Virus record (IMG/VR): IMGVR_UViG_3300033149_006567
Span: 33,843 to 97,842 of that record
Strand: one strand, 5' to 3'
Length of the DNA stretch: 64,000 nt
Origin: a virus
Part shown: piece after piece, positions 1 to 64,000 of the stretch
How positions within the stretch are numbered: position 1 is the first letter of the stretch
How the letters are laid out: every line of letters begins with the position of its first letter
Made by a program: the position numbers and the translations under genes
Notes under the pieces: generated by a model
What the model was told of the DNA's origin: nothing
The model's input: the letters and a program-made list of their open reading frames with translations, nothing else
Database searches by the model: none

Positions 1-130
1 TGTTTCCGACTATTGTTATGCGATTGCCTACACAGGAGAGATGTACGTAGGTGTAGGGAATGAAATTGCCACTGGGGATGGGTACATAACGTTAATTAAA
101 AAATATTTGAAACAGTAGAGGTAGATAGTT

Positions 131-2518
131 ATGCCAGACAAAATGAGAAGGACTTTTCCGATAAATATCACGCTAACAGATAGGGAGCAGCCTACTGCCG
201 CTAAATTGACAGCCATAGCGACTCAGTCTAGAGGTGGCCTGGGCATAATTGAAGAGGCAGTTGGAGATATTTGGAATCAATCTGGCGATTCTTATTTGTC
301 TTCGGGGGCTTCTAGGCGCACTCTGCGGATACCTTCTATTGGTCGTTTACTTGGTACTTCTGATGCTTTGAGTCCTTATTTTGAAATGCCGGATGATGAC
401 TTTTTGTTCGAAGAGGATTTAGTCGATTACGCTGATTGCAATAGTGTCCCCCTGACCTTTGAGGCTACAACTTTTTCGGGAGTGCTTTTTTCTGGTCTTC
501 AAAAAGATTATATTACCCAAGTAGACAGTGACGGGGATTGGTTTTATGATGAAACTACAGACAAAGTATTTACTTACGATACGATAGATGGGCACGATGA
601 CTTAGTCTATGAGGTTGTTACCGCAAATTTCCCAACTCATCCCTCTACGTTTGATTTGACCTCCAATACGATTCCTCCGGAAGACCAGGACGGGACATTT
701 ACTGGCTGTAAGGTTGTTCCAAAAACTGGGAGTTCGGGATACTATTATATAATTTTTCCGCCTCGCCTAAGGCTTTCGAATAGAACTGATGTTGACCTGT
801 ATCCCACTGATGCGGGCAATGACGGGACAGATCCGGTTGCAGTTACTCCTATGTATTTTTGGGATGAATCGACAGATGCTCCTGGATTAGGGACGGCCTG
901 GGATGATCATTACCGATACCATTTACCCTCTCTCCTTGATAGTGCGAGTTGGGGGGACAGATTGCCTGACGGATTTTTGAGGCTTGAAATTAACAACGAA
1001 GTGGCTGACGGAGTGGTCTTTTTTAAACCAGCAGCTGTTGCTTATCAATATGGATATATCCTTGAAATTTATGCCCCCTATAGTATTACCGCCCTAGATG
1101 CCGTAGCTTCTGCCGTAGGAACCCATACGACTGCCGCTTATGATACTGGAGTGAAAGTAATTACCACGGGGACTTCAACTGCCGAATTGCTTAATCAGAT
1201 AGTCAGGATGCTTTTAAACCACAAACATAATTCTACTCAAACTGGTTGGAGCAGCAGGGTTGACCATAATGATTTGGTGGGGTTAGATCCAAATTATGAT
1301 GCTGATTTTGATGACGATGGAGGGGGGTATCCCTATTGGCCGTTTGGAACCAACGATGTTAGGTTGACTAAGAGTAATTGGGAGAATGACGGGCATTTGC
1401 AGTATCTTCATCGAGCTGGCTCGTTAGCCTTAGGAGATTCTGATTATTATCGAGACATATATAATAATGCTTTTATTGGTGATTTATTGATAGGGTCGGC
1501 CACCAAGGGTGTTGTGGTCCCGTATTTTAATAATGTAATCAATGATAGCTTTAAGGTCTATTTCGGAAGTGTGGATTACGGACCATGTTTGTATCTGGAG
1601 ACTGCCATTTATGACGCGATTGTTGCTCAAGGGATATCGGGAGAGCCGGGGTTGGTTGGAATTAGTGACACAGATAGTGGACTTTACGGGATAGCGGGGG
1701 CTGCTCCTGGGGTTGTAGGAGAAACTGCCAGCGTTGATGGAGTACAAGGGGGTGGTGGAGATACGGGCATCGGAGTCCATGGATATGGTGGGTCTACTTC
1801 TGGTGTGGGAGTAAAAGGTGAAGCTCAGGGGGGCGATAGTAGTGGCGTTGAGGGGATTGGGCATGGAGATGGTACTGGCGTAAAAGGAGCCGGAGGGACA
1901 ACGGGTGATGGAGTCTATGGGCTAGGGGGAGCGAGTGGGGGGTATGGTGTGGTAGCAGAGCAGCAGGGTAACACAAGAGCTGCTTTAAGAACCGTGCCTC
2001 AGGCATGTCCTCCTGTCGCGGGGTATGAAGGAGACGTACTTTCAAATTCTATGTATAATAACCAGCTCTTTCAGTGTTTGGCTGCGGGAAGTCCTGGTAC
2101 TTGGGATCCTGTTGGACATACGTTGTTGGCTGAGGTTACAGTTTCTCCGGCAGAAGTTAAAACGCTGAGGGCTTCGCCGAAAGAGATCGTAGCGGCACCG
2201 GGAGCTGGGATGGCGATAGTATTCATTATGGCGACCATAGAGTTGGATTATGGCGGGACTCAGTATGTCATTCCAGATGCGGATGACGACTTGAGGATTC
2301 AATATAGTGCGATAGCGGCTGTTACGGAGACCTATAACAGCGCTGGTTTTATAGATGGAGCAAACGACAAGATAAAAGCCCTTTCTTGTGCGAATCCGGC
2401 TTATGAAGTCAAAGAGAATGTTCATTTAGAGTTGGATAATGTAGGATCCTCCGAATACACAACGGGGAATTCTTCATTGTATGTGAAGTGTTGGTATCGA
2501 CTGATACGGACCCATTAA
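131..2518 (+). CDS. Virion structural / tail fibre-like protein with Gly-rich GVxG repeats
   Basis: 795 aa, acidic; repeats such as GVHGYGGSTSGVGVKGEAQGGDSSGVEGIG typical of phage fibre shafts; lies in a block of large structural-type genes. Confidence 0.55.
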   Translation: MPDKMRRTFPINITLTDREQPTAAKLTAIATQSRGGLGIIEEAVGDIWNQSGDSYLSSGASRRTLRIPSIGRLLGTSDALSPYFEMPDDDFLFEEDLVDYADCNSVPLTFEATTFSGVLFSGLQKDYITQVDSDGDWFYDETTDKVFTYDTIDGHDDLVYEVVTANFPTHPSTFDLTSNTIPPEDQDGTFTGCKVVPKTGSSGYYYIIFPPRLRLSNRTDVDLYPTDAGNDGTDPVAVTPMYFWDESTDAPGLGTAWDDHYRYHLPSLLDSASWGDRLPDGFLRLEINNEVADGVVFFKPAAVAYQYGYILEIYAPYSITALDAVASAVGTHTTAAYDTGVKVITTGTSTAELLNQIVRMLLNHKHNSTQTGWSSRVDHNDLVGLDPNYDADFDDDGGGYPYWPFGTNDVRLTKSNWENDGHLQYLHRAGSLALGDSDYYRDIYNNAFIGDLLIGSATKGVVVPYFNNVINDSFKVYFGSVDYGPCLYLETAIYDAIVAQGISGEPGLVGISDTDSGLYGIAGAAPGVVGETASVDGVQGGGGDTGIGVHGYGGSTSGVGVKGEAQGGDSSGVEGIGHGDGTGVKGAGGTTGDGVYGLGGASGGYGVVAEQQGNTRAALRTVPQACPPVAGYEGDVLSNSMYNNQLFQCLAAGSPGTWDPVGHTLLAEVTVSPAEVKTLRASPKEIVAAPGAGMAIVFIMATIELDYGGTQYVIPDADDDLRIQYSAIAAVTETYNSAGFIDGANDKIKALSCANPAYEVKENVHLELDNVGSSEYTTGNSSLYVKCWYRLIRTH

Positions 2519-2534
2519 TAACAGGAGTAAAAAA

Positions 2535-2843
2535 ATGAATCAGCAACAACAAACGCAGTATCTTAATCAAATTCTCGGTGACCCGGATTTTCGATTTGAA
2601 GATCCAGTGGAACAAGAGATACTGGAGGCTCTCCGAAATGTCTCGACTCAAAGTGAAAGGTTGGTTGAAACCGTTCGGCAAGCCCAGGAGGAACAAAAGT
2701 TGCTTCGAGGGGAAACTCGAGGGTACGCTAAGCTTCTTTTGGCCAAAGAGGTCGCTCGTAGAGAAGAGTTGGCCAAGGAGGAGGTTGCCGAGGATTTACC
2801 TGTCGGCGAAAAAGAAGATTTACTGGAGGAAAGTGAGGGCTAG
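2535..2843 (+). CDS. Small coiled-coil protein, possible fibre chaperone
   Basis: AGGAG RBS; helical Q/E-rich 102 aa directly after a fibre-like gene. Confidence 0.4.
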   Translation: MNQQQQTQYLNQILGDPDFRFEDPVEQEILEALRNVSTQSERLVETVRQAQEEQKLLRGETRGYAKLLLAKEVARREELAKEEVAEDLPVGEKEDLLEESEG

Positions 2844-2848
2844 TCTGG

Positions 2849-5101
2849 ATGCCTTCTCGTCAGACTCAAAAATTTAAGGTTAGCTCGGTAAATTACTTGG
2901 CCGTCTCTGATGTATTTTTAAACATACAGAAACGGCACGAGGATATCGTCTATAAGACTTTTACTGGAGATGAGGACGCCCTGATATCTTACCTTAACGC
3001 AGTCCGAATATCCGCAGATGACAATCTGTCTATTGTAGATAGGTCTGCAGAAAAGTTGGTGGAAAATCGCATAGAAAGTGCCTCCGAGTATTCAGTTGAA
3101 GAAAGTGCCCTGACGATAACAACTGAGACTGACGAGGTTTTGATTACTGACGAGTTTTTGACAGGGAATTCTCTTGAGGAGCCCGTACCCCTCTTCTATA
3201 AACACCAGATCCCTGAATCTCATTTCGACCCAGACAGCGGACATAAGATCGTATCCATGAGACTCCTAGATGACTCTTTGGAAGAGGTTTCTGTAGCCGA
3301 TTATTCTTTAGATTCTTCCACGGGAACTCTTTTTAATAATTTTGAGCACGAGTTCGACGCAGGAGACAATTCCTACAGTCTCTATTATCTTCAATATACG
3401 GTTAAGGAATCGTCGGCAGTCGTCAAAAACTATACGGTGCTTTTAGATAATGAGCCAGTTTACGCTTTGGCCGAAGCCTCTGATTTGAATGAGTGGGGAG
3501 CTCTCATCAACGATGGCCGGAAGGTTTTTCTAAGAGAAGAGCTATTCGATGGGACCTATCAATTTACATTTCCTTCGATTGCAGACTATGCTTTTCGAGA
3601 AGTTTTAACTAATCGCATAAAGGTTTTGCCTCCTGTCTTGGGGTCGAGAAGTGATCCTTGGTATATACGAGTCTCTAATGGCCTGTTTTATTCGACGGTA
3701 GACGGAATAACCTACAAGTATTATGTTCCTGAGATTACTGGCCAAACCTTTAATCCCTATTATCCCTACAGGAAGGCCACTAAAGAGCCAGCCGCTATAG
3801 TTAATAAGAACTTGATCAAGCTCGGCTATGACAAGATATATGAAGACGGGTCTACTCTGCATTTAGATGTCTTTATATACGATGCAGATGATTATCTAAA
3901 GTATGCCTTTACTACTGACAGTTCCCTTCATGGGACTGCGGCGGGGAATGGGCGAACCGAGGTGGTTTTGTATTCCAACTTGGAAGCTGGGGGTGACTAT
4001 GGTATCCGGAGCGTAGATCATTTGTATGGATTTGTTGATATACGAGGGATGGACTTGTCTTCTTCTTGTACGGCGAAGGCTACCTATTATTATGAATATT
4101 CGGATCTTCCCATTAATTCCGTGAATTTCAATTTCACTCAGAATCAAGACATCATTCATTATGATATAGTTCTATTCCTCATCCCCGACACTTTAGTCTC
4201 GTCTTCAACTCAGACGGTATACCTGCTAAAGGTGGACGAGAATGGGCAGGTAGTCTATTCTGATTGGACTTCTTTTGACAATACGGAGCGGTCCCTAGAT
4301 GGCAAGCCCCTCTTTTATCGAGAGCCCCCAAGTTGGTGGACAGTTTTGCATGGAAGTGACTATTCGAATTTCGAAGAAACATATACGGTAAATGGGAACG
4401 GATATTACTTGACTTTAGCTGAGATTCATCCTGTTCTGGCCTACAAGCTTGACGGGATAGAAGATTCGGATATACGTCAGCAGGGCGGAGGGCTTCGGGG
4501 GGACTCTTCTTTGGTGAATACAGAGGAGGCTCAGAGCTGTTGGGATGTAATGAAGTGGGATGGCAGGCATTATCCGGGAGCAGGTTCTTTTCTCGTTGAA
4601 GTTCCTTCGAGTGTTTTGTCTGGGGCAGGTGGGAGTTTTTATTCAGATGAAGTTCGAGAAGTCATAAATAAGCATATAGGATACGGGCTTTATCCGGTTA
4701 TTAGAGGCTATGGAGTTGACCCTCGGATCACTAGCGTAGAACCTGGTGATGGGTCGATAACGGTGGTTTGGTCTCATGGAAATTCAGATGCCTATTATAA
4801 AATATATATAGCGAAAACTCTTCAGGGACCTTTTACGGCGGTCAATGATTCCAGTCCAGTTCAAGAGAACAGTACAGAAAATTCGTACACCATTACGGGA
4901 CTGGAAAATGATATGATTTATTATATATTTGTAGTTGGAGGATTTATCTCGGGTAGTACGTGGACCGAGAGTTCTGAGCAAATTATCGGGCCGGGGAATT
5001 TGACGGCCAAGACCGGAAGCACCTTAGAGTATGTTAAATGTAAGCCTGGGATCCCACGCGGCTCAAACTTTTTGAGTCAAAGATTTACGGTAATTTCCTG
5101 A
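2849..5101 (+). CDS. Virion structural protein with C-terminal fibronectin type III-like domain
   Basis: 750 aa; C-terminal PGDGSITVVW...YKIY...YTITGLENDMIYYIFV matches the FN3 pattern. Confidence 0.55.
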   Translation: MPSRQTQKFKVSSVNYLAVSDVFLNIQKRHEDIVYKTFTGDEDALISYLNAVRISADDNLSIVDRSAEKLVENRIESASEYSVEESALTITTETDEVLITDEFLTGNSLEEPVPLFYKHQIPESHFDPDSGHKIVSMRLLDDSLEEVSVADYSLDSSTGTLFNNFEHEFDAGDNSYSLYYLQYTVKESSAVVKNYTVLLDNEPVYALAEASDLNEWGALINDGRKVFLREELFDGTYQFTFPSIADYAFREVLTNRIKVLPPVLGSRSDPWYIRVSNGLFYSTVDGITYKYYVPEITGQTFNPYYPYRKATKEPAAIVNKNLIKLGYDKIYEDGSTLHLDVFIYDADDYLKYAFTTDSSLHGTAAGNGRTEVVLYSNLEAGGDYGIRSVDHLYGFVDIRGMDLSSSCTAKATYYYEYSDLPINSVNFNFTQNQDIIHYDIVLFLIPDTLVSSSTQTVYLLKVDENGQVVYSDWTSFDNTERSLDGKPLFYREPPSWWTVLHGSDYSNFEETYTVNGNGYYLTLAEIHPVLAYKLDGIEDSDIRQQGGGLRGDSSLVNTEEAQSCWDVMKWDGRHYPGAGSFLVEVPSSVLSGAGGSFYSDEVREVINKHIGYGLYPVIRGYGVDPRITSVEPGDGSITVVWSHGNSDAYYKIYIAKTLQGPFTAVNDSSPVQENSTENSYTITGLENDMIYYIFVVGGFISGSTWTESSEQIIGPGNLTAKTGSTLEYVKCKPGIPRGSNFLSQRFTVIS

Positions 5102-5113
5102 TCGGAGTCGAGG

Positions 5114-5668
5114 ATGGCAGTAACAGTTTATTGGGCTAGTGATAATTCGGGCACTTTGTTAAATCAGGTCGTAGATCATGGATCTGTAGCAAAAGGGAAT
5201 AATAGCGGGGCAACCGCTTTTTATCTATATCATAATGGCCAGAATGACATAACTAATTGCGGCTTTTACATACAGCCTCGGTCTGGGTTGTACGAGGGAG
5301 ACTTTTCTGCTCTCACAGATTACCAAGAGCTTATCGATTGGGGGGACTCTACGAACGCTAATGGGTTTGGCGGCTATATGATAAATATGAATGCGACGGG
5401 AGCTTGGGCTAATGGTTGGGCGGCAGTCGGAGATAAATTTCCTGCGTACGGCTTTGTTTGTCGAAGTGGAGTGGCAGATTCTTTTGGTAATGCTCAGACT
5501 TTGATGTCAGAGATGGGGTGTTCGTCTTCTGGCGTGGTACAGAATAATTATCCGAATGGATATGGAATTAATGTCCGGTTTCAATGTAGAATAGCGGTTC
5601 CCTCCAATGAGACTTCGTTGGGTCAAAGGGAAATCGATCTTTGTCTTCGATATTCTTATACGAGTTAA
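5114..5668 (+). CDS. Hypothetical beta-rich structural protein
   Basis: 184 aa N/G/S-rich ORF in the structural operon. Confidence 0.45.
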   Translation: MAVTVYWASDNSGTLLNQVVDHGSVAKGNNSGATAFYLYHNGQNDITNCGFYIQPRSGLYEGDFSALTDYQELIDWGDSTNANGFGGYMINMNATGAWANGWAAVGDKFPAYGFVCRSGVADSFGNAQTLMSEMGCSSSGVVQNNYPNGYGINVRFQCRIAVPSNETSLGQREIDLCLRYSYTS

Positions 5669-6117
5669 TGATGCGCGTGAATGGTTGGATTAAAAGATTC
5701 GTGGATGGTTCCTGGGAAGAGGGGAAAGACAAGGAAGTATTAGCCGGAAGAGCTAGCTGGTCTAGGGGTCGCCTAGAGGGCATGCTGAGGGCAGAGGTTC
5801 ATCACGGAAGATATTTTCTGGGAATTTGTGGTCCTGGAGAATATTGGCAGTCAGATGATTTTTCTGTAAATCTTTCTTCAGGAGAGACGCAGTTAGAGAC
5901 GAGGAGGCTGCAGAGGAAGATAGTGCTTCCCGACACTAACATGGTAGTGCAGAGAAAAGAAAGCGAGTTGCTTGTGTTTGTGTATACGGGTTCTCCTCCG
6001 TACATGCCAGGAGAGTTTCTTTGTGTGAGCCCAGAGATGTTGGGAAAATGGCTGACGCTTGAATTAAACTTGAAGGACGACTCTCTCCAGATGAACATTT
6101 TGCCGGAGCGGATATAG
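5668..6117 (+). CDS. Hypothetical protein
   Basis: ATG overlaps the upstream TAA (TAATG); fills the gap to the next gene. Confidence 0.5.
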   Translation: MMRVNGWIKRFVDGSWEEGKDKEVLAGRASWSRGRLEGMLRAEVHHGRYFLGICGPGEYWQSDDFSVNLSSGETQLETRRLQRKIVLPDTNMVVQRKESELLVFVYTGSPPYMPGEFLCVSPEMLGKWLTLELNLKDDSLQMNILPERI

Positions 6118-8108
6118 TGGCACAATATTTAAATAAGTTCAAAAGTTCTATAAGCAAGAATCAGTTCGAAAAGCTCACCAGACTCCTAGATGCCCAGAAG
6201 AGGCGCGGGCAGTTTTCTACCATTGATGAATTCCGGAAACATCTTGATTCTGTGATGAAGGAGTTGTTTGCAAAGAGGATAACTCCCTTACTCGAGGTTT
6301 TTCTTGCTATTCCTGGAGAAGTTGCCGATGTAGAAACTTACAATTTTATGCTTGAAAGAATTCAGGATGATTTGGAGGTTGCCTTTAAGGAGATAGCTAA
6401 TATAGAGGAAGTTCTTCGGGGTCATCGAGCTGTTGTTCAGGATGTACTTCTTAAGGGCCTGAAGCATGCTGCGGCGGATCTAGAAAATAAAATATCTACT
6501 TATGAGTTGATGGTTACTTCTGGTCATGGATTTAATTCAGCTTTGGCTAGCAATTTTGACGGAGCGATTAGCCCTAGGCTTAAGCGGGCTGAGGATGTGG
6601 GGGGATATTTTAAAGATCCTCGCACTGGCAAGGCCATATCTGCTGACTATGACATATATTTGGACCAAATGGGAAAGTTTTTGACTCTCCCCGTACAGTC
6701 CTCTAGCTACGTCAATATAGTCGGAGTGCGTCAGATATTTGACTCAGATGCCACAGCTACGGAAAAGAATGTAGAACCAGAGGATTCTTCTGTTTCCAAT
6801 TTGATAGACGGGGAAAATGGAACTTATTGGATGGTTTTATCCCTGTTCGAGGACAACAAGAATGACAAGTTTCCTGCGGAAGTTAAGACCAGAATTGAAC
6901 TCGATCTTGGGGGGGCCAAAGAAGTAAATTTCTTGGAGATAGAACCGGCGCTTTTGAATGACGTGACACTTGACTCTATGTCTTATATAAGGAAGGATGG
7001 GTCGGTGGAGACTGTTGCAGGCGTATCGGAAACAATTGGCCGCCATAGGGTCAAGATCCTTTTTAGAAAAATCGGAGCTAAAAAAATAATTTTGACTTTT
7101 TCCAACGAGACCTCTCATGCTTTGGCTTATGAAGTTCCAGATACCGAAGTCACCCTAGAAGAGCTCCTTACTGAGCCCGTAAATGAAAAGATTAGCCAGA
7201 TGCAGGTCTCTCTGACCGAGAGTTTTAGCGGAAGGCAGTTCCAGATTGGATTTGACAATATTCGAGTCGGATTGGCCAAGTACTTGGATAAGGGCGTCTT
7301 CATTAATAAGGCCCTGGAACTAAAAAGTAAGCCTGCGAGAAGTTTCGGTTTGCAAGTTGAAGAGGAGCGTCCGGCGAATTCTACTGCCCTCCCTTCTGGC
7401 ATTAGTTTTACCGAGGACACTTACGATGATGGTGACACAAAATTTATGTACGGAAGCGTAGAATATTGGCTTATTCGAAATTCCTACGACAGCAATGAGC
7501 GATTTATCGCATCTGATTTTTTACCTATCCTACCTTTGGAAGTTAGTCGAGTCAATCATGAACGATTGATACTGACGCATAAGTACGGGGCCACTTCAGT
7601 TGTTAATGATTCGGGAACAACGATGTTTTATACTGATGCGACAAATGGGAACATAAAGGTCTATCGGAATGGAGAATTAACTCCGTTGACTCAATTGACT
7701 CCTGGAGATACTGCAGACGGATGGGTGGAAGAAAGCAATCTCGTTAACACTTCTTCCGGGAATGGGACTCCCATGTCTTATGGCATCCGGATTACTCAGC
7801 CAAAAGCCGGAGATATTTTTACCGTTAGTTATGACCCAATAGTTTCTAATGTCCTAACTATTTCGACGGCTAGCGGTGCAACTCAACAAAATCTAGTGGA
7901 TTTACTAGGAGATTTGTCGGCCAGAAGTTACACGGACCAGATTCTTTTATCTTCCGACCACAAGGGGGCTTTTGAAATAGAATCTTCAAAAGTATATCTA
8001 ATGACTATTTTGCGACGAAACACTTCGGATGAATTTTTGTCTCCTCTGGTAAAAGAGCATCTTTTAGGAGTCAGCACTAAAAATCCGAGCAAGTTCCAGG
8101 GATTTTAA
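6117..8108 (+). CDS. Putative baseplate/tail-associated structural protein (paralogue 1)
   Basis: N-terminal helical region, discoidin-like segment (NLIDGENGTYW), C-terminal SPLVKEHLL; architecture shared with the next two genes. Confidence 0.5.
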   Translation: MAQYLNKFKSSISKNQFEKLTRLLDAQKRRGQFSTIDEFRKHLDSVMKELFAKRITPLLEVFLAIPGEVADVETYNFMLERIQDDLEVAFKEIANIEEVLRGHRAVVQDVLLKGLKHAAADLENKISTYELMVTSGHGFNSALASNFDGAISPRLKRAEDVGGYFKDPRTGKAISADYDIYLDQMGKFLTLPVQSSSYVNIVGVRQIFDSDATATEKNVEPEDSSVSNLIDGENGTYWMVLSLFEDNKNDKFPAEVKTRIELDLGGAKEVNFLEIEPALLNDVTLDSMSYIRKDGSVETVAGVSETIGRHRVKILFRKIGAKKIILTFSNETSHALAYEVPDTEVTLEELLTEPVNEKISQMQVSLTESFSGRQFQIGFDNIRVGLAKYLDKGVFINKALELKSKPARSFGLQVEEERPANSTALPSGISFTEDTYDDGDTKFMYGSVEYWLIRNSYDSNERFIASDFLPILPLEVSRVNHERLILTHKYGATSVVNDSGTTMFYTDATNGNIKVYRNGELTPLTQLTPGDTADGWVEESNLVNTSSGNGTPMSYGIRITQPKAGDIFTVSYDPIVSNVLTISTASGATQQNLVDLLGDLSARSYTDQILLSSDHKGAFEIESSKVYLMTILRRNTSDEFLSPLVKEHLLGVSTKNPSKFQGF

Positions 8109-10979
8109 ATGGCGAATAAATACCGCAGGCACAGATACGCGAAGCTCCTAGAGGCCAAGCTGAAAAAGCTTTCAGAGACTTTGGGGGCGAGTTTGAGTTC
8201 TCCCAACTTTTATACTAAGGAGCAGTATATAGCAGAATCAGTTAGGGTGCTGACCACCTTTTACAAAGACCTCGATGGGCCGATAACCAGTGAAGAAGAC
8301 TATCCTCTCGCCGCTAGTTTGCCAGACGCCGATCAATTTAATGCCATGCTTCAGAATATCAAAAATAACCTGGATATTACCTTTGCCGAATTTGAGAATC
8401 TAGAAGATTTAATATTGGCAAATTTTAATTTTGCAGTAACTGGGCATAATCGCTTAAATGCTCGCCTTAAGAAGGTTTATTCTCTGGCGGGAGATTACGC
8501 AGTCTATGCGAATTATGACGATGATATAATTGTTGTCAAAGACAGTTTTAGTAATACCGACAAGCTCGAGATTGGTAGTTCTTTATTGAATTCTGACGAA
8601 TGCTACGTTAATGAAGGGGAGGGCATTGTTTGTTTGCCCATAGATACGAGTAAAGAAAGTACCATATTGGTCCACAATAGCCCTCGTATTGATCCGTCTT
8701 CTAATGGCGTGGCGGGGAATAATTATCAGCTTGGAGCTGACTGGAATGGAGACGTTAGGGCGATTATAGACGATAATGCAGATACTTGGTTTGAGTATGA
8801 GCGTACATGTCGACTTTCGAAGGATCCCGGAGATCCTTTGATGCTGGACTTAACTATTGTTTTAACTGAACCCAAAATAGCGAATTACATCCGCGTAAAT
8901 CCGAACAATTTTGGAACGAGAACTTCTGTATTTATAGAAAAGATAGAGACCTCTCTCGATGGAGACAGTTACCTTAGCATTAAAGATGATATTCCCGTAG
9001 CTGGCTATCTGCAAGAGGACGAGGAGAATATATTTACTTTGGCTCCATCAACTTCTAAGTACAAGGGACAGGGGCTTTACACTTTTACTCCCAGGAAAAT
9101 AAAGTATATACATTTTGTGTTTTCTCAGCCTGACCCTTATGTGATTGAAACGGCTAATGGGCAGCGTCTTAGATACGCGATTGGCATCAAGGACATAGAA
9201 TTAAAGGCTTTAACTTTCTTGAATGCGGGGGAAATCGTTGGGGTTAATCAAAATGTTGGTCGAGAGATAGAGAAGGTCGGATTACAGGCAAGTCAAGATC
9301 CTATTCTTCCTTCTTCTATCGCCTCTGTAGAGCATTTTGTTTCGACCGACAACGGGGCTTCTTGGAATCAAATTCAGCCTCAAGCTGAATTAGGGGTGTC
9401 TGGGCAAGTTTCTGAAATTCCAGAAATATTAAACTTTAATAATGCAGATGTAAATAGTATAGTTACCCCTTATATTCCAACGACTATTCGATGGAAGGCC
9501 GTTCTAAAAAGGAATGATGGGGCTTTCAAGGAGGGAGGAGCAGCTCTTTCCGAAAAGATAGCGGTTGCTTCGGAAATACATGGCGTAGCGAATACCACCC
9601 CTCACACCATTACCCTGGAAAATGTACCACTAGAGAATACCATTCAGGTTATAGATCCTATGTATGGTTGTCGAGGTGATGCCCGAAATACGTATGTTAT
9701 TCGCTCTGGAGAGGAGCAGGGTCTTTATCCTCTCCCCGATTGGGGTGACATAAACTCTAAGCGTCCCTGGAAGAAGGAGTCTATTGGCGATGGGATGTAT
9801 GGGACCGTGAAATCTGATGATTCAGATTGGATAAATGTTCACGTCGGAGGGAAGGCCTGGGACTGTGTAACAGACGATATATCCACATATGGTTCTACCG
9901 ACAAGGTTTATCAGATAGATTGGAACGACGACATACTTCATTTCGGGGACGGCACCAACGGAGATTTACCTCCAGCTAATTCTAAGATAACGATGTTTTT
10001 TGAGCCCGAGAGATTGATGCCTGTAGGGGGGGAGAATTCCATTGTGCCCCTTGTTTTCCCGACTGGCTCAGATAAGAAACAGATAGTAATCGAGAGATAC
10101 GGAGCCCGGAAAAGTGGCGCCAGCAGTATTCCTCGGGGAGAAACTGTGTTGAATTTGCAGCATGACCATATAGACTCTCTCATAACTGATGCCCTGCCTG
10201 TCCTTTCAACCGACGAGCAGACTTTCATAAATGGGCGAGACGAACTTTCCAGTTCGGGCGATTGGTCCCTAGATGCCGAACGAGGAATAATCTATCTTTA
10301 TGAGCCGTCCGATACTTTTACGGAGGTTGAGTATTATTATTATCCCGTTTATACCTTGTCTGAGAGTGATTGGGAGTGGACGAGTAATACGGCCTTGAAT
10401 GATAGTATTAAAATTAAGCCTAGCGGATGGCAAACCAATTCTGCCACCTTTACTATAGCTGCTATGCCGTCTCCTATTTCTGATGGATTTTCATATTGTT
10501 TGCACCTTCCCAATTTGAGCATAATAAGGAAAACCTTGCAAATAAGTGCGACAGTTTCTGGCGACGACCCTTTTGTTGAAGAAGTCCCTTATGTTGATGG
10601 TCGAGTTGAATTGAAAGAGATACCTTCGGATACGGGACTTTATTCTGTTGACTATGAGGGGGGGCGGATATTTGTCCAAAGAGCCTTGTCTAACATAACG
10701 GCGATTACTGTTCAATACGAATATGCCGACTATAGGATGCAATATCCCATAGCTCGACTTATTGATCCGTCTAGCTACAAGATTGACTATGACAATAAAA
10801 AAATTACGCTTGACAGTTCTGTGATATTGGGAGGATACAATATCCCTCGTGGAGAGCATGGTGGCTATCTGGTTTCCTATTCTTATGTTTTGAAATCGAG
10901 GACAGATTTGCCCGCTCTTAAGAACTATTTTTCTCCTGTTTTAAAAGATTATGCCCTGAGAATTTTACCGAGAGAATAA
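8109..10979 (+). CDS. Putative baseplate/tail-associated structural protein (paralogue 2)
   Basis: 956 aa; AIIDDNADTWF; baseplate-wedge-like LHFGDGTNGDLPP; repeated Y/W-S-x-D-x-x-x-G-x-I units; C-terminal SPVLKDYAL. Confidence 0.55.
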   Translation: MANKYRRHRYAKLLEAKLKKLSETLGASLSSPNFYTKEQYIAESVRVLTTFYKDLDGPITSEEDYPLAASLPDADQFNAMLQNIKNNLDITFAEFENLEDLILANFNFAVTGHNRLNARLKKVYSLAGDYAVYANYDDDIIVVKDSFSNTDKLEIGSSLLNSDECYVNEGEGIVCLPIDTSKESTILVHNSPRIDPSSNGVAGNNYQLGADWNGDVRAIIDDNADTWFEYERTCRLSKDPGDPLMLDLTIVLTEPKIANYIRVNPNNFGTRTSVFIEKIETSLDGDSYLSIKDDIPVAGYLQEDEENIFTLAPSTSKYKGQGLYTFTPRKIKYIHFVFSQPDPYVIETANGQRLRYAIGIKDIELKALTFLNAGEIVGVNQNVGREIEKVGLQASQDPILPSSIASVEHFVSTDNGASWNQIQPQAELGVSGQVSEIPEILNFNNADVNSIVTPYIPTTIRWKAVLKRNDGAFKEGGAALSEKIAVASEIHGVANTTPHTITLENVPLENTIQVIDPMYGCRGDARNTYVIRSGEEQGLYPLPDWGDINSKRPWKKESIGDGMYGTVKSDDSDWINVHVGGKAWDCVTDDISTYGSTDKVYQIDWNDDILHFGDGTNGDLPPANSKITMFFEPERLMPVGGENSIVPLVFPTGSDKKQIVIERYGARKSGASSIPRGETVLNLQHDHIDSLITDALPVLSTDEQTFINGRDELSSSGDWSLDAERGIIYLYEPSDTFTEVEYYYYPVYTLSESDWEWTSNTALNDSIKIKPSGWQTNSATFTIAAMPSPISDGFSYCLHLPNLSIIRKTLQISATVSGDDPFVEEVPYVDGRVELKEIPSDTGLYSVDYEGGRIFVQRALSNITAITVQYEYADYRMQYPIARLIDPSSYKIDYDNKKITLDSSVILGGYNIPRGEHGGYLVSYSYVLKSRTDLPALKNYFSPVLKDYALRILPRE

Positions 10980-10980
10980 G

Positions 10981-13194
10981 ATGGCCATAGACAGTACCTA
11001 TAAAAAAATTCTTATTGATTCTTACTTGAAGGCTCTGCTTAAAAATGGCGTAGCTTTGACTGCCCCCCAAGTGGAGGGGCTGATAGAGAATTTTGAGTCG
11101 GACAAAGATTTTACGAAGCCTCAGTTTGTCGCAGAAGACCATATGGTCGAAAAGGGAGAGGCATCTTCTGCCAGTAAGCAGAGGGCGACTCTTGATGCGA
11201 TTTATGCCGATATGAGAGCGATTTTTTCTGAATTGCGAATTTTGACTACTACTGCCATCAGGCAGTATGAACGGTGGGATTCTGAATACGATGCCATAGA
11301 AAAGACTCTGGTGAGTTTGGAAGATCGCATAGGGGATTTGACTCTTATAGCTCAGGATACCGAAGGGTATGTAAATTTTGTTTTAGATGATTTTAAAGAT
11401 TTGTCAAGGATTGACCAAACCAATACTACTGTTACGGTTAATCCTGCGCTGAGGGTTGCGGGCCTTTTTCCTAAGACTAGGGATCACAAAGCTATATATT
11501 TCGATATAGACCCTAAAAAAGACATATCTTTTAGGGCTACGTCTAAGCTGGGAGCCATAACTCAGAACAACTATGGCGGGGCCCTAGAAAACGCTTTTAG
11601 CGACCTAAATACTTATTGGCAAACGAAATTGTCTGCCAGCAAGCAAGGGGTAGTTACAGGAGAACTACTGGTCAAATTGGGTGATACCGCGACAAGTTTG
11701 TCGAAGATAGAGTTTGTAGCCCATAGCTCTAACTATTCTTCTCCTCTTGAAGTTACTCCTCTTTATTCTTTTGATGGATATAATTTTGAGCAGCTTCCTG
11801 GGAAAACGGTTTCCCTTTCGATTCGAGATAGCGGGACCTTTATTTTTCAGCCGGTAGAAGCCACCTATATTAAGTTTTTACTGACGAAGAGGTCGGCGGA
11901 TTATCTTGAGGGAGGGAAATTTGTATATGAGTTCGGGGCAAAATTAATTCAATTTTTTAAAGAAACGTTTACCCTGACCCTAGAGGACGATGAAATAAGA
12001 AAATTAATTTCTAAGCCGTTGTCTATTACGGACGCGGAAGGAAGTTTAGTCGAATTTAGCAAGCTTAGGCTTGAAACTTGTGAGGTGATAAATGAGGGGA
12101 CCAATATCCGATATTTTGTTACTGTTAGCAATGACTCTTCTGTGCCTATAGATGGTTCGCCAGAATGGGTTCCAGTAGATCCAGTTGGTAGAACAGAAAA
12201 AGAAAGCGGTTCTGTTATTGATGTTGGAGATTTGAGTTCGGTAGAAATAGGAGATGATGAAACTGTCGTTGTCTCTTATGATGCCACAGGAAATGCCGCC
12301 CAGGGGCTCCAGAATCCCTCAGGTTCGTTTTATTTGGTTAGTTATGACTCAGGAACTAGCTCGTTCATAAATACGAGCAAGACGGCTCTTGTCAATCGAT
12401 ATATGTTGATCAATAGCAATGACCGCATCTTAAACTATCAGTTAAAAAGCCCCAAGGATTCCTCGGTCGTAGAGAGCGACGACACTTATTTTTTGGTTGA
12501 TATGAATGAATTTGAGATATTTCGAAACATAGGAGAGCGGGGAGTTTCAGATCTTGTTCGGGAGACGGAGAGGGGCTGGGGATTCGATGATCCTTATTAT
12601 TTCTGTGTTGTTGAGATAGACAATAGTAGCGGGCTTCTAGTGGACACCGGCGATTTTGATATTTGGGTTGACAATAGAATTAAAAGCGGCAAGGTTACTA
12701 TTCCTTATGGTACGCACAGGATTAAGGTTTACAAAGATTACTGGTATGATGTGACTCCGGAACTGACTACTCTCTCAGCCTTAATTGCGGCGGATCCACT
12801 TTATCCTCACAATTTAAAGCTTTTGATAGAAGGATATGATTATGGAGCGGGCTTTAATGAGAGCGAAAAAATATATCAGGGAGCAGATGTATTCGCCGAG
12901 TGTTTAATGAAAAAGGTTTCTGTTTTCGACTTCGCCAACAATATAGCCGAAGACGACTACGAACATTATGCGATTGATTGGGACATTCCCGATAGTTATT
13001 CAAACGATTGTGGCAATATGCTATTCATGGTTAAAATAAACGAGGACATAGACGACAGTGACAATGAACAATTTCTTGTTCGTTTCAAGGCTGTCGACCA
13101 GAAGTTTAAATATCTTCGTTTGAGAGCGGATTTTGAAACTGAGGATGCCAATTTGACGCCGATGCTTACTTCTTATAAGATCAAGTTGGGTTAG
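10981..13194 (+). CDS. Putative baseplate/tail-associated structural protein (paralogue 3)
   Basis: 737 aa; NAFSDLNTYW; C-terminal YLRLRADF...TPMLTSYKI. Confidence 0.5.
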   Translation: MAIDSTYKKILIDSYLKALLKNGVALTAPQVEGLIENFESDKDFTKPQFVAEDHMVEKGEASSASKQRATLDAIYADMRAIFSELRILTTTAIRQYERWDSEYDAIEKTLVSLEDRIGDLTLIAQDTEGYVNFVLDDFKDLSRIDQTNTTVTVNPALRVAGLFPKTRDHKAIYFDIDPKKDISFRATSKLGAITQNNYGGALENAFSDLNTYWQTKLSASKQGVVTGELLVKLGDTATSLSKIEFVAHSSNYSSPLEVTPLYSFDGYNFEQLPGKTVSLSIRDSGTFIFQPVEATYIKFLLTKRSADYLEGGKFVYEFGAKLIQFFKETFTLTLEDDEIRKLISKPLSITDAEGSLVEFSKLRLETCEVINEGTNIRYFVTVSNDSSVPIDGSPEWVPVDPVGRTEKESGSVIDVGDLSSVEIGDDETVVVSYDATGNAAQGLQNPSGSFYLVSYDSGTSSFINTSKTALVNRYMLINSNDRILNYQLKSPKDSSVVESDDTYFLVDMNEFEIFRNIGERGVSDLVRETERGWGFDDPYYFCVVEIDNSSGLLVDTGDFDIWVDNRIKSGKVTIPYGTHRIKVYKDYWYDVTPELTTLSALIAADPLYPHNLKLLIEGYDYGAGFNESEKIYQGADVFAECLMKKVSVFDFANNIAEDDYEHYAIDWDIPDSYSNDCGNMLFMVKINEDIDDSDNEQFLVRFKAVDQKFKYLRLRADFETEDANLTPMLTSYKIKLG

Positions 13195-13203
13195 GAGGTT
13201 CCT

Positions 13204-14247
13204 GTGAGCAAGATAGAGCAAATGAGAGTTAATTTTATGCAGCGAAATGCTCGGAAGAATGGCCCAGCGACGTCTGCGCTAATAAATGACAGTATAGATG
13301 AGCTAGCCGTTGATTGGGCCAATTTGGAAGTTCAATGGAACGATTCTCTTTATCCCCTTTTGGATACCGTTCCCAGCGGAAGTGCCAGTGACGGGACTGA
13401 CAAGGTTGATGCCTTTACAAATGGACTAGATGGAAGCACTCTCTATGTGGATTCAGATACGTCTTCTACGGGGACGGGGGCTACATACTACAATTCTTCT
13501 CGGAGCCGCCCGAATACGATAAGTGAACAGTTTGTTGCTCTTTACGATTATCTTGATGAGACCTGGGACGACATAAGGAGTGAGTTGGTTACAGCCGCAA
13601 ATCCGTGGAGTGAGGCCGTTAAAGAACGGATTGGGATGAATATCTTTGACAGTTCTGAGACCAGCTCTGCCACCAGCTTAGATGGGAAAATTGACACCAA
13701 TACGAATAACATCACTCAACTGGCCAAGGATATGTATGGATCTGGTGCAGCTCTTGGTGGCGATGGAGTCGCGGATTTAGCCACTGATGTTTCGACCAAT
13801 CTGGATAATATTGAGACTTTTGTTGGAATGGCTGACGCAACGGATGCAACTCCGACATACTCTTCTAATAATTATGTGACCGACGGAGATAGCCTGGAGA
13901 CGGCTATTGGGAAATTAGATACTACTGTAGCTGATGCCTTGGACGGCATTAGCACCATGAATGGATTAACTGTAGCCTATGGTTCGGAGACCGTAGGTGA
14001 TGATGACGAAGTCATTGTCGCAACGGGAGTCACAGGCTGGGGTTTTGCTCAGGCTGGCGACAACCAGGAATACGCCCAATTTACTTGGACTGCCGCTGGG
14101 GCTGTGACTCTGATAGTCAATACGGCAAATGTTAATAATGCCGATGTTGACGGCGATTTTTGCATATATGACAACGGGGCGGGAATTGCGATAAAGAACC
14201 GGCTCGGCGCAGATCTTATCGTCAGATATTCACTATTTTATTCATAA
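13204..14247 (+). CDS. Tail/fibre-associated structural protein
   Basis: AGGAGG RBS with GTG start; acidic and S/T-rich; YSSNNYVTDGDSLETAIGKLD is a fibre-type motif. Confidence 0.5.
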   Translation: MSKIEQMRVNFMQRNARKNGPATSALINDSIDELAVDWANLEVQWNDSLYPLLDTVPSGSASDGTDKVDAFTNGLDGSTLYVDSDTSSTGTGATYYNSSRSRPNTISEQFVALYDYLDETWDDIRSELVTAANPWSEAVKERIGMNIFDSSETSSATSLDGKIDTNTNNITQLAKDMYGSGAALGGDGVADLATDVSTNLDNIETFVGMADATDATPTYSSNNYVTDGDSLETAIGKLDTTVADALDGISTMNGLTVAYGSETVGDDDEVIVATGVTGWGFAQAGDNQEYAQFTWTAAGAVTLIVNTANVNNADVDGDFCIYDNGAGIAIKNRLGADLIVRYSLFYS

Positions 14248-14262
14248 TAAGGAGGCCCCTAG

Positions 14263-16251
14263 ATGCCACTAAAACTCCACAATAACGGAATTACGATACA
14301 AGATGATGGTGATTTAGATGATACTACTGTAGATGGAGATCTAACCATAACTGGAGATGTAGAAGTCGGTAGTACAGGTACTCTAAAGGCTTTTACCGAA
14401 GAGATACATTTTGGTGGAGCTGACGGTTCAAAGTCTAATCGAATTTATTGCGACGAGACAACTGATCAAACTAATATCGGGTTAAACAGTGATCTCGGAA
14501 GACAGCTAGTTATTTGTGATAGGGACGTAGTTGAGGATGATTTTGGCCATGCCGTTCCGACTAATCCTACCCTTTTTATTCAAAGTGCTTTAGACCCCGA
14601 TACGAATAACACAAGGTGGGGTTCGTTTTCTCATACAGGCGATGCGGCTAATGCTGGATATTTTGATTATGTCTTGGGGGCAGGAGTACATCGTTTTGGT
14701 GGAGCTGGAGTCCCAGGCGTTGCGACTGCTGTTAACGACGTGTTTGTCAATGGAGCTTTTGAAGTTGACGGAGCGGTCGACTTTGGTTCCACTCTCGATG
14801 TAGCGGGGGCGGTAAATATTGTTTCCATCCTTGATGTAACAGGAGCGGCATCTTTGGCTTCCACTTTTAGCGTTGGAGGTAATGCTGATTTTGAATCTGA
14901 CGTAACGGTTTCTGGTCAATTAGATGTTGACGGAGCGGTCGACTTTGGGTCTGCCCTTGGCGTTGATGGAGCAGTTACTTTCAATTCTACTCTTGACGTA
15001 ACTGGCGGCACGTCTACTTTTGGTAGTCCAGCCATTTATTTAAGAAGCGATGGGAAAATAAGTACTGGCGGGGAAACAGCCCCTGATTGCGCAGCAGGCG
15101 GAATCACGCTTGACATAAATGCGAATGATGGGATATTTTTTTCTGCGAAGTCAAGTGACATTGCCCATGCGTTAGCTAGTTATGGTGAGACAGATACGTT
15201 TTATTCTTTGAGAAAATATGATGGTGATGGCGGTGGGACCCGGATAAGAAGTTTTGCAGATGGAGATGAAGCACATCCTGTTGGATATTTTGTCGAAACA
15301 TTTGTTGAAAATAACGCAGATACAGTTACAGGCAAAGCAGGTTACGGGTTACTCAATTTTTACGCTGCGCAACATGATGGAGCCGGTAATCTTGTGGATG
15401 TTGCAGATGCCGGGAATGCCTTTTCCATTAGATGTCGGAAAAATAATGCTTCGGAAACTAAATTTTTGTTGAAAGGTAATGGCGATTTTTGGCATGCAGG
15501 AAGTGGGGTAATTGATGGAGGCTTAAGTACTGGCGGGGAAACAGCTCCTGATTGCGAGGATGGTGGGATCACACTTAACATGGGAGCCAATGACGGAATA
15601 TTTTTGTCGGCAAAATCAAGTGACATTGCCCATGGACTTACAGCTTATGCGGAGACGGATACGTTTTTTACCATGAACAAGAGAGATGCTGCGGGCGGGG
15701 GACTTTCTATGCGAAGCTTCACCGATGGAGGAGAAGGTGAAGCTATAGGTTGGAGTGTGTCGACTTTTATCAGGGATACGTTAGACACGACGACTTCTGT
15801 CGCCGGGTTGGGAGGGATTAATTTTTCTGTGTGTCAGCATGATGGTTCGAACAACAAGGTCACTTGTGCGGCAAACGGAAATCTTTTTACTGTTCGTAGA
15901 TGGTATAATAGTGGGGGAGGAGCTGATTGGGAGGTAGCTTTTATAATTAAGGGTGACGGAGACATTTATTATGACGGAGCAGATCAGGGAGCTTTTGATG
16001 CAGAGCAAGATGCACTGGCTTGTCGAGACGCCGCATACACAATCGCCGGGGAGTTCGATAAAGTTCTGGCGTATAACCGAGAGGAGCTGGAACGTATCGG
16101 TGTAATGCAGAATGGTTTCATTTCTAATCGCAAGATGACAAAACTCAATCTTTTTGGTTTAGCCGAGGTATATGCCGTAGTGGAAAAGCTTTGCGAAAAG
16201 TTTGGTTTGAGTTACGAAGACATTCGCAAGGAGATTCGCGGATTAAAATAG
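14263..16251 (+). CDS. Tail fibre/spike-like protein with 12-aa beta repeats and a duplicated ~155-aa domain
   Basis: AAGGAGG RBS; VDGAVDFGSTLD-type repeats; STGGETAPDC...SAKSSDIAH occurs twice. Confidence 0.6.
   Translation: MPLKLHNNGITIQDDGDLDDTTVDGDLTITGDVEVGSTGTLKAFTEEIHFGGADGSKSNRIYCDETTDQTNIGLNSDLGRQLVICDRDVVEDDFGHAVPTNPTLFIQSALDPDTNNTRWGSFSHTGDAANAGYFDYVLGAGVHRFGGAGVPGVATAVNDVFVNGAFEVDGAVDFGSTLDVAGAVNIVSILDVTGAASLASTFSVGGNADFESDVTVSGQLDVDGAVDFGSALGVDGAVTFNSTLDVTGGTSTFGSPAIYLRSDGKISTGGETAPDCAAGGITLDINANDGIFFSAKSSDIAHALASYGETDTFYSLRKYDGDGGGTRIRSFADGDEAHPVGYFVETFVENNADTVTGKAGYGLLNFYAAQHDGAGNLVDVADAGNAFSIRCRKNNASETKFLLKGNGDFWHAGSGVIDGGLSTGGETAPDCEDGGITLNMGANDGIFLSAKSSDIAHGLTAYAETDTFFTMNKRDAAGGGLSMRSFTDGGEGEAIGWSVSTFIRDTLDTTTSVAGLGGINFSVCQHDGSNNKVTCAANGNLFTVRRWYNSGGGADWEVAFIIKGDGDIYYDGADQGAFDAEQDALACRDAAYTIAGEFDKVLAYNREELERIGVMQNGFISNRKMTKLNLFGLAEVYAVVEKLCEKFGLSYEDIRKEIRGLK
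15060..15675 (+). repeat. Internal duplication, copies near 15060-15210 and 15525-15675 (offset 465 nt)
   Basis: aagtactggcggggaaacagc and tcaagtgacattgcccatg are present in both copies. Confidence 0.85.
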
Positions 16252-16283
16252 GTATGTCCTGTATTTCCATTCTTTTTTTTCTC

Positions 16284-16312
16284 TTGCCTTGCCTTATTTT
16301 ATCTGTTATAAT
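16284..16312 (+). promoter_or_regulatory. Sigma70-like promoter for the actin/glycan operon
   Basis: TTGCCT-N17-TATAAT with extended -10 TG, just after the fibre gene stop. Confidence 0.6.
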
Positions 16313-16346
16313 CATTTTGGTTCTCAAATTTCGAGGGAAATTTTCT

Positions 16347-16778
16347 GTGGCCGATCGACTAAGGTTAAATAAAGACGGTAAAGTAGTCAAAGATCATAAT
16401 CTTCCTGGCTTTAAAAAGGGAGGGGCGTTTTCAGTTCCCTCTCTTTCTATTGACGAAAAGCAGTTGAAAAGGTTGGCCATTATTGTTGGGAAAACCATCG
16501 CCAGGGAACTACTTAAGCATCCGGAATTATTTAAGACTGAAGTGACTCTTAAACCAGCTTTATTGCCCGAAAGCGTTCAATATCCCCAGGTAACTTACGA
16601 TGACATACGGACACCCGATGATTGGAGTAAGCTAGAGGACATAGTTGACGTGGGGGTGTCTACGGAGGGAATGGAAGGTTCTTTTGATGAAGCTTTTAAA
16701 GAGGAGCTGGTTAAGGATGAAGGCGTCGAGGGGGCCCGAGAAAAATTATCTAAGTTGAAAAGTAAGCAGGGAGTTTAG
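16347..16778 (+). CDS. Hypothetical protein upstream of the actin gene (probable GTG start at 16347)
   Basis: GAGGG RBS before GTG; the longer ORF-track N-terminus reads through the T-rich promoter. Confidence 0.55.
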   Translation: MADRLRLNKDGKVVKDHNLPGFKKGGAFSVPSLSIDEKQLKRLAIIVGKTIARELLKHPELFKTEVTLKPALLPESVQYPQVTYDDIRTPDDWSKLEDIVDVGVSTEGMEGSFDEAFKEELVKDEGVEGAREKLSKLKSKQGV

Positions 16779-16779
16779 A

Positions 16780-17775
16780 ATGTTAGGTTTAGATGTAGGG
16801 ACGTCTTATGTTATTGGGGCCAGGGAAACTGACAAGGGGATAACTTATCGAGAGTTTCGGGACGCCTTTTTCAGGATTAAGCCCGCTACGCCCATAGCGG
16901 CCAAGATGATAGAGAAGGGTTTGAAAGGCACCAAATATTTTAAAGATTCGGATGGAAGTTTCGTTGTTATTGACAAGGAGGCTATTGTCAAGGCAGTTGA
17001 GAGGAACTCGTCGGCTCTAAGGCCTCTTGCTCGAGGGATTTTATCTCCCAAAGAGAGGGATGCTCGCAGGGTATTCAAGTTCCTTTTGGGCAAATTACTA
17101 GGCAAGCCGAAAGAAAAGAAGGAAAAGCTTGTTTATTCGATTCCTGCGGCTCCGGCAGACGTATCCTCAGACGATTTCGATGTTGGATATCACTGCGATG
17201 CCATTGGGAACGATCTTAAGGAACTCGGTTTTGATCCCAGCCCCTTAAATGAGGCAGAGGCAATTTGTTATGCAGAATTAGAAGAGGATGATTATACGGG
17301 CGTTTCTATTTCGGCAGGCGCGGGAATGCAAAATGTTTGTGTCATGTCTTCTGGTGAGCCAGTATTAATATTTAGTCTAGCCAGGTCTGGAGATTATGTT
17401 GATCGTATGGCTGCGGCTTCTACAGCGGAACCGGATTCTGTTGTTCAAATGGAGAAGGAGGCTGGAGATTGGGAAGTGGGGAAGGAAAATGAGAATCGTA
17501 TTTTGAGCGCTGTTTCCATATATTACGTCAGACTTATTAAATACGTAGTAGAAATGCTTTCGAAAAAGCTTAATTCAGCAGATGAACTTCCCAGGTTTCC
17601 TTCAGCGATACCAGTTGTTTTGTCTGGGGGAACTTCGCTAGCGAAGGGGTACGTAGAGGAGTTTAAAAAGCAGTTGGCCCCGGTTGATTTGCCGTTCGAA
17701 GTCAAGGAAGTTCGTCACGCTAAGGAGCCCCTTAGGGCTGTCGCAAAAGGCTGCTTAATCGCCGCGTCTTTATAG
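16780..17775 (+). CDS. Actin-family ATPase, volactin-like
   Basis: Phosphate-1 GLDVGT, connect-1 NEAEA, phosphate-2 ISAGAGMQN, adenosine LSGGTS, connect-2 EPLRAVAKG. Confidence 0.85.
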   Translation: MLGLDVGTSYVIGARETDKGITYREFRDAFFRIKPATPIAAKMIEKGLKGTKYFKDSDGSFVVIDKEAIVKAVERNSSALRPLARGILSPKERDARRVFKFLLGKLLGKPKEKKEKLVYSIPAAPADVSSDDFDVGYHCDAIGNDLKELGFDPSPLNEAEAICYAELEEDDYTGVSISAGAGMQNVCVMSSGEPVLIFSLARSGDYVDRMAAASTAEPDSVVQMEKEAGDWEVGKENENRILSAVSIYYVRLIKYVVEMLSKKLNSADELPRFPSAIPVVLSGGTSLAKGYVEEFKKQLAPVDLPFEVKEVRHAKEPLRAVAKGCLIAASL

Positions 17776-17783
17776 GACCCCAG

Positions 17784-18890
17784 ATGGCTAAAAAACTTGC
17801 TTTAAATAAGAACGGGGTTGTTACTAAAAGAATTAATATGCCAGACCTTAAGGTTGTTCCAACGACTAAAGCTGGGCGCAGATTGGTTCGGTTGCATAAG
17901 TTGATAGTCGGAGAGTCTCCTAAGATATGTATTGTTCGAGGTGGAGGAATAGGCGACCTTTTGATGACTACTCCTGCTGCTAAATTTATCAAGAAGCAGT
18001 ATCCTCATGTCCATCTGACTTATGCCGTTGACTTTCATTATTTAGACGGGGCTCTTCCTTCAGTTTTAGAGGGTAATCCTTATGTTGACAAGGTAGTCCA
18101 CTGGAAGTCATATGACGAAGATGATTTTGATGCTGTTTTAAATCTTCAGTGTCCTTGTGTTGCTCACGAAAGACCAGGCGCGAAACCGATTAGCAGAATA
18201 GACCTTTTTGCTCGTCACCTGGGTATTTATGAGATGGAAGATAAGCGGCCCGTTTACGTCGGATCAGCGGAAGAGGACGCAGAAGTTGACGCTTGGTTAA
18301 ATAGTCGGCTTCATTATGATAGTTCTCGTCATAAATTACTTGTTGTGAGTCCTTTTTCTTCTGCTGGTGGACGTAGTTTTCCGATTGAGAGGATGAAAGA
18401 GACTCTTAGGTATGTTAAACAGGTTCTTCCTGAGGTAAAGGTGGTTGTTTGCACTCATGACTCAGATTTTCTCAAGGACACGTACTGGGATTCTGTTGCA
18501 GATGCTGTAGCTCATGAATTTAAAGTTCGAAAATTTGCTTCTCTTTTGAGTTTTTCTCGATTAGTTCTTTGTCAGGATTCAGCTGCTCTTCATCTTTGCG
18601 GGGCACTTGACATTTCTGTTTTGGCCCTTTTTGGTTCCACCGATCCTCGCGCCAGAGTAAATCATTACCCTAAGGCGGTCGGGTACTGTCCAGGTCTTAA
18701 GCTGCAGTGTTTTCCATGTTGGTATAATTACGGAAATTGTTCTCACAGTACTTGTTGGCGTTTGATAGAGCCGAAAGACGTGGCCGGTATTATGGTAAAT
18801 ATGTTGACTCAAAAACCAGTTGTGTCCGAGTTTCTATCCCTCGGAGAGAAAAAACCTCCGAGAAATCGCATTCGAACTGAAACCCTTTAG
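17784..18890 (+). CDS. Glycosyltransferase family 9 (heptosyltransferase-like)
   Basis: RGGGIGDLLMTTP, DSAALHL, LFGSTDP, and a C-terminal CFPCW...C...C cluster. Confidence 0.85.
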   Translation: MAKKLALNKNGVVTKRINMPDLKVVPTTKAGRRLVRLHKLIVGESPKICIVRGGGIGDLLMTTPAAKFIKKQYPHVHLTYAVDFHYLDGALPSVLEGNPYVDKVVHWKSYDEDDFDAVLNLQCPCVAHERPGAKPISRIDLFARHLGIYEMEDKRPVYVGSAEEDAEVDAWLNSRLHYDSSRHKLLVVSPFSSAGGRSFPIERMKETLRYVKQVLPEVKVVVCTHDSDFLKDTYWDSVADAVAHEFKVRKFASLLSFSRLVLCQDSAALHLCGALDISVLALFGSTDPRARVNHYPKAVGYCPGLKLQCFPCWYNYGNCSHSTCWRLIEPKDVAGIMVNMLTQKPVVSEFLSLGEKKPPRNRIRTETL

Positions 18891-18903
18891 CCCGAGTCCC
18901 CAG

Positions 18904-20178
18904 ATGTCTAAAAAAATTAAGCTACTTGCTTGGTGCGATTTGGTTGCGCATACAGGTTTTTCAAATGTAGCAGAGCATGTCTTGAAGGCACTTTATTCTA
19001 CCGGGTTATATGATATAGATGTTTTAGCCATCAATTATCACGGAGACTTTCTCGATAAAGAAAGATATCCTTATCAAATAGTTCCGGCTAAACTGAAGGA
19101 CCCCAAGGATCCCTATGGAAAGGGCATGTTCGTTAGGTCTCTAGAGAATAAGGCCTATGATGCTGTTTGGATAATAAATGACGTGTATGTGGTTGAACCT
19201 GTTTCTAGGGCCGTGACGCAGATGAAAGAGGCTTTTCAGAATAGAGGGAAGACGCCTCCCTGTATTTTCTATTACTTTCCAATAGATAGCAAGCTTTTGC
19301 CTGGATATTCGGGGATGATCAAGGTAGCTGATGTTCCTGTTGCTTATACTCAGTTTGCTTTGGATGAAACTCTGAAGACAGTCCCCTCTCTAAAGTCCAA
19401 GAATATCCCGATTATTTATCATGGAGTCGACACTTCTGTTTTCCGCCCCCTTTCGCTCGAGGAGCGCTCTAGATGGCGAAGAGATTATTTGAAAGTCGAA
19501 GATGACACTTTTGTTATTATTAACGTCAATAGAAACAGTGAGAGAAAACAGTTAACTAGAACTCTATTGGCTTTTGAGGAGTTTAGAAAACATGTTCCGA
19601 AGTCTAAGCTTTATGTGCATGCAGCCCCCAGAGATTCTGGCATTGATCTTTTTTCTGCTTGCAATGATCTAGGATTTGACATAAGGAGGGATGTCATATT
19701 TCCTGACCCAAGAAATTTTTCGCCATCTAAGGGGTATCCGGCTGAGGTGTTAAATCGGTTTTATAATGCAGCTGATTGCTTTCTGACGACTACCCTAGGC
19801 GAGGGATACGGGTTGTGCGCCCAAGAATCTCTCGCTGCTGAGATTCCCGTAGTTGTTCCCGATAATACCGTTCATCCTGAAATTTTTGGAGAAGATGGAG
19901 AACGAGCTCTAATATATGATTGCAAAGAACTTATTTGGGTAGACAACACTGCCTATCGCCCCCTGGGTCGAGTGGAAGACATAGTCGAGAAATTGCTCCA
20001 GGTTTATAACGAGCCCCTAGATGCCAAGCGATCTCGAGCTAAAAGAGGACGTGAATGGTGTGTTAAAAATGACTGGAAAGAGATAGGGGAGCAATGGATA
20101 AGTCTCTTTAATAGAGAGCTTTCTTCTAGAAAAGTTAAGGGGGAAGATACTTCTCGCATTAAGGCTAGTTTGGTATGA
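18904..20178 (+). CDS. Glycosyltransferase family 4
   Basis: TGFSNVA, IYHGVD, NRNSERK, EGYGLCAQE (Ex7E); probable ATG at 18904. Confidence 0.85.
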   Translation: MSKKIKLLAWCDLVAHTGFSNVAEHVLKALYSTGLYDIDVLAINYHGDFLDKERYPYQIVPAKLKDPKDPYGKGMFVRSLENKAYDAVWIINDVYVVEPVSRAVTQMKEAFQNRGKTPPCIFYYFPIDSKLLPGYSGMIKVADVPVAYTQFALDETLKTVPSLKSKNIPIIYHGVDTSVFRPLSLEERSRWRRDYLKVEDDTFVIINVNRNSERKQLTRTLLAFEEFRKHVPKSKLYVHAAPRDSGIDLFSACNDLGFDIRRDVIFPDPRNFSPSKGYPAEVLNRFYNAADCFLTTTLGEGYGLCAQESLAAEIPVVVPDNTVHPEIFGEDGERALIYDCKELIWVDNTAYRPLGRVEDIVEKLLQVYNEPLDAKRSRAKRGREWCVKNDWKEIGEQWISLFNRELSSRKVKGEDTSRIKASLV

Positions 20179-20185
20179 GGAAAAA

Positions 20186-22450
20186 ATGTCTCTAAAGATT
20201 AGATGGGTAGGTCCTTACTCGGATCCTTGTTATGATGATCAGACTGAGGTGTTAACTTCTAGCGGTTGGAAATTTTTCAAAGATATTTCTTTCGAAGATG
20301 GTCTTGCCACTCTGAATGAATGGCATATCATAGAATACCAAAAGCCTTCTCATATAATAAACAGAGAGTATGAGGGCGAAATGTATTACCTGGACGCTCC
20401 AAGGGCTAAAATAAATATTTGTGTGACTCCTAATCATTCTATGTACGTGACTACGGAAAGCGGTAGGCGTTCAGGGCGAGCGAATGCGTGGCGTCTCGAA
20501 GAGGCGAGGGATATATATGGGAAAACGCGAGCTTTTAAAAGAGATGGTCGGTGGCGAAAAAAGGGGAAGGAGCATTTTCGGATATGTGGAAGAAAGATAA
20601 AGGCGGAGCATTGGCTGGAGTTTTTGGGATATTATCTTAGCGAAGGATCTGCAACTATTTACAAAAGGCCTGCTGGTGTTACAAAAGGGGGCAGGCATCC
20701 GGTATATAGGGATCGTTACGTGAATAGGACTTACGAGCGTTCTGAGTCAACAGAGTACATATTGCAAATCAGGCAGGTTAAAGGCGAGGAGAATCGGGTT
20801 CGAATGGCAGAGGCGGTTCGGCGAGTGACGAATAATTCGGTAAATACTCGAAACAAAGACGGGCGAATACTGGTGCACGACAAAGATCTGGTGCTTTATT
20901 TGAAGCGATTTGGAAATTGCTGTACCAAGTATATACCGAGAGACGTGTTAAACAAATGCTCTAAGGAACAGCTGGAGGTACTTTTCGAAGCTCTTGTTTT
21001 GGGAGGCGGAACAGACAACAGAAAGAAAGGTGGCGGGGTTATTTACAAGACCTTTTCCAAACGCCTTCGGGACGATTTTCTGGAGCTATTGCTTAAAGTC
21101 GGATTTTCTGGGCACTATAAGCGTGAGATCGTGAAGGGCGAAGAGATAAGAATAAACGGCAGAGTTTGCCATGCGAAAGAGGATGGCTGGAAAATAGGGG
21201 TACGATTTAAAAACCGCGGTTTTTTGAAAAAATCATCTCAATGTTCGGTCCCGAGTAAACATGAAGAAAAGATAGTCCCCTATAAGGGGCGAATTTATTG
21301 CGCTACGGTCCCTAACCATGTGCTTTTTGTAAGGCGAAATGGCTGCGTTTTATGGTGTGGGAACTCGGGCTACGGTAGTAACTCGAGAAAGTTCGTGCAT
21401 GCCCTATATAAGTTGCAAAAAAAATACGACTTTCGTCTTGGAACTATGCCGGTTTCTTTCGAAAAACAAAGGGCGGATTATGGAGAGGCCGGAAGAATTT
21501 GTAAACGCCTGGAGGAGCATGCACTTCAAGAGGACATCCGGATAATTAACACTACTCCAGAGTTTTATGATCGTTTGAAAAGGCCCGGAGTGTTAAATGC
21601 TGCTTATGTTACATTCGAACTAGATGGTATTCCCGATTTATGGGTCAGAGAGCTTAACAAGATGGACGCGGTATTTACTACGGCGGAGTTTTGTGCGGAA
21701 GTGTTTAGGAAGAGTGGGGTAAAAACGCCAGTATTTTCTGTCCCCCCGGGCTTGTTTCCCGAAGATTATCGGAGAGTGGAACCGTTGTCCTCCCTAGATG
21801 TCCCCGAAGATGTCTTTTCTTTTTATTCTATCTTTCAGTGGACTCCTCGCAAAAATCCCCAGGCTTTACTTCATGCGTATTGGTCGGAATTCACTGGACA
21901 AGATGATGTTTGTCTGGTTCTGAAGACTTACAAGAATGATACGTCTCCTCAGCAAGTTGATATGCTCAGGAGAATTATTGCTCAGGAAAAACGGGGTTTT
22001 CGGCTTGATCATCACCCCAAGATATTCTTTATCTCTCAATTGTTGAGTGCTAGTCAATTAGAAGATTTACATTTGTCTTGTGACGCCTTTGTCTCGACTA
22101 CGGCAGGGGAAGGAAATTTTATCCCCGCTTTTAACGCCATGGCATATGCTAAGCCAGTAATAGTTACGGGGTGGTCTGGGCATACAGAATATTGTCGACC
22201 CGAATATAATTATTTGTCTAAATACCAATTGAGGCCAGCTCACTCGATGAGTTGGTGTGCCTGGAATGAGGCTCGATTTAATTGGGCCGATGTTAATATA
22301 CTTCATTTTCGAAAATTGATGCGAGAGGTTTATGAAAATCGAGCCCAGGCGAAGAAGAAAGCTGAGAAAGGACAGCGATTTTTATTTAAGGAGTTTTCTT
22401 GGGAAAAAATGATTAAAAGACTCGTAGATGGTATTGAGGAGGTTTTGTGA
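20186..22450 (+). CDS. GT4-type glycosyltransferase interrupted by an intein
   Basis: Exteins join as WVGPYSDP/SGYGSNSR; QWTPRKN, GEGNFIP, VIVTGWSGH. Confidence 0.85.
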   Translation: MSLKIRWVGPYSDPCYDDQTEVLTSSGWKFFKDISFEDGLATLNEWHIIEYQKPSHIINREYEGEMYYLDAPRAKINICVTPNHSMYVTTESGRRSGRANAWRLEEARDIYGKTRAFKRDGRWRKKGKEHFRICGRKIKAEHWLEFLGYYLSEGSATIYKRPAGVTKGGRHPVYRDRYVNRTYERSESTEYILQIRQVKGEENRVRMAEAVRRVTNNSVNTRNKDGRILVHDKDLVLYLKRFGNCCTKYIPRDVLNKCSKEQLEVLFEALVLGGGTDNRKKGGGVIYKTFSKRLRDDFLELLLKVGFSGHYKREIVKGEEIRINGRVCHAKEDGWKIGVRFKNRGFLKKSSQCSVPSKHEEKIVPYKGRIYCATVPNHVLFVRRNGCVLWCGNSGYGSNSRKFVHALYKLQKKYDFRLGTMPVSFEKQRADYGEAGRICKRLEEHALQEDIRIINTTPEFYDRLKRPGVLNAAYVTFELDGIPDLWVRELNKMDAVFTTAEFCAEVFRKSGVKTPVFSVPPGLFPEDYRRVEPLSSLDVPEDVFSFYSIFQWTPRKNPQALLHAYWSEFTGQDDVCLVLKTYKNDTSPQQVDMLRRIIAQEKRGFRLDHHPKIFFISQLLSASQLEDLHLSCDAFVSTTAGEGNFIPAFNAMAYAKPVIVTGWSGHTEYCRPEYNYLSKYQLRPAHSMSWCAWNEARFNWADVNILHFRKLMREVYENRAQAKKKAEKGQRFLFKEFSWEKMIKRLVDGIEEVL
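20228..21364 (+). mobile_element. Intein (379 aa) with LAGLIDADG homing endonuclease domain
   Basis: Starts CYDDQTEVLT; block B VTPNH; FLGYYLSEG and LFEALVLGGG; ends YCATVPNH...VLWCGN followed by Ser. Confidence 0.9.
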
Positions 22451-23393
22451 AGTGGAACATACGGCAGCAGTAATTGGTTGCGGCTATTGGGGTCCCAATA
22501 TAGCTCGTAATTTAGTTGATTTTGCTAACCTAAAATATGTTGTTGACAAAAATCTAGAGCTTGCTTCTGGAGTTGCAGGAAAATATGAAGGGGTCCAGGC
22601 CATAGGGGACGTTCAGGTCGCCCTGGATGATGAAGAAGTTGATATGATTGCGATAGTGACTCCTCCATCAACTCATGCTGAATTGACAGAAAGAGCCTTG
22701 GCAGCGAACAAGCATGTCTTCGTAGAGAAACCCCTTGCTCATTCAGAAAAAGATGCCATGAGGATGCTAAACGTCGCTTTAGAATATCCTTACGCGGTTT
22801 GCTGCGTGGGACATACTTTTTTGTTTGTCCCCGAGATAATCAAGATGAGAGAGCTTATAAAAAATGGTCTTATCGGAAATATAGACCTTATCAGTGTAAG
22901 TCGTTTGAACTTCGGGAAATATCAGGAATGTGGTGTGGCAATGGACTTGTTACCCCATGACATTTCTATTATGGAGTTCCTTTTAGACAGAGAAAGTTAT
23001 CCTTTGGGGATGTCTACTGCTGAATTAGGTGGAATTAGCGTGGTGGGTTCGGCGACTTTTGGCTTTAAGGGGTCTTCCGCCAGGGGAGCTGCTGCCATGA
23101 GCTGGGTACATACCGATAAGACAAGGAAGCTGATAGTCACTGGTAGCCGAGGCGTACTTGAATTCGACATGAGCATGCCGCATTTTGTTAAGCATTATGT
23201 CGGGCGGGATGTTCGGGTGAACCGATCTGGAGATTTACGATTAATTGAGATCGATGACCACTCAGAGGCTCTCGCGTCTGAAATGAAGTATTGGATAAGC
23301 TTGATAAATAATCCGGGTTCTAAAAATAAGATTAGCTTTACTCGAGGCTACAGTGTGGTTAAGACCATCGAAGGGTTAAGAGATGGCCCATAG
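22428..23393 (+). CDS. Gfo/Idh/MocA oxidoreductase (WbpB/WlbA-like sugar dehydrogenase)
   Basis: IGCGYWGPNIARN, HVFVEKP, DLLPHD. Confidence 0.85.
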   Translation: MVLRRFCEVEHTAAVIGCGYWGPNIARNLVDFANLKYVVDKNLELASGVAGKYEGVQAIGDVQVALDDEEVDMIAIVTPPSTHAELTERALAANKHVFVEKPLAHSEKDAMRMLNVALEYPYAVCCVGHTFLFVPEIIKMRELIKNGLIGNIDLISVSRLNFGKYQECGVAMDLLPHDISIMEFLLDRESYPLGMSTAELGGISVVGSATFGFKGSSARGAAAMSWVHTDKTRKLIVTGSRGVLEFDMSMPHFVKHYVGRDVRVNRSGDLRLIEIDDHSEALASEMKYWISLINNPGSKNKISFTRGYSVVKTIEGLRDGP

Positions 23394-24150
23394 GGAAAAC
23401 ATCGTCATTGGACAGGGAGAAACAGGAGCTCCGCTTCTTAAGGTGCTTAAGAGAGGCGACTTGGGGGCAGCTGGAGTAGATATCCAAAAGGGTTTTGATG
23501 TTAGGGGGGGGACAACCTGTACTTTTCTTCATGTATGCATCCCGGGAGGTTTGGATAATTTTGTCGACATAGTGAATGGGTATAAAAAGCGTTTTAGTCC
23601 AGATATTATTATTATTCATAGTACCGTTTTTCCTGGGACGACGAGGAAGATAGGTCATGTTCCGACTCGTACCTTTCATAGTCCCATAAATGGAAAGCAT
23701 AAAGAAATGTACGAGGCTCTTCTCCGTCACCCTAAGTTTTTTAGTGTGGCAGAGGAATGCTTGGGGTCGATCGCTAAGATAGAAAATCTTTATTCTGGCT
23801 GTGGGATGCGTCCCGAATATGTAGAGGGTGGACCTGAAACTACTGAGCTTGGAAAGATATTGGCCACTACGGCATATTACTATAATATCGTTTGGGCCCA
23901 ACAAGTCCAGGCTATTTGTGAGGAGCTGGGAGTAAACGAGAAAGAGGCGAAAAAGTGCTATGAGCTTATTGAGTCCTCCGACTATACCATGAAGGGAAAG
24001 TTCGCCGGAGCAGTTGGGGGGCATTGTTGCCGCGAGAACGTCTGGCTTCTTGAGGAGGGTGGCGTATCTTCGGATCTCCTTGACTACCTTTCTAGGTCAG
24101 ACGAAGATTTTCGAATAAGACATAAAATAGACCCTGATTGGCGTCGGTAA
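23383..24150 (+). CDS. UDP-glucose/GDP-mannose dehydrogenase-family protein, short form
   Basis: GQGETG, HSTVFPGTT, ELGK...NIVWA...ICEELG, catalytic GGHC; apparently lacks the C-terminal UDP-binding domain. Confidence 0.7.
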   Translation: MAHRENIVIGQGETGAPLLKVLKRGDLGAAGVDIQKGFDVRGGTTCTFLHVCIPGGLDNFVDIVNGYKKRFSPDIIIIHSTVFPGTTRKIGHVPTRTFHSPINGKHKEMYEALLRHPKFFSVAEECLGSIAKIENLYSGCGMRPEYVEGGPETTELGKILATTAYYYNIVWAQQVQAICEELGVNEKEAKKCYELIESSDYTMKGKFAGAVGGHCCRENVWLLEEGGVSSDLLDYLSRSDEDFRIRHKIDPDWRR

Positions 24151-24864
24151 ATGCGGAAGTACTTCAAGGTGTACGGTCTTCAGAGAACTGGGACCAATTA
24201 TATGCATCGTCTTTTGGCTAAGAATTTCAAGGTCGGTCCACTTTGGGAGAAGACGTACATATCGCACAAAGACATGTACAAGCATGCTCCCCCAGGGGCG
24301 ATTGTCGATAGGCTCCTAGAAGGCGCCATACCTCCGTTCAGCAAGGATAATGTATTTTTTGTTGTTATGGTGAAGCATCCCTATTCTTGGTTGGTAAGTC
24401 GCATGCGATTGGCCAAGAAAACTATTGAGGGAAACGAGGGGGAGGCTCTGGATAGACTGAAGGAATATAATCTCAAGTACAGAGAGTGGCTTCGATTCCT
24501 CTTTTGTAAGCCTTCTTGTTCCATTCTGGTTCGATACGAAGATTTAGTCAAAAATTACAAGGCACCTCTGGGGATTTTGCAGGCAGCCTTTAACCTAGAA
24601 ATGACTGGAGACTCGCTTGAGAATGTTCGGGGGGTTATGCGGAAAAATAATACGGAAGACAAGGGTCAGTTATTTGATGTCAATTATTATCTTAAGAAGT
24701 TTTACCTGGAAGAATATCCGGAGCAATTTAAACGCCCTGTTTATCGAGCGATAGATTGGGGTGTAGTGCGTGAGCTGGGATATCGAGATGCATTACGTAA
24801 AGATATTTGGGGCTCGTCGGACGGCGACGAACTATTTGACGGTTTTGCTCCCCCTCAATTTTGA
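24151..24864 (+). CDS. Sulfotransferase-fold protein 1
   Basis: GLQRTGTN (5'-PSB loop), KHPYSWLVS (3'-PB), VRYEDL. Confidence 0.7.
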   Translation: MRKYFKVYGLQRTGTNYMHRLLAKNFKVGPLWEKTYISHKDMYKHAPPGAIVDRLLEGAIPPFSKDNVFFVVMVKHPYSWLVSRMRLAKKTIEGNEGEALDRLKEYNLKYREWLRFLFCKPSCSILVRYEDLVKNYKAPLGILQAAFNLEMTGDSLENVRGVMRKNNTEDKGQLFDVNYYLKKFYLEEYPEQFKRPVYRAIDWGVVRELGYRDALRKDIWGSSDGDELFDGFAPPQF

Positions 24865-25417
24865 TATTGAAATCGTCAAGGGTCTTTCTTTTAAGCACAA
24901 CCCTCCCACAGGTCGTTTCGTGGGGGCGATGAAGTCTGATTCTGGGAGACTCAATAAAACTTCTCTGTGTGCTATTGTTATGGTTAAACATCCATATCCC
25001 TGGGTACTTAGTCGAGCTAGATTTGCCAACATAAAAAAAATGAGAATGGGACGACACGAGTCTTTTCTCGAGAAATTTATCGCAGATTATAATTTGAAAT
25101 ATAAGGCTTGGCTGGATTTCATTAGTAAGTTTCCCGAAAATACCTCCTTGGTTCGTTATGAGGATTTGCTCGATCATCCCAAGAAAGCCACCCTTAAACT
25201 CATGCGAAAATTCGGGTGGAAACTTAAAAAGAGTTGGTTTCGAGATATAAAGCAGGTTGTGGCGCCGGGAGAGATAATTAGGGAGGGCAGAAAATTTAAT
25301 AAATTTTATTATACTCAAAAAAGGTATCTAGAAGAGTTGTCCCCCGATATCAGGAAGTTTCTGAACAAAAAATTTGACTGGAAGATGGCTGGAAAAATGG
25401 GGTATAAACCTGAATGA
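24788..25417 (+). CDS. Sulfotransferase-fold protein 2
   Basis: GARRTATN, KHPYPWVLS, VRYEDLL; paralogue of the previous gene. Confidence 0.7.
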   Translation: MHYVKIFGARRTATNYLTVLLPLNFDIEIVKGLSFKHNPPTGRFVGAMKSDSGRLNKTSLCAIVMVKHPYPWVLSRARFANIKKMRMGRHESFLEKFIADYNLKYKAWLDFISKFPENTSLVRYEDLLDHPKKATLKLMRKFGWKLKKSWFRDIKQVVAPGEIIREGRKFNKFYYTQKRYLEELSPDIRKFLNKKFDWKMAGKMGYKPE

Positions 25418-26190
25418 TACTTCTAGTGACTGGTCCCCCCAGAACGGGTTCTTCTGCTTTATGTAGAGCCTTGAGCATGCACGACAAGATACTTCTTACC
25501 GACGAAATGGGCATTTTTCACGACTACAACTGGAAGCCAAATAAAAAGTATCCCGGAAAGCTCTTGAATTTTCTTAAAAAGCCTGCCAGGCCATTTTTGT
25601 ACCCCGTCTTTAAGAAGAAGGGCATCTCCAGGAGCGCCCTAGAGGCCTTTGTCGAGAATCAAAAACCTTGTTCGGCTGACGTCCTTAAGTATATGATAAG
25701 AAAGAGTAGTCCAAGACCTCTCATAGCTGGAGACAAGTGTCCCTCTAGTTACTTACTTAGATTCGATGATGTTTCTAGACGAGCCGATAAATTTATTTTT
25801 ACGATGCGAGACGGCCGGGCAGTTATTGCGTCTCAAGTCAGAAACTGGAGAAGAAATTTTCGTCTGAATCGGCCTACTGATCATTGGATGAAGCCGTCCA
25901 TTGAGGGGTCAGTGAAGCTCTGGCTTCGGGACGCCAAGTTGGTTCTGAAATGTTTCAGAAGGGTCCGAGATCGTGCGATTATTTGCCGATACGAGGATTT
26001 TTTTGACGGGAAAACCGATTTGTTCGATTCCATAGGAAGTTTTCTGGAGATTGACGGCGTGGCCCGGGAGGCTAGGAGGTGGTTTAAGCCCGTTCATTTA
26101 TCCTCTTGGCAGGATGAAATCCCTGAGATTGATGATAAAATAACAACGGAGTTTAAATCTGTGCTCCGTGACTTTGGCTATGAGGTTTAA
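25414..26190 (+). CDS. Sulfotransferase-family protein 3
   Basis: GPPRTGSS, GDKCP, MRDGRAVIAS, RYEDF. Confidence 0.8.
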   Translation: MILLVTGPPRTGSSALCRALSMHDKILLTDEMGIFHDYNWKPNKKYPGKLLNFLKKPARPFLYPVFKKKGISRSALEAFVENQKPCSADVLKYMIRKSSPRPLIAGDKCPSSYLLRFDDVSRRADKFIFTMRDGRAVIASQVRNWRRNFRLNRPTDHWMKPSIEGSVKLWLRDAKLVLKCFRRVRDRAIICRYEDFFDGKTDLFDSIGSFLEIDGVAREARRWFKPVHLSSWQDEIPEIDDKITTEFKSVLRDFGYEV

Positions 26191-26192
26191 TT

Positions 26193-27038
26193 ATGTCTAT
26201 CGCCGCCCTCTATCGTGTCCATAATGTCGAAAGAATGGACTATCCCTTTGAACAGTCAGTCCGTCAAACCCTGCTTTTGTGCGATGAGATTTGCGTTGCG
26301 GCTGGTTATTCAGAAGATAATACTCTTGAGATTATTCTGAATTTGCAAAAAGAATTCGGGAAGGATAGGGTTAAGTATGTACAGTACGAGTTTGTGTATA
26401 ACAGAGAATGGCAAGTGCTTGCCTGGAATAAGGCCCGGAAGCTCACTAAAGCCGACTGGCTCTTGCTCATAGACGCCGACGAGGCTTTTCACGAGCAAGA
26501 CATTCCTCGACTTAAGAAAATGCTCAAGAAGACAGATAGGCAATTGGTTAATTTTCCTATGTACCACTTCTATGGAACGCCAAATTTTTTAGTCACCGGA
26601 GGTCATTTTTACAAGAGGCATACGAGGATGGGTTGTAAGGGAATAAAATTCGGGATGAAGAACTTCCGTCGCGATGGCAATTTAGCGCCCGTGTGCGATG
26701 TTGTGGCGACTCTCGGGGGGCGTGAAAAGAAAGTTCATAGGTATGGTGGACCTGAGATGCTTCAAGTCGATATTCCTATTTATCATTACGGATGGGTTCG
26801 TTCTGCCGAAGCTATGGGTATGAGACGGGTAAAGGGGCGTGCTTGGTATACAAATGACAAGAAGTTTTTCGATGGGCATCTACCTGAATTAAAAAAGCGG
26901 TTTAATTATCAAATGAAAAAAAATCGTTCTGTTTATAAAAACTTTAAGGGGACTCATCCAAGATTTATGAGGAGCTGGTTTGAGAAAGACCCCCACCCCA
27001 AAGAATGGGATACCCTTAGGAGGCAGGCCGATGAGTAA
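26193..27038 (+). CDS. Glycosyltransferase family 2-like
   Basis: WLLLIDADE (DxD), SEDNT, IYHYGW. Confidence 0.8.
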   Translation: MSIAALYRVHNVERMDYPFEQSVRQTLLLCDEICVAAGYSEDNTLEIILNLQKEFGKDRVKYVQYEFVYNREWQVLAWNKARKLTKADWLLLIDADEAFHEQDIPRLKKMLKKTDRQLVNFPMYHFYGTPNFLVTGGHFYKRHTRMGCKGIKFGMKNFRRDGNLAPVCDVVATLGGREKKVHRYGGPEMLQVDIPIYHYGWVRSAEAMGMRRVKGRAWYTNDKKFFDGHLPELKKRFNYQMKKNRSVYKNFKGTHPRFMRSWFEKDPHPKEWDTLRRQADE

Positions 27039-27783
27039 GCCTCGCGTATCTGCGATCATGTTGGTGTTAAACGAGCGCTTTTACATAAAGGCCTCGATGT
27101 ATAATGCTCTTCAGTTTTTTGACGAGATATTAGTCCTTGACGGAGGTTCTCAAGATGGAACATTTGAGTTTTTAGAGGAATTTGCCTCTAAATTTTCTAG
27201 GGTCAAGATCGAGCAATGGCCTCAAGCTGACGCAAGACATTATCACCCTAGTTGGAATCAACCCGCTCGATGGAACAAGCTTATCGAGAAGGCTCGGTTT
27301 GATTGGATAGCGGTGCTTGGCGCAGATGAATGTTGGTGTGACCATGCTCGACCTAGACGTTTGATAATGAAGTATCAGGATACTCCGGCTTTTGCTTTTC
27401 CCAGATATGCCGTTACCGGAAGGCATGAATATACTCCCAATTGGTTTCCAGATTATCAACTTCGGCTATTTGACAGGGCTGCCCTCGGGGGAGTTCGTTT
27501 CAAAAATATGCCTCGACATTGCACTCCAAAAACCCACATGGGGGCCGGAAGTACTCCTCCGAAGAAAAATTTTAAGAAATATTATTTAGTTCATTACCAT
27601 CATGGATTTGGACCCAAAAGACACTCTCTCGGCAAGGGTATGAGAGTTGAAAAACTTCCTGGCTCTTTCGATCATCCTCGACATGCCCGCAAATATATAA
27701 TCAACCACCCAGAAAGGGTAGATTTTAAATATGATTTTCGGCTATATGGAAGGGCTGGGTTTGTCCCCAAGGAGACTCGATAG
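27031..27783 (+). CDS. Glycosyltransferase family 2-like
   Basis: AGGAGG RBS; LDGGSQDGT, LGADE, FPDYQLRLF. Confidence 0.8.
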   Translation: MSKPRVSAIMLVLNERFYIKASMYNALQFFDEILVLDGGSQDGTFEFLEEFASKFSRVKIEQWPQADARHYHPSWNQPARWNKLIEKARFDWIAVLGADECWCDHARPRRLIMKYQDTPAFAFPRYAVTGRHEYTPNWFPDYQLRLFDRAALGGVRFKNMPRHCTPKTHMGAGSTPPKKNFKKYYLVHYHHGFGPKRHSLGKGMRVEKLPGSFDHPRHARKYIINHPERVDFKYDFRLYGRAGFVPKETR

Positions 27784-28719
27784 ATGGCGAAACCAAAAAT
27801 CTTAATGATAGTCGGTTTTGATTGGGCCAATGCGGCTTACAAAATGTACGAGGCTATTAACGAATTTGGAGATGTAGCTTCCATCCGTCTTTGGACTCGG
27901 TGGCCCTTTAAGGCACAAGGAAAGCGTAAGGGCTACAAGTATGACATGAAGGGGAATGAGCAACTTGCCGAGGCAAAGAATCTTGTCAAGGAGGCCGATG
28001 TCATACATTTTATAGATAGGGCTCATCCAGCGTTATCAAAGTCTCCCCTGCCAGCATTGGCTCCTCCCGACAAGAAGGCAATAGTGAGTCTGAATACATC
28101 GGCGTGGTATTCGGTGGGACCAGGAAGAGTCAAAAAGCTGTACGGCAAAATTAAAAATCGAAACCAAAATTGCTTAATTACCACCCTTACCGCTTCTATG
28201 CCTCTTCAGGCTATTCCCTTTAAGTATACTCCGCAACCAATAGACACCAGAAAGATAGGGTTCAGGGAAAAAGTTTTTTCTCGAGAGAAGCTTGTTGTTG
28301 GTCACATGCCATTTTCTGGAAGGTTTGGGAAAAAGGGAACCAGGGAGATACAGGAGGCATTAAAAAGATACGAGAAGGCTGAGCTTCGTATTACAACTGG
28401 AGCTTCCCAAGAAGAGGCCATCGCTCGGAAAAGAAAGCTTGATGTTCTGATAGATCAGCTGGTGCTAGGGGCTTATGGCTACAACGCCCTAGAAGCCGCT
28501 TGTATCGGCATCCCGGTTATGTGCCATTTAAAAGAGGATTGCTGGCCATTAATTAATTGTCGGCGAGATGGGACGGATATACCTCAGAAGTTGGATTGGC
28601 TACAAGATCGTGCGAAACGGAAAACCGTGGGTAAGAAAACTCGGCGTTGGGTTGAAGAGACTCATGGTTATCCAGTTATAGGCAAAATGTGGAGTGAAAT
28701 ATACCGTGATTTTTGTTAA
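27784..28719 (+). CDS. GT-B fold glycosyltransferase (GT4-like)
   Basis: KKGT, DQLVLGAYGYNALEAACIGIPV, WVEETH. Confidence 0.75.
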   Translation: MAKPKILMIVGFDWANAAYKMYEAINEFGDVASIRLWTRWPFKAQGKRKGYKYDMKGNEQLAEAKNLVKEADVIHFIDRAHPALSKSPLPALAPPDKKAIVSLNTSAWYSVGPGRVKKLYGKIKNRNQNCLITTLTASMPLQAIPFKYTPQPIDTRKIGFREKVFSREKLVVGHMPFSGRFGKKGTREIQEALKRYEKAELRITTGASQEEAIARKRKLDVLIDQLVLGAYGYNALEAACIGIPVMCHLKEDCWPLINCRRDGTDIPQKLDWLQDRAKRKTVGKKTRRWVEETHGYPVIGKMWSEIYRDFC

Positions 28720-29413
28720 ACAATATGGTGAACGAAGAACTTGCACTAATCTTGCAAAATATTTTGTGGAGCAGAATACTGTCGGAGTCGAAGTCTTGGC
28801 TTCGGTTTTGGGGTGGAAACACGGGTTTCATTCTGGGAAAATAGACTGGAGTGGAGAAACATGGGGCGAGGAATATGGTAGGCCGCTTAAAGATCAAGTT
28901 AAAAATCTTTTGGAGATAAAAGAGGCTTATACGGCAGGGGAATTGAGATACTTAGTTTGTGTGAAAGATCCGTATTCTTGGTGTTTATCCTTTGCTCGCT
29001 ATCAAAGAAAAATAAACCCTGTTGGGTACGTAAGACCTGCTTATTTAAAAAATATCATTGGTGTTTGGAACAAAAAGTATTTGAACTGGGAAAAGCTTTT
29101 AAATTCTGTTGAATTGAGTTTTTTATTTCGTTACGAGGATTTTCTTCGTGAGCCGAGGAGCGTGAGAGAGAGGCTGCTTAAGTCTTTATGTCTTCCTGGT
29201 AGTCAGAAAAGTTCTCTATCTTTTCCTCAGAAATTTTCCAGGGGAGGGCAGAGGCTTAACAAAAAAAACGCTTTTTCTTCTACTGCTTTTGATAGGGATT
29301 ACTACCTGAATAGGCGGTATATGAAATTCTATAATTCTGATCACAAGGGCATATTCAGGAAGTGTCTGGATATCGCTCTGGCGAAAAGACTAGGATACAC
29401 ATTGTGCGAGTAG
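28694..29413 (+). CDS. Sulfotransferase-fold protein 4
   Basis: GERRTCTN, KDPYSWCLS, RYEDFL. Confidence 0.7.
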   Translation: MKYTVIFVKQYGERRTCTNLAKYFVEQNTVGVEVLASVLGWKHGFHSGKIDWSGETWGEEYGRPLKDQVKNLLEIKEAYTAGELRYLVCVKDPYSWCLSFARYQRKINPVGYVRPAYLKNIIGVWNKKYLNWEKLLNSVELSFLFRYEDFLREPRSVRERLLKSLCLPGSQKSSLSFPQKFSRGGQRLNKKNAFSSTAFDRDYYLNRRYMKFYNSDHKGIFRKCLDIALAKRLGYTLCE

Positions 29414-30222
29414 GTTTTTCAAAAAGAAAGCCCGTAGAGTCTGCGGTGGCTCGAGCTTTTTCGACTTTAGGACATGAGGTCATTTTTAAAAGAAGCAAGG
29501 CTGATTTTGAGAGTTTTGTTCGGAACAATAACCTAGACATTCTTTTTCTGTCTTCTAGCGCCCCCGTTCCTTCCCCCAAGATTGTCCAAAAATTACAGAA
29601 TAATTGTCGAGTTATCTACTGGGAGAGAAGGGCTCCTCCAAAAGGAATAGACAATAATCGCTATCGATTTAGGAACTATTTTACCATTTATAATGACGGG
29701 AGTGGGCGGTATCTTCCTTGCGCAGCGGAAGATCACCTATTTCTTAAGGAGGACGAAAGGTACGGGGTTTCGCTGGTGGCAAAAGATGTTTTCAAAAAGC
29801 CACGGAAGAGACAGCATGAGAAAAGAGTCCGATTGCAGAAGATGATATTCAAAGACGCATCGAATAGGTTTACGATGTACGGGGATATTCCCGAGAAAAG
29901 ATACGATGATCGTTTTGAAATAATGGCGAATTCTGTTTGTTCTATCGGGATTTGGAATGCTGACAAAGCGGTTCCTCTTCGATATTTTGAGATAATTTCA
30001 ACTTCTACGCCATTGATAACCTACCCCTATGAGACATTCAGGAGTCTGTTTGTTCCGGGGGAGCATTACGTGGAGACAGAGTCTCTTTCCCTGACCCTAG
30101 ATGCCTTATCTGGAGATAAAGAACGTTTTGAGGCGATAGGTCGAGCGGGTTATGAACATTTTTTGCAATATCATACTTATAAGCATCGAGTCAAATTTAT
30201 GCTGAATCACCTGAAGGGATAG
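29362..30222 (+). CDS. CgeB/Glyco_trans_1_2-like glycosyltransferase
   Basis: RYFEI...FVPGEHY...IGRAGY...HTYKHRV; true start may be slightly downstream. Confidence 0.7.
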   Translation: MSGYRSGEKTRIHIVRVGFSKRKPVESAVARAFSTLGHEVIFKRSKADFESFVRNNNLDILFLSSSAPVPSPKIVQKLQNNCRVIYWERRAPPKGIDNNRYRFRNYFTIYNDGSGRYLPCAAEDHLFLKEDERYGVSLVAKDVFKKPRKRQHEKRVRLQKMIFKDASNRFTMYGDIPEKRYDDRFEIMANSVCSIGIWNADKAVPLRYFEIISTSTPLITYPYETFRSLFVPGEHYVETESLSLTLDALSGDKERFEAIGRAGYEHFLQYHTYKHRVKFMLNHLKG

Positions 30223-30229
30223 TGGCGCA

Positions 30230-30679
30230 TTGAAAGGGGAAGTTATTTTAAAAGCTGATGATTTTGTCCGATTAGATGACAAGTGGAAGAGGTTCTTTTT
30301 TATTTTAGAGCAGTCGGACGTTTTGGCTTCTGTTGGAGTTTCTGGGAAACATTTTCTTCCTAAGTCAAGGAAAAGGGGCAGTTACTCAGATGTCCAAAAG
30401 ATTTATCAAATTGGAAAGTCAGCCAAGATAGCAGAAAAATTTGAAGAACCGATTGAACTTCTTTGGATTGATGGAGACCACTCTCATAAGGGGGCAAAGG
30501 AGGATATATCGAATTGGCGGAAGTTTGTCATTGTTGGAGGGATAATGGCTTTTCATGATTATGGAAGAAGTGGCGTAACACAGGCGGTTGATGAGTTTCT
30601 AGAAAAGGAATCGGATTGCTGGGAGGTTGTCTCGAACAGAGAGGTGGGCAGCATTTTTGTGCTGAGGAGACTGAAGTAG
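30230..30679 (+). pseudogene. Probable chimeric remnant: deacetylase-like N-terminus fused to the C-terminal half of a class I SAM methyltransferase
   Basis: ILKADDF N-terminus, then LLWIDGDH...GGIMAFHDY...GVTQAVDE without SAM-binding motif I. Confidence 0.55.
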
Positions 30680-30732
30680 TTGAAAAGAGCACACCCATAG
30701 ACATCGAGCGAAACAGATACTGAGTGTTTTAA

Positions 30733-31491
30733 ATGTTTAATTGGCCATTAAATCAGCGTTGTGCAGTGTCTTTGACCTATGACGATGGGAGAAAAACTCA
30801 TTGTAAAGCAGCTGTTCCGCTGTTAAATAAATACGGACTAAAGGGCACTTTTTATGTGGATTCTAGTTCAAAGTTTTTTAGAAGGCGACCCTATTTGTGG
30901 AAGAAAGTTGCCGAGGCAGGACACGAGCTGGGGAATCATGGCCTTTTTCATTCTTGTCGAAGAATTGAATCTCGGAAGGAGTGGCTGAAGCCTTATTTGG
31001 ATTTGTGCGAATATACTCCAGACAGATTCGAAGAAGAACTTCAGATGGCGAATTTTATTTTATATTTAATAGACGGCAAAAAGAAAAGAACTTACGGAAA
31101 TACCTGTTGGGACATCACTATTGGACGAGGAAAAGGAGAGGTGTCCATGGATGCTATTTTAAGGAAGAATTTTATTGCCGCCAGAGGTCCTCTCCGCCAG
31201 AAACCAGCCAGGATTGATTCGGAATTTAATTTGATGCAGGTAGGGACTTTGCAGGCTGACGGGAAAACTTTCTCAGATCTGCAGCGTTTTATCGTCAAGG
31301 CGACCTTTCCCGGGAGTTGGGTAGTTTTGACCATTCATGGAGTTCAAGAAGATGGGCCGGGCCTGTTTTTAGAAAGCAAGGAACATCGGCGTTTAATTGA
31401 GTGGCTTTCGGCCCAAAGAAACAACATATGGACTGCTCCGTTCATAGAAGTCGCTCGATACGTCAGAGACCGGCGGGAAAAGAAATCTTAG
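30733..31491 (+). CDS. Polysaccharide deacetylase (NodB/CE4-like)
   Basis: SLTYDDG, GTFYV, GHELGNHGLFH, VLTIHG. Confidence 0.85.
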   Translation: MFNWPLNQRCAVSLTYDDGRKTHCKAAVPLLNKYGLKGTFYVDSSSKFFRRRPYLWKKVAEAGHELGNHGLFHSCRRIESRKEWLKPYLDLCEYTPDRFEEELQMANFILYLIDGKKKRTYGNTCWDITIGRGKGEVSMDAILRKNFIAARGPLRQKPARIDSEFNLMQVGTLQADGKTFSDLQRFIVKATFPGSWVVLTIHGVQEDGPGLFLESKEHRRLIEWLSAQRNNIWTAPFIEVARYVRDRREKKS

Positions 31492-31761
31492 ATGCTTAAG
31501 TTGGAGAAAAAATTTCGGAATCGTGTTACTGGAGAAGTATTTTCCGACTTCTTGGATGTGATTGGCGATAGGGTTACCTTAAACTATTCTTTTAGATATT
31601 GTAGTGGTGGATATCGAGGGGAATGCGGAAAAATTGCCAAGAAAAATGCGCTTTCAACACCGACTCTTTGGTTCGAGAAATTCCTCGCAAGCAACGACGC
31701 TATCGCCTCGGGGGAGATATATCACGAGGCAGAAGTCGAGAGGGTGGGCGGCAATGGTTAA
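31492..31761 (+). CDS. Hypothetical protein or gene fragment
   Basis: 89 aa, abuts the upstream stop; no motif recognised. Confidence 0.35.
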   Translation: MLKLEKKFRNRVTGEVFSDFLDVIGDRVTLNYSFRYCSGGYRGECGKIAKKNALSTPTLWFEKFLASNDAIASGEIYHEAEVERVGGNG

Positions 31762-31843
31762 GTTGGACTTCTGTTTCCCTTATTGAGCATTTAGTTAATC
31801 AGGGAGTTAAAATAAAATTTTAGAATAGAAGGGAAGGTAAGGG

Positions 31844-32344
31844 ATGGGAGAAAGAGGCAATTTTATACATCCTTCTGCGGCAAAATTCGTCAAAAGAAAT
31901 AAGGTTCGGTTAGGCGTGGGGGTTGTGGTATGCAAAGGAGTCCGAATTGGAAAAAATGTTTACATAAACAACAATGTCGTTATTCAAAAGGGGGCTCATA
32001 TAGGAAATCATGTCGGGATACAAGCTTTGGCTCATATATGTGTAAACGCCATTATTGAAGATGACGTTTTTATTGGGCCTAGTGTGTCTTTGGCGGGCGT
32101 AAGAGATATCAGGCATGGGCGAGGACCTTATGTCAGAGAGGCCCCGGTAATCAAGAGGGGGGCTCGGATCGGCGTGGGTGCTATCATTTTACCAGGGGTT
32201 GTCGTTGGAGAGGAGTGTTTAATAGGGGCTGGAGCTGTTGTCACGAAAAGTACAGAGCCATTTGGTATTTATATGGGTTGTCCAGCTCGAAAAGTTGGAG
32301 TTGTGGAAGAAAAAGATCGCCTGAAAAAGGAGATGAAATCATGA
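31844..32344 (+). CDS. Hexapeptide-repeat acyltransferase (WbpD/WlbB-like)
   Basis: IEDDVFIGP, IKRGARIGVGAIILPGVVVG, GAGAVVTK, GCPAR. Confidence 0.85.
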   Translation: MGERGNFIHPSAAKFVKRNKVRLGVGVVVCKGVRIGKNVYINNNVVIQKGAHIGNHVGIQALAHICVNAIIEDDVFIGPSVSLAGVRDIRHGRGPYVREAPVIKRGARIGVGAIILPGVVVGEECLIGAGAVVTKSTEPFGIYMGCPARKVGVVEEKDRLKKEMKS

Positions 32345-32637
32345 GAACATGTATGGTCGGGGGGTCTAGAAGCGGGACAACAGTGGTGAGTTGTTTGTTG
32401 AGGCTATTTCCTCGCTTATTCGCCGTCAATGAAGCTCGACGGAAGCCGAGAGAGCTCGGCCTAGAGGTCAATATAATTTTTATTCATCTCGAGAATTTTC
32501 TGCTATCAATAAGAAGAAAAATCGTGTGGGCTATTTCAAACATTTTATTCCCGATTAGCAAAAACAGTTTTCTAATGAAGCAAAGAAATATCTTAAAAAA
32601 TATAAGTACATCTGATTTTTTCAAACTTTCTTCTTGA
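32341..32637 (+). pseudogene. Truncated sulfotransferase remnant
   Basis: MVGGSRSGTTVVSCLL...NE start, then degenerates into AT-rich sequence. Confidence 0.5.
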
Positions 32638-32663
32638 CCCCGCTCCTCTTTCTGTGGTATTCT
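32634..32663 (+). promoter_or_regulatory. Sigma70-like promoter for the nuclease/primase-helicase unit
   Basis: TTGACC-N18-TATTCT with TG extension, followed by an AAGGAG RBS. Confidence 0.55.
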
Positions 32664-32691
32664 TATTTCGAACTTTACCAAAGGAGCGAGA

Positions 32692-33633
32692 ATGTCTCAA
32701 GACTACCTTAACTCTGGTGGCTATGACAGCTATAGCTTTTGGGGTGACATTGACGAACATGTCACCAGAATCAAGCCAGTTTCAAAACACAGCAAGAACT
32801 TTTATCCTTCAGAAGCTTCGGTTGTTTTAACCGATGAGTACGGAGATCGCAAAGTAGAGGGAGCTTGTTTAAGGAAGGCCTTCTATCGTATCAAGGCTTT
32901 TCAGCCTGCCCCCCCGAGAGTATATTCAGAATACATATTCCAGCAGGGACGTGATTGTGAGAAGGCTATCATCAATTGGGCCAAAGAGCGGGGTCGCTGG
33001 GTAGACAATAGCCATAAATTTTCCACTAGTGAGCTGGGGTTCCCCATTAAGGGAGAGCTTGACGGGATATTCATAGAGCCACATACGGGGAACCTGTACA
33101 TAATGGAAGCAAAAACTTTTTATGGATATTACGCGACTAAAGAGATAATGGGCAACTATAAGCAAAAGGGATTCCCTAAGATGTCTCATTTGCTTCAATT
33201 GCTTCTCTATGTCTACCTATTCAGGCCCAACAGTGGGTTTAATTTCACTGACTATGAGATTCCTTATGGACGTCTTGTTTATTGGGCTCGAGATAACGCT
33301 GCCAATCGAAAAACTTTCAAAGTTGAATTAAAGCAAGAGGGCGAGATATTTTTTCCTGTGGTCGAAGGCGAAGTTGTTCGTACTTTTACCGTGAATGACA
33401 TGATTGCTCGATATCGAAAGCTTAAGGAACATTTGGATAACGATGAGGTTCCACCTCGCGATTTTGAACATCAGTATTCTCCCGAAAAGATAAGGGATTT
33501 TTTTGAAAAAGGAAAAGTTTCCAAGAAAGCCTTTGGTGATTGGCAGAAGAGGAAGAAAGTGCCGGGAGACCCCCTTTGTTCCCCGACTTATTGTCCCTAT
33601 TTCCACCATTGTTACGAACGAGCCAACCTCTAA
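32692..33633 (+). CDS. Cas4-like PD-(D/E)XK exonuclease
   Basis: N-terminal CLRKAFY, GELDG...MEAKT, QLLLY, C-terminal C...CPY...C. Confidence 0.7.
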   Translation: MSQDYLNSGGYDSYSFWGDIDEHVTRIKPVSKHSKNFYPSEASVVLTDEYGDRKVEGACLRKAFYRIKAFQPAPPRVYSEYIFQQGRDCEKAIINWAKERGRWVDNSHKFSTSELGFPIKGELDGIFIEPHTGNLYIMEAKTFYGYYATKEIMGNYKQKGFPKMSHLLQLLLYVYLFRPNSGFNFTDYEIPYGRLVYWARDNAANRKTFKVELKQEGEIFFPVVEGEVVRTFTVNDMIARYRKLKEHLDNDEVPPRDFEHQYSPEKIRDFFEKGKVSKKAFGDWQKRKKVPGDPLCSPTYCPYFHHCYERANL

Positions 33634-33650
33634 AACTAGCAGGTATCCAG

Positions 33651-36599
33651 ATGCCTAAGATCAAGAATCTTGAAGAACTGATGGACAAGTTGACCCCTAA
33701 GCTTGAACATTATCTTCGTTCTTTCGGGATAGAAACTGAAAGAAACTTTAGCTGCATTAGCCCCGACCATGAAGACAGAAACCCATCTTGCAGTATTCAA
33801 GGAAATGACAAGAGGACCTTTTTTTGTCATGGCTGTGGGATCGAAGGCGGGATATTCGCTGCTTGCCACTATCTAGAAGGCAAGCCTTTGCATGGGCAGC
33901 ATTTTGTCCAGGAAAATGTTCGTTATTTAGCGGATAAGTTTGGCATAGAATACGAGATGGAAGAGGCCTCTGAGGCGGAGTTGTATCGGTTTGACACTCT
34001 GCGGGCTTACCAAGCGGCCGCCGAATACATCCGAAGAGTTCCCAAAAGCAAGAAGGCTCTAAAAGAGATTAAGAGGCGGGGATGGACTGAAGAATTGTGT
34101 TTTCGCGAGGGAGTAGGCGCTGTTGAAGATTTTAAAAGCTTTAGGGAGTATCTAAAGGACAAGGGGTTTGCCGCAGGGTTTCTAGATGACATAGACCTTG
34201 GTCGCAAGGACATGTTTAACGAAGAAAACCTCATTTTTACTATTCGAGATGAAACGGGTCACCCCGTAGGCTTTGCCTGTAAAATTTTATCTGACTACAA
34301 CAAGGGCGCCAAGTACGTAAATCAAAAAACCACTGGCCAGAAGTGCAATATCTACAAAAAGGGAGAGCGTCTTTACGGGTTTGATTATGTCATGCAGGTT
34401 TTTCGGGATGACCCCCCATTTATCTATGTGTTTGAAGGTTACAGTGACGTTCTGACAGCTCGTCAGAATGGTATCGAAAATTGTTGTGCCGTTGGGGGTG
34501 TAAATTTTACCTATGAGCATCTTAGGCTCTTAAAGACCAATAACTTTTACAAGATATGCCTGTGTTTGGACGGAGATGCGAGAGGACAGGGAGCCACATC
34601 TCGTTTATTAGATAATATATTCTCTGATCATAAAGATGTAGACTTATATGTCATAGATATTCCCGAAGAAGAGGATCCTGACGGTTACATCAGGAAACAT
34701 GGAATAGAAAAATTTAAAAGGCTCCAGCAAAAAACGGCCTTTGAGTGGCGGCTCAACCAGTTCGAAGACTTAGGAGATGATGAGGCTATTTGCGCGGCCA
34801 TGATACCTCTTGTGGTAAATGAGCCCAGCTATATTAAGCAAGAAAAGATGGTCAGTCTTCTTTCTAATCACACAGGAATTTCCCTTCAAGCTATCCAAAG
34901 CGAAGTCCAACGTCAGCAGAGTGACTTTGAGAACAAAAAATCCCTGGAGAGGCGAGATATCATTAAGAGAATGATAAAGCGCCTAGAATTTGATCCCGGA
35001 CAAGCCGAAGGGGTAATAGCAGAGACCGAGTCAGAGTTGCATAATTTGATGCGTAAGTATAACGAGGACTCACTCTCTCCCGATTCTTTTCTCAGCCTCC
35101 TAGAAGCCCAGAAACGAGAGCAAGAAGAGAAGGGAGACGAGTTTAGTGGATTCATACTTGGAGAAGATCTAGAGGAGTTTCAGAACGTTTTAAATGGAGA
35201 GTGGAAGGAAGATGTTTTTTGTGTGCTTGGGGGCAGAAGTAACGCCGGGAAGTGCCTTCCGGAAAGTGCAATGGTACTAACTGGTTCAGGAGAATACAAA
35301 AGCATCAAGGATATGGTTGAAGGAAAAGACGATAGCGTGATAGCGATGGATAAGTTTCATAAAATGGTCCCAGCTAAGGTCATCGGTTGGCAAAATGTTG
35401 GAGAGAAACAATGCGCTAATATCAAAACGATTGACGGGATAAGTATCGAGGCCGCTTATACTCATCCGTTTTATACGCTGAACGGGTGGAAAAAAGTGTC
35501 GGAATTGCAAAAAGGAGATAGGGTCGCCATTGCTTCAGATTTGACCTGTTTGAACAAGGGGTATGAACGAGGCATTTCTGGAGATGACACTGAACTTCTG
35601 GGGCACCATATAGGAGACGGAGCTATTACTGAAGGAGATATATGCTTTGCGGAAATCACAGAAATAGAAAACGTTGGGAGAAAGGAGTGCTATGACCTGG
35701 AAGTCGAAAAGCATCATACTTTCTTGGCTAATGATTTTGTAGTGCACAATAGCAGCTTGTGCGTAAAACTCGGAGTGGCTATTGCGTCTCATTTGGAGAA
35801 TGATGCTTGTGTTATTTACCATTCGATAGATGATTCGGCCAGGCAAATACTTCCCAAGTTTGTTTGTGTTTCCGAAGGCAGTCGTTTATTAGAGATTAAC
35901 CAGGTGGTGAATCCTGGATACCATATGGCCCAAGGACGAAAAGATATTGTGCAGCGAAGGAATGCTGGGTATGAGACTCTTCGCCAATTAGGGGCTGAGG
36001 GACGATTGATTCTTAAGGATTCGGGGAATGGAAATTCTCTGGCTTTTTCGGAGTCTCTTGTTAAGTACTATAGAAGCAAATACCCCTCTAGGCGCCTTGT
36101 TTATATATTAGATAACTTTCACAAACTCAGCGACCTTGCCAGTTCTGATGTAGATCAAGGGACCTATAAGGCTATGTCTCAGCGGATAAAAGAGATGGCA
36201 TGTAAGTATAGGGCTGCTGTGATTGCTACTGTTGAATACACTAAGCTTGTGCCGGGAACTCGTCCAACCAACTATAATATATCCAATAGCGTACAAATAG
36301 ACTATGACGCCAATTTAGCCCTACACCTTTATAATGAGCTTCACGAGATTAGAGGCCGGGCTGAAAATTATCATGTTGTCACTGTTAATTCTGAAGTAAT
36401 GAAGCTCCCCCGTATTGAAATGGATTTTGGAAAGAACAAGATCACAGATTTTAAGGGAAGTCTTTGCTTTAATTTCTATCCATATTGCTCAGATATAGAG
36501 GGGGTTCGGTGGGACGAAGTAGAGAGGGAGAAAGAAGAGAGAAAGCCGGAGCCTTCGAGTAGCTCGAGTTCTGGGAGGTATGAGAATATTTTTAAATAG
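33651..36599 (+). CDS. Fused DnaG-type primase / DnaB-like helicase with a mini-intein
   Basis: CHC2 finger (C..PDH...CHGC); TOPRIM (FEGYSD, LDGD, DPD); Walker A GRSNAGK/S split by the intein; Walker B ILDN. Confidence 0.85.
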   Translation: MPKIKNLEELMDKLTPKLEHYLRSFGIETERNFSCISPDHEDRNPSCSIQGNDKRTFFCHGCGIEGGIFAACHYLEGKPLHGQHFVQENVRYLADKFGIEYEMEEASEAELYRFDTLRAYQAAAEYIRRVPKSKKALKEIKRRGWTEELCFREGVGAVEDFKSFREYLKDKGFAAGFLDDIDLGRKDMFNEENLIFTIRDETGHPVGFACKILSDYNKGAKYVNQKTTGQKCNIYKKGERLYGFDYVMQVFRDDPPFIYVFEGYSDVLTARQNGIENCCAVGGVNFTYEHLRLLKTNNFYKICLCLDGDARGQGATSRLLDNIFSDHKDVDLYVIDIPEEEDPDGYIRKHGIEKFKRLQQKTAFEWRLNQFEDLGDDEAICAAMIPLVVNEPSYIKQEKMVSLLSNHTGISLQAIQSEVQRQQSDFENKKSLERRDIIKRMIKRLEFDPGQAEGVIAETESELHNLMRKYNEDSLSPDSFLSLLEAQKREQEEKGDEFSGFILGEDLEEFQNVLNGEWKEDVFCVLGGRSNAGKCLPESAMVLTGSGEYKSIKDMVEGKDDSVIAMDKFHKMVPAKVIGWQNVGEKQCANIKTIDGISIEAAYTHPFYTLNGWKKVSELQKGDRVAIASDLTCLNKGYERGISGDDTELLGHHIGDGAITEGDICFAEITEIENVGRKECYDLEVEKHHTFLANDFVVHNSSLCVKLGVAIASHLENDACVIYHSIDDSARQILPKFVCVSEGSRLLEINQVVNPGYHMAQGRKDIVQRRNAGYETLRQLGAEGRLILKDSGNGNSLAFSESLVKYYRSKYPSRRLVYILDNFHKLSDLASSDVDQGTYKAMSQRIKEMACKYRAAVIATVEYTKLVPGTRPTNYNISNSVQIDYDANLALHLYNELHEIRGRAENYHVVTVNSEVMKLPRIEMDFGKNKITDFKGSLCFNFYPYCSDIEGVRWDEVEREKEERKPEPSSSSSSGRYENIFK
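35253..35750 (+). mobile_element. Mini-intein (166 aa) in the helicase P-loop
   Basis: GK/CLPESAMV...THPFY...YDLEV...FVVHN/S; no complete endonuclease. Confidence 0.9.
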
Positions 36600-36607
36600 G
36601 AATTTTC

Positions 36608-37372
36608 GTGGGAACTATTGAAGTCTTTTTTTTGATTTTAGGACTGGCTATAGTTTGTGAGGCAATCGATGCTTCTATTGGGATGGGTTATGGTACCATT
36701 TTGAGCCCTTTGCTGATAATATTAGGGTTTTCGCCTCTTGTTGTCGCCCCAAGTATCTTGCTGTCTCAAGCCTTGGGGGGAGGTATCGCTGCGTTTAAGC
36801 ACCATCATTATGGCAATGTGTCATTTCTTCCGAAGTCTATAAACTTAAAGTCGGGGCTATTGATTGGGGGGCTGGGTTTGGTGGCGGTGACTGGCTCGGC
36901 CTTTTTGGCTGTTTCAGTCCCAAAGTATATACTGAAAACCTATATCGGGGTTGTTGTTTTAGCCATGGGGGGGCTTCTTTTAGCGAATCTAAGGTTCTCT
37001 TTTTCTTGGCTAAAGATGTTAACGTTGAGTATCGTTGGCGCGTTTAATAAAGGCTGGTTCGGTGGTGGTTTTGGACCGATTACTACTTCTGGGCAAATTA
37101 TTGTAGGGCAAGACCACAAGAATGCTATCGGGGTAACCACTTTCGCAGAGGTTCCGATTTGTTTAGCTGGATTTTTAACCTTCTTGCTAATCAACGGAAC
37201 GGGCCTTTTTTCTTTTCCTCTTATTTATGCCATGTGCCTTGGGGCTATGATAGGAGCCCCCCTGGGTGCCAGAGTAACTAAATGGATTAAGCTCGCCCAT
37301 ATGAGATACTTTGTCGGAGCAACAGTTCTTGTATTGGGAGCCTGGACTCTCTTAAAAACTTGGGTATTTTAA
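36608..37372 (+). CDS. TauE/SafE (TSUP) sulfite/sulfate-type permease
   Basis: Multi-pass membrane protein; DASIGMGYGTILSPLL, GGGFGP, AIGVT, GAPLGA. Confidence 0.8.
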   Translation: MGTIEVFFLILGLAIVCEAIDASIGMGYGTILSPLLIILGFSPLVVAPSILLSQALGGGIAAFKHHHYGNVSFLPKSINLKSGLLIGGLGLVAVTGSAFLAVSVPKYILKTYIGVVVLAMGGLLLANLRFSFSWLKMLTLSIVGAFNKGWFGGGFGPITTSGQIIVGQDHKNAIGVTTFAEVPICLAGFLTFLLINGTGLFSFPLIYAMCLGAMIGAPLGARVTKWIKLAHMRYFVGATVLVLGAWTLLKTWVF

Positions 37373-37385
37373 AAAGGAGTTTTAG

Positions 37386-38507
37386 ATGACTGTGAATTTT
37401 GTTGACATTCCGGGGCAATGGGCCCCCTTGCAAGACAAAATTTTTGAGGAGATGAAGGAGGCGGCCAACAAGGGGGCTTTCGTCGGGGGAGAAAATCTTA
37501 AGCGATTCGAATCAAGTTTGGCTGACTATGTTGGTGTTGACCATGCCATTGCGTGTAATTCTGGTACAGCGGCCCTTCAGTTGATTCTGATGGGACTCGG
37601 GGTAGGTCCGGGTGACGAAGTAATTCTTCCCGTTAATACTTTTATTGCTACTTATTTTGCCGTTCAGCATGTTGGTGCAACAGCGGTATTGGTTGACTGC
37701 GAAAGCCAAGGATACACTATAGACCCCTTCTTGGTTAGGATGGCCGTTACGGATAAGACTAAGGCCATAATAGCCGTACATTTGTATGGTCAATGTGCCC
37801 TAATGGAGGAACTCGCCGAAATTGCCGACGACTACAACCTTTTTCTAATAGAGGATTCCGCCCAAGCCCTAGGAGCCCAAAGAAACGGCAAGATGACTGG
37901 CTCTATTGGCTTTGCGGCAGGAATAAGTTTTTATCCAGCTAAAAACTTGGGTGCTTGGGGAGAGGGTGGAGCTGTTACCACGAACGATGACTTACTTGCC
38001 AAGCGTATTAGACGGATACTTGATCAGGGACAAAAAGAAAAGTATGTACACACAGAGTTAGGACATAATTTTCGTCTTCCTCCTCTGCAATCTATCCCAC
38101 TTTATTATGGCCTGAAGGAGCTCGATGATTGGAACAATAATCGGCGTTCTGCGGCAGACATGTATCGGGCCGGGATAGAGAGAGAAGGAAGTTGCCCCGT
38201 TGAATTAGAGGGAAATAGGCACGTTTATCATTTGTTTGAGTTCAATGCGGGTGGTTATCGGGATGAGCTTAAGGAATATTTGGCGGAGAAAAATATACCC
38301 GTTGGGCTACATTATCCTCGCCTAATTTGTGATCAACCTATTTTTTGCAAACGGAGTCGAACAAGTTACTGCATGGGAGACAAGATGTTTTTTAAGGCTC
38401 GCCATGTAGTCCGCAAACTTTTGTCCCTCCCCATGCACCCTCTGATGTCCAAGGGGGACGTAAATGAAATTTGTGGTGCGATAAAGGATTTTTACGACAG
38501 CTTGTGA
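37386..38507 (+). CDS. DegT/DnrJ/EryC1/StrS sugar aminotransferase (WbpE/WlbC-like)
   Basis: NSGTAAL, VHLYGQ, EDSAQA, SFYPAKNLGAWGEGG, LSLPMHP. Confidence 0.92.
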   Translation: MTVNFVDIPGQWAPLQDKIFEEMKEAANKGAFVGGENLKRFESSLADYVGVDHAIACNSGTAALQLILMGLGVGPGDEVILPVNTFIATYFAVQHVGATAVLVDCESQGYTIDPFLVRMAVTDKTKAIIAVHLYGQCALMEELAEIADDYNLFLIEDSAQALGAQRNGKMTGSIGFAAGISFYPAKNLGAWGEGGAVTTNDDLLAKRIRRILDQGQKEKYVHTELGHNFRLPPLQSIPLYYGLKELDDWNNNRRSAADMYRAGIEREGSCPVELEGNRHVYHLFEFNAGGYRDELKEYLAEKNIPVGLHYPRLICDQPIFCKRSRTSYCMGDKMFFKARHVVRKLLSLPMHPLMSKGDVNEICGAIKDFYDSL

Positions 38508-38962
38508 GCCGGATTTCCCACCCAGATCTCTCCTGCCGGTACGTCTTTTGTGACAACAGCTCCAGCCCCTATTAGGGCTCCTTCTCCGATAGTAATCCCA
38601 CAAAGAATAGTGGCGTTTGACCCTATTGAGGCACCCTTTTTCACTACTGTTTCTTCGCAAGTCCAATCGTCAGCCCCTTCTAGGGAGCCATTTGGATTAC
38701 AGGAGCGAGGAAGCCGGTCATTGATAAACATTACCCCATGTCCGACAAAGACTTCGTTTTCTATTCTGACGCCAGAACATATGAAGGAGTGAGAGCTTAT
38801 TTTACAGCGTTCACCGATGACTACGCCCTCTTGTATTTCTGTAAAAGGCCCGATAAACGTGTCAGAACCTATTTCGCAGTCATATAGATTGACGGGAAAG
38901 ACGCATCGAACGTTTTCGCCCTCTTTGACGTCGTCTCTTACTTGGCAACGATAAGTTTTCAT
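38492..38962 (-). CDS. Hexapeptide-repeat N-acyltransferase (WbpD/WlbB-like)
   Basis: IGPFTEIQ, KISSHSFIC, GHGVMFIND, GASIGSNATI, GNPA. Confidence 0.88.
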   Translation of the reverse strand: MKTYRCQVRDDVKEGENVRCVFPVNLYDCEIGSDTFIGPFTEIQEGVVIGERCKISSHSFICSGVRIENEVFVGHGVMFINDRLPRSCNPNGSLEGADDWTCEETVVKKGASIGSNATILCGITIGEGALIGAGAVVTKDVPAGEIWVGNPAHKLS

Positions 38963-39156
38963 GCTGAAGTTTGTAGAATGCCGAGTTGACTTTCTATGTC
39001 ATCAAGGCTACTTTTAATCTCCTCTATCTCTTGTTGTCTTAGGGCATAAAGTTGTCTCAGCTGCTGTATGGATGCAAGATTTTGCACAGCTGTCTGAAGA
39101 TCCGTAATTGCTTGCTCTATGGCCAAAAGTCTTGACTCAAGTTGCTCTGTTGTCAT
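38959..39156 (-). CDS. Small coiled-coil protein
   Basis: MAMTTEQLESRLLAIEQAITDLQ heptads; AAGGAG RBS; the ORF-track upstream extension is probably spurious. Confidence 0.5.
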   Translation of the reverse strand: MTTEQLESRLLAIEQAITDLQTAVQNLASIQQLRQLYALRQQEIEEIKSSLDDIESQLGILQTSA

Positions 39157-39380
39157 TGCCATTTTGAAACTCCTTGTGGCCTCTGGGGTTTTATACTGTT
39201 GTCGCTGGCTTTTTCCTTGACCCATTGTTCTGCGACACGTCCGCCACAAAGAAGGGCGAATAGTGTCCCAATTGCTCCGCAAATCACGGGCGTCTGGGAC
39301 AGGTCTAGGGGGGCTATCCCGCAAATAACCAGTAGGGCAAGGCAAAATCCTAGGAGTTTTACGCTAATTAGTTTAGTCAT
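39153..39380 (-). CDS. Small two-TM membrane protein, holin-like
   Basis: Two hydrophobic segments and a charged C-terminal tail. Confidence 0.4.
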   Translation of the reverse strand: MTKLISVKLLGFCLALLVICGIAPLDLSQTPVICGAIGTLFALLCGGRVAEQWVKEKASDNSIKPQRPQGVSKWQ

Positions 39381-39712
39381 CTATCTTTTCCAAGTATCAG
39401 TTCCAAGATTCTTTGTACGGTTTTCGCGATATCGTCGACTTTTTTCTCGGTATTTTCTGTTTTTTCTTTGATAGTCGCTATATCTGAAACGAGTGTGCTG
39501 ACCTTTTTGGCCGTAGAAGACCGCTCTTCGTAAGCAATTTTGACGTCCTCTTTGAGGCCGTCTATCTCTGCGCTTTTTCCTCCGTAAGAATACGCAAAGG
39601 ATCCTAGGGAGGTCAATAGGGCTACTGCCGATGCTATGGCTGTTATATACGAGAATAGTTTTAATTTTTCTTTTGAAGGAGAGTCAGTGTTTTTCGCGAC
39701 GGCTTTGGGCAT
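39377..39712 (-). CDS. Membrane-anchored coiled-coil protein (lysis/virion-associated?)
   Basis: One TM segment followed by heptad repeats. Confidence 0.45.
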   Translation of the reverse strand: MPKAVAKNTDSPSKEKLKLFSYITAIASAVALLTSLGSFAYSYGGKSAEIDGLKEDVKIAYEERSSTAKKVSTLVSDIATIKEKTENTEKKVDDIAKTVQRILELILGKDR

Positions 39713-39744
39713 GAGAGGCTCCCGAAATCATTATCCTGTAAATA

Positions 39745-39773
39745 AGTATATCATTTTCCTTTGAGCTTGACAA
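39745..39773 (-). promoter_or_regulatory. Leftward sigma70-like promoter
   Basis: Minus strand TTGTCA-N17-TATACT with TG extension. Confidence 0.6.
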
Positions 39774-39796
39774 GCTGGGGGTAAGCGCGATATAAT
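39767..39796 (+). promoter_or_regulatory. Rightward consensus sigma70 promoter
   Basis: TTGACA-N18-TATAAT in the divergent intergenic region. Confidence 0.75.
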
Positions 39797-39856
39797 AGAC
39801 AGGTAACTGCCTAGGAGTTTTCGTGTTTTCCCGTTCACAGCCAAGAGGAGTAAGAG

Positions 39857-40033
39857 ATGCCGATGTACGACTATGTCTGTACTGAGTGCGGAAGGGTTCA
39901 GGAAAAAACTCACAAAATTTCAGAAAATAATACCGAGCCCTGTGAAGAATGCGGGGCTCCTCCAGAAAGTCTAGAGAAAAAATTTTCTTCTTTTTCCAAA
40001 CATGTTAGCTGGACGACCTGGAGAGTGCGATGA
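39857..40033 (+). CDS. FmdB-family zinc-ribbon protein (58 aa, absent from the ORF track)
   Basis: GAGGAG RBS; MPMYDYVCTECG...EPCEECG; stop overlaps the next ATG. Confidence 0.8.
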   Translation: MPMYDYVCTECGRVQEKTHKISENNTEPCEECGAPPESLEKKFSSFSKHVSWTTWRVR

Positions 40034-41001
40034 AATCTTTTTTGAAAAAACATTGGAAGGCTATTTTGCGAATATTTTTTGCACTTCTTGCGGGCTTAGC
40101 CATACTGTGGGGGCTTCGAGAAGTGCGAGATTTGATTACCTCCAATTTTGAAAGGGGAGAGTCCCTCGCATTAGCTCAGACAGACCTCGAAGCGGCTGAA
40201 ACTTATGGGGTATTTACCCGCAAAAAACTCCGAGAGGTTCAGGCTAAGTACAAGGGCCTCTTAGATGACTATAATGACAGAGTTTCTGCATATGCGGAAC
40301 TTAAGGCCGAATACGACTATCAGCAAAGCCACCAAGTTTCTGCTACTTCATCTGTTCCAGATGGAAATTCTCTCTCCATTGACGGCTGTTCTGTAGAAAA
40401 GTGCTACAAGATGCTGGAAGGAGAGAGCTTCAGCATAGAATACGCCGACTACCATATTGAAATTACCGGGAAATTTTGGCGCTCCTATGGGTCGAAATGG
40501 AACTGTGCGTTGGGATACATACTTCATCAGCGTTTTGCCCTCGAAATTTTGGAAACAGAAAACCTGGATACTGGCAAAAAGAAAATGCATGCCTCTCTTT
40601 ATGAGCTAGACGGAGAAGAGAAGGCCATCAGGCTTAAAGTAAAAGAGTTTAAGGTGGTCCACAACTATGAAGGCCAAAAAGTCGGGATGGTTTGGTGGGC
40701 TCCTAATATAAAGCTTGGGATCCATCAGCCTCTTTATACCACCACCAGCTGGTTCCCAGCAGGAACGCTGGGAGTTTCCTTTAGCAAATATGTATCCCCC
40801 AAAAGGGGCGATATACTTAATTTCTTCCAGGTGGGAGTCGGGTTCAGCCCCAAGAAGGATTTTAAATTTATGATAACTCCAGTCTCGTATAATTTAGGAG
40901 CTTATATACCCTTAATAAGCGACTTATGGCTTGGAGCAGACCTAGGTGTCAATTTGGAGAGTAAACTGTCTTTCGGTATATCACTTACTACGAACTTGTG
41001 A
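40030..41001 (+). CDS. Membrane-anchored hypothetical protein
   Basis: N-terminal TM, coiled coil, beta-strand-rich C-terminus. Confidence 0.5.
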   Translation: MKSFLKKHWKAILRIFFALLAGLAILWGLREVRDLITSNFERGESLALAQTDLEAAETYGVFTRKKLREVQAKYKGLLDDYNDRVSAYAELKAEYDYQQSHQVSATSSVPDGNSLSIDGCSVEKCYKMLEGESFSIEYADYHIEITGKFWRSYGSKWNCALGYILHQRFALEILETENLDTGKKKMHASLYELDGEEKAIRLKVKEFKVVHNYEGQKVGMVWWAPNIKLGIHQPLYTTTSWFPAGTLGVSFSKYVSPKRGDILNFFQVGVGFSPKKDFKFMITPVSYNLGAYIPLISDLWLGADLGVNLESKLSFGISLTTNL

Positions 41002-41013
41002 AAGGACTTACGA

Positions 41014-41328
41014 ATGCTGGTCAAAGTATGTAAGACAGAATATGGAGAATTTGGTGAAATAACAGACATTCCAGAAGAGGCCATAAGGCAAAACTGCACT
41101 TATATAGCTGCTCGAAATGGACAGCTTACAAGGGCTTTATTGCGGGCGCTTCAGGCGACAGGCTGGTGGGAACTTAAGGCGGCTGGATTTTTAGATCCTA
41201 GAGGACGCATAATTTCTGAGAAATTTCTTTCGTTTGATATTGTTTACTTTGCCCACCCCTCGAGGGTCTATAGGCCCGTGCGAAAAGTTTACGAACAATT
41301 GATCGAGGCGGTGAGAAAGCTCGTATGA
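41014..41328 (+). CDS. Hypothetical protein
   Basis: AAGGA RBS; operon packing. Confidence 0.5.
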   Translation: MLVKVCKTEYGEFGEITDIPEEAIRQNCTYIAARNGQLTRALLRALQATGWWELKAAGFLDPRGRIISEKFLSFDIVYFAHPSRVYRPVRKVYEQLIEAVRKLV

Positions 41329-42077
41329 GAATTTCTTTAAGAGACATAGAGCTCTACTCGAGATGCCCCCTTCTTTGCCAGCGAGAGCAAGGTGGCGGGA
41401 CAACTCCTGCAGTATTTTCTCCTGGTATTTTTTCTCACCAGGAGAGGGGGTCGCTGTACCACCAGATTATCTATGGAGCGTATTCTCATCGCTTACTTGC
41501 CGGGAAGGATTTGGAGTGGCGCTTTATCCGGAAAAGATTGAGTTCTTTTTATGCAAAACCTATGTCTCGGATGGCTTCCAATTCCGTTGAATACGGCAAG
41601 CTAAAAGACTCCCTAGAAGTCGAAATAGCCCGTTTAATAAATTGGTATAAGAACTATTATAGGCGAGACCTGCGGAGTGGACTTCCTCACTTGGAGGCAA
41701 ACGTTCAAGTAGGAAATGTAAGTATAGTTAACATCCTTCCTTTGTACCTAACTAAGGCGGGACGAAAAGAAAGCTGTCTATTTTGGCCCGTAGTATCTCC
41801 AGACAGAGTGGACGTAAAGGGACTATATAACGATATATACGTAAGGGCCTCTCTTTGGCTGGCTTCTAGATATCTTGGGGCGGAAGTCACCTCTTTCGAG
41901 GTCATGTATTTTAACGGGAATGTTTTAAAAAAGGAGGAGATGAACGTTCATAAAGGAAATGATTCTATTGGTCGGGTAATACAAAATATTGCCAGAGGAA
42001 TTGGCGAAAGGATATTTTATCCTTCAAGAGGAGCGCACTGCGGGCAGTGTGTACATAAAGAGGAGTGTGTGCTATGA
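41325..42077 (+). CDS. Divergent PD-(D/E)XK/Cas4-like protein, possibly inactive
   Basis: N-terminal YSRCP and C-terminal FYP...CGQC...C staple; catalytic D/ExK residues not evident. Confidence 0.5.
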   Translation: MRISLRDIELYSRCPLLCQREQGGGTTPAVFSPGIFSHQERGSLYHQIIYGAYSHRLLAGKDLEWRFIRKRLSSFYAKPMSRMASNSVEYGKLKDSLEVEIARLINWYKNYYRRDLRSGLPHLEANVQVGNVSIVNILPLYLTKAGRKESCLFWPVVSPDRVDVKGLYNDIYVRASLWLASRYLGAEVTSFEVMYFNGNVLKKEEMNVHKGNDSIGRVIQNIARGIGERIFYPSRGAHCGQCVHKEECVL

Positions 42078-42229
42078 GTATTGAATTCGTTGATAGTGAA
42101 GGAAAAGTTGTCTTTGTGCAACGCGATAAGGATAGGCAGCCTATCCCTATTGAAAAGCTCAGGGGCATTGAAGGCTCTGAAGACAAGGAATCCCCAGAAG
42201 ACGAAGAGGAGGAAGAAGATGCCGTTTGA
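42074..42229 (+). CDS. Small acidic protein (51 aa, absent from the ORF track)
   Basis: GAGGAG RBS; ATGA overlap; MSIEFVDSEGKVVFVQ...EEEEEDAV. Confidence 0.5.
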   Translation: MSIEFVDSEGKVVFVQRDKDRQPIPIEKLRGIEGSEDKESPEDEEEEEDAV

Positions 42230-42575
42230 TTGGAGTAAACCGAAACGTCGAGAGAGAGAATTGATAGTTTGCGAGGAGTGTGGAGGAACTTATTTCGAAG
42301 CAGTTGATGCTTCTCAGTATTTTGCCGATCACTCGGTGGTGCTGGGACAACAGATTCCTCCTCGACCAGATCAAGCTCCTTTTCAATTTTTGAGGTGCAT
42401 ATTATGCGGAAAGCTCCGGGAACCTAACGTGTTGCGCGGTGCCAGAGACTGTATGAACGAAAAGTACGATGCTTTTCTGGATCAACTTGAAGAAAAGAAA
42501 GAAAAAGAGAAGATAGAGAAGGAGTCTAAGGAGAAAATTGTCGAAAAGGAAGTAATTCCCGCAGAGGACCTTTGA
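42219..42575 (+). CDS. Zinc-ribbon protein
   Basis: GGAGG RBS before MPFDW; CEEC...CILC. Confidence 0.55.
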   Translation: MPFDWSKPKRRERELIVCEECGGTYFEAVDASQYFADHSVVLGQQIPPRPDQAPFQFLRCILCGKLREPNVLRGARDCMNEKYDAFLDQLEEKKEKEKIEKESKEKIVEKEVIPAEDL

Positions 42576-42919
42576 TGCGATTCAAAGTCAAAAATACAGA
42601 TCTTTTTCTAATGCCAGGCAACCCCCATATGCTTCACCTGGCCACCGTTTCCTATGGGCTGAGAGAATTTGTGGCAATGGTATGCCTAAAGGGTCCCAAG
42701 CAGGGGTGCTGTTACATAGAAGAGGTTGTGTTAAATACGGTAGATTTTACTACAGATGTTTTTGCAAATTTAAAATTCATAGAAGATGACGAGCTTGCTT
42801 TTGATTTAGCTAAGTTTTTAGAGGATAGACAGGTCTTGGATATTCCCAAACGAATTGAGGAAATAATGACCTTCCCCGCCTATGCCTCGATCAGGAGACA
42901 GCTTTCGGGAGAAACATGA
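42572..42919 (+). CDS. Hypothetical protein
   Basis: Overlapping operon packing. Confidence 0.5.
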   Translation: MMRFKVKNTDLFLMPGNPHMLHLATVSYGLREFVAMVCLKGPKQGCCYIEEVVLNTVDFTTDVFANLKFIEDDELAFDLAKFLEDRQVLDIPKRIEEIMTFPAYASIRRQLSGET

Positions 42920-43572
42920 TGAGAATCAAGATCGGGTTGTTTGCTTTTTTAGTGTTCTTTCTGGTGGCATGCAGTAATCATTTGTATATAACTCCGTCTC
43001 ATCAGGCAACTCGTCATTGGTGTTGGGCTTCTACCCTAGTGATGCTAGCTAAACACTATAAAGGTTTTCAGGTAAATGACTGCGAAATGGTTAGTGCGAT
43101 TAACGAGGAGACAGGGAGAACCTTCTTTTGCTGTGACAACCCAGACGGTGATTGCCTAAGGGGGGGGTATCCTTCAGACGTGATGATAGGACTAGAAAAC
43201 GTTCTTAAAATAAAATATCGCCTTGTTTATCGTGCGGCTGAATTCGATGAGATAATATCCTCCATTAATGCCGGAAATCCCATTTTGATACTGAGGTATT
43301 ATATATGGGGCGGAGGACATGCTCAATTGATAACAGGATACAATTGGAGAGACAAGACCATTTTGGTGGCAGATCCTACACATGGGAAAGAACTAAGGGT
43401 TCCCTTTGATAAGTTTACTTCAAGCGTAAGGCGGGGTGTGTGGCGAACCACATTTTTTATCACTGACACCCCTCTTCCTTATGACGCAAAGCCTATGTGT
43501 GAGTGGCTCTGCGCAGAGGGGGACTGCTTTAGGATGCGATGTAAATCGCGGGAGGACTATCTGTCCCAGTGA
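42916..43572 (+). CDS. Lipoprotein with papain-like (C39-like) cysteine peptidase domain
   Basis: Lipobox LVAC; Q...WCWA, GGHAQLITGY, VADP. Confidence 0.7.
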   Translation: MMRIKIGLFAFLVFFLVACSNHLYITPSHQATRHWCWASTLVMLAKHYKGFQVNDCEMVSAINEETGRTFFCCDNPDGDCLRGGYPSDVMIGLENVLKIKYRLVYRAAEFDEIISSINAGNPILILRYYIWGGGHAQLITGYNWRDKTILVADPTHGKELRVPFDKFTSSVRRGVWRTTFFITDTPLPYDAKPMCEWLCAEGDCFRMRCKSREDYLSQ

Positions 43573-44006
43573 AGTTAAGTCGGTTAAAATATGCCTACAG
43601 AGAGTCAGCCAGTCAATTACATATAGCTGTCGGCGAAGCCCTTCGGAATTCTCCCTATTTCCAGAACTATCGCATATATCAGGAGTATCCCGTGTCCCGA
43701 GTAAACTCTGACTATTATTTTAGTCGGGAACATTTTGATTTTGTTCTTCCAGAACTTCACCTGGTAATAGAGGCCCACGGCATGCAGCATTTTCGTCCCT
43801 CCAGTTTTGGGAGAGAGGAAACGGACACCCTAGAAAAGTTTTCAGAGCAAAAGAAAAGGGATAGGAGAAAGCGGCAGGCAGCCCTAGAGGCCGGATATCT
43901 CTACTTGGTGGTCACCTATAAGGAATTAAAAAAAATAACCGGTGATTTCCTTTGGGATAGGTATATGTCTCTTTGGGAGTCAGAGGAGGAATTCGATGGG
44001 AGTTAA
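43569..44006 (+). CDS. Vsr/DUF559-like endonuclease
   Basis: QEYP...FDFVLP...VIEAHGMQH...RDRRKR. Confidence 0.65.
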   Translation: MKLSRLKYAYRESASQLHIAVGEALRNSPYFQNYRIYQEYPVSRVNSDYYFSREHFDFVLPELHLVIEAHGMQHFRPSSFGREETDTLEKFSEQKKRDRRKRQAALEAGYLYLVVTYKELKKITGDFLWDRYMSLWESEEEFDGS

Positions 44007-44715
44007 AATTAAAAATCTTGTTGACGTTTTACCTAGGCACCCAGTTAAAAAGTATAAAACGCGAGCTATTTCGGATATTAAGCGCTTAGTTCTCCATTGC
44101 ACTCCACCATTTGTTGAAAGTCCAGAGCAAATAGCCAACTATGATATAAGTCCAACCACTGTTTGGCCAGATGGAGTGGTCCGGGAGAATCACATATCGA
44201 AAGACGGCTGTCCCGCTTGCACCTATACTTATCTCATTAAAAGGCTGGACATATGGCAAACGTTAAATCTCGATGAAATAGGATGGCATGCAGGGGTTTG
44301 GAATAAAGGATCTGTCGGAATAGGCTTGCTCTATAATCCCTGTGACCTTGACGGAGTTGATGACGGTAGTATTGAACCTCCTTCTACTACGTATAACTCT
44401 GCTGTTAGACTTTGCGGAGCCCTTGCTCTTAAATTGGGTCTATCTCCCGATGAAGTTGTTGGACATCGGGAGCTCAGGGGGACTGGCTGGTTTATGTTTA
44501 AGGGGTCGAAAAGATTGAGGAAAACTTGTCCTGGTCTGTCAATTGACATGAAAGAGTTTCGACACAAAGTCGCGAAGAACATGCAGTGGACCCTAGCTCT
44601 TCTTAAGGCGTACAGGGGGGAAGTTGATGGCATTTGGGGTCCTCAGTCTCGGGCCGCTTTACATTATTTCTGGCTGGCTAACTTTAGAAAGAGGGATCTA
44701 GTTTATGAGCAGTAG
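43996..44715 (+). CDS. N-acetylmuramoyl-L-alanine amidase (endolysin) with a peptidoglycan-binding tail
   Basis: VLHCT, IGWHAG, VVGHRE, KTCPG; C-terminal VDGIWGPQSRAAL. Confidence 0.8.
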   Translation: MGVKIKNLVDVLPRHPVKKYKTRAISDIKRLVLHCTPPFVESPEQIANYDISPTTVWPDGVVRENHISKDGCPACTYTYLIKRLDIWQTLNLDEIGWHAGVWNKGSVGIGLLYNPCDLDGVDDGSIEPPSTTYNSAVRLCGALALKLGLSPDEVVGHRELRGTGWFMFKGSKRLRKTCPGLSIDMKEFRHKVAKNMQWTLALLKAYRGEVDGIWGPQSRAALHYFWLANFRKRDLVYEQ

Positions 44716-45292
44716 GAATCGTTTTCAAAAAGTTATCTGGAGTCAAGTCGAAGAGCGCTTTTTAAAAAGGAATCGGGATAAACTTCCTTTAACTCAGCTT
44801 ACTCAAGAACTTGCCAAGTCAGTTAGTGCCATCAAGAGAAAGTTGGACGAATTTGACGGCAAACCAGCTCCAATCAAAAAAAATAAAGTGTCTCGAATAG
44901 GACGTCGCAAGGACTTGGGCATTTCGGTTAGATCGGGCTGGGAGGCGAATTGCCTGAGATACCTTAATCATTTAGAAATTAAATGGGAATACGAGCCTGA
45001 AGTTTTTTTCTTTGAGGGGATTAAGCATGGGACAGTTTCCTATACCCCCGACATTTATTTGCCCGAGAAAGATATCTGGATTGAGGTAAAAGGACAGTTA
45101 ATCCCGAAGGCTCGCACAGCCATCCGGAGATTCAAGAAGCATTATCCTAAAAAATTTAAAAGACTTCAAATGATAGTTGGCAGGCTCAACACAAAAGCCG
45201 ATAAATTCGCCAAGCAAATGAAGATACCCATCTTCGCGTACTACAATGAGCTGGACAAAGAATTTAAGGATGTGATCAAGTATTGGGAATAG
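44705..45292 (+). CDS. T7 endonuclease I-like / PD-(D/E)XK nuclease with N-terminal HTH
   Basis: RSGWE, WEYEP, YTPD, IEVKG. Confidence 0.7.
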   Translation: MSSRNRFQKVIWSQVEERFLKRNRDKLPLTQLTQELAKSVSAIKRKLDEFDGKPAPIKKNKVSRIGRRKDLGISVRSGWEANCLRYLNHLEIKWEYEPEVFFFEGIKHGTVSYTPDIYLPEKDIWIEVKGQLIPKARTAIRRFKKHYPKKFKRLQMIVGRLNTKADKFAKQMKIPIFAYYNELDKEFKDVIKYWE

Positions 45293-45918
45293 ACACCACA
45301 GACGTTCTTCTCTCCCACAGAAAGACTGCTCAGAAACTTTTTCGCCTTACCACCGGCACTTACCATAAATTAGATTCTTACCGAAAACATTTCTATAGTT
45401 TTCTCGGCAACCCTCCAGAGGGGATTGAAGCCGCTCTCCAGGACTTACTCGGCACTTCTTGGGAGCCAGAAGACATATACCAGGAAATTTATCTAGAATT
45501 CCACAAGACTGTTTTAAGATATTTCTCCCGAAAAGGCCGAAAAACGCGCAGGAGGCCCTATAGCCTAAAAAAACTACTCTACCTAAGGGGGACCCTCCGT
45601 CTCACCACGATCATTCGTCAGAAGCTAACCTCGAGACAACGAGAGGCACTTCTGGCCCCGTTACCCCCCCCTGCTCAGCCCGCGCCACTGAGCCCCCTAG
45701 GCGCCATTGCCCCGAATCGATTATTTAAGATATGTTCTCATTTAACACACCTTCCCATTAGAGACAGAGTATTTCTCTACAGATTTTTAGTCGAAGATAA
45801 ATCTCTTAATGAACTCAAGAGTGAGTTCGGTGGAGAATATAAGAATTTAAGAGAAATACTTGATCGGGTAGGGGAAGCTTTGTATCCTGAACTTACTCGG
45901 AAGTTTCAGTCTCGGTAA
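45283..45918 (+). CDS. Possible divergent sigma-factor-like protein
   Basis: EDIYQEIYL (region 2-like) and LPIRDR...KSLNEL (region 4-like); weak. Confidence 0.35.
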   Translation: MGIDTTDVLLSHRKTAQKLFRLTTGTYHKLDSYRKHFYSFLGNPPEGIEAALQDLLGTSWEPEDIYQEIYLEFHKTVLRYFSRKGRKTRRRPYSLKKLLYLRGTLRLTTIIRQKLTSRQREALLAPLPPPAQPAPLSPLGAIAPNRLFKICSHLTHLPIRDRVFLYRFLVEDKSLNELKSEFGGEYKNLREILDRVGEALYPELTRKFQSR

Positions 45919-46444
45919 TTTCTTCTCTGGCAACATCTTCGACGGTTTCTTCTTCGGGAATATCGACCGCGTCAGATTCTTCCCATTCCTGCTTAAGATG
46001 TCTCATCTTTTCGTTCCATGCTTTGTCCATCTCTTCTCTGTTTATTACCTTTTTGTCTAGCAGGACAGTAAATAGTGTAGCCGTCTGCTGGCGCATAAAG
46101 AAATTGTTTGCCTTCTCTTCTTCAAGTCCCTGAATCAGATTGGCCACGTCATTAAGCAGCATGTTAATTACCGTCTCATGTGCCTTCAGAACAGAAAACA
46201 GAGCCCCGATACACTTCTTTACATCCCCCTTGCTTAGGGGATTTTTGGCGAGTTTCCTCGCGAGAGTATTTATGGCAGCATTTTTTTCCTCTTTCATTTT
46301 GGTAAATATCTCTACTTGTTTTTCCTGTTCAGCCTTGCGAGAATCCTCTGTGCTGGACAAACGCTCCCCATCGGGACCTACGATACTCGAGTCGCCAGGA
46401 TCGCCGCTTAGAGGACGTCCTGAGAGATCTACTACCTTACCCAT
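45893..46444 (-). CDS. Hypothetical helical protein
   Basis: AGGAGG RBS; 183 aa. Confidence 0.55.
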   Translation of the reverse strand: MGKVVDLSGRPLSGDPGDSSIVGPDGERLSSTEDSRKAEQEKQVEIFTKMKEEKNAAINTLARKLAKNPLSKGDVKKCIGALFSVLKAHETVINMLLNDVANLIQGLEEEKANNFFMRQQTATLFTVLLDKKVINREEMDKAWNEKMRHLKQEWEESDAVDIPEEETVEDVAREEITETETSE

Positions 46445-47066
46445 TGATAACCTCCTGGATTAATTGTTTGAACTTAAGGGCGTGAGCCCACATTTTCCTC
46501 TTCGTCTGTTCGTGAAAATCTTTCCCCCTTTTTTTGGAGTGCAAAAGATAACTGGGATGATACATAAAAAACAGCTTTATCTGCTGGCCACTAGGGGCCG
46601 TCCAATTTCTGCTGGAGCCTACGTAATCTCCCACTCTTATTTGAGGTTCTTTCAGAAAGGCCTTAATCGCGGATCCTCCCAGGAGACAAATAACCCTGGG
46701 CTTTAGTAGCACTATTTCTCTTTCCAAGAATCTAGAGCAAGTGTCAATAATCTCTCGAGTAGGGGACAGGTTCTCTCTTCCAGATCCTTTTGGCGCTCGG
46801 GGGCGAGCCTTGACTACGTTGGTGACATAAAACTCCTTCAGCCCTATCCCTTCCACCATTTGGTCAAATATTTTCCCGGCAGGACCTACGAAAGGGACGC
46901 CCTCTCTTTCTTCTATCTTACCCGGGGCTTCTCCAATAAACCACACCTTTGCATCTGGACTTCCTCGATAGATGACATGTCTTTTAAATTCCGGATCTTG
47001 TCCCAGAGGACAATCTCTGCAGAGATGGATCTCTTTCACTAGTTGTTGAAAAAGTTTAGTTTTCAT
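46437..47066 (-). CDS. Uracil-DNA glycosylase, family 4
   Basis: CRDC, GEAPG, PFVGPAG, TNVVK, YHPSY. Confidence 0.9.
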   Translation of the reverse strand: MKTKLFQQLVKEIHLCRDCPLGQDPEFKRHVIYRGSPDAKVWFIGEAPGKIEEREGVPFVGPAGKIFDQMVEGIGLKEFYVTNVVKARPRAPKGSGRENLSPTREIIDTCSRFLEREIVLLKPRVICLLGGSAIKAFLKEPQIRVGDYVGSSRNWTAPSGQQIKLFFMYHPSYLLHSKKRGKDFHEQTKRKMWAHALKFKQLIQEVING

Positions 47067-47105
47067 TCGGATGTTCCTATTCGATAAATTGTAATTACAA
47101 AAGGT

Positions 47106-47135
47106 ATGTTAACACAAAAGGGTATATGAAGGCAA
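47106..47135 (-). promoter_or_regulatory. Possible sigma70-like promoter for the UDG gene
   Basis: Minus strand TTGCCT-N18-TAACAT with TG extension. Confidence 0.4.
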
Positions 47136-47177
47136 GAACTATTTAGCCCAAAAGGACGTAAGGCTTTGCATAAAGAA

Positions 47178-48026
47178 TCAGGTTTCAAAAACATCAGCGA
47201 ATAAGGCAGCCACGGGAGAACGTTCACATTTAGAAAGCTCCACGACCGCCACTAATTCGCTGGCCTTGGCGAGAGGGTCATTGATAAAGCGAGCGATACC
47301 AGTTTTTTCTATGGTTATCTTTTCATCTCGCTGAAGCATATCGCCCATGATGACTATTTTGCTTTTTTCACCCACTCGAGTGCCGAGCGTAACTAACTCG
47401 TGGAAGTCGAGGCATTGTGCTTCATCCCCGATAACAAAAGAGTCCCACCAAGAGGCCCCTCGAATGAGCTGTAGAGGAATAAAATCCATACGGGCAGATT
47501 CCTCTAGCATTTCTAGGTCTGGAGCTCCAGTGATTTGTTCGATGTTATTGATATAGTTCTGCAGATAAGGCCCAAATTTTTCTTTTATATCACCTGGAAG
47601 TATGCCCAGCTCTCTCTTCCCTACCTGACTCATGGGCCGAGTAAGTATCATTCTCTGATACTCTTCTTTCCGAATTTTTTCAAAAGCACATGCCATGGCG
47701 CAGATGGTTTTTCCCGTCCCGGCCCTTCCCGTGAGAACTACAACAGGAACTGAATCGTCCAATAAGACATCCATGGCCATTACTTGTTCTTTATTCCGAG
47801 GTCGGATTCCTGCGGCCCGAAGCTTGGGGTCAACAAGATAAAGTTCGGTGTTTTTGACTCGAGTAATTGCAGATTGGCTTTCGCCATTTTTTAGAACAAC
47901 GAACATGTTCGGATAGAGGGCGTGTCGTCTGTCGGGAATTTCGACCTTTCCTTTGGCGTAGATTTCGTCTATTAGTTCAGATTGCACAGAAAGCTCTTTA
48001 ATGCCAGTGTACAGCTTGGTGCTCAT
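47178..48026 (-). CDS. phoH: PhoH-family ATPase
   Basis: PRNKEQ, GRAGTGKT, LGILPG, IRGAS, DEAQ, TRVGE, GD.LQ.D. Confidence 0.9.
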   Translation of the reverse strand: MSTKLYTGIKELSVQSELIDEIYAKGKVEIPDRRHALYPNMFVVLKNGESQSAITRVKNTELYLVDPKLRAAGIRPRNKEQVMAMDVLLDDSVPVVVLTGRAGTGKTICAMACAFEKIRKEEYQRMILTRPMSQVGKRELGILPGDIKEKFGPYLQNYINNIEQITGAPDLEMLEESARMDFIPLQLIRGASWWDSFVIGDEAQCLDFHELVTLGTRVGEKSKIVIMGDMLQRDEKITIEKTGIARFINDPLAKASELVAVVELSKCERSPVAALFADVFET

Positions 48027-48052
48027 TCAGCATTATCCTTTCAGCAGATTGT

Positions 48053-49135
48053 TTAGAATTCTCCTGTTACGTCAGGAAATATAGAATGGGATTCGGCTTT
48101 AAGAGTTAACTTGGCGAGTCCGACAGGAGTCGGGGTATAGAGCTTTTTGAGGGCATACATAGGAAAGTTAAGAATGCATCCGGTTCGAATGCAAAAAAAC
48201 TTTTTGATACCCGCTTGGGTGTAGTGTACCCCAGGGGAGGCCCTAAGTCTATGGTCGTGCCCAAGGCAGTACACATCTGCTCCGGGGAGGGTATTTCTCA
48301 GGCTTTCGAACTCTCTGTCATTAGAGAGGGCAGCACTTTGTCCATGATTCGTTACGAAGAGATAGCCTTGTGCTCCAGACGAAGATTTAACTGTAACCTT
48401 TAGATAGTTAGGGGCAGCATGGAAGTGGGCCCCGAACATATCGGCCATCAATCTAGTGAGAGAAATACTGGTAGACTTGACTATGCGTTCTTCGTGATTT
48501 CCCTCTATTAACCAGAGGGCTTTATGACTGACTGGCTTGAGAATAGCAAGCAAGCCTCGGAATTGATCTTCTGGGGTAAGTTTTTGACCCCATGTAGGGA
48601 TCTTATAGTTGGCGGGAATAGACTCAAGAAGGTCTCCCATGCCGAACCAATAGCAGTTCTTTTTGTTTTTAATATAGTCAACTACGCCGAGAAGATACTC
48701 CTCATTGCATTGATGGTTTCCAAAATGAACGTCACCTATCGGAATAAGCTCTACGGCTTTAGATTTTCCGACATCGAGAGTGAACTCCTTGACTTGTCCG
48801 GTATACTGTAAAAGATTTTTCTCGGGTTCTAAGGGAACGACATCCGTCGGTATTTCAGCCCGTCGAAAAACTTGGTTAACCTCGCCTATTGAAGAGGCCA
48901 GGTTTTCTTCGGCGAAACCTGACGCTAACACCTCATTGATGGCTTCTGTCTCTTCTTCGTTAAGTTTTACAGAAAAGGGAGAGGAACCGGATCTTTGGGA
49001 CTGTTTTTCTATGGCCGCGTAAGTTCTTTTATAGCCCAATTCGTCGAAAATGGTTTTTATTTGCTTCAGAGACGCTTTGGGTGGATGCAGATATTGGAGA
49101 AGCTCTAATTCTCTGTCTGTCCATTTAATGCTCAT
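48053..49135 (-). CDS. Calcineurin-like metallophosphoesterase with N-terminal HTH-like region
   Basis: GDVH, GDL, GNHE, GHDH; AGGAGG RBS before MSIKW. Confidence 0.75.
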   Translation of the reverse strand: MSIKWTDRELELLQYLHPPKASLKQIKTIFDELGYKRTYAAIEKQSQRSGSSPFSVKLNEEETEAINEVLASGFAEENLASSIGEVNQVFRRAEIPTDVVPLEPEKNLLQYTGQVKEFTLDVGKSKAVELIPIGDVHFGNHQCNEEYLLGVVDYIKNKKNCYWFGMGDLLESIPANYKIPTWGQKLTPEDQFRGLLAILKPVSHKALWLIEGNHEERIVKSTSISLTRLMADMFGAHFHAAPNYLKVTVKSSSGAQGYLFVTNHGQSAALSNDREFESLRNTLPGADVYCLGHDHRLRASPGVHYTQAGIKKFFCIRTGCILNFPMYALKKLYTPTPVGLAKLTLKAESHSIFPDVTGEF

Positions 49136-49202
49136 TCTGACCTCCTGGCCTAAATTCTCTTCCCCCATTATAACATGGCCTGTCCGTAACGGACAGACAT
49201 TT

Positions 49203-51923
49203 TTAAACACCTATACATCCTAAAAGACCCGAGGGCAAAGGGTCCGGAAGATAAATTGGTTTTTTAAAATCAAGTGTTACATCAGACTTAAGGGCTATTT
49301 TTAAGTGAAACTTTTTTTTATTTTTCATGCCCGAAATGGCCGACAACAGGACGGGAATTTTTTCGATGGGGAGAGAAAGCAAAGGAATGTCGTCTTTTTT
49401 GTCTTTCTTTTTTTTATGAATAATTTTTACTGGAGCCACATGGCGAACAATAAACTTTGCAATATTTTTTTCTCCGTCTATTTCTATTACTTCTGTTTTA
49501 CCGCTAAAAAGAAGAGGGGTAAGAGGGGTCAAAAATTTGTTACACTTTTTGAATACCGAAGGAAATATTACGGCCTCTATACTCCCAGTTGTATCTTCTA
49601 GTCGAGCAAAGGCCATTTGTTGTTTTTTCCTCGAAGTCGTATGCTCTTTCATTACAGAAAGAATTGCCAGAATATTTGCGTCAGAGCCACTAGGCAAATC
49701 TGAGAGTAACGATATGTCGTCTATTTCATAAGAATTTTCTATCGAAATGCCCTCCAGGGGGTGCCCACTTAGGAAAAAGTTTAAGTGAAAGTGTTCCTCC
49801 TCTAGCAGGACTTGTTTTTCTACTTCAGGTATATCTGGGACTGTAGGGACGCGGGGCGCTAGAGGTCGAACGGGCTTTTTTAGTGGAGTAAGTTTGACTT
49901 TTTGTTCTTTCCCGTTTTTATCTACTCGAGTTCTGTATTCCCCATTGACGACCTTTTCCAACCTTTCCTCATAGGCTTTCATCTTTTTATTATATGTTTT
50001 CAGCTTAGACTCAAAGCTTTTTTGCTCTTTCATCCAGTCCCAGCGTTTTTCTGCGTAGACCAGCAGGGAGGCCCGTGTGTGGCCAAAAGAATCAAAGGCA
50101 CCCGCTTTGATAAGAGACTCTATCTTAAGCTTGTTCACCCTGGAAAGATGAACTCTAGCGCAAAAATCTCTTATTCCACTAAAGGGACCCTGTTTGAAAC
50201 GCTTGTCTAATATTTCCTTGGTGGGGCCTTCCCCGATATTTCTGATAGGGATTAGCCCAAAGCGAATAGAACCTGACTTCGTTATAACAAAACGGTCCTT
50301 GCTTTCATTGATGTCAGGGGGGAGCACTTTGATACCTAGGCGCTGACATTCTCCCAAATACTTAATCATCTGGTTAACGTCACCGGCATCTTTGGTCATA
50401 CAGGCGGCCATAAATTCTACTGGATAGTGTGTTTTTAAGTAGGCTGTTTGAAAGGCTAAAAGGGCATAACCTAAACTATGAGACTTGTTAAAAGAGTAAG
50501 AGCTAAAACCGTGAAGTCGTTCCCAAAACTCCTCAAAACCCGCAGGAGAGAGTCCCCTTTTTAGCCATCCTTTTTTGAACCTTTCCTTTTGAGCTTGAAG
50601 AAGTTTATCGTCTTTTTTCCCGATGGCTTTTCTGAGCGTATCTGCCTCGGCCATGGAGAAACCACCGAAGGCCCGGGAGAGTTGCATTACCTGTTCTTGG
50701 TAAACCACGATTCCGCAAGTGTTTGATAATATCGGTTTTGCATCTGGATGAAAGTAAGTGGGCTCTTTTTCTCCACTCTTACAGGCTACGTATTCGTCAA
50801 CAAGCCCCGATTCGAGAGGGCCTGGCCTGAATAACGCTATAACATCGGATAGCTCAGAGATGCTAGTAGGCTTAGCCCTTACGGTCAGGTCTCTGAGGCC
50901 CTGCGATCCTTCGAGTTGAAAACAGCCAAGTAAATGTCCTTGCTGTATCATTTTGAATGTTTCTTTATCTTCTGTATCTAAGTTTTCTATGTCAATCGTT
51001 TTTTCATGTCTTTCTTTTATCAGATCCAGACACAGACCGATTTTATCGAGGACTAGAAGCCCAAGAAGATCAAATTTTATTAAACCTATTTCTTCTACTT
51101 CATTTTTGTCCCACTGGGTAGCCGCTCCACCATCGCCTTTTGTTCTGTAAAGAGGAGTCTTTTCATATATAGGCTCATTAGATATTAAAAGACCTGATGC
51201 GTGAACTCCAGCCGAGGCTATTCTTCCTTCAAATTTTTCTGCCCATTCCAGTATTTCTTTTTGAGGACCTGGGTTGATTCTGTAATTTTTAAGTTCTTTA
51301 ACTTTTTGGTAGCAGGCATCAAGGGACTGGGGCTTGCCGTGAACAGGGGCAAGTACCAATTTTCTTAGCTCTTCTCCGGTTTGTATTGAATAGCCTAGGG
51401 CGCTACAAACTTTTTGAATGGCCTGTTTCGCTTTCATGGTTCCTATTGTCCCCACTTGGGCCACACAGTCCTTTCCGTATTTCTGGGTAAGATATTTTAC
51501 AACAGATTCTCTTTGCCCCTTGGGAAAGTCTAGGTCGATATCGGGAGGTGATATTCTGTGGGGGTTTTGAAAGCGCTCAAAGAAAAGGTCATACTTGATG
51601 GGATCTACGGTGGTTATCTCAAGAACATAGGCTATTAAACTTCCGGCCACACTGCCTCTCGCGGGTCCTCGGGGGATGTCATTTCTTTTGGCCCACAAAA
51701 CAAAGTCTTGAACAACAAGAAAATAGCTCGAGAATCCCATGGACTTTATGACGTCCATTTCGTATTCAAGCCGTTTTACGTACTCAGGTTCGCTATCCAA
51801 ACCCCTTTTCTTTAGTCCCCCGCGACATTTAAACTCGAAATAAAGGTCTAGATCTTTCTTGTCAAAACCAGATTGTTCAGTCATTCCACGGGTACCGTTT
51901 TTTGATTCAAAAAACAAAACCAT
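49203..51923 (-). CDS. dnaE: DNA polymerase III alpha, C-terminal part (palm/thumb/fingers/OB), no PHP domain
   Basis: RGSVAGS, FFERF, PDIDLDF, HASG, IKFDLLGL, RPGP, YQEQ, FNKSH, SGHP. Confidence 0.95.
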   Translation of the reverse strand: MVLFFESKNGTRGMTEQSGFDKKDLDLYFEFKCRGGLKKRGLDSEPEYVKRLEYEMDVIKSMGFSSYFLVVQDFVLWAKRNDIPRGPARGSVAGSLIAYVLEITTVDPIKYDLFFERFQNPHRISPPDIDLDFPKGQRESVVKYLTQKYGKDCVAQVGTIGTMKAKQAIQKVCSALGYSIQTGEELRKLVLAPVHGKPQSLDACYQKVKELKNYRINPGPQKEILEWAEKFEGRIASAGVHASGLLISNEPIYEKTPLYRTKGDGGAATQWDKNEVEEIGLIKFDLLGLLVLDKIGLCLDLIKERHEKTIDIENLDTEDKETFKMIQQGHLLGCFQLEGSQGLRDLTVRAKPTSISELSDVIALFRPGPLESGLVDEYVACKSGEKEPTYFHPDAKPILSNTCGIVVYQEQVMQLSRAFGGFSMAEADTLRKAIGKKDDKLLQAQKERFKKGWLKRGLSPAGFEEFWERLHGFSSYSFNKSHSLGYALLAFQTAYLKTHYPVEFMAACMTKDAGDVNQMIKYLGECQRLGIKVLPPDINESKDRFVITKSGSIRFGLIPIRNIGEGPTKEILDKRFKQGPFSGIRDFCARVHLSRVNKLKIESLIKAGAFDSFGHTRASLLVYAEKRWDWMKEQKSFESKLKTYNKKMKAYEERLEKVVNGEYRTRVDKNGKEQKVKLTPLKKPVRPLAPRVPTVPDIPEVEKQVLLEEEHFHLNFFLSGHPLEGISIENSYEIDDISLLSDLPSGSDANILAILSVMKEHTTSRKKQQMAFARLEDTTGSIEAVIFPSVFKKCNKFLTPLTPLLFSGKTEVIEIDGEKNIAKFIVRHVAPVKIIHKKKKDKKDDIPLLSLPIEKIPVLLSAISGMKNKKKFHLKIALKSDVTLDFKKPIYLPDPLPSGLLGCIGV

Positions 51924-51965
51924 TCCTGAGGTCGCGTCTTTGAAATCTTACTTAAAAAAGTCATT

Positions 51966-52307
51966 TCACTCGCTTTTAAATGGGTCAATTAAAGATGGGT
52001 TATCTTGCAAAACCCCACTGATGCCCGTGGCCAGTCGATCTATGGCGTCTTCATTGTCCCTTAGTTCTTCGAGCCTTAAGACTTGGCAGATAGCATGCAA
52101 CATTTCATGCCAAATGGTATGGTAGATAGACTGTAGAGTGCGTTCTTTCCCGGCGTAAACCCTGATGATACAAGTCCAATAATCTACTTGACCGAAGAGG
52201 GCTTCGCGTTTATGAACGTCAACGTCTGCCGGATTATCAACATATTTTATCGAATAAACTTCATTAAAGATTTTAACTTTTTTGGGAAGCTTATCTTTGT
52301 TCGTCAT
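51966..52307 (-). CDS. Small HExxH zincin-like protein
   Basis: TIWHEMLHAI...E. Confidence 0.6.
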   Translation of the reverse strand: MTNKDKLPKKVKIFNEVYSIKYVDNPADVDVHKREALFGQVDYWTCIIRVYAGKERTLQSIYHTIWHEMLHAICQVLRLEELRDNEDAIDRLATGISGVLQDNPSLIDPFKSE

Positions 52308-52335
52308 TCAGGACTCCCTTTGTTAGTGCTTTTTA

Positions 52336-52365
52336 ATTATATCCTAAGGCAGAAAAGAAAGTCAA
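52336..52365 (-). promoter_or_regulatory. Sigma70-like promoter between the two dnaE halves
   Basis: Minus strand TTGACT-N18-TATAAT. Confidence 0.7.
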
Positions 52366-52877
52366 CGAATTTCTTCAAAGGTTTCTGGGTGTCTTAGACA
52401 GTAGAGATATATGTCATGGGGAGAGATATCCTTGGGATTCCAGGAGGAGGTGAAGGGAAGGTTAATTAGGGAGAAAAATCTTGCAATCAATTCGGAGCAA
52501 AAATAAGAACTTGACGATTGTCTGGGGCTTTCTGTTTTAGTTTTGATTATCCTTTTAAAAAGTCTCGTCAACAATATCAAAAATGCACCTCGATAATCGT
52601 AGCGATTTCCTATGAGCTTTTTGATAGCCCTAAGTCCTTCGTCTCCGTTTATCTTGAGACGAAAACGTCCATAGGTCTCGTATTCAATGTTTTCGCAAGG
52701 AATGGTTTGAACCCCAAAACAGTTAGCCTCCAGAAGCCAACGCTCTTCAAAAAGTTTATTGTAGTATTCTACTCCTACATGGGAAACTGGACTTTTTTCT
52801 GCCCATCTTAGCATTTTGCTCCTAGAGGCGGGTCCTGCGGTAAAGATCAAATAAATATCAAATTTATTCAAAACCAA
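52362..52877 (-). CDS. Permuted papain-like (YiiX/YebB) enzyme
   Basis: SHVG...LEA...YD...YFCSEL...SP. Confidence 0.65.
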   Translation of the reverse strand: MVLNKFDIYLIFTAGPASRSKMLRWAEKSPVSHVGVEYYNKLFEERWLLEANCFGVQTIPCENIEYETYGRFRLKINGDEGLRAIKKLIGNRYDYRGAFLILLTRLFKRIIKTKTESPRQSSSSYFCSELIARFFSLINLPFTSSWNPKDISPHDIYLYCLRHPETFEEIR

Positions 52878-53415
52878 CTCCTTTCAACTCGGAGATAATT
52901 ACGTCTAAATTGACGGGGAAATAGTTCCAAGCATCTACTCCCACATTAATAGCCTTGTCTTTAGAGTTTATGGCTACTTTTTGGTGACTATGTCCGTAAG
53001 CATGATAGTACCCGAAGTGCTTTTTATCCCAGGTTCTCATTTGATAGTGACAGAGTACTATTCCTGTGTGTTTTTTGCCACCAAGGCCAAGTTCAACTGT
53101 TTTTAAATCATGAATACCTTCTATTTTACACATCAGGTCTGGTCTTTTTTTCGCAAGTTTACCCCACAATTTAAAATCATGATTGCCCCTAATGATGGTC
53201 CATTTTCCGTGCAATTTAGGGAAGATTCCTTGCAGATAATGCCATTTCATCGAGAAGTCGCCAAGGAATAGGACCTTATCCTTTTCCTTGACCGAAGAAT
53301 TAAAATTTTGAATGAGCGCCTCGTTCATTTCGTAAGCATTAGAGAAGGGGCGATTGGAATACACCAGAATGTTACTGTGCCCGAAATGGAAATCTGAAGT
53401 CAGCCAAATGTCCAC
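52864..53415 (-). CDS. Phage-type metallophosphoesterase
   Basis: TSDFHFGH, LGDF, GNHD, LCHY, GHSH, NVGVD. Confidence 0.85.
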   Translation of the reverse strand: MDIWLTSDFHFGHSNILVYSNRPFSNAYEMNEALIQNFNSSVKEKDKVLFLGDFSMKWHYLQGIFPKLHGKWTIIRGNHDFKLWGKLAKKRPDLMCKIEGIHDLKTVELGLGGKKHTGIVLCHYQMRTWDKKHFGYYHAYGHSHQKVAINSKDKAINVGVDAWNYFPVNLDVIISELKGVGFE

Positions 53416-53513
53416 AATTTGCTCCAGCGCTCGACAGCCACTCAGTTAAGGGGGGGCAAAAATACCCCTCTTACTGTCTCAACGCTAGATTCTATCAAAC
53501 TCAAGCGTTATTT

Positions 53514-53747
53514 TCAAGATTTTTCTGAAGTTTCTTCTGGAGAGTTTTTCGTTATATCATGGAAGGACTCAAGCCTATCTATTATTTTTTGGCATTTGGG
53601 GCAGACCCAGCCTAGTTTTTGGGTATATATCCAGCCGAATACTTTCGCACACCTAGAGGCCTCCCGCTTATTGGCACCGTCTAACATTTCCCAATTACCA
53701 CACCTACATTCAACAAGAAATTCTAAGATGAGTTGGCCTCTTTCCAC
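53514..53747 (-). CDS. Small Cys-rich protein
   Basis: CRCG...GW...WVCPKC. Confidence 0.45.
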   Translation of the reverse strand: MERGQLILEFLVECRCGNWEMLDGANKREASRCAKVFGWIYTQKLGWVCPKCQKIIDRLESFHDITKNSPEETSEKS

Positions 53748-54676
53748 TCAAGAAACTCCTCTAGATCCAGGGCCTTGTTTAGGTCGAAGACAGGTGGGTG
53801 TAAAACTCCCAGCTCTATTTCTATTAAATCACACATTTCAGAAATTAATAGGGTGTTTTCGGTGGCTTCTGGAATATTGTATTTTTCTAAAGTGAGGACT
53901 ATTTCTTCGTAATTTTTAATGTAGAAACTCGTTCCGTAAATCATCTTGTCGGCTTCTAGGTACTTCTCGACTGTCTGCCTCATTTGCATTGCCATCATAA
54001 GAGTGTGCAGTTTATGGTGGGCTTTGGTGAGATAATGGGCGTCTGTTGTGACGATTATGGGAACGTTCCTCTTTCTTGCCAGACTTATAAGCCATCTATT
54101 GTACGGCTCCTGCCTAGGGTCATCGGTATCTATAACTTCCGCAAAAAAATTATTTCCAAAAATGGCCCTTAATAGGTCAAATTTCTTTTCTGCGCGGCCA
54201 TCTGGGTCACGAACTTTGAAGCCATCGTTTTCGTTGTATTCCAAGAGCTTTGCGCAAACTCCACCAAGACAGGCAGTAGACGCGATGAAGTTCTCTCCAC
54301 ACCCCTTAAGGTTCTCTATCGAAATGCGAGGTTTGTAATAGAAATTATGCATATTGGAGAGGGACACCAATCTCAGGAGGTCTTTGTACCCCTGTTGGTT
54401 CTTGGCTATCAAGACCATATGATGATTATCTCTGGTCTTCTTTTCTGTGCCGTCTGGGTCTTCGGTCGTGTAAGCCTCTACGCCCAACAGCCCCTTGATG
54501 CCCTTCTTTTTACATTCTTTGTAGAAATTGAGAGTGTTATGCAAGCATCCGTGATCGGTAAGTGCTACAGCTGGCATATTCAATTGTTTTACCCGAGAAA
54601 CTAGTTCATCACAGCGGATAGATCCGTCAAGTATACTGCCCTCTGAGTGCACATGTAGGTGAACAAAATTATTCAC
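53723..54676 (-). CDS. dnaE: DNA polymerase III alpha N-terminal PHP domain as a stand-alone gene
   Basis: FVHLHVHS..SILDG, ALTDHG, GVEAY, FYYKPR, STACLGG, TDAHY. Confidence 0.92.
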   Translation of the reverse strand: MNNFVHLHVHSEGSILDGSIRCDELVSRVKQLNMPAVALTDHGCLHNTLNFYKECKKKGIKGLLGVEAYTTEDPDGTEKKTRDNHHMVLIAKNQQGYKDLLRLVSLSNMHNFYYKPRISIENLKGCGENFIASTACLGGVCAKLLEYNENDGFKVRDPDGRAEKKFDLLRAIFGNNFFAEVIDTDDPRQEPYNRWLISLARKRNVPIIVTTDAHYLTKAHHKLHTLMMAMQMRQTVEKYLEADKMIYGTSFYIKNYEEIVLTLEKYNIPEATENTLLISEMCDLIEIELGVLHPPVFDLNKALDLEEFLEWKEANSS

Positions 54677-54875
54677 TCTCTTCGTCCTCTCCGTCGGTAG
54701 AGTAGTTTAGAACCAAAGAGTAGTTTAGAACCAAAGAAGATGCGCTAAATGTACTCGAACCATAAATGTCGAACAGAAGGAAAGTCCTGGAATCGAGGGT
54801 GACACCGAGAGGGGGAGATTCTTCTTCGAATGGTATCTTCAATTGTTCCCCCTTAAGGGGCATAGATCTCATCAA
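54669..54875 (-). CDS. Small hypothetical protein
   Basis: AGGAG RBS; fills the gap between recA and the PHP gene. Confidence 0.35.
   Translation of the reverse strand: MMRSMPLKGEQLKIPFEEESPPLGVTLDSRTFLLFDIYGSSTFSASSLVLNYSLVLNYSTDGEDEESE
54699..54737. repeat. 18-bp tandem duplication
   Basis: agagtagtttagaaccaa twice (SLVLNY twice). Confidence 0.9.
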
Positions 54876-54914
54876 GGGCTCCTACTGAAAGAAAACACCG
54901 AAACAGTCGACATA

Positions 54915-55946
54915 TTATTTTTTAAGCTTTTCTTTTAAAGATGTTTCAATGGTTTGGAGTAATTCAGGATTGCCCTCGAGGGTTCTGACTGCTCCAAGTT
55001 CTCCCTGTCCGATAGTGGTCCCATCATAAGAAAACCAGGAGCCTTTCTTTTCTATTATTCCCTCTAAAGCCGCGAGGCCAACGAGAGAGGATACCGGATC
55101 GATTCCCTTCCCGAATAGGAGACTTAGTTCTGCCACTTTATAAGGACGCCAAATTTTATTCTTAACGCAGGTAACCTTGACCTTGTTTCCTATTACCTCT
55201 TCTCCTTGCTTGATGTACCCCATTCGCCGGACTTCCAGGCGTTGAGAGGCATAAAACTTCAAAGAATTTCCCCCCGGAGTGACGTTTTTCGGACCGTATC
55301 CAAAAGTGGATATATTACTTCTGGTTTGATTGACAAACATGACGTGAGTGTCAGTCCTGTTTATGGCCGCGATTGTTTTCCGGAAGAATTCACTCATTAA
55401 GCGAGCTTGTAAGCCAATAGTGGCATCTCCGATTTCTCCCTCCAGTTCAGCTTTAGGTACCAAGGCGGCAACAGAATCAACTACTATCAAATCAACTCCA
55501 CCACTTTTGCTAAGGATGTTAACTATGTTGAGAGCATCGTCTCCAGAGTCAGGCTGAGAAAGTAGCATATCGTCTACGTTTACGTTGGCATCTAGGGCAT
55601 ACGAAGGATTAAAGGCGTGTTCTGCGTCTATTAGGGCGCATTTTCCTCCGTTTTTTTGTGTCGCCGCGATAGACAGAAGAGAAACAGAAGATTTTCCTGC
55701 TGATTCTGGTCCAAATACTTCAGAAACTCTTCCTCTGGCCAGGCCGCCCCCTAGTATATAATCAAGAGGATGGCAACCTGTTGGATAAAATTCAACGCCA
55801 ATCCTTGGGGTATTTTTATCAAAGATGCAACCCTCTCCGTAGGCTTTTCGAATATTTTTTAGGGCCATTTCTACGGCCATGGCCCGTCTATCCTTAGGGC
55901 CGCCACCTTTAGGGTTACTATCCGTCTTTTCTTTCTTTGGTGGCAT
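54915..55946 (-). CDS. recA: Recombinase A
   Basis: GPESAGKS, IDAEHA, SQPD, VDSVAAL, QARLMS, GGNSLKFYAS, KNK. Confidence 0.97.
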   Translation of the reverse strand: MPPKKEKTDSNPKGGGPKDRRAMAVEMALKNIRKAYGEGCIFDKNTPRIGVEFYPTGCHPLDYILGGGLARGRVSEVFGPESAGKSSVSLLSIAATQKNGGKCALIDAEHAFNPSYALDANVNVDDMLLSQPDSGDDALNIVNILSKSGGVDLIVVDSVAALVPKAELEGEIGDATIGLQARLMSEFFRKTIAAINRTDTHVMFVNQTRSNISTFGYGPKNVTPGGNSLKFYASQRLEVRRMGYIKQGEEVIGNKVKVTCVKNKIWRPYKVAELSLLFGKGIDPVSSLVGLAALEGIIEKKGSWFSYDGTTIGQGELGAVRTLEGNPELLQTIETSLKEKLKK

Positions 55947-56304
55947 TTAGCCTCCTCTTTCTGAATGCTATTCCCTTTGCAATTTCTTTTCGGAGCTTTC
56001 TCCTCTCCCAAGAAGGATTAAGGTTCAATATAGCTCCGATATCGGCAAAAGAGATGGAAAAATCTCCCCAGTCTATTCTATAATCATCGTCGAACAAAAA
56101 ATCTTTTGCCTCATCCCACACTTCTTTATCAGAAGCGTCATCTGAGTCGGATAAATTGATGATGTCCCTTTTCGCTTGTAAAATAACGCGGAGCAATATT
56201 TCTCGGCACTCTTGTTCATTCAAGTCTCTACCGAGGTCATAATCGTCCAAAAAGAATTCTACATTTTGCTTACCAGCTCTGTATTTTTTGCCATATCTAT
56301 CCAC
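55918..56304 (-). CDS. Hypothetical protein
   Basis: Operon packing with recA. Confidence 0.5.
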   Translation of the reverse strand: MDRYGKKYRAGKQNVEFFLDDYDLGRDLNEQECREILLRVILQAKRDIINLSDSDDASDKEVWDEAKDFLFDDDYRIDWGDFSISFADIGAILNLNPSWERRKLRKEIAKGIAFRKRRLNATKERKDG

Positions 56305-56877
56305 CTACTCCCACTCGTCCTCCTTTTCGTCAACTTCTTTGCCAAAGATATCTTCTTCGGTGGTTCCTCCGACACTATGTACGTTTCCTTCGACCTTAAG
56401 GGTAAGAGCATTGTTCATTGTCACCCCCTCGAGTTTCTTTCTCATTCGAGTGAGGTGGTTTATTTTATTTTTCCAGAATTCTCGTTCTATTTTGGCGGCT
56501 AGGGCGGCCTCCTCCATATCTTTGACTGCTGCCTTAGCCATGGTCTTGAAGAAATCGGCTGCTGGGAGTCTTTTTCCCTCCGCCCTGTATTCTGCCACCA
56601 GTTCTTCGTATTTGGACTCGTAGGATTGAATCCTGGCCCACTCAAGGGCAGTGTAACGAGCGTCTGCAGCGTCAAACATACCCGAGGCGAGCTGATTAAG
56701 CTTCATTAGTCGCACACCCATTCTATGACACTGAATGGGAGTCAAATCTTCATCTATGTCCAGGGAACAAAACTTTCGATTCCACTCCCTCATGGACTTA
56801 CCCCCTATCAAAAGGGCCTCATTTAGTTCCTGGCGTAACTGACCGAATCTTTGAATTGCGTCTTTGACCTTTTGCAT
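56305..56877 (-). CDS. Helical hypothetical protein (possibly UvsY-like)
   Basis: AAGGAG RBS; all-helical; upstream of recA; function speculative. Confidence 0.4.
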   Translation of the reverse strand: MQKVKDAIQRFGQLRQELNEALLIGGKSMREWNRKFCSLDIDEDLTPIQCHRMGVRLMKLNQLASGMFDAADARYTALEWARIQSYESKYEELVAEYRAEGKRLPAADFFKTMAKAAVKDMEEAALAAKIEREFWKNKINHLTRMRKKLEGVTMNNALTLKVEGNVHSVGGTTEEDIFGKEVDEKEDEWE

Positions 56878-56897
56878 TTCCCGCTCCTTGAAGCCTG

Positions 56898-56927
56898 ATT
56901 ATATCCTAATCAAGACTCAAAAGTCAA
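56898..56927 (-). promoter_or_regulatory. Sigma70-like promoter for the recA-PHP unit
   Basis: Minus strand TTGACT-N18-TATAAT; shares ttaggaTATAAT with the 52336 promoter. Confidence 0.7.
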
Positions 56928-56935
56928 CATATATT

Positions 56936-57871
56936 TTAAGCTTTTACAATTTTTTTGCGAATTTCCGGATAAACGACAGGCAGGGGACAAGCATCGAAGT
57001 CGTATCTGTTTCTACAGCGATGTAAAAGTAATTTCATCTTGTCTACGTTTCGGACCACACCTTTGTAATCCGGATTAGGATGATGGGGACAACCAGTTGC
57101 AACTCCGTTGGGCCATACACAGCAAGTAGAAACATTGGCATCACACCCGTAATCAGATTTAAAGTAGGAAGCAGTAGCTTTAAGACAGGGATCTATTCTT
57201 ACCTTTTTGACTAAAATTTTAGGAAGTTTATTTTTTAGTGTCATATATAAAGAGATGGTAGCTCCGATCTCTTTTGCAGATAAAGAAGATTTGGGTGTCA
57301 AGATGGTGGCCGACTTGACTAAATATAGCTGCTCTTTAATATAGTCAAGTCTTTCGTCATCTAGGGGGGTGGGAAAGGCAGTCCAATTCCAATGCAGCTT
57401 GTCGCGAATATGTTTTGTTTTTATGAGAAGATCTTCCTTTTCTATATTTAAATTGTCAACAGAAATCTGGCTTGTTCGTTTCATCAAATCAGAGAAATAG
57501 GGTTGCCAATATTTGCTTCTCATTGAAAGGCGAGAGTAATGTGAATATGTATTTATGTCAGGAAAGCACAGTTCTATTTTAGGAAAGGCATACGTATTGC
57601 CAGAACCCTTGAGCAGAGTTTTCCAGTATTCCCACGAAAGATTGTGGGTATTTCTGTTGGTGGGACGACCAAAATATAACACTAGGTTTTTTACGATAAC
57701 GTCTTGGCGACCCAGGACATTCCCGAGAAACCCCGAATGTCCCCCTAGATGCCTCTTAATACCTCTATAGCCCTTAATGTTTCCGTTTTCTTGGATGAAT
57801 GGGCGGATGTGTAGTGTTGACAAATATAGGGTGCTTTCTCTCTCGAATTTCTTTCTGCGATACCTCGGCAT
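56936..57871 (-). CDS. Hypothetical protein with a SPASM/twitch-like Cys cluster
   Basis: GCDANVSTCCVWPNGVATGCP; no CxxxCxxC. Confidence 0.4.
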   Translation of the reverse strand: MPRYRRKKFERESTLYLSTLHIRPFIQENGNIKGYRGIKRHLGGHSGFLGNVLGRQDVIVKNLVLYFGRPTNRNTHNLSWEYWKTLLKGSGNTYAFPKIELCFPDINTYSHYSRLSMRSKYWQPYFSDLMKRTSQISVDNLNIEKEDLLIKTKHIRDKLHWNWTAFPTPLDDERLDYIKEQLYLVKSATILTPKSSLSAKEIGATISLYMTLKNKLPKILVKKVRIDPCLKATASYFKSDYGCDANVSTCCVWPNGVATGCPHHPNPDYKGVVRNVDKMKLLLHRCRNRYDFDACPLPVVYPEIRKKIVKA

Positions 57872-57877
57872 CTTGAC

Positions 57878-58456
57878 TCAAGATTCTCCCGTAGGCTTCG
57901 GAGAGATATTGTCGCTACTGTTCGGGCTATCTCTGTCGCTGATAGAATTATTGTCGTTGTCGGCGAGTTCAAGCTGTATCTCCTCTGCATTTATTTTCTG
58001 AAGAAGCTCCAGTAAATACTTGAACTCTTGAATATTTACGTCATCTTTTTTCCTTCCTCCTATTGTTACTCTAATGTCGCCATCTTTGATAGTTATCTTT
58101 TTTATTTTATCGATGGCAGACACTTCGCCTTCAAGAATACTTCTGAAGCCGTCCAAAACTGCTTTGGCCTCCTGAATGGCTCGTCGATTAGAAGATTTAT
58201 TCTCGAGCAAGGAAGGATGGGGGAACTTTAATATTTTATCAGCAGGGATATCCCCGAAGTTGGGATAGGTTTTTAGTTGAGAAAAGGCTTTTCTTCCGTA
58301 TATCAGAATGACATCACTTTCGATTCCCGATACTTGAAAGAATTTTAAGTCTAGAATATTTATTTTTTCTATTTTACTAGACAGCGACTGGGCCATCTTG
58401 GCGATTATCTTCTCGTGTTTGTCTTTTATGTTGAACGAGTAGGCAGTTGCTATCAT
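57878..58456 (-). CDS. Hypothetical protein
   Basis: 192-aa ORF co-oriented with neighbours. Confidence 0.5.
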   Translation of the reverse strand: MIATAYSFNIKDKHEKIIAKMAQSLSSKIEKINILDLKFFQVSGIESDVILIYGRKAFSQLKTYPNFGDIPADKILKFPHPSLLENKSSNRRAIQEAKAVLDGFRSILEGEVSAIDKIKKITIKDGDIRVTIGGRKKDDVNIQEFKYLLELLQKINAEEIQLELADNDNNSISDRDSPNSSDNISPKPTGES

Positions 58457-58565
58457 TAAGAAAACTTTTCTGCTAAATGATCCAGGATTTCCTTGACAAT
58501 TTCTTCCTTTTCTTTGTTATTCACTAATTCAAAATTACCTCCTTCTTTTTTAAGCAGCGCATTGA

Positions 58566-58901
58566 TTAACGATTCGGCTTGTACCAGCGAGGGGTCTCTA
58601 GTTTTCGAAATTCTTTCCACTTTAACCTCAGTTCCGGGAATGGGTACCGGCCTTCGCCCTTATCTTTCATTATCCAGTATCCATGGTCTATATAAAAAAT
58701 GCTTCTAGGTTTTAATTCTTCTAATGCCTTTTCTTTCTCTGAGTCGTCGACCCAAAGGGAGACATGATAACGGCTGAATTCTTGTTTGCCGTATGTGCTT
58801 TGTCCTGCAACGTCAAAGTACAACATCCAGCCATTTTTGGCTTTGTATTCTCTTATTTGGATATCCTTCGGGATACCCACTATGCCATTGACATTCAGCA
58901 A
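58566..58901 (-). CDS. SSB-like OB-fold protein
   Basis: NVNGIVG..KD...F.VA...YHVSLW pattern; no acidic tail. Confidence 0.45.
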   Translation of the reverse strand: MLNVNGIVGIPKDIQIREYKAKNGWMLYFDVAGQSTYGKQEFSRYHVSLWVDDSEKEKALEELKPRSIFYIDHGYWIMKDKGEGRYPFPELRLKWKEFRKLETPRWYKPNR

Positions 58902-59449
58902 AGGTTTATCCTCTTTTTTATTCTGTCCATTTCCTCAATGTAGATGCCTTCACAAGAAACTAAATCGATGTCTACATTAGAGGCGACAGAGGTTTCTGCG
59001 ATTATCTCTGCTGCTGGGCTTTTCGATAGATTAGAAAAGTTAAGCAGAGGATAATCATTATTAAGAACGAAGAGTATCCGTTTTCCTTCGGCAGCGCTAG
59101 TGTTAAGCAGCTTCATTAACATCCTGTATATCTCGTCCAGATAAGGGTCATGTTTGCTTCGAAAAGTTCGAATGTTTATCGGCCAGCCCTCGGGAGGGGG
59201 CAAGGTGTTCGCAAAGGAGACGCTGTGGCCTGCGATATCTCTACTTTCCAGTCCTCTGGCGACTAAATAAACAGTAAAGTCGTGTCCAGTCACTAGGTCT
59301 ATTGGATTTCCAAGAACGTCTCGACAGGGATAAAAGTCCCTGAAGCCAGCCAGGAGCTTGGCCATAGACCCAGTTATTCTGTCTTTCATGTGCCTAAGAT
59401 AGTATTCGGCGCACCAGATACAACTGAAGCGAAAGTCTGAATTAATCAT
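58895..59449 (-). CDS. Hypothetical protein
   Basis: AGGAG RBS before MINSDF. Confidence 0.5.
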   Translation of the reverse strand: MINSDFRFSCIWCAEYYLRHMKDRITGSMAKLLAGFRDFYPCRDVLGNPIDLVTGHDFTVYLVARGLESRDIAGHSVSFANTLPPPEGWPINIRTFRSKHDPYLDEIYRMLMKLLNTSAAEGKRILFVLNNDYPLLNFSNLSKSPAAEIIAETSVASNVDIDLVSCEGIYIEEMDRIKKRINLC

Positions 59450-59467
59450 TGGGCACTCCTGTAGACA

Positions 59468-59513
59468 AAAAGGCCCCCCGAGCAGGGCAAAGGGGGAAAG
59501 GCACTCGGGGGGC
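59468..59513 (-). terminator. Intrinsic terminator after the Whirly-like gene
   Basis: gccccccgag/ctcggggggc 10-bp stem followed by cttttt on the minus strand. Confidence 0.6.
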
Positions 59514-59550
59514 GAAGGCATCGTAGCTAACGATGCAACTCGATTTTAAA

Positions 59551-60072
59551 TTAGGACCAGCAGAGGATTTTGGGTATAGCAGCCTCGAAGATAATCTTAA
59601 GGACTCGAATTTCCTCTTTTGATATCGGGAGACTGTGTTCAATTTTATCATCCCCTATCTTTTTAAAAATCTTCAAGAAGTAGCTGCCGTCTCTTCCCAC
59701 TGAAAAAGTGAGTTTCTTATCGATTACTTGGGCGCCCGGCTTGCCCTTATTGGGATCATGGTAGATGCCTATCTTCTCTCCTCTAGAAAAAGCATTCAGT
59801 ATTTTGGAGATATCTGTGATATTCAGGGCCAATTTAATGCTGTTCTCCCAGTCGTATCGATTTCTGGCGACTGCGCTAGTAACTTCTACCAGAATGGCAC
59901 CTGTTATCACTCTCATTTCTCCATCGCAATGCTTATTTCGGGTATGATTCGGAGAAATAAAGTTTTCTTCTCGACACTTAGGGCATTTGAATTTGGTTTG
60001 TATTAACTTAAATTGAGCAGCCCCATACTTACCGGAAATTCCCTTGTAAATTGCAAAGTCTTGAGGTCTCAT
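59551..60072 (-). CDS. Whirly-like single-stranded nucleic acid-binding protein (173 aa)
   Basis: IYKG...AA, RYDW, YHDPNKG, PISKEE, IPKILCW in the order of plant Whirly motifs; GGGAGG RBS. Confidence 0.8.
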   Translation of the reverse strand: MRPQDFAIYKGISGKYGAAQFKLIQTKFKCPKCREENFISPNHTRNKHCDGEMRVITGAILVEVTSAVARNRYDWENSIKLALNITDISKILNAFSRGEKIGIYHDPNKGKPGAQVIDKKLTFSVGRDGSYFLKIFKKIGDDKIEHSLPISKEEIRVLKIIFEAAIPKILCWS

Positions 60073-60109
60073 GGTTTTTACCTCCCTATCGGGACCATTA
60101 CTTGCCTCA

Positions 60110-60138
60110 AGTATATCATCTTTTTCAGGAAAATGCAA
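60110..60138 (-). promoter_or_regulatory. Sigma70-like promoter for the Whirly-like gene
   Basis: Minus strand TTGCAT-N17-TATACT with TG extension. Confidence 0.6.
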
Positions 60139-60214
60139 TACTTTCAGTCCCTCTAGCCTTAAATTGCGCCTCCCATTACAGTAGAGGGGGTTAACTTGAT
60201 TCTCCCCGCGAAAA

Positions 60215-60511
60215 CTAATCTTGACCCTTGCCCCCGCTGTTGTTTTGGCCGCCACCGCTGCCAGAATTAGGTCTCTGTGGCTTGGGTGATTCAGGCCTAG
60301 TACTAGACGGAGGAGCTGAATTAACTCCTCCTTTCCTTATTTTACCCTCACTAAGTGGATCGTTTCTTTCTTTTCCATCTTCCATCAACCTGACCTCTTC
60401 TGGGTCCCCTCGGCCATCAGCAATGAGGTTTCGGGCCACATAAATGGCTCCTGGTTTACTCGCCGCCTTTACTTTTAGACGAAAGACTACTTCGTATTCC
60501 ACTTTTTCCAT
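60215..60511 (-). CDS. Hypothetical protein with a low-complexity tail
   Basis: GAGGAG RBS; 98 aa. Confidence 0.5.
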   Translation of the reverse strand: MEKVEYEVVFRLKVKAASKPGAIYVARNLIADGRGDPEEVRLMEDGKERNDPLSEGKIRKGGVNSAPPSSTRPESPKPQRPNSGSGGGQNNSGGKGQD

Positions 60512-60812
60512 CTGTTTTCTCCTCTGAAACTTCTTTAAGGTCCTCAGGCCACTTTTGATTCATCAGCAATCCCTGGGCCATCATAGCAAAACCGATACGC
60601 CCTGGCTTGGCATAGTACTCTTTCATGACTTCGGACGCTGGCGGGGTTTTATCCTTATACCCCTCTATAGAGGCCCCTACGGCATAGATTAAATTACTCA
60701 AGACCAATATTAAATCTTCTACAGTGAGAGGGTTATCATGTAGTGCGTTGATTAGCTTGGCCAGGACTTGATCTCGATTTAGTCTCTTTTTTTTCTTCTT
60801 TTTCTTGCCCAT
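60456..60812 (-). CDS. Hypothetical protein
   Basis: GAGGA RBS; poly-Lys N-terminus. Confidence 0.5.
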   Translation of the reverse strand: MGKKKKKKKRLNRDQVLAKLINALHDNPLTVEDLILVLSNLIYAVGASIEGYKDKTPPASEVMKEYYAKPGRIGFAMMAQGLLMNQKWPEDLKEVSEEKTDGKSGIRSSLSSKSKGGE

Positions 60813-60880
60813 TTAATCCTCGCCAGGTACCGTTTGACAATCTTTTGCTGTAATTGTGATAAGTTTTTGCTTATTTATCT

Positions 60881-61027
60881 TCATTTTCTTCCTCGGCCCT
60901 TACCTCGGCCTCCACCTGTCCCTTTGCCTGGGCCACTATTCGAGCAGGGACCCTTATTTTTGTTGCGACGTCTACCGCCTGGCTTTCCCTTTCCTCTGCC
61001 ACTACCATCTTTCTTACCATAAGCCAT
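60881..61027 (-). CDS. Gly/Arg/Lys-rich 48-aa peptide (absent from the ORF track)
   Basis: AAGGAG RBS; MAYGKKDGSGRGKGKPGGRRRNKNKGPCSNSGPGKGTGGGRGKGRGRK. Confidence 0.6.
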   Translation of the reverse strand: MAYGKKDGSGRGKGKPGGRRRNKNKGPCSNSGPGKGTGGGRGKGRGRK

Positions 61028-61029
61028 TC

Positions 61030-61521
61030 TCATTCTCCTTCTCCGTTAGAAAAACCGTTAATTTTCTCGAACAAATCTGGATAATCCGTCTTGAATGGTG
61101 CCCATCTGAGGGCGTTTTCGGCCAACTTGATAGACGTATCTATCAAGTTGTCCCGATTGTCCCTTAGAACATTCATTATTTTTTCTAGTGTATCTCTGTA
61201 AAATTTAAGGTATCGTTTGAACTCTTCTTTGTTTATCGGGCGCCTGGGGGCCTCCTGAATACCGGCCGAATTCATTGCTTCTTGGGGAGTAGAAAATATC
61301 CTTGGTGAACAGTCTTCTTTTGTGTACCAAGCCCAAGCATGAAGTTGATCTCCCCATTTTCCATAGTAATAAACTACATACTTTCTACTGTCGACAAGGT
61401 CTTCGCAGTGAAAGTCTCCGCTTTGATGATTTAACTTCCAGATTCGTCCGTATATGTCTTCACAGGCAATCTCTCCCATTTTCCTTTTTATGGGAACCCT
61501 TTTTAGGCCAAATTCGCTCAT
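61030..61521 (-). CDS. Hypothetical protein
   Basis: AGGAG RBS; 163 aa. Confidence 0.5.
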   Translation of the reverse strand: MSEFGLKRVPIKRKMGEIACEDIYGRIWKLNHQSGDFHCEDLVDSRKYVVYYYGKWGDQLHAWAWYTKEDCSPRIFSTPQEAMNSAGIQEAPRRPINKEEFKRYLKFYRDTLEKIMNVLRDNRDNLIDTSIKLAENALRWAPFKTDYPDLFEKINGFSNGEGE

Positions 61522-61675
61522 GATTAACTCCTACTAAATGTTCTCTGACCAACTAACGCTAGGGTACTCGTCTCCTTCCGATCGTTTCTTACAGAACATC
61601 CTCGTTGCCCTGACGGGTCTTCATGGGGTACGCGTCAGCGATAAAGGCTTCCGCTCCTAAGCAAGCAGTATCCTT

Positions 61676-62302
61676 TTATATGTCCACTCGGGAATCATAG
61701 AAGGGCTTACAAACATCCCACCAGTAATCTGAGACCGGCAAGATGTGAATCCTGCTTTCTCTGTTTATCTCAGAACCAAGTCTGTCTATCTTTTCAAGAT
61801 ATTTTTTGACAGACTGGATTACATGCGTATAGTGCTGCACCGGGCTTCTTCCCCGAGCAAGCTCCCTCCGAACCTTAGTTTCCCCCCTATTGTAGGCTGT
61901 TATTGCTAAGGTTTCATCGTAGTCAAACATTTCTAGGTAATTGGCAAAAATACTTGTGCCACAATCGATATTCTGTTTTATATCCCTTAGGTAAAAGCCC
62001 CTGCACAGGCCCCTAGAGGTCCAAAAAGGCATAACCTGCATAAGACCCGTGTCTCCTTGAGCTCCTTTTACCCACCACTTGAAACCGGATTCAATATACA
62101 TGATAGCTAAAACAGTATTAGGATCAAGCTCTTTTTCTCTACACTGTTCAGCTATTTCCTGAGCTATTCTTTTAGCAGTATTAGTGGAGGTTTTCTTGCG
62201 GAGGATCAATATCTTCATGAAGATTTTAGATTCATCTTCTATTTCTACTGGAGTACTTCCCAATAAGAAAATACCAAATAAAGCTAAAAGCAGAGTCCTC
62301 AC
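61676..62302 (-). CDS. Lytic transglycosylase (SLT domain) with N-terminal signal/anchor
   Basis: AIMYIESGF, GLMQV, NIDCG, AITAYNRG; probable GTG start at 62302. Confidence 0.85.
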   Translation of the reverse strand: MRTLLLALFGIFLLGSTPVEIEDESKIFMKILILRKKTSTNTAKRIAQEIAEQCREKELDPNTVLAIMYIESGFKWWVKGAQGDTGLMQVMPFWTSRGLCRGFYLRDIKQNIDCGTSIFANYLEMFDYDETLAITAYNRGETKVRRELARGRSPVQHYTHVIQSVKKYLEKIDRLGSEINRESRIHILPVSDYWWDVCKPFYDSRVDI

Positions 62303-62381
62303 TATCCATTTCCTTCGCCGGATAATAATATCACAAAGAAGACTAAAGCCGCAAGTAAAATAATTAACATCATGGGAATTC

Positions 62382-62407
62382 GGCCCCGAGGCAAAAGCCT
62401 CGGGGCC
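62382..62407. terminator. Perfect GC-rich hairpin (terminator or processing site)
   Basis: ggccccgaggc-aaaa-gcctcggggcc; no clear U-tract. Confidence 0.5.
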
Positions 62408-62426
62408 CCTAAATGAGAGTGACAGG

Positions 62427-62645
62427 TTAGGCTTCGACAGTGGCTTCAACAGGCTCGACCAGGCAATGTCCAGGAAGCTTGCGGATAGTGCCCTTGGAAA
62501 GGTTGGCAAGAGGTACGCAATCTGTGGCCAGATCTTTTACGCGGACCGAGGTTAAGCACATGTACAGCTGACCCTTGTAGAAACAGGCCTTACCAGGTGA
62601 CAGGTTAATGGCGGGAATCTTACTCCCAGTTGTGGAAATCTCCAT
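62427..62645 (-). CDS. Small hypothetical protein
   Basis: AAGGAGG RBS. Confidence 0.55.
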   Translation of the reverse strand: MEISTTGSKIPAINLSPGKACFYKGQLYMCLTSVRVKDLATDCVPLANLSKGTIRKLPGHCLVEPVEATVEA

Positions 62646-62659
62646 GGAATCCTCCTTGA

Positions 62660-62860
62660 TTAATGGCGGGTTAACTCCGCGAATATAGTTTCAAGTAACT
62701 CCTGTGCCCTCTGAGCCTCTCTGCTCGAGGTACAGGAGAACTTGCCAATGAATTTATTTTTGGCTGTGATATGTAAGGTTTCCCCCTTTCTTTTGATGCA
62801 TAGCGGTTTAGCTTCTATTTCATCTGCGTTTGCGGTTGTTTTTACCTTAAAGTCTTCCAT
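62660..62860 (-). CDS. Small hypothetical protein
   Basis: GGAGGT RBS. Confidence 0.55.
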   Translation of the reverse strand: MEDFKVKTTANADEIEAKPLCIKRKGETLHITAKNKFIGKFSCTSSREAQRAQELLETIFAELTRH

Positions 62861-62863
62861 TTT

Positions 62864-63184
62864 TTACCTCCCTATCGCTCGAAAATATTCAAGTAGATCT
62901 ATGATATTTTCTGCCGACAAATGACCTCTCAAACCGTTGTTTTTGCTTGGCATGAGCTCAAAGGAAGCTGCTTCTTCATATCCTTCGAGGTCCTCTAGGG
63001 CTTTTCGGGCCCTTCCAAGGGCAATTTTCCGGCCTATTTCTTTTACGAACATGTCTGTTTTGCTGCAGAGAGATATCCCAAAGTAAACTGTTTCTGACCG
63101 TTCGGGTCTAATGGTGCAAAGCGTGCTGATACGCCCCATATGCTTCTCGTCCCAGCCGTACCTGAATCTAATTTTTTCTTTCAT
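62864..63184 (-). CDS. Phage hypothetical protein
   Basis: AGGAG RBS before MKEKI; GISLCS..D.F...IGRKIALGRA is a motif common in phage proteins. Confidence 0.55.
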   Translation of the reverse strand: MKEKIRFRYGWDEKHMGRISTLCTIRPERSETVYFGISLCSKTDMFVKEIGRKIALGRARKALEDLEGYEEAASFELMPSKNNGLRGHLSAENIIDLLEYFRAIGR

Positions 63185-63262
63185 GAAACTATCTCCTACA
63201 AGTGCCGTTTTTCGAATCTTTTGTTTCATCAGTAAATTCATATTTGTCTAAGTTGAATAGTT

Positions 63263-63918
63263 TCAATTGCATATTTCACCTTCTGTGTACATACCGGTAA
63301 ACACACAAGCACCGCCATATATCCATGCATAACCAGATACTTGAGCGTTACCAAATACTTGAGCGTTACCATATACCCATGCATCACCATGTACATGAAC
63401 ATCATCATGTACCCGAGCATCACCAAATACTTGAGCATAACCATGTACCCATGCACTACCATATATATAAGCACCACCAGATACACGAGCATTATCGCAT
63501 ACGCGAGCATTACCGTATACGTGAGCATCACCAAATACTCGAGCATTACCAGACACATGAGCATTATCGCATACGCGAGCATTACCGTATACGTGAGCAT
63601 CACCAAATACTCGAGCATTACCAGACACATAAGCATTATCGCATACACGGGCATTACCATATACGTGAGCATCACCATATACTTGAGCATTACCAGACAC
63701 ATAAGCATTATCGCCACATAAGCATTATCGCCGATCCAACAGTCACCCTCCTGGCTCAGATTGGCTCCCGACTTAATGAAACCACCAAGATCACCTGCTT
63801 TGACGTCATACCTGGAGATGTCTCGCAAGGCACGGATACGGTGAAGTATATGGCCATGACGGTCAATCGTTTCATTAGTAAGTTCGTATTTGTCTAAGTC
63901 GAATAGTTTCAATTGCAT
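63263..63918 (-). pseudogene. Hexapeptide-repeat (left-handed beta-helix-type) phage protein with a 1-nt frameshift near 63715
   Basis: KYELTNET...RIRALR..VKAGDLGG...NLSQEGDCW head in one frame and (V-x-G-N/D-A-x)n in another; adding one base restores 218 aa. Confidence 0.8.
63487..63710. repeat. 72-bp tandem repeat (about 3 copies) built on an 18-bp unit
   Basis: gagcattatcgcatacgcgagcattaccgtatacgtgagcatcaccaaatactcgagcattaccagacacat recurs. Confidence 0.85.
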
Positions 63919-64000
63919 ATTTCACCTTCTGCGTACATACCGGTAAACACACAAGCACCGCCATGTACCCAAGCATAACCAGACACTTGAGCGCTACCAG
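63909..64000 (-). CDS. 3' end of an upstream paralogue of the hexapeptide-repeat gene (partial)
   Basis: 63869-64000 matches 63223-63354 (offset 646, about 11 mismatches in 132 nt). Confidence 0.75.
   Translation of the reverse strand, partial: GSAQVSGYAWVHGGACVFTGMYAEGEICN

Follow-up and report, generated by a model that had tools for sequence, protein, structure and literature searches.

A tightly packed block of genes in an uncultured phage (~190-kb genome clade, vent or sediment samples) seems to consist of two modules of different ancestry, a reading that we put at roughly 60%. The first would be a phage-encoded, soluble glycan assembly line, with its core of three glycosyltransferases placed right after the tail genes and with tailoring genes that vary from phage to phage. 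The second would pair an actin of the volactin family with a small adaptor. The GT9-GT4-GT4 core is conserved in the ~190-kb phage clade, and a hypervariable tailoring set comes after it. The actin is accessory to the glycan line and is not a requirement for it.

Organization of the locus

The window, a stretch of 64,000 nucleotides, belongs to a viral contig that is only ~51% complete, so that export, PAPS or base-modifying genes could sit in the missing half. The block occupies positions 16347–32344. All of its genes lie on the plus strand and are tightly packed, many overlapping and none separated by gaps of more than ~80 bp. They encode a small protein, a volactin-family actin, seven glycosyltransferases, four sulfotransferase paralogues, sugar-nucleotide enzymes, a methyltransferase, a CE4 deacetylase and an N-acetyltransferase. 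Assignments within the block are from Pfam profile searches unless another basis is named.

16284–16312, +, sigma-70-like promoter candidate (TTGCCT-17-TATAAT, with TG before the -10, extended -10)
16347–16778, +, small protein, putative actin adaptor, 143 aa (GTG start at 16347)
16780–17775, +, volactin-family actin-fold ATPase (PF25216 Volactin)
17784–18890, +, GT9 (Pfam GT9, 35 bits against a cut-off of 22)
18820/18904–20178 (start approximate), +, GT4, core trio member 2 (Pfam Glycos_transf_1)
20186–22450, +, GT4, core trio member 3, intein-interrupted (Pfam Glycos_transf_1 at the C-terminus)
22428–23393, +, GFO/IDH/MocA oxidoreductase (Pfam)
23383–24150, +, short (255 aa) NDP-sugar dehydrogenase-like protein (Pfam, central UDPG_MGDP_dh domain only)
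24151–24864, 24788–25417 and 25414–26190, +, three tandem sulfotransferases (Pfam Sulfotransfer_3)
26193–27038 and 27031–27783, +, two GT2 (Pfam Glycos_transf_2)
27784–28719, +, seventh glycosyltransferase, GT-B fold (GT1/GT4-like), no Pfam match (Atlas feature score 0.98, structure TM 0.82 to GT1/GT4 clusters)
28694–29413, +, fourth sulfotransferase paralogue (shared motifs)
29362–30222, +, Glyco_trans_1_2 (CgeB-like) glycosyltransferase (PF13524, 8.8e-14)
30230–30679, +, class I methyltransferase, Methyltransf_24 (PF13578, 2.6e-10)
30733–31491, +, CE4 polysaccharide deacetylase (PF01522, 3.3e-15)
31844–32344, +, hexapeptide acyltransferase, left-handed beta-helix, 3-amino-sugar N-acetyltransferase type (Pfam Hexapep)
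36608–37372, +, TauE/SafE (TSUP) permease, seven hydrophobic segments by hydropathy (PF01925, 5.3e-24)
37386–38507, +, DegT-family sugar 3-aminotransferase (PF01041, 2.2e-97)

The promoter candidate, a consensus match only, is the strongest of the region and falls within the 95-bp gap that follows the stop at 16251; sigma-70-like sites overall are no more numerous than expected by chance. A further ORF (32215–32637) overlaps the acetyltransferase and is probably no gene. Upstream of the block, the genes have matches among virion structural PHROGs and among the proteins of Bacillus phage 0305phi8-36. Of the 17 enzymes encoded between GT9 and the acetyltransferase (both included), 13 have a pI of 9.0–10.1, as against 4–5.5 for the virion proteins, and a check for membrane segments predicted none in any enzyme of the block. 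The packed run of small protein, actin, seven glycosyltransferases, four sulfotransferases, oxidoreductases, deacetylase and acyltransferase reported in the first-pass annotation is confirmed by ORF layout, Pfam, motifs and structure, while the interpretation then placed on it is partly supported. Methyltransf_24 was missing from its gene list, the start of the small protein is corrected to the GTG at 16347, and the pathway runs beyond the end given to it, to the permease and the aminotransferase.

A conserved glycosyltransferase core

About 80 homologues of the GT9 were found at E<1e-47, the next match being a cellular GT9 at 1e-8, a gap of ~40 orders of E-value. The clade has been seen almost solely on uncultured metagenome or viral contigs. 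When the window's proteins were compared by tblastn with 37 GT9 loci, the order structural genes, GT9, GT4, GT4 was recovered in 11 of them. The second trio member (18904–20178) has orthologues of 40–44% identity immediately 3' of GT9 in 11 related loci. The third contains an intein (nt 20228–21364, residues 15–393) with a weak LAGLIDADG match, and its intein-free orthologues of 373–382 aa align to residues 1–14 plus 394–754. In the relatives, the genes behind the trio encode other methyltransferases and glycosyltransferases, NDP-sugar dehydratases and epimerases, and a nucleotidyltransferase.

The AF2 model of the GT9 (pLDDT 90.8) has a GT-B fold and, together with the GT9 signature, resembles WaaC, WaaF and the protein heptosyltransferase TibC (Foldseek probability 1.0 to 3tov, 1psw, 2h1h and 4rb4). 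However, identity to these enzymes is only 14–18%, and the phage clade has an extra, conserved N-terminal beta-hairpin and a C-terminal Cys-rich stretch. Fold and sequence would fit a lipid and a protein acceptor alike.

Families of this kind are typical of bacterial polysaccharide loci, and the block might be an assembly chimera or a host LPS or capsule locus that was passively captured in recent times, a case that the first-pass annotation had named as one that would refute its reading. This is not borne out, and such an origin is scarcely credible. Neither GC content nor skew changes along the block, the trio keeps its synteny with phage structural genes on many independent viral contigs (complete genomes with terminal repeats among them), the GT9 clade stands far from any cellular GT9, and the sulfotransferases are orphans. 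In addition, two runs from two studies, one of them possibly the source sample, hold at least half of the stretch's sampled words.

Sugar synthesis and sulfation

The GFO/IDH/MocA oxidoreductase is probably a nucleotide-sugar 3-dehydrogenase, judging from a top NCBIfam match to UDP-GlcNAc 3-dehydrogenase, which lies far under the cut-off, and from PDB matches that include 7bvj. The protein encoded next is a shortened putative NDP-sugar dehydrogenase with a weak match to the NDP-GalNAcA dehydrogenase 3g79. The acetyltransferase has 7s43, WxcM-like 4mzu, WlbB 3mqg (7e-19) and QdtC as its top PDB matches, and those of the DegT protein are QdtB (3.4e-79) and WbpE (2.7e-67). Acting in turn, 3-dehydrogenase, 3-aminotransferase and N-acetyltransferase would yield a 3-acetamido sugar, possibly of the 2,3-diacetamido-uronic type. 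The same three kinds of enzyme (a 3-dehydrogenase-like GFO enzyme, a C-3 aminotransferase and a 3-amino-sugar N-acetyltransferase) occur in the UDP-2,3-diacetamido-2,3-dideoxy-uronic acid pathways of Pseudomonas (WbpA/B/E/D) and Bordetella (WlbA/C/B) and in the QdtB/QdtC pathway to 3-acetamido sugars. In contrast to those systems, the genes are dispersed here, with the aminotransferase 5 kb away beyond a primase. Because the 6-dehydrogenase homologue is truncated and all of the sugar enzymes score far below equivalog cut-offs, the identity of the sugar is tentative.

Four further glycosyltransferases would extend the chain; among them, the GT2 pair has orthologues in relatives L098 and L099 (46–47% identity). 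The chain would then be methylated, partly de-N-acetylated and sulfated on host PAPS by the four paralogous PAPS-type sulfotransferases. The Methyltransf_24 protein, whose family recurs in the clusters of relatives, is probably a sugar O-methyltransferase. The TauE/SafE permease may be a supply route for sulfur anions.

All four sulfotransferases align as paralogues and share the conserved motifs RTGTN, K.PYSW and RYED. No word-level homologue of the sulfotransferase was found among 5.8 billion proteins, and the closest matches among solved structures are to the CurM sulfotransferase (1.5e-7) and to tyrosylprotein sulfotransferases (~0.005). Since the enzymes resemble the latter about as weakly as they do any carbohydrate enzyme, they might sulfate protein rather than glycan. 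Four complete relatives contain no Sulfotransfer_3 gene, and relative L089 has a Sulfotransfer_2 enzyme behind the trio; with that exception, sulfation appears from the gene content to be particular to this phage.

The actin cassette

The actin matches PF25216 along its full length (positions 3–321 of 321; 3.2e-58, 198 bits against a cut-off of 35) and MreB with 19 bits only. Its nucleotide-binding motifs are invariant in 29 homologues. For volactin of Haloferax volcanii, a study that does not mention viruses describes dynamic filaments that touch the membrane with their tips (Schiller et al. 2024, PMC10869688), and this contact fits a membrane-anchored adaptor. Unlike that volactin, the actin here is encoded by a phage and has a small, tail-bearing adaptor as its partner.

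The C-terminal tail of the adaptor aligns with the small gene 5' of actin in 27 other loci, and modelling of the complex supports binding of actin by this conserved tail. The predicted interface comprises adaptor residues 99–141 and gave an ipSAE of 0.61 (0.00 for the best control), a mark that 58 of 80 solved complexes attain, as do 2 of 110 mismatched pairs. Across three runs, contacts agreed to at least 53%, with a partner pLDDT of at least 51. An actin-fold ATPase beside a small adaptor is also seen in plasmid ParM/ParR/parC and prophage CGP3 AlpC/AlpA, where the adaptor binds DNA (PMC4446434, PMC5539076). Here, however, the adaptor lacks a recognisable DNA-binding domain, is encoded upstream of the actin and carries either a membrane helix or a GT9-like hairpin, its N-terminus presumably serving as an anchor.

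The actin and the small upstream protein form a self-contained cassette. At 82 rIIA/rIIB-type phage loci an actin of ~55% identity occurs without GT9 and with no adjacent glycosyltransferases, and the small partner gene lies directly 5' of it in 76. In the actin tree, the GT9-clade actins group together (95/89 for six).

Linkage of actin and glycan genes

The actin had been proposed as integral to the glycan system, with a phage filament possibly scaffolding the glycosyltransferases that build a sulfated glycan on virion proteins. The synteny behind this proposal does recur: the order adaptor-actin-GT9-GT4-GT4 is kept in eight related viral loci at GT9 identities of only 33–40%, a distant huge phage has the order GT9-like, small gene, actin, and in 14 of the 82 rIIA/rIIB-type loci a GT4 gene lies 6–8 kb from the actin. 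However, no volactin-family gene occurs anywhere in five GT9-bearing relatives (four complete, one ~91% complete), which indicates that the actin is not needed for the glycan, and the cassette at the 82 loci has no glycosyltransferase gene adjacent to it. A single integrated system is therefore improbable, and the adjacency of adaptor, actin and GT9 in the eight relatives could be inherited gene order without functional meaning.

One feature nevertheless joins the two modules. The N-terminal peptide of the adaptor is identical to the GT9 N-terminus at 12 of 23 positions, as against at most 8 of 23 in a background of 16,773 other N-termini. In relatives L084 and L087, too, this hairpin motif stands at the head of the adaptor, and a hydrophobic N-terminal helix stands in its place in the adaptors of L089, L091 and L093 and in 21 aligned rIIA/rIIB-type adaptors. 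From these alignments, the usual membrane helix appears to have been replaced in this sublineage by a copy of the GT9 hairpin. Given the shared hairpin, filaments and GT9 probably dock at the same site. Because the GT9 monomer model packs the hairpin with confidence (residues 5–15, pLDDT 81–88), it may instead be part of the enzyme's structure and not a free tag. The shared peptide lends something to a coupling of actin and glycan synthesis, but the modelled actin contact is with the adaptor tail, away from that peptide, and the tag is found in no other enzyme of the block.

The acceptor of the glycan

Three acceptors were considered for the glycan module. Phage enzymes related to LPS glycosyltransferases are known to decorate DNA with one to three sugars (mono- to trisaccharides), heptose and uronic acids among them (Pyle et al., 10.1101/2023.12.21.572611). 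The enzymes here are likewise LPS-glycosyltransferase-related and would build multi-sugar products; they are also basic. Decoration of a hydroxylated pyrimidine of the phage DNA is still very unlikely. The known routes start from a methylase/dioxygenase or a thymidylate-synthase-like enzyme, but no thymidylate-synthase homologue is present in the ~51% complete contig or in three of four relatives that are 99–100% complete, and no cytosine methylase gene in five relatives searched. Moreover, seven glycosyltransferases and four sulfotransferases would put negative charge on DNA that has to be packaged.

A host lipid-linked acceptor in the envelope is a possible, if doubtful, second choice. The soluble basic enzymes would then use LPS core or host-made undecaprenyl-PP-GlcNAc as their substrate on the cytoplasmic side of the membrane, and the sulfated glycan would be exported by the host flippase and ligase, giving an altered infected-cell surface that might, for example, exclude other phages or keep progeny off debris. 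The GT9 has the fold of an LPS heptosyltransferase, its hairpin swaps with a membrane helix in adaptors, and the variable tailoring genes recall the diversity of O-antigen loci. A high pI, as in this block, is usual for peripheral membrane glycosyltransferases. However, a clade-wide core beside the tail genes would be unusual for a host-surface moron, and the host may lack LPS; the nearest structural homologues are from Bacillus phages. An initiating transferase, flippase, polymerase and ligase are also missing from the relatives searched for each. The lack of a flippase, Wzy and initiating transferase noted earlier for the window holds for Wzx in the phage's own contig and four relatives, and for Wzy_C and Bac_transf in five. 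The earlier description of a soluble, phage-borne set of glycan-assembling enzymes, which includes sulfotransferases and, among the families searched, has no export machinery of its own, is upheld.

Virion proteins are the favoured acceptor, at somewhat less than even odds. Chloroviruses and mimiviruses perform autonomous cytoplasmic glycosylation. Mycobacteriophages glycosylate their virions with phage-encoded glycosyltransferases (Freeman et al. 2023, cited in PMC12619734). The known phage cases involve few glycosyltransferases and no sulfation, whereas this block, known from its genes, has seven glycosyltransferases, four sulfotransferases, a methyltransferase and a deacetylase. As in the mycobacteriophage, chlorovirus and mimivirus systems, soluble viral glycosyltransferases and sugar-nucleotide enzymes are encoded beside structural genes without lipid-carrier export machinery, and the glycan sets vary among relatives.

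Gene content and genomic setting

The glycan block is densely packed on the + strand from a GTG codon at 16347 to 32344, with gaps of at most ~80 bp.

Features of the window referred to in the text
16347-16778, + strand: adaptor, a small protein of 143 aa
16780-17775, + strand: actin
17784-18890, + strand: GT9, the first glycosyltransferase
23383-24150, + strand: homologue of NDP-sugar dehydrogenases
33540-36599: primase
36608-38507: TauE/SafE permease and DegT aminotransferase

Matches to Pfam comprise a Volactin actin (3.2e-58), GT9, two GT4, a GFO/IDH/MocA enzyme, a short NDP-sugar dehydrogenase-like protein, three Sulfotransfer_3, two GT2, a CgeB-like glycosyltransferase, a methyltransferase, a CE4 deacetylase and a hexapeptide transferase. 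The two genes that lack a Pfam match are a GT-B glycosyltransferase and a fourth sulfotransferase paralogue, bringing the glycosyltransferases to seven and the sulfotransferases to four. These Pfam, fold and paralogue assignments bear out the gene list of the first-pass annotation. Its proposal of a cytoplasmic assembly line likewise agrees with the prediction of membrane segments in none of the enzymes of the block. Most of the enzymes from GT9 through the acetyltransferase (13 of 17) are basic, with pI 9.0–10.1, compared with 4–5.5 for the virion proteins. The pathway extends past the end first assigned to it, to the permease and aminotransferase genes at 36608-38507. An open reading frame at 32215-32637 (140 aa, pI 10.3) matches no family, shares 130 nt with the 3' end of the acetyltransferase gene and is probably spurious. 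Sigma-70-like sites precede several genes of the contig, and the promoter previously noted ahead of the block is therefore uninformative on timing.

The contig, from IMG/VR, is linear, 97.8 kb in length, and 51% complete as estimated by CheckV; the window makes up its right-hand 64 kb. Its relatives, phages of ~190 kb that carry the same type of GT9, measure 174–198 kb where they are 91–100% complete, and three of them have terminal repeats. Genes 5' of the block encode large acidic proteins with matches among virion structural PHROGs and in the proteome of Bacillus phage 0305phi8-36. Those on the 3' side encode a nuclease, a DnaG-type primase with an intein, DNA polymerase III alpha, PhoH and RecA. 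GC content and skew are flat throughout the block. Half or more of the words sampled from the stretch occur in two sequencing runs from two studies (hydrothermal vent and sediment metagenome), one of which may be the source sample. No RNA dataset is found among the runs listed as containing the stretch.

A conserved core with a variable tailoring set

An alignment of the GT9 clade scanned against viral contigs yielded 37 loci, onto which the window proteins were then aligned; scans of viral contigs with a single sequence, either GT9 or the 662-aa upstream protein, gave no matches. The order GT9-GT4-GT4 is present in 11 of the 37 loci. Where upstream sequence exists, this trio usually lies directly 3' of homologues of the window's structural genes (6117-14247). 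Actin is found immediately 5' of GT9 in 8 of the 11 (L084, L087, L088, L089, L091, L092, L093 and L097), so that the actin-GT9-GT4 synteny seen in the window recurs in related loci. Two loci (L085 and L086) have no actin directly upstream of GT9, and in a second group of loci a nuclease and a primase gene are followed by GT9.

The genes behind the trio differ among loci. L098/L099 have the dehydrogenase, the GFO enzyme, both GT2 and DegT in common with the window. In L084, L086 and L089 this position is filled by methyltransferases, NDP-sugar dehydratases and epimerases, a nucleotidyltransferase, other glycosyltransferases and a sulfotransferase of a different family. No Sulfotransfer_3 gene occurs in four complete relatives. 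Because the order of the trio is kept while the content behind it varies, the locus is best described as a conserved core with a hypervariable tailoring set. In this ~190-kb clade, the three core enzymes stay next to the tail genes, and the remainder has diversified much as O-antigens have in bacteria.

Capture of a host locus was considered as an origin for the block and rejected. About 80 homologues of GT9 reach E<1e-47 and come almost entirely from uncultured metagenomes; the next matches are cellular GT9 proteins at 1e-8. The sulfotransferase has no word-level homologue in 5.8 billion proteins, and a profile of the four paralogues reaches at best unnamed marine metagenome proteins of ~230 aa (about 1e-30). 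The glycan line is real, phage-borne and unusually elaborate, and the overall interpretation in the first-pass annotation is partly supported. The glycosylation systems known from phages are all small, with a few glycosyltransferases that modify capsid, tail or DNA. Here about a tenth of the genome is given over to the glycan set, sulfation included in this phage.

A second, independent actin-GT9 neighbourhood is found in a 595-kb uncultured phage (LR756511.1; L083:10748-13014), where a GT9-like gene, a gene of 76 aa and an actin of 30% identity stand in a row. The GT9-like protein is 22% identical to that of the window (pairwise E 3e-13) and lacks its N-terminal hairpin. Another candidate (L082) was discarded, as the gene after its actin is not a GT9. 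The 'Moraphage' paper (PMC12619734) reports core glycosyltransferases in another aquatic lineage of large phages, for which no link to the clade studied here was found.

The first glycosyltransferase

GT9 scores 35.4 bits against PF01075 (cut-off 22), and its profile matches 3tov, WaaC and WaaF. The AF2 model has a pLDDT of 90.8 and a Foldseek probability of 1.0 to GT9 structures. Against the NCBIfam heptosyltransferase equivalogs it falls far below the threshold (40 vs 185 bits), and PDB searches by sequence and by fold do not separate lipid-acting from protein-acting relatives. Residues 309–324, near the C-terminus, form a C-x2-C-x6-C-x4-C pattern that is only partly conserved in the clade; an iron-binding cysteine motif is a feature of the protein heptosyltransferase TibC.

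Several of these genes carry inteins. One of 379 aa (20228-21364; Cys15 to Asn393, then Ser) interrupts the third core glycosyltransferase of the window and is missing from eight orthologues. L091 has one in its GT9 (653 aa), the L086 cluster one in a gene of 654 aa, and the window a further one in its primase.

Predicted sugar products and sulfation

The closest matches of the DegT aminotransferase are two C-3 aminotransferases, QdtB and WbpE; those of the hexapeptide acetyltransferase are two 3-amino-sugar N-acetyltransferases, WlbB and QdtC. The GFO enzyme is assigned at the superfamily level only; among named families it matches UDP-GlcNAc 3-dehydrogenase best, at a score far below the cut-off. 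Together, these three enzymes would make a 3-acetamido sugar. The protein encoded at 23383-24150 covers positions 113–273 of 413 of the NDP-sugar dehydrogenase family model and has a counterpart at 33% identity in L098/L099; judged from its sequence, it may be inactive or dependent on a partner. If this short dehydrogenase works, the product would be the 2,3-diacetamido-uronic acid of the Wbp/Wlb pathway. Compared with the full route to the UDP-linked form of that sugar (WbpA/B/E/D), the aminotransferase and N-acetyltransferase steps have good matches here, whereas the 3-dehydrogenase is a superfamily-level assignment and the 6-dehydrogenase a fragment-like protein of 255 aa.

Two of the sulfotransferase paralogues exceed the Sulfotransfer_3 cut-off, and all four keep the R-T-G/A/C-T/S loop that binds the 5'-phosphosulfate. 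Their profile matches the CurM sulfotransferase at 1.5e-7. Neither an APS kinase nor a PAPS-reductase-family gene is present on the contig, so the enzymes presumably use PAPS of the host. The position of the deacetylase beside the sulfotransferases would, speculatively, allow de-N-acetylation followed by N-sulfation. The permease (36608-37372), of the TauE/SafE (TSUP) type, has seven hydrophobic segments, adjoins the sugar aminotransferase and has no homologue in the related loci compared; it may supply sulfate or a related anion to the sulfotransferases. In L089, a member of another sulfotransferase family, Sulfotransfer_2, lies within the tailoring set (L089:16802-17638), and sulfation therefore seems to have been gained more than once in the clade.

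Candidate acceptors of the glycan

In contrast to export loci of the Wzx/Wzy or synthase type, Bac_transf and Wzy_C have no match in five relatives, Polysacc_synt (Wzx) has none in the contig itself or in four relatives, and the block is devoid of membrane proteins. Known routes to glycans on DNA begin with enzymes that yield a hydroxylated pyrimidine, either a thymidylate-synthase homologue or a methylase together with a dioxygenase. The block differs from such hypermodification clusters as well: no cytosine methylase is found in five relatives, and no thymidylate-synthase homologue in the contig or in three of the four relatives that are 99–100% complete. With no export or DNA-modification route of its own in the genomes searched, the pathway would use either a cytoplasmic acceptor or a host lipid that is exported by host machinery.

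Virion proteins are the favoured acceptor, at a probability of about 40%. The core adjoins tail genes throughout the clade, the investment of a tenth of the genome points the same way, and known phage and giant-virus systems offer a parallel. The GT9 fold would suit a host lipid, as would the high pI of the enzymes and the way in which hairpin and membrane helix stand in for each other in the adaptor; this acceptor is the less likely one, if a serious candidate. Should the glycan be attached to virions, phages would have an equivalent of the glycan coats of giant viruses, one that would matter in marine sediments for adsorption, grazing and defence.

The actin and its adaptor

The actin scores 198 bits against PF25216 (Volactin; cut-off 35), aligned over positions 3–321 of 321, and about 19 bits against MreB and Salactin. 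Residues D5, G7, T8, G180, G182, G283 and G284, in the nucleotide-binding motifs, are among the columns invariant in 29 homologues. The protein is thus, by sequence, a member of the volactin family, with filament formation only putative. Homologues of ~55% identity occur in 171 viral stretches. In the 82 actin loci examined, which include two huge-phage records at 30–35% identity, the genes around the actin are rIIA, rIIB and those for a RuvB-like ATPase, a subtilase and an HNH nuclease rather than for glycosyltransferases.

The constant neighbour of the actin is a gene of ~105 aa directly 5' (76 of 82 loci). Its product begins with a hydrophobic helix and ends in a conserved tail, and the same tail is found in the 143-aa adaptor of the window. 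A model of the actin-adaptor complex, built with our own alignments, reaches an ipSAE of 0.61 (best control 0.00). In a benchmark, 58 of 80 solved complexes attained this mark, as did 2 of 110 mismatched pairs. Agreement among the three runs covers at least 53% of contacts, and the pLDDT of the partner is 51 or higher. The modelled interface joins adaptor residues 99–141 to an actin groove that includes residues 137–145, 164–172 and 319–331. The model supports, short of proof, binding of the adaptor to actin. This predicted contact would be a point of likeness to ParMRC and AlpAC. In those systems, however, the adaptor is a DNA-binding protein with a centromere site, whereas the adaptors here have no Pfam or PHROG domain and begin with a membrane helix or the GT9 hairpin.

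Among 50,697 deposited phage records, this actin occurs in none except two uncultured huge phages. In cellular genomes, homologues (52–55% identity) appear only on six short MAG contigs (L121-L126) from five unrelated lineages: Chitinophagia, Flavobacteriales, Alphaproteobacteria, Thermoplasmatales and Saccharibacteria. Most probably they are misbinned phage DNA, and they give no clue to the host. No description of the actin-adaptor pair was found in the literature. Present on over 170 viral contigs and in none of the cultured phage records searched, the cassette may represent an undescribed phage cytoskeleton. In 14 of the 82 actin loci, a GT4 of ~356 aa homologous to the C-terminal half of the protein encoded at 20186-22450 lies 6–8 kb downstream of the actin.

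No volactin-family gene is present in five GT9 relatives (four complete, one about 91% complete), and the glycan core therefore works without actin. The suggested coupling of actin to the glycan pathway holds in part. It is favoured by the eight loci with actin directly before GT9 and by a shared peptide; these actin-less relatives and the other neighbours in the 82 actin loci stand against a general association.

A peptide shared by the adaptor and GT9

The first 23 residues of the adaptor and GT9 are identical at 12 positions, while none of 16,773 other candidate N-termini from all loci examined matches the GT9 peptide at more than 8 of 23. In the AF2 model of GT9 this peptide is a confident beta-hairpin, and it heads nearly all members of the GT9 clade, including those of phages that have no actin. 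A strict motif search of the 97.8-kb contig finds the adaptor and GT9 only. A loose regular expression is too noisy, and a 32-column HMM of the hairpin is weak, ranking the adaptor just behind the GT9s at an E of about 0.8; the case for a shared peptide rests on the identity count against background.

Within the GT9 clade, adaptors headed by the hairpin are those of the window, L084 and L087. A hydrophobic N-terminal helix takes its place in L089, L091/L092 and L093, and in the 21 aligned adaptors from rIIA/rIIB-type loci, which have actin and adaptor with no adjacent glycosyltransferases. In the actin tree the GT9-clade actins group together (95/89 for six, 90/75 with L097 included). Based on this distribution and the tree, the helix is probably the older form, which the hairpin later replaced. 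Most simply, the filament anchor would have been redirected to the docking place of the GT9 N-terminus, be it a membrane site, a third protein or GT9 itself. The actin is best regarded as a separate cassette, probably wired in this sublineage to the same address as the first glycosyltransferase. Such an anchor swap would be a concrete clue to the attachment point of these filaments. A bolder proposal, which we regard as a long shot, is that the adaptor hairpin plugs into GT9 or its docking partner and tethers the filament to the first glycan enzyme. The result would be a cytoskeleton-organised factory that coats new virions with sulfated glycan, evolved from a membrane-anchored actin by the swap of anchor.

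In some rIIA/rIIB-type phages (L002:1285-2433, and also L003, L018 and L031) the adaptor is fused behind a trypsin-like protease domain. The 382-aa product consists, in order, of a signal-like helix, the protease, a membrane helix and the predicted actin-binding tail.

Follow-up and report, generated by a model that had tools for sequence, protein, structure and literature searches.

The product of a 331-amino-acid open reading frame (ORF) in the window, that is, the whole 64,000-nucleotide stretch of DNA analysed here, is on profile, structural and phylogenetic evidence a true volactin-family actin encoded on a bacteriophage. Comparison with other viral loci indicates that this gene forms a conserved module together with one other gene. 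The conserved neighbour of the phage actin, as judged from these loci, is an upstream partner gene with a characteristic C-terminal tail, which was absent from the sequence-only reading of this DNA. The best explanation of the data, in which moderate confidence is placed in the absence of any experiment on a phage member, would be a volactin-family filament of phage origin that is tethered to or nucleated at the membrane via the tail of the partner.

The window comprises bases 33843-97842 of a linear 97.8-kb IMG/VR record with a CheckV completeness of 51%. The record encodes virion structural and tail-like proteins, a DnaE-type polymerase and a RecA of bacterial type, a DnaG-DnaB fusion containing an intein, and sugar-modifying enzymes. 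The occurrence of virion proteins together with bacterial-type DnaE, RecA and DnaG-DnaB identifies the replicon, as far as gene content allows, as a large bacteriophage, in agreement with the sequence-only reading. None of the cultured phages was close by DnaE (≤ 37% identity). Relatives of the actin were present in only two assemblies of the GenBank phage collection, both of uncultured 'huge phages', of 485 kb (35%) and 595 kb (29%). The features of the actin locus are listed in Table 1.

Table 1. Predicted features of the actin locus, in window coordinates.
Feature	Position	Strand	Remarks
Partner/adaptor gene	16254..16778	+	174 aa from ATG 16254, or 143 aa from GTG 16347
Partner hydrophobic N-terminal segment, probable single transmembrane helix	16254..16346	+	Same frame open in window and in viral locus L106
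Sigma-70-like promoter match	16284..16312	+	TTGCCT, 17 nt, TATAAT with TG; 10/12, extended -10
Twin peptide copy A, in partner	16350..16406	+	A-D-R-L-R-L-N-K-D-G-K-V-V-K-D-H-N-L-P
Partner conserved C-terminal tail, presumed actin-binding	16647..16775	+	D-V-G-V-S-T-E-G ... E-K-L-S-K-L-K-S-K-Q-G-V
Volactin-family actin-like ATPase	16780..17775	+	331 aa, ATG start; PF25216, AlphaFold2, Foldseek, trees
GT9 (heptosyltransferase-like) glycosyltransferase	17784..18890	+	Pfam GT9; 46-aa N-terminal extension 17784-17921
Twin peptide copy B, in GT9 extension	17787-17843	+	A-K-K-L-A-L-N-K-N-G-V-V-T-K-R-I-N-M-P
Two GT4-type glycosyltransferases	18820..22450	+	Second with Hint/LAGLIDADG insert; context only

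Membership of the volactin family was observed over the full length of the protein. The Pfam Volactin model (PF25216) was matched with a score of 198.2 bits (cut-off 35; E 3.2e-58), residues 2-329 aligning to positions 3-321 of the 321-position profile, and the match was confirmed on the whole genome. No other Pfam family passed its threshold: salactin (19.8 bits) and MreB (PF06723; 19.1 bits, cut-off 27) both fell short, and the Pfam models for ParM/StbA, FtsA, Actin and Hsp70 returned no match at E ≤ 0.1. The NCBIfam models for salactin and MamK scored 26 and 23 bits, far under their cut-offs of 400, and a EutJ profile likewise scored under its threshold. PHROGs held a family for neither the actin nor its partner. 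The strings on which a volactin-like identity had initially been proposed (RPLARGILS, YSIPAAP, NEAEAICYAELEEDDYTGVSISAGAGMQNVC, FSLARSGDYVD, VVLSGGTS and PFEVKEVRHAKEPL) were all found in the translation of this single ORF. The proposal that the protein is volactin-like rather than an MreB, FtsA or ParM was borne out by these scores and by the trees described below, and no affiliation with ordinary ParM/StbA or Hsp70 proteins emerged from Pfam.

Structure prediction and phylogeny had been named in the sequence-only reading as means of checking the proposal. The AlphaFold2 model, built from a 46-sequence alignment, represents a confident actin fold (pLDDT 96.1, pTM 0.92). The nearest solved folds recovered by Foldseek were those of MreB, MamK and BeeR (TM 0.65-0.72, approximately 17% identity), with E-values of 1e-11 to 1e-14 for these three and for actin, while matches to FtsA were poorer (TM 0.51-0.53, rmsd approximately 12-19 Å). 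Residues D5, G7, E158, G180, G182, G283, G284 and G324 are invariant in 46 family members and map to the nucleotide motifs of the actin fold; phage copies retain the full set.

Trees were constructed with FastTree (147 rows) and with IQ-TREE under a site-heterogeneous model (PMSF; 72 rows). E. coli MreB and FtsA served as the only outgroups, ParM, AlpC and MamK being left out. With that restriction, the phage protein grouped with the PF25216 members, and the volactin family was set apart from MreB and FtsA with support of 97 (FastTree) and 96 (IQ-TREE PMSF). Both trees paired the window protein with that of L106 (96), the pair being sister to a tight viral clade (99) within a clade supported at 97-98. 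A further sister representative, P0127, has the viral relative L186, and the copies from the two huge phages were placed in other regions of the trees. The haloarchaeal group (100) and the planctomycete group lay elsewhere and the phage protein was nested in neither. The backbone was weak and no conclusion was therefore drawn as to a donor. Identity of the window protein was 53-56% with the IMG/VR copies and 65% with L106; it fell to 32-38% with planctomycete and 34-36% with haloarchaeal members, two groups about equally remote from it, and to approximately 20% with E. coli MreB or FtsA. The haloarchaeal comparisons were made with megaplasmid homologues and did not include the sequence of HVO_2015 itself. 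The earlier suggestion that the protein follows haloarchaeal volactin is thus upheld for the family and not for its haloarchaeal specificity; on present homology evidence, the volactin family is not specific to haloarchaea.

A word-indexed search recovered 1,253 relatives of the phage actin. The best 120 of these were approximately 332 amino acids in length and 56-70% identical, all contained PF25216 and several were located on contigs of 168-207 kb; the database protein P0002 (70% identity) was among the closest. An exhaustive search of 1.84 billion representatives yielded 904 clusters when E ≤ 1e-3 was required and 262 when the limit was E ≤ 1e-30, longer fused forms included. Relatives were located on 171 IMG/VR and 182 metagenome stretches, TARA Oceans scaffolds among them, and by homology the phage volactin module is widespread in aquatic phage contigs. 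No IMG/VR relative was found for the representative P0129. When 72,556 plasmids were searched by tblastn, five matches were obtained, every one a haloarchaeal megaplasmid, at 34-35% identity and 99% query coverage with E-values of 1e-41 to 1e-46; no volactin was found at the pHV4 plasmid locus. A genome scan with the acidic representative P0197 gave a single MAG locus and no haloarchaea. One haloarchaeal homologue has been deposited as 'FtsA', which looks like a mis-annotation.

The pairing of the actin with its partner, and the conservation of that pairing, were observed after clustering of all ORFs of the viral loci. In 71 loci the gene immediately preceding the actin, at a distance of 1-8 nt, is an ORF of approximately 100 amino acids, and in 5 further loci the same tail closes a longer ORF with a trypsin-like domain. 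At least 76 of 80 viral loci consequently have a tail-bearing partner ahead of the actin; in 3 additional loci the upstream position was masked by the ORF filter. The pairing is kept even where all remaining neighbours differ. The viral partners start with a hydrophobic helix, continue in a variable linker and finish with a conserved sequence of the form I-x-I-D-E-x-K-x-V-T ... T-D-x-L-E-K-K ... D-x-I-S ... N-K-L-K-x-L-K. At the distant viral locus L186, the upstream ORF combines a transmembrane segment, a coiled coil and a basic tail, and a 463-amino-acid zinc-ribbon/endonuclease-like gene is inserted between it and the actin. In the 485-kb phage (L082), the upstream ORF terminates in D-V-G-V-S-D-A-M-G-A-L-K-A-V-R-K-K, similar to the partner tail.

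The operon layout in the window was also observed directly: the actin gene starts 1 nt past the stop of the preceding ORF and has its own GGAG Shine-Dalgarno sequence 6 nt upstream. The window partner is composed of a hydrophobic N-terminus, the twin peptide discussed below, an S-I-D-E-K element, an insertion of approximately 60 amino acids and the conserved basic C-terminal tail. In a profile comparison with the partner family the tails aligned end to end (E 1.5e-4). A search with the tail HMM over the six-frame translation of the 97.8-kb genome gave the window partner ORF as its sole significant match (E 1.4e-3), and MAFFT placed both the S-I-D-E-K element and the tail on family columns with the insertion between them. 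The homology of the window partner to the family tail nevertheless remains statistically modest, resting on about 40 aligned residues. A pattern scan of IMG/VR for relatives of the window partner found none.

Two start codons are available to the partner. The ATG at 16254 lies 3 nt past the preceding stop and gives a product with the hydrophobic helix. The GTG at 16347 is preceded at a distance of 9 nt by GAGGG (16333-16337) and gives a product without a membrane helix. The N-terminal segment separating them comprises 31 codons in the window and 29 in L106, a difference of 6 nt, and this frame alone is open in both. Identity by codon position in the segment follows the order second, first, third (21/15/14 of 28), as it does in the rest of the gene. 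The internal CGAGGGAA and start codon are likewise conserved in L106. From these comparisons the long, membrane-anchored form is favoured with fair confidence; the coding status of the N-terminal segment is unsettled and a short soluble isoform is possible. The internal start with its GAGGG and the good sigma-70-like match inside the segment speak against a coding role for it. Promoter-like sites in this region are as numerous as expected from shuffled sequence, and the match is for that reason only a lead.

Co-folding of the actin with the 143-amino-acid partner gave a score of 0.60 (individual runs 0.60, 0.56 and 0.62), the best of three controls scoring 0.00. The runs agreed in at least 77% of contacts with a partner pLDDT of at least 50; this was rated 'weak support' and came without a predicted interface. 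Of the pairs used for calibration, 58 of 80 solved complexes and 2 of 110 mismatched pairs attained the mark, but only 7 of the 80 solved complexes, and both passing mismatches, did so with scores of 0.60 or under. Taken with the conserved adjacency, this weak-band prediction is read as mild support for binding between actin and partner.

The preferred explanation may be set out as follows. The actin-fold ATPase shares an operon with its upstream partner and is inferred to polymerise, like its cellular relatives, into nucleotide-dependent filaments in the infected cell. The partner would dock onto the actin through its conserved basic C-terminal tail, which follows a variable linker and what is probably a single membrane-spanning helix; this contact is inferred, as is the anchoring of the partner in the membrane. 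Filaments would in this way be held at the cytoplasmic membrane, or start to form there, in a manner resembling ParR-ParM, RodZ-MreB or the CdpA-like HVO_2016 beside volactin HVO_2015. The inferred cellular role of such a membrane-linked cytoskeleton, built by the phage, would be to organise host space, whether cell shape, envelope sites or assembly sites. The phage module is accordingly described here as a putative actin-plus-adaptor system, the adaptor tail probably hooking the filament to the membrane.

Several known systems bear comparison. The volactin of Haloferax volcanii (VolA, HVO_2015) has PF25216, the actin fold and an S-x-G-A-G phosphate-2 loop in common with the phage actin. HVO_2016 (DUF7139) is encoded upstream on the same strand and is a membrane protein whose linker is long and whose C-terminal end is basic, a plan to which that of the phage partner may correspond. 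However, the phage actin shows only the low identity to haloarchaeal megaplasmid members given above, the phage partner has about 100-175 amino acids and one hydrophobic helix in place of the 300-amino-acid, four-transmembrane DUF7139 architecture, and the phage gene sits on a bacteriophage with a bacterial-type replisome. In H. volcanii the CdpA-like HVO_2016 adjoins HVO_2015, and a CdpA pull-down contained volactin (log2FC 2.5, p = 0.06) (PMC12126565). Volactin forms dynamic filaments whose tips touch the membrane, and the paper describing it makes no mention of viruses (PMC10869688). The actin is preceded in three haloarchaeal loci by a gene for a DUF7139 protein of approximately 300 amino acids with four transmembrane segments, whose ending bears a looser likeness to the phage tail than those of the planctomycete genes do, and the Pfam DUF7139 model did not match the phage partner.

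Planctomycete actins resemble the phage actin in matching PF25216 (up to 312 bits) and in following an upstream gene with a closely similar tail, here '...NL.KLK.LKG', for example E-S-N-L-D-K-V ... S-L-N-K-L-K-S-L-K-G; some genomes carry tandem or fused actin forms. Their coiled-coil partners differ from those of the phages in being 245-450 amino acids long and in lacking a strong hydrophobic helix, as judged by a crude scan. The phage tail HMM gave no significant match to cellular tails, its best result (E 0.016) being the ORF directly upstream of a planctomycete actin, and the likeness of tails across domains is therefore largely a judgement by eye. No characterisation of planctomycete volactin-family actins was found in the literature searched.

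MreB organises wall synthesis. MreB with RodZ/MreCD is among the closest solved folds to the phage actin, which retains the R-P-[LM]-x-x-G-[VI]-I motif, and the concept in common is that of a membrane-linked actin organising envelope enzymes. The phage actin differs in being only about 17-20% identical to MreB, in its sub-threshold Pfam MreB score and in the lack of an mreCD/rodZ context. PhuZ/TubZ of jumbo phages, which have been linked to the phage nucleus, are likewise a phage-encoded cytoskeleton of large phages, but have the tubulin and not the actin fold; an unsystematic look at the present phage showed no marker of such a nucleus. To our knowledge, the phage cytoskeletons known to date are the tubulins PhuZ/TubZ and the ParM-like AlpC. 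A search of the literature on phage actins returned AlpC/AlpA and giant-virus viractins; no phage-borne volactin module was found in the literature searched, the terms volactin and 'phage' occurring together only in an unrelated reference. Carried by hundreds of environmental phage contigs, a volactin-type actin with an apparent membrane anchor would represent a third kind of phage cytoskeleton and would widen the view of how large phages organise infected cells. The module also offers a compact two-gene system in which to study the tethering of volactin filaments, a question that is open for HVO_2015/HVO_2016 and untouched for planctomycetes.

The sequence-only reading had further placed the actin next to glycan genes. 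This is correct for the window, where phage fibre-like and glycosyltransferase genes neighbour the actin and the order partner-actin-GT9-GT4-GT4 runs along one strand with spacers of 1-8 nt, but it does not describe a general context. Ten window neighbours, including the three glycosyltransferases, were compared by tblastn with 82 viral loci and almost none lay beside the actin; glycosyltransferases were absent from this position in about 78 of the 82. The neighbours at other viral loci included rIIA/rIIB, RuvB-like and protease genes. Glycan genes as a conserved context are rejected on this comparison.

The partner and the N-terminus of GT9 share the twin peptide, in which 11 of 25 residues are common to both; no third site in the genome carries its pattern. 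The motif L[NS].[DN]G.[VI][VTS][KRS] was found 4 times in 3.29 million six-frame residues (the window and about 180 loci), namely once in the partner and once in GT9 of the window, and likewise once in each of the two in L106, which has the same partner-actin-GT9 arrangement. The twin peptides co-vary, reading LNKDG/LNKNG in the window and LNSDG/LNSDG in L106. The TIGR02193 match in GT9 starts at residue 47, placing the catalytic domain from that residue onwards and the twin peptide on an added extension. The two copies are about 55% identical in DNA, in an alignment judged by eye, which makes a recent duplication unlikely as their origin. That the GT9 peptide is a copy of the family tail element was unsupported by the tail HMM.

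These observations give some substance to an alternative in which the filament, with or without the partner, recruits GT9 via the shared peptide and concentrates phage-directed modification of LPS or surface glycans in this sub-lineage, by analogy with MreB and the wall. The tight one-strand gene order, the 46-amino-acid extension with its rare, co-varying motif and, in the 595-kb phage (L083), a GT9-like gene that precedes the actin by two genes all fit such a scaffold. As an account of the module it is nonetheless considered unlikely, since nearly all other viral loci lack glycosyltransferases beside the actin, the twin peptide may be the remnant of a partial duplication and there are no peptide binding data. 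From the shared co-varying peptide, the arrangement in L106 and the GT9-like gene in L083, a narrower actin-GT9 link appears plausible within the window sub-lineage and not in general. The twin peptide is in this respect a concrete candidate docking motif, again without binding data. Combining the membrane-tethered filament with this link, a self-contained actin cytoskeleton with a single-pass adaptor, common in a large clade of uncultured aquatic phages of approximately 160-300 kb, with recruitment of a glycosyltransferase via an adaptor-enzyme peptide in the window sub-lineage, remains a speculative proposition with a small but appreciable chance of being right. If true, a membrane-tethered phage actin recruiting a glycosyltransferase would parallel, in a virus, the envelope synthesis guided by MreB.

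Cellular members of the family raise the question of whether the target of the phage actin could be a host cytoskeleton. Among 151 genomes sampled from the phylum to which a MAG titled 'uncultured Planctomycetia bacterium' belongs, 65 exceeded the PF25216 cut-off, and two to four copies were sometimes present in one genome. In a host such as a planctomycete, the phage actin might co-polymerise with, cap or replace a volactin-type actin of the cell, thereby blocking division or reshaping the cell; volactin affects cell shape in Haloferax (PMC10869688), and the retention of the invariant residues by phage copies is compatible with such a takeover. The phage clade, however, lies outside the planctomycete and haloarchaeal clades at only 32-38% identity, and a partner carried by the phage itself suggests a self-contained system. 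Takeover of the host cytoskeleton is consequently regarded as improbable beside the preferred tethered filament.

Actins of phages and plasmids such as AlpC position DNA or particles through an adaptor. AlpC/AlpA of the Corynebacterium prophage CGP3 and ParM/ParR share with the phage module the coupling of a mobile-element actin to a small filament-modulating adaptor, AlpC/AlpA being an example of a phage actin with an adaptor (PMC4446434; PMC5539076). A comparable function, in which filaments move phage DNA, replication factories or capsids, is suggested only by this formal similarity of small-adaptor pairing. The actins belong to different families, no Pfam ParM/StbA match was obtained, and the phage adaptor is encoded upstream rather than downstream. 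Nothing like a centromeric repeat array was apparent, short of a dedicated search. Whereas the adaptors of AlpC and ParM bind DNA (alpS/parC), the phage adaptor has a hydrophobic helix and looks membrane-anchored, and no DNA-binding domain was recognised in it by Pfam. Positioning of this kind is judged highly improbable.

There is only a very slight chance that the protein is a non-polymerising actin-fold ATPase, that is, a EutJ/Hsp70-like chaperone or a sugar-kinase-like enzyme: a PDB sequence search returned nothing significant, its best match being EutJ (E 0.25), and an aspartate is replaced in the phosphate-2 loop, but the volactin match is full-length, the founding member of that family polymerises in vivo, the nearest folds are those of the filament-forming MreB, MamK and BeeR, and neither Hsp70 nor kinase models were matched in Pfam. 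In MreB and ParM the phosphate-2 loop is D-x-G-x-G; here it is S-x-S-A-G-A-G. This replacement of aspartate by serine is family-wide, and the ATPase kinetics of the volactin family may for that reason differ from those of MreB and ParM.

Two genes of the window carry intein-like sequence. An intein splicing domain (residues ~568-738) interrupts the DnaG-primase/DnaB-helicase fusion. Residues ~10-400 of the third glycosyltransferase gave weak Hint- and LAGLIDADG-type matches, together with PHROG matches to proteins bearing inteins; this gene probably contains an intein.

In the family of the volactin-like actin, each of six representative proteins of ~700 aa (P0121, P0130, P0143, P0175, P0196 and P0224) aligned with the query over two segments with ~350-370 residues between them, pointing to an intein or another sizeable insert within the actin domain of these members. 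P0121, of 695 aa, is 58% identical to the window actin. Other members of the family are extended at the N-terminus, by as much as ~580 aa. A tandem pair of volactin-family genes (258.7 and 258.5 bits) was observed in a metagenome-assembled genome (MAG) titled Planctomycetia, and several genomes of the phylum of that MAG hold between two and four copies, some of which lie inside open frames of 700-1150 aa. RefSeq labels the volactin-family gene of Halogeometricum pHBOR01 'cell division protein FtsA', an apparent mis-annotation.

In the main viral clade (L003-L081) the actin module usually lies amid genes for rIIA-like, rIIB-like, RuvB-like AAA+, trypsin-like and subtilase proteins, and is usually not close to virion or glycan genes. 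The 595-kb uncultured phage LR756511, with its GT9-like glycosyltransferase gene, is a second, distant case of GT9-actin association. At five viral loci, residues 52-245 of the ORF directly 5' of the actin form a trypsin-like domain (Pfam Trypsin). Since these ORFs close with the same conserved C-terminal tail as the small upstream partner protein, it is possible that this tail is a transferable module, although read-through of two genes during ORF calling is not excluded. The gene inserted between partner and actin in a distant viral lineage (L186) looks like a mobile element of the homing type; in its product a zinc-ribbon-like repeat occurs five times and the C-terminus is endonuclease-like.

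Location of the features described in the window and at loci encoding actin relatives (L-handles)
Feature	Location	Strand	Remarks
Third glycosyltransferase	window 20186-22450	+	754 aa; GT4 domain confined to C-terminal half
DnaG-primase/DnaB-helicase fusion	window 33540-36599	+	1019 aa
Trypsin-like ORFs	L002 1285-2433; L003 4841-5989; L018/L019/L031 4842-5990		382 aa
Gene between partner gene and actin	L186 1617-3008		463 aa; one viral lineage
GT9-like glycosyltransferase	L083 4748-5752		phage LR756511; two genes 5' of volactin-family actin
Tandem volactin-family genes	L085/L086 (G001:C38:8116-10693)		
Haloarchaeal volactin-family gene	L101 3992-5179

Follow-up and report, generated by a model that had tools for sequence, protein, structure and literature searches.

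Whirly proteins are described as plant-specific or unique to plants in current plant reviews and gene-family papers, and the origin of the family is left unexplained. In higher plants, the second Lys of the KGKAAL motif (K67 in StWhy2; PMC3245945) drives assembly into a 24-mer. In a 2026 preprint, strand exchange by chloroplast RecA1, a recombinase of the bacterial type, is reported to be stimulated by purified plant WHY1 and WHY3 but not by canonical mtSSBs (preprint 10.64898/2026.10.24.761589). The Whirly-type fold is also encoded by phages: ChmC (PhiPA3 gp61, PhiKZ gp67, Goslar gp176) is described as a tetrameric binder of single-stranded nucleic acids (PMC11077065). Here we report a phage gene whose product is a true member of the Whirly family (PF08536), in sequence as well as in predicted fold and over the whole domain. 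It is a variant within this known family; new are a putative zinc-knuckle insert and the phage RecA module in which the gene is found.

The window analysed is a stretch of 64,000 nucleotides, positions 33,843 to 97,842 of IMG/VR virus record IMGVR_UViG_3300033149_006567; all coordinates below are those of the window. Since the record of 97,842 bp is rated 51% complete by CheckV, the genome should measure approximately 190 kb. The contig is a fragment of a large uncultured tailed phage. A preliminary description made from the sequence had spoken of a phage gene lying among replication and recombination genes, and both statements hold: the IMG/VR virus record contains virion structural proteins, a primase-helicase, a split DnaE and RecA, and on the minus strand RecA, PHP and DnaE form one block. 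Virion structural protein families and the primase-helicase belong to a block on the plus strand, and the minus-strand block further comprises UDG, PhoH, two metallophosphatases and an SLT lytic transglycosylase. The bacterial-type RecA is encoded at 54915..55946 (-; PF00154, E 1.3e-92, plus RecA_C). At 53723..54676 (-) lies a PHP-domain protein, the detached N-terminal part of DnaE (PF02811, E 2.9e-41; phrog_405 positions 41-321), and at 49203..51923 (-) the DNA polymerase III alpha core (DnaE) without PHP (PF07733, PF17657 and PF14579). As a result of the split, PHP is a separate protein of 317 aa and the polymerase core one of 906 aa, 1.8 kb further on, with a metallophosphatase and two small ORFs in between.

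Some other features of the window deserve mention. A protein of 754 aa (20186-22450, +) joins an N-terminal thymidylate-synthase-like part (phrog_85) to a C-terminal glycosyltransferase (phrog_2170) and is possibly a DNA base hypermodification enzyme. At 36608-38507 (+), adjoining the primase-helicase, a membrane protein of the TauE/SafE sulfite-exporter family is encoded together with an aminotransferase; these are possibly auxiliary metabolic genes, as would suit a phage living at vents or in sediment. The stretch 56000-62000 occurs in hydrothermal vent and sediment metagenome runs from two studies, with 79% and 45% of the sampled words. Among the public sequencing runs listed, no RNA runs hold this stretch.

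The Whirly-family gene occupies 59551..60072 on the minus strand and encodes 173 aa plus stop, as judged from its translation, Pfam and PDB sequence matches, the AF2 model and Foldseek. Residue for residue, the protein quoted in the preliminary description is the exact translation of this ORF (MRPQDFAIYKG...AAQF...GAILVEVTSAVARNRYDWENSIKLALNITDISKIL...YHDPNKG...LPISKEEIRVL...IPKILCWS). A ribosome-binding site, GGGAGG, can be read from the sequence at 60081..60086 (-), 8 nt 5' of the ATG at 60072. The frame stays open for a further 183 nt in the 5' direction (60073-60255, -), up to a GTG at 60255, and the public gene call P0002 uses an earlier start, yielding a protein of 195 aa that is 22 residues longer than the one supported by homologues. 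As the homologues all start a few residues before the YKG motif, the ATG at 60072 is the likely start, and that of P0002 is probably over-extended.

Of the two transcription signals that had been claimed for the gene, only the terminator was recovered. It is an intrinsic terminator at 59465..59513 (-), approximately 40 nt past the stop codon, in which a 10-bp G+C stem (GCCCCCCGAG/CUCGGGGGGC, reading from 59513 to 59465) is followed by a U run (CUUUUUGU); for the 99-nt stretch the folding energy is -35.4 kcal/mol (z -3.3 relative to shuffled sequences). A second, smaller hairpin lies just upstream of it at 59518-59536, and the gene after Whirly starts with an ATG at 59449, for which there is a separate AGGAG site. 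Given its own terminator, Whirly would be transcribed apart from RecA. A consensus (sigma-70) scan found no promoter upstream on the minus strand; the best candidate by eye, TTGCAT-17-TATACT, matches at 8/12 positions only.

Results of the sequence comparisons show that the resemblance to Whirly, to which the preliminary description had pointed, is genuine and well beyond what chance would produce. HMMER against the Pfam Whirly model PF08536 yields 55.6 bits (E 6.7e-15; gathering cut-off 23) over residues 51-159 and profile positions 23-134 of 136, and a six-frame search of the whole record gives the identical result. When PDB sequences are searched with phmmer, the significant matches are Whirly proteins only, namely AtWHY2 (4kop, E 2.8e-11) and five more structures, which include StWhy2 (3n1h, E 4.6e-9), PBF-2 p24 (6e-8), AtWHY3 and AtWHY1, with E from 3e-11 to 1e-6 over the whole range and alignments that reach the last residue. 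The YDW and HDP motifs, the conserved Lys and a hydrophobic C-terminal helix that ends with W are all present and align to the same residues of WHY2. Among 46 relatives, Y73, W75, H105 and W172 are invariant, and conservation is 90% or higher for the YK of YKG, D74, D106, P107, K119 and E154. The KGKAAL region reads YKGISGKYGAAQF, so that six residues break up the motif, and because of this interruption the lysine for 24-mer assembly (the equivalent of StWhy2 K67) has no assignable position. Exact KGKAAL is missing in green algae too (PMC9070903).

The predicted structure agrees with this assignment. Built with the 46 relatives as input, the AF2 model has a mean pLDDT of 96.7 and places strands at residues 6-69, a helix at 85-97, strands at 101-150 and a helix at 152-169, i.e., two antiparallel four-stranded sheets, each followed by a helix, as in the Whirly fold. 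A structural match to plant Why1/Why2 had also been proposed as a check; for the predicted single-chain model, Foldseek ranks plant Whirly chains first, in the order StWhy2 (TM 0.78), PBF-2, WHY3, WHY1 and WHY2 (TM 0.72-0.78, E approximately 1e-11, best 7e-12). MRP1/MRP2 are some seven orders weaker than plant Whirly and Pur-alpha some eight to nine orders. By analogy with plant Whirly, the protein would form a tetramer through its C-terminal helices, and its beta-sheet blades would bind single-stranded DNA (ssDNA) without sequence preference.

What sets the protein apart is a putative zinc-knuckle insert at 59926..59985 (-), residues 30-49. It has the pattern C-x2-C-x9-H-x5-C and lies in the first sheet, within the hairpin that joins strands 2 and 3. 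The CPKC...H....HC stretch that had been pointed out is indeed present there, and four ligands of the zinc type recur in relatives, but the likely set is C30, C33, H44 and C49 (CCHC) rather than H...HC. It had likewise been stated that plant proteins lack the insert, and no eukaryote-type sequence carries a CxxC insert. From strand 2 (GAAQFKL) to strand 3 (GAILVEV) there are approximately 36 residues; many phage relatives, like the eukaryote-type sequences, have approximately 20. All eight of the nearest relatives have C30 and C33, and in most of them an H and a C stand opposite H44 and C49. Among the best 150 of 311 family clusters, 37 besides that of the window protein have CxxC in this insert. 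A second Cys/His pair follows downstream in 31 of these 37 (18 clusters with two or more Cys, 13 with one Cys and at least one His) and lies upstream in most others. In a second state the insert is of similar length and cysteine-free, of the PHFY...KDFTGE...GWK-REG type; overall, inserts without CxxC contain 0-1 Cys. The third state is the absence of an insert, seen in one relative group and in every eukaryote-type row. All three states are found inside the RecA-syntenic phage lineage described below. Changes of state counted on the tree amount to at least 12-18, a count we do not rely on as the tree is weak and some insert columns were possibly retained.

Two Cys/His pairs are thus kept across relatives, and because the four ligands are kept or lost together they point to a structural zinc site. 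The match of the Whirly protein to Pfam Zn_ribbon_16 is not significant (E 0.16). The 20-residue insert would sit at the outer tip of the first blade and most likely hold one structural zinc ion; the putative zinc would stiffen the extended hairpin and offer nucleic acid or a partner protein an additional contact. Sister phages with zinc-knuckle, cysteine-free and insert-less variants provide a ready-made series for studying the role of the blade tip.

To assess the size of the family, 1.84 billion representative proteins were scored exhaustively with HMMER. This yields 311 Whirly-family clusters (50% identity) at E <=1e-3 and 92 at E <=1e-10, mostly of metagenomic proteins with 150-200 aa; a word-index protein search matched only the window protein itself. 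The best 150 of the 311 clusters are mostly 140-200 aa long and aligned end to end, and the members looked up are metagenomic singletons. Rows with N-terminal extensions of 45-105 residues start at approximately E 1e-11, and those with names come from green algae and other protists; of all relatives that carry a name, the green-algal ones from Micractinium and Chlorella are nearest. One relative, P0139, is recorded as a hypothetical protein of Acinetobacter sp. on a 195-kb contig. No match was obtained when four diverse family members were compared by tblastn with 50,697 GenBank phage records, nor in bacterial and archaeal genomes as scanned with narrow peptide patterns only. A large phage-associated family supports the viral reservoir that the preliminary description had suggested. 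Its novelty is reduced in one respect: 'Whirly transcription factor' is the label of one metagenomic member in IMG and of one UniProt entry from an uncultured Caudovirales phage (BFVD), and with such automatic labels public annotation has already noticed the family. The occurrence in phages is therefore visible in databases. In the literature that could be searched, we found no description of phage members recognized at sequence level.

Pattern scans of IMG/VR revealed 14 loci with true Whirly homologues, on contigs of 40-198 kb. In all 12 related records searched, RecA (E 1e-87 to 1e-128) and Whirly are on the same strand with RecA downstream, at a distance of 5.7-30 kb against 3.6 kb in the window. 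The order conserved by tblastn is 118 aa, Whirly, sometimes 111 aa, 311 aa, 190 aa, 128 aa, RecA, PHP and DnaE, even though Whirly identity across the syntenic loci is only 26-33%. Whirly is an old core gene of the recombination/replication block in this lineage. Nonetheless, the 12 syntenic records are kin and represent one phage lineage, so gene order is no independent proof of a functional link. The 118-aa protein (60456..60812, -) has no Pfam family and is found directly upstream of Whirly in 6 related loci. The 111-aa protein (58566..58901, -), conserved downstream of Whirly in 3 loci, lies approximately 0.65 kb downstream of it in the window and has no acidic tail. It is possibly a small SSB-like protein, which we give as a lead only: its nearest ESM Atlas clusters score 0.92-0.93 and carry PF00436 SSB on 24-51% of their members, and profile searches of Pfam, PHROG and PDB lend no support to an OB-fold SSB. 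As a separate observation, the RecA match of two related phage records is in two pieces approximately 0.5 kb apart, at G011:C1:34475-35829 (L075) and G002:C1:28862-30217 (L003), covering profile positions 3-203 + 200-262 and 2-203 + 178-262, respectively. Such a gap points to an intein, an intron or the insertion of a homing gene.

The 190-aa protein (56305..56877, -), situated between Whirly and RecA in 12/12 related loci, is probably a UvsY-like recombination mediator. It is helical (AF2 pLDDT 86.6), and in VIA-align the top four rows of its model are T4 UvsY (Z 10.3-11.3; best rmsd 2.7 A over 123/125 residues), whereas unrelated helical proteins reach Z <=9.4; a Z under approximately 13 is weak for helical proteins. 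T4 UvsY is also the top Foldseek match (TMt 0.73-0.77), and a language-model search (ESM Atlas) independently led to UvsY clusters. By sequence the protein has no family in Pfam or PHROG. The UvsY profile PF11056 had no match in 12 members of the 190-aa family at E up to 1, and none in six-frame searches of four records. The protein is encoded just upstream of RecA at loci L002-L004 and L074-L082 as well.

Taken together, we consider it rather likely that the gene product is a Whirly-family ssDNA-binding accessory factor, a presynaptic helper of the phage RecA recombination/replication module that carries a putative zinc insert. Whirly would coat and protect ssDNA arising at breaks and forks and, acting with the UvsY-like mediator, help the bacterial-type RecA of the phage itself in strand exchange, in a setting of recombination-dependent replication and repair. 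A presynaptic trio of Whirly, UvsY-like mediator and RecA is the most economical reading. Some observations speak against the helper role: a terminator and several genes separate Whirly from RecA, and the Whirly protein ends at the last W of the domain, with no acidic tail for partner recruitment. Against the assignment of UvsY, the Z of 11.3 is within the range where helical proteins can match by arrangement alone. The leading rival, which we regard as unlikely, is that Whirly is the phage's main replicative SSB at the fork and replaces an OB-fold SSB. PF00436 SSB was not found in this record (although here the absence is read from a record that is only ~51% complete), in 11 of the 12 related records in which RecA and Whirly had been located, or in fragments G004 and G005; the 11 include G001 and G013, both 100% complete according to CheckV. 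Similarly, families of the gp32 and Enc34/gp2.5 type were not found in G000, G001, G013 and G003 in searches without a positive control, and a monocistronic gene with a strong ribosome-binding site and its own terminator fits an abundant protein. Yet the flexible linker and acidic C-terminal tip that SSBs use for replisome partners are missing, G003 carries both Whirly and a canonical SSB (E 1.5e-37), and another ssDNA binder may exist in the 111-aa neighbour, SSB-like by language-model features only. Very unlikely in our view is a mainly RNA-binding protein that handles phage transcripts, like ChmC or like plant WHY1 in intron splicing. Such a role has precedents: in the Chimalliviridae, which are nucleus-forming jumbo phages, ChmC with its Whirly fold binds RNA more strongly than ssDNA and is required for infection (PMC11077065), and RNA binding is known for plant Whirly proteins (PMC9070903). 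Furthermore, MRP1/2 are the next-best fold matches after plant Whirly. However, the window protein is a Whirly at sequence level, closest to the ssDNA-binding plant proteins, whereas ChmC has no detectable similarity to Whirly; it does not have the disordered C-terminal tail of ChmC, and the genes conserved around its own serve DNA recombination and replication.

A different question is where the gene comes from. If it were a recent capture from an alga or plant, it would be uninformative on the origin of the family. In favour of a capture, the closest named relatives are the green-algal ones given above and the tree is without a root. Other observations point in the opposite direction and make a recent capture highly improbable. 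At least 110 of the best 150 clusters are short and without transit peptides; the GxxGKxGA first-strand insertion and the variable hairpin insert, common to the short proteins, are missing in eukaryote sequences. The window protein shares 27-38% identity with eukaryote-type rows against 37-45% with its nearest metagenomic relatives, and Whirly belongs to the syntenic core of a phage lineage that has diverged deeply. Also, the eukaryote-type rows are not scattered among phage rows. In a 132-row maximum-likelihood tree (quick search, unrooted, 9/129 inner branches well supported) they form one cluster of 16 tips with SH-aLRT 92. Nearest to this cluster are short proteins without transit peptides, none of which were found in the IMG/VR scan, and then verified phage rows. 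With a root in the non-eukaryotic part, eukaryotic Whirly is nested in a phage-associated family; with a root on the eukaryote stem, the two are sisters. A phage ancestry of plant Whirly is compatible with this tree. Going one step further, plant and algal Whirly might descend from the phage family, the cooperation of Whirly and RecA being an inherited phage trait; this we offer tentatively, as a possibility to which we give less than even chances. Twinkle and the T7-like organellar RNA polymerase are phage-derived parts of the organelle DNA machinery. If the descent is true, Whirly joins these and other such parts, and the cooperation of chloroplast Whirly with bacterial-type RecA first evolved in a presynaptic module of phage Whirly, a UvsY-like protein and RecA.

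Overall, a large and diverse phage family at sequence level changes the plant-only picture of Whirly and represents a plausible source for the plant proteins. Phage and bacterial systems also offer a simple setting for the mechanism of Whirly, i.e., ssDNA coating, higher-order assembly and help to RecA. The conserved position near RecA and the UvsY-fold protein agrees with the new biochemistry, in which the organellar RecA works with plant Whirlies rather than with canonical SSBs. The pairing of a UvsY-like mediator with RecA instead of UvsX would be unusual.

Among known systems, the sPC4/Whirly-fold sensor domains of the Shedu and Menshen antiphage systems, bacterial Pur-alpha and YdbC may be compared first. 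They are prokaryotic members of the same broad fold superfamily of single-stranded nucleic-acid binders, but are half-size domains of which a dimer mimics one Whirly protomer, occur in nuclease/ATPase fusions and have no PF08536 match. ChmC is a relative at the level of the fold only, whereas the window protein is a Whirly at sequence level in a RecA module; ChmC moreover prefers RNA, has a disordered C-terminal tail and acts at the phage nucleus (PMC11077065). T4 gp32/UvsY/UvsX likewise combine an ssDNA binder, a UvsY-fold protein and a recombinase in one phage block, and the two systems may work alike. In our phage, however, the recombinase is a bacterial-type RecA (PF00154) and not UvsX, the putative ssDNA binder has a predicted Whirly fold where gp32 has an OB fold, and the mediator matches UvsY by predicted structure only. 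Closest are the plant and green-algal Whirly proteins (StWhy1 = PBF-2 p24, StWhy2 and AtWHY1/2/3; 1l3a, 3n1h, 4koo, 4kop and 4koq), which are of the same HMM family and show the two-sheet, two-helix fold predicted here. YK(G), YDW, HDP, the conserved Lys and the C-terminal helix ending in W are common to both, at an identity of approximately 30% in HMMER alignments and 19-22% in the structure-based alignments of Foldseek. The phage protein differs in having no organelle transit peptide or N-terminal extension, a six-residue insertion in KGKAAL and a 20-residue CCHC insert in the first hairpin. Finally, plant and phage Whirly are both encoded alongside a bacterial-type RecA system.
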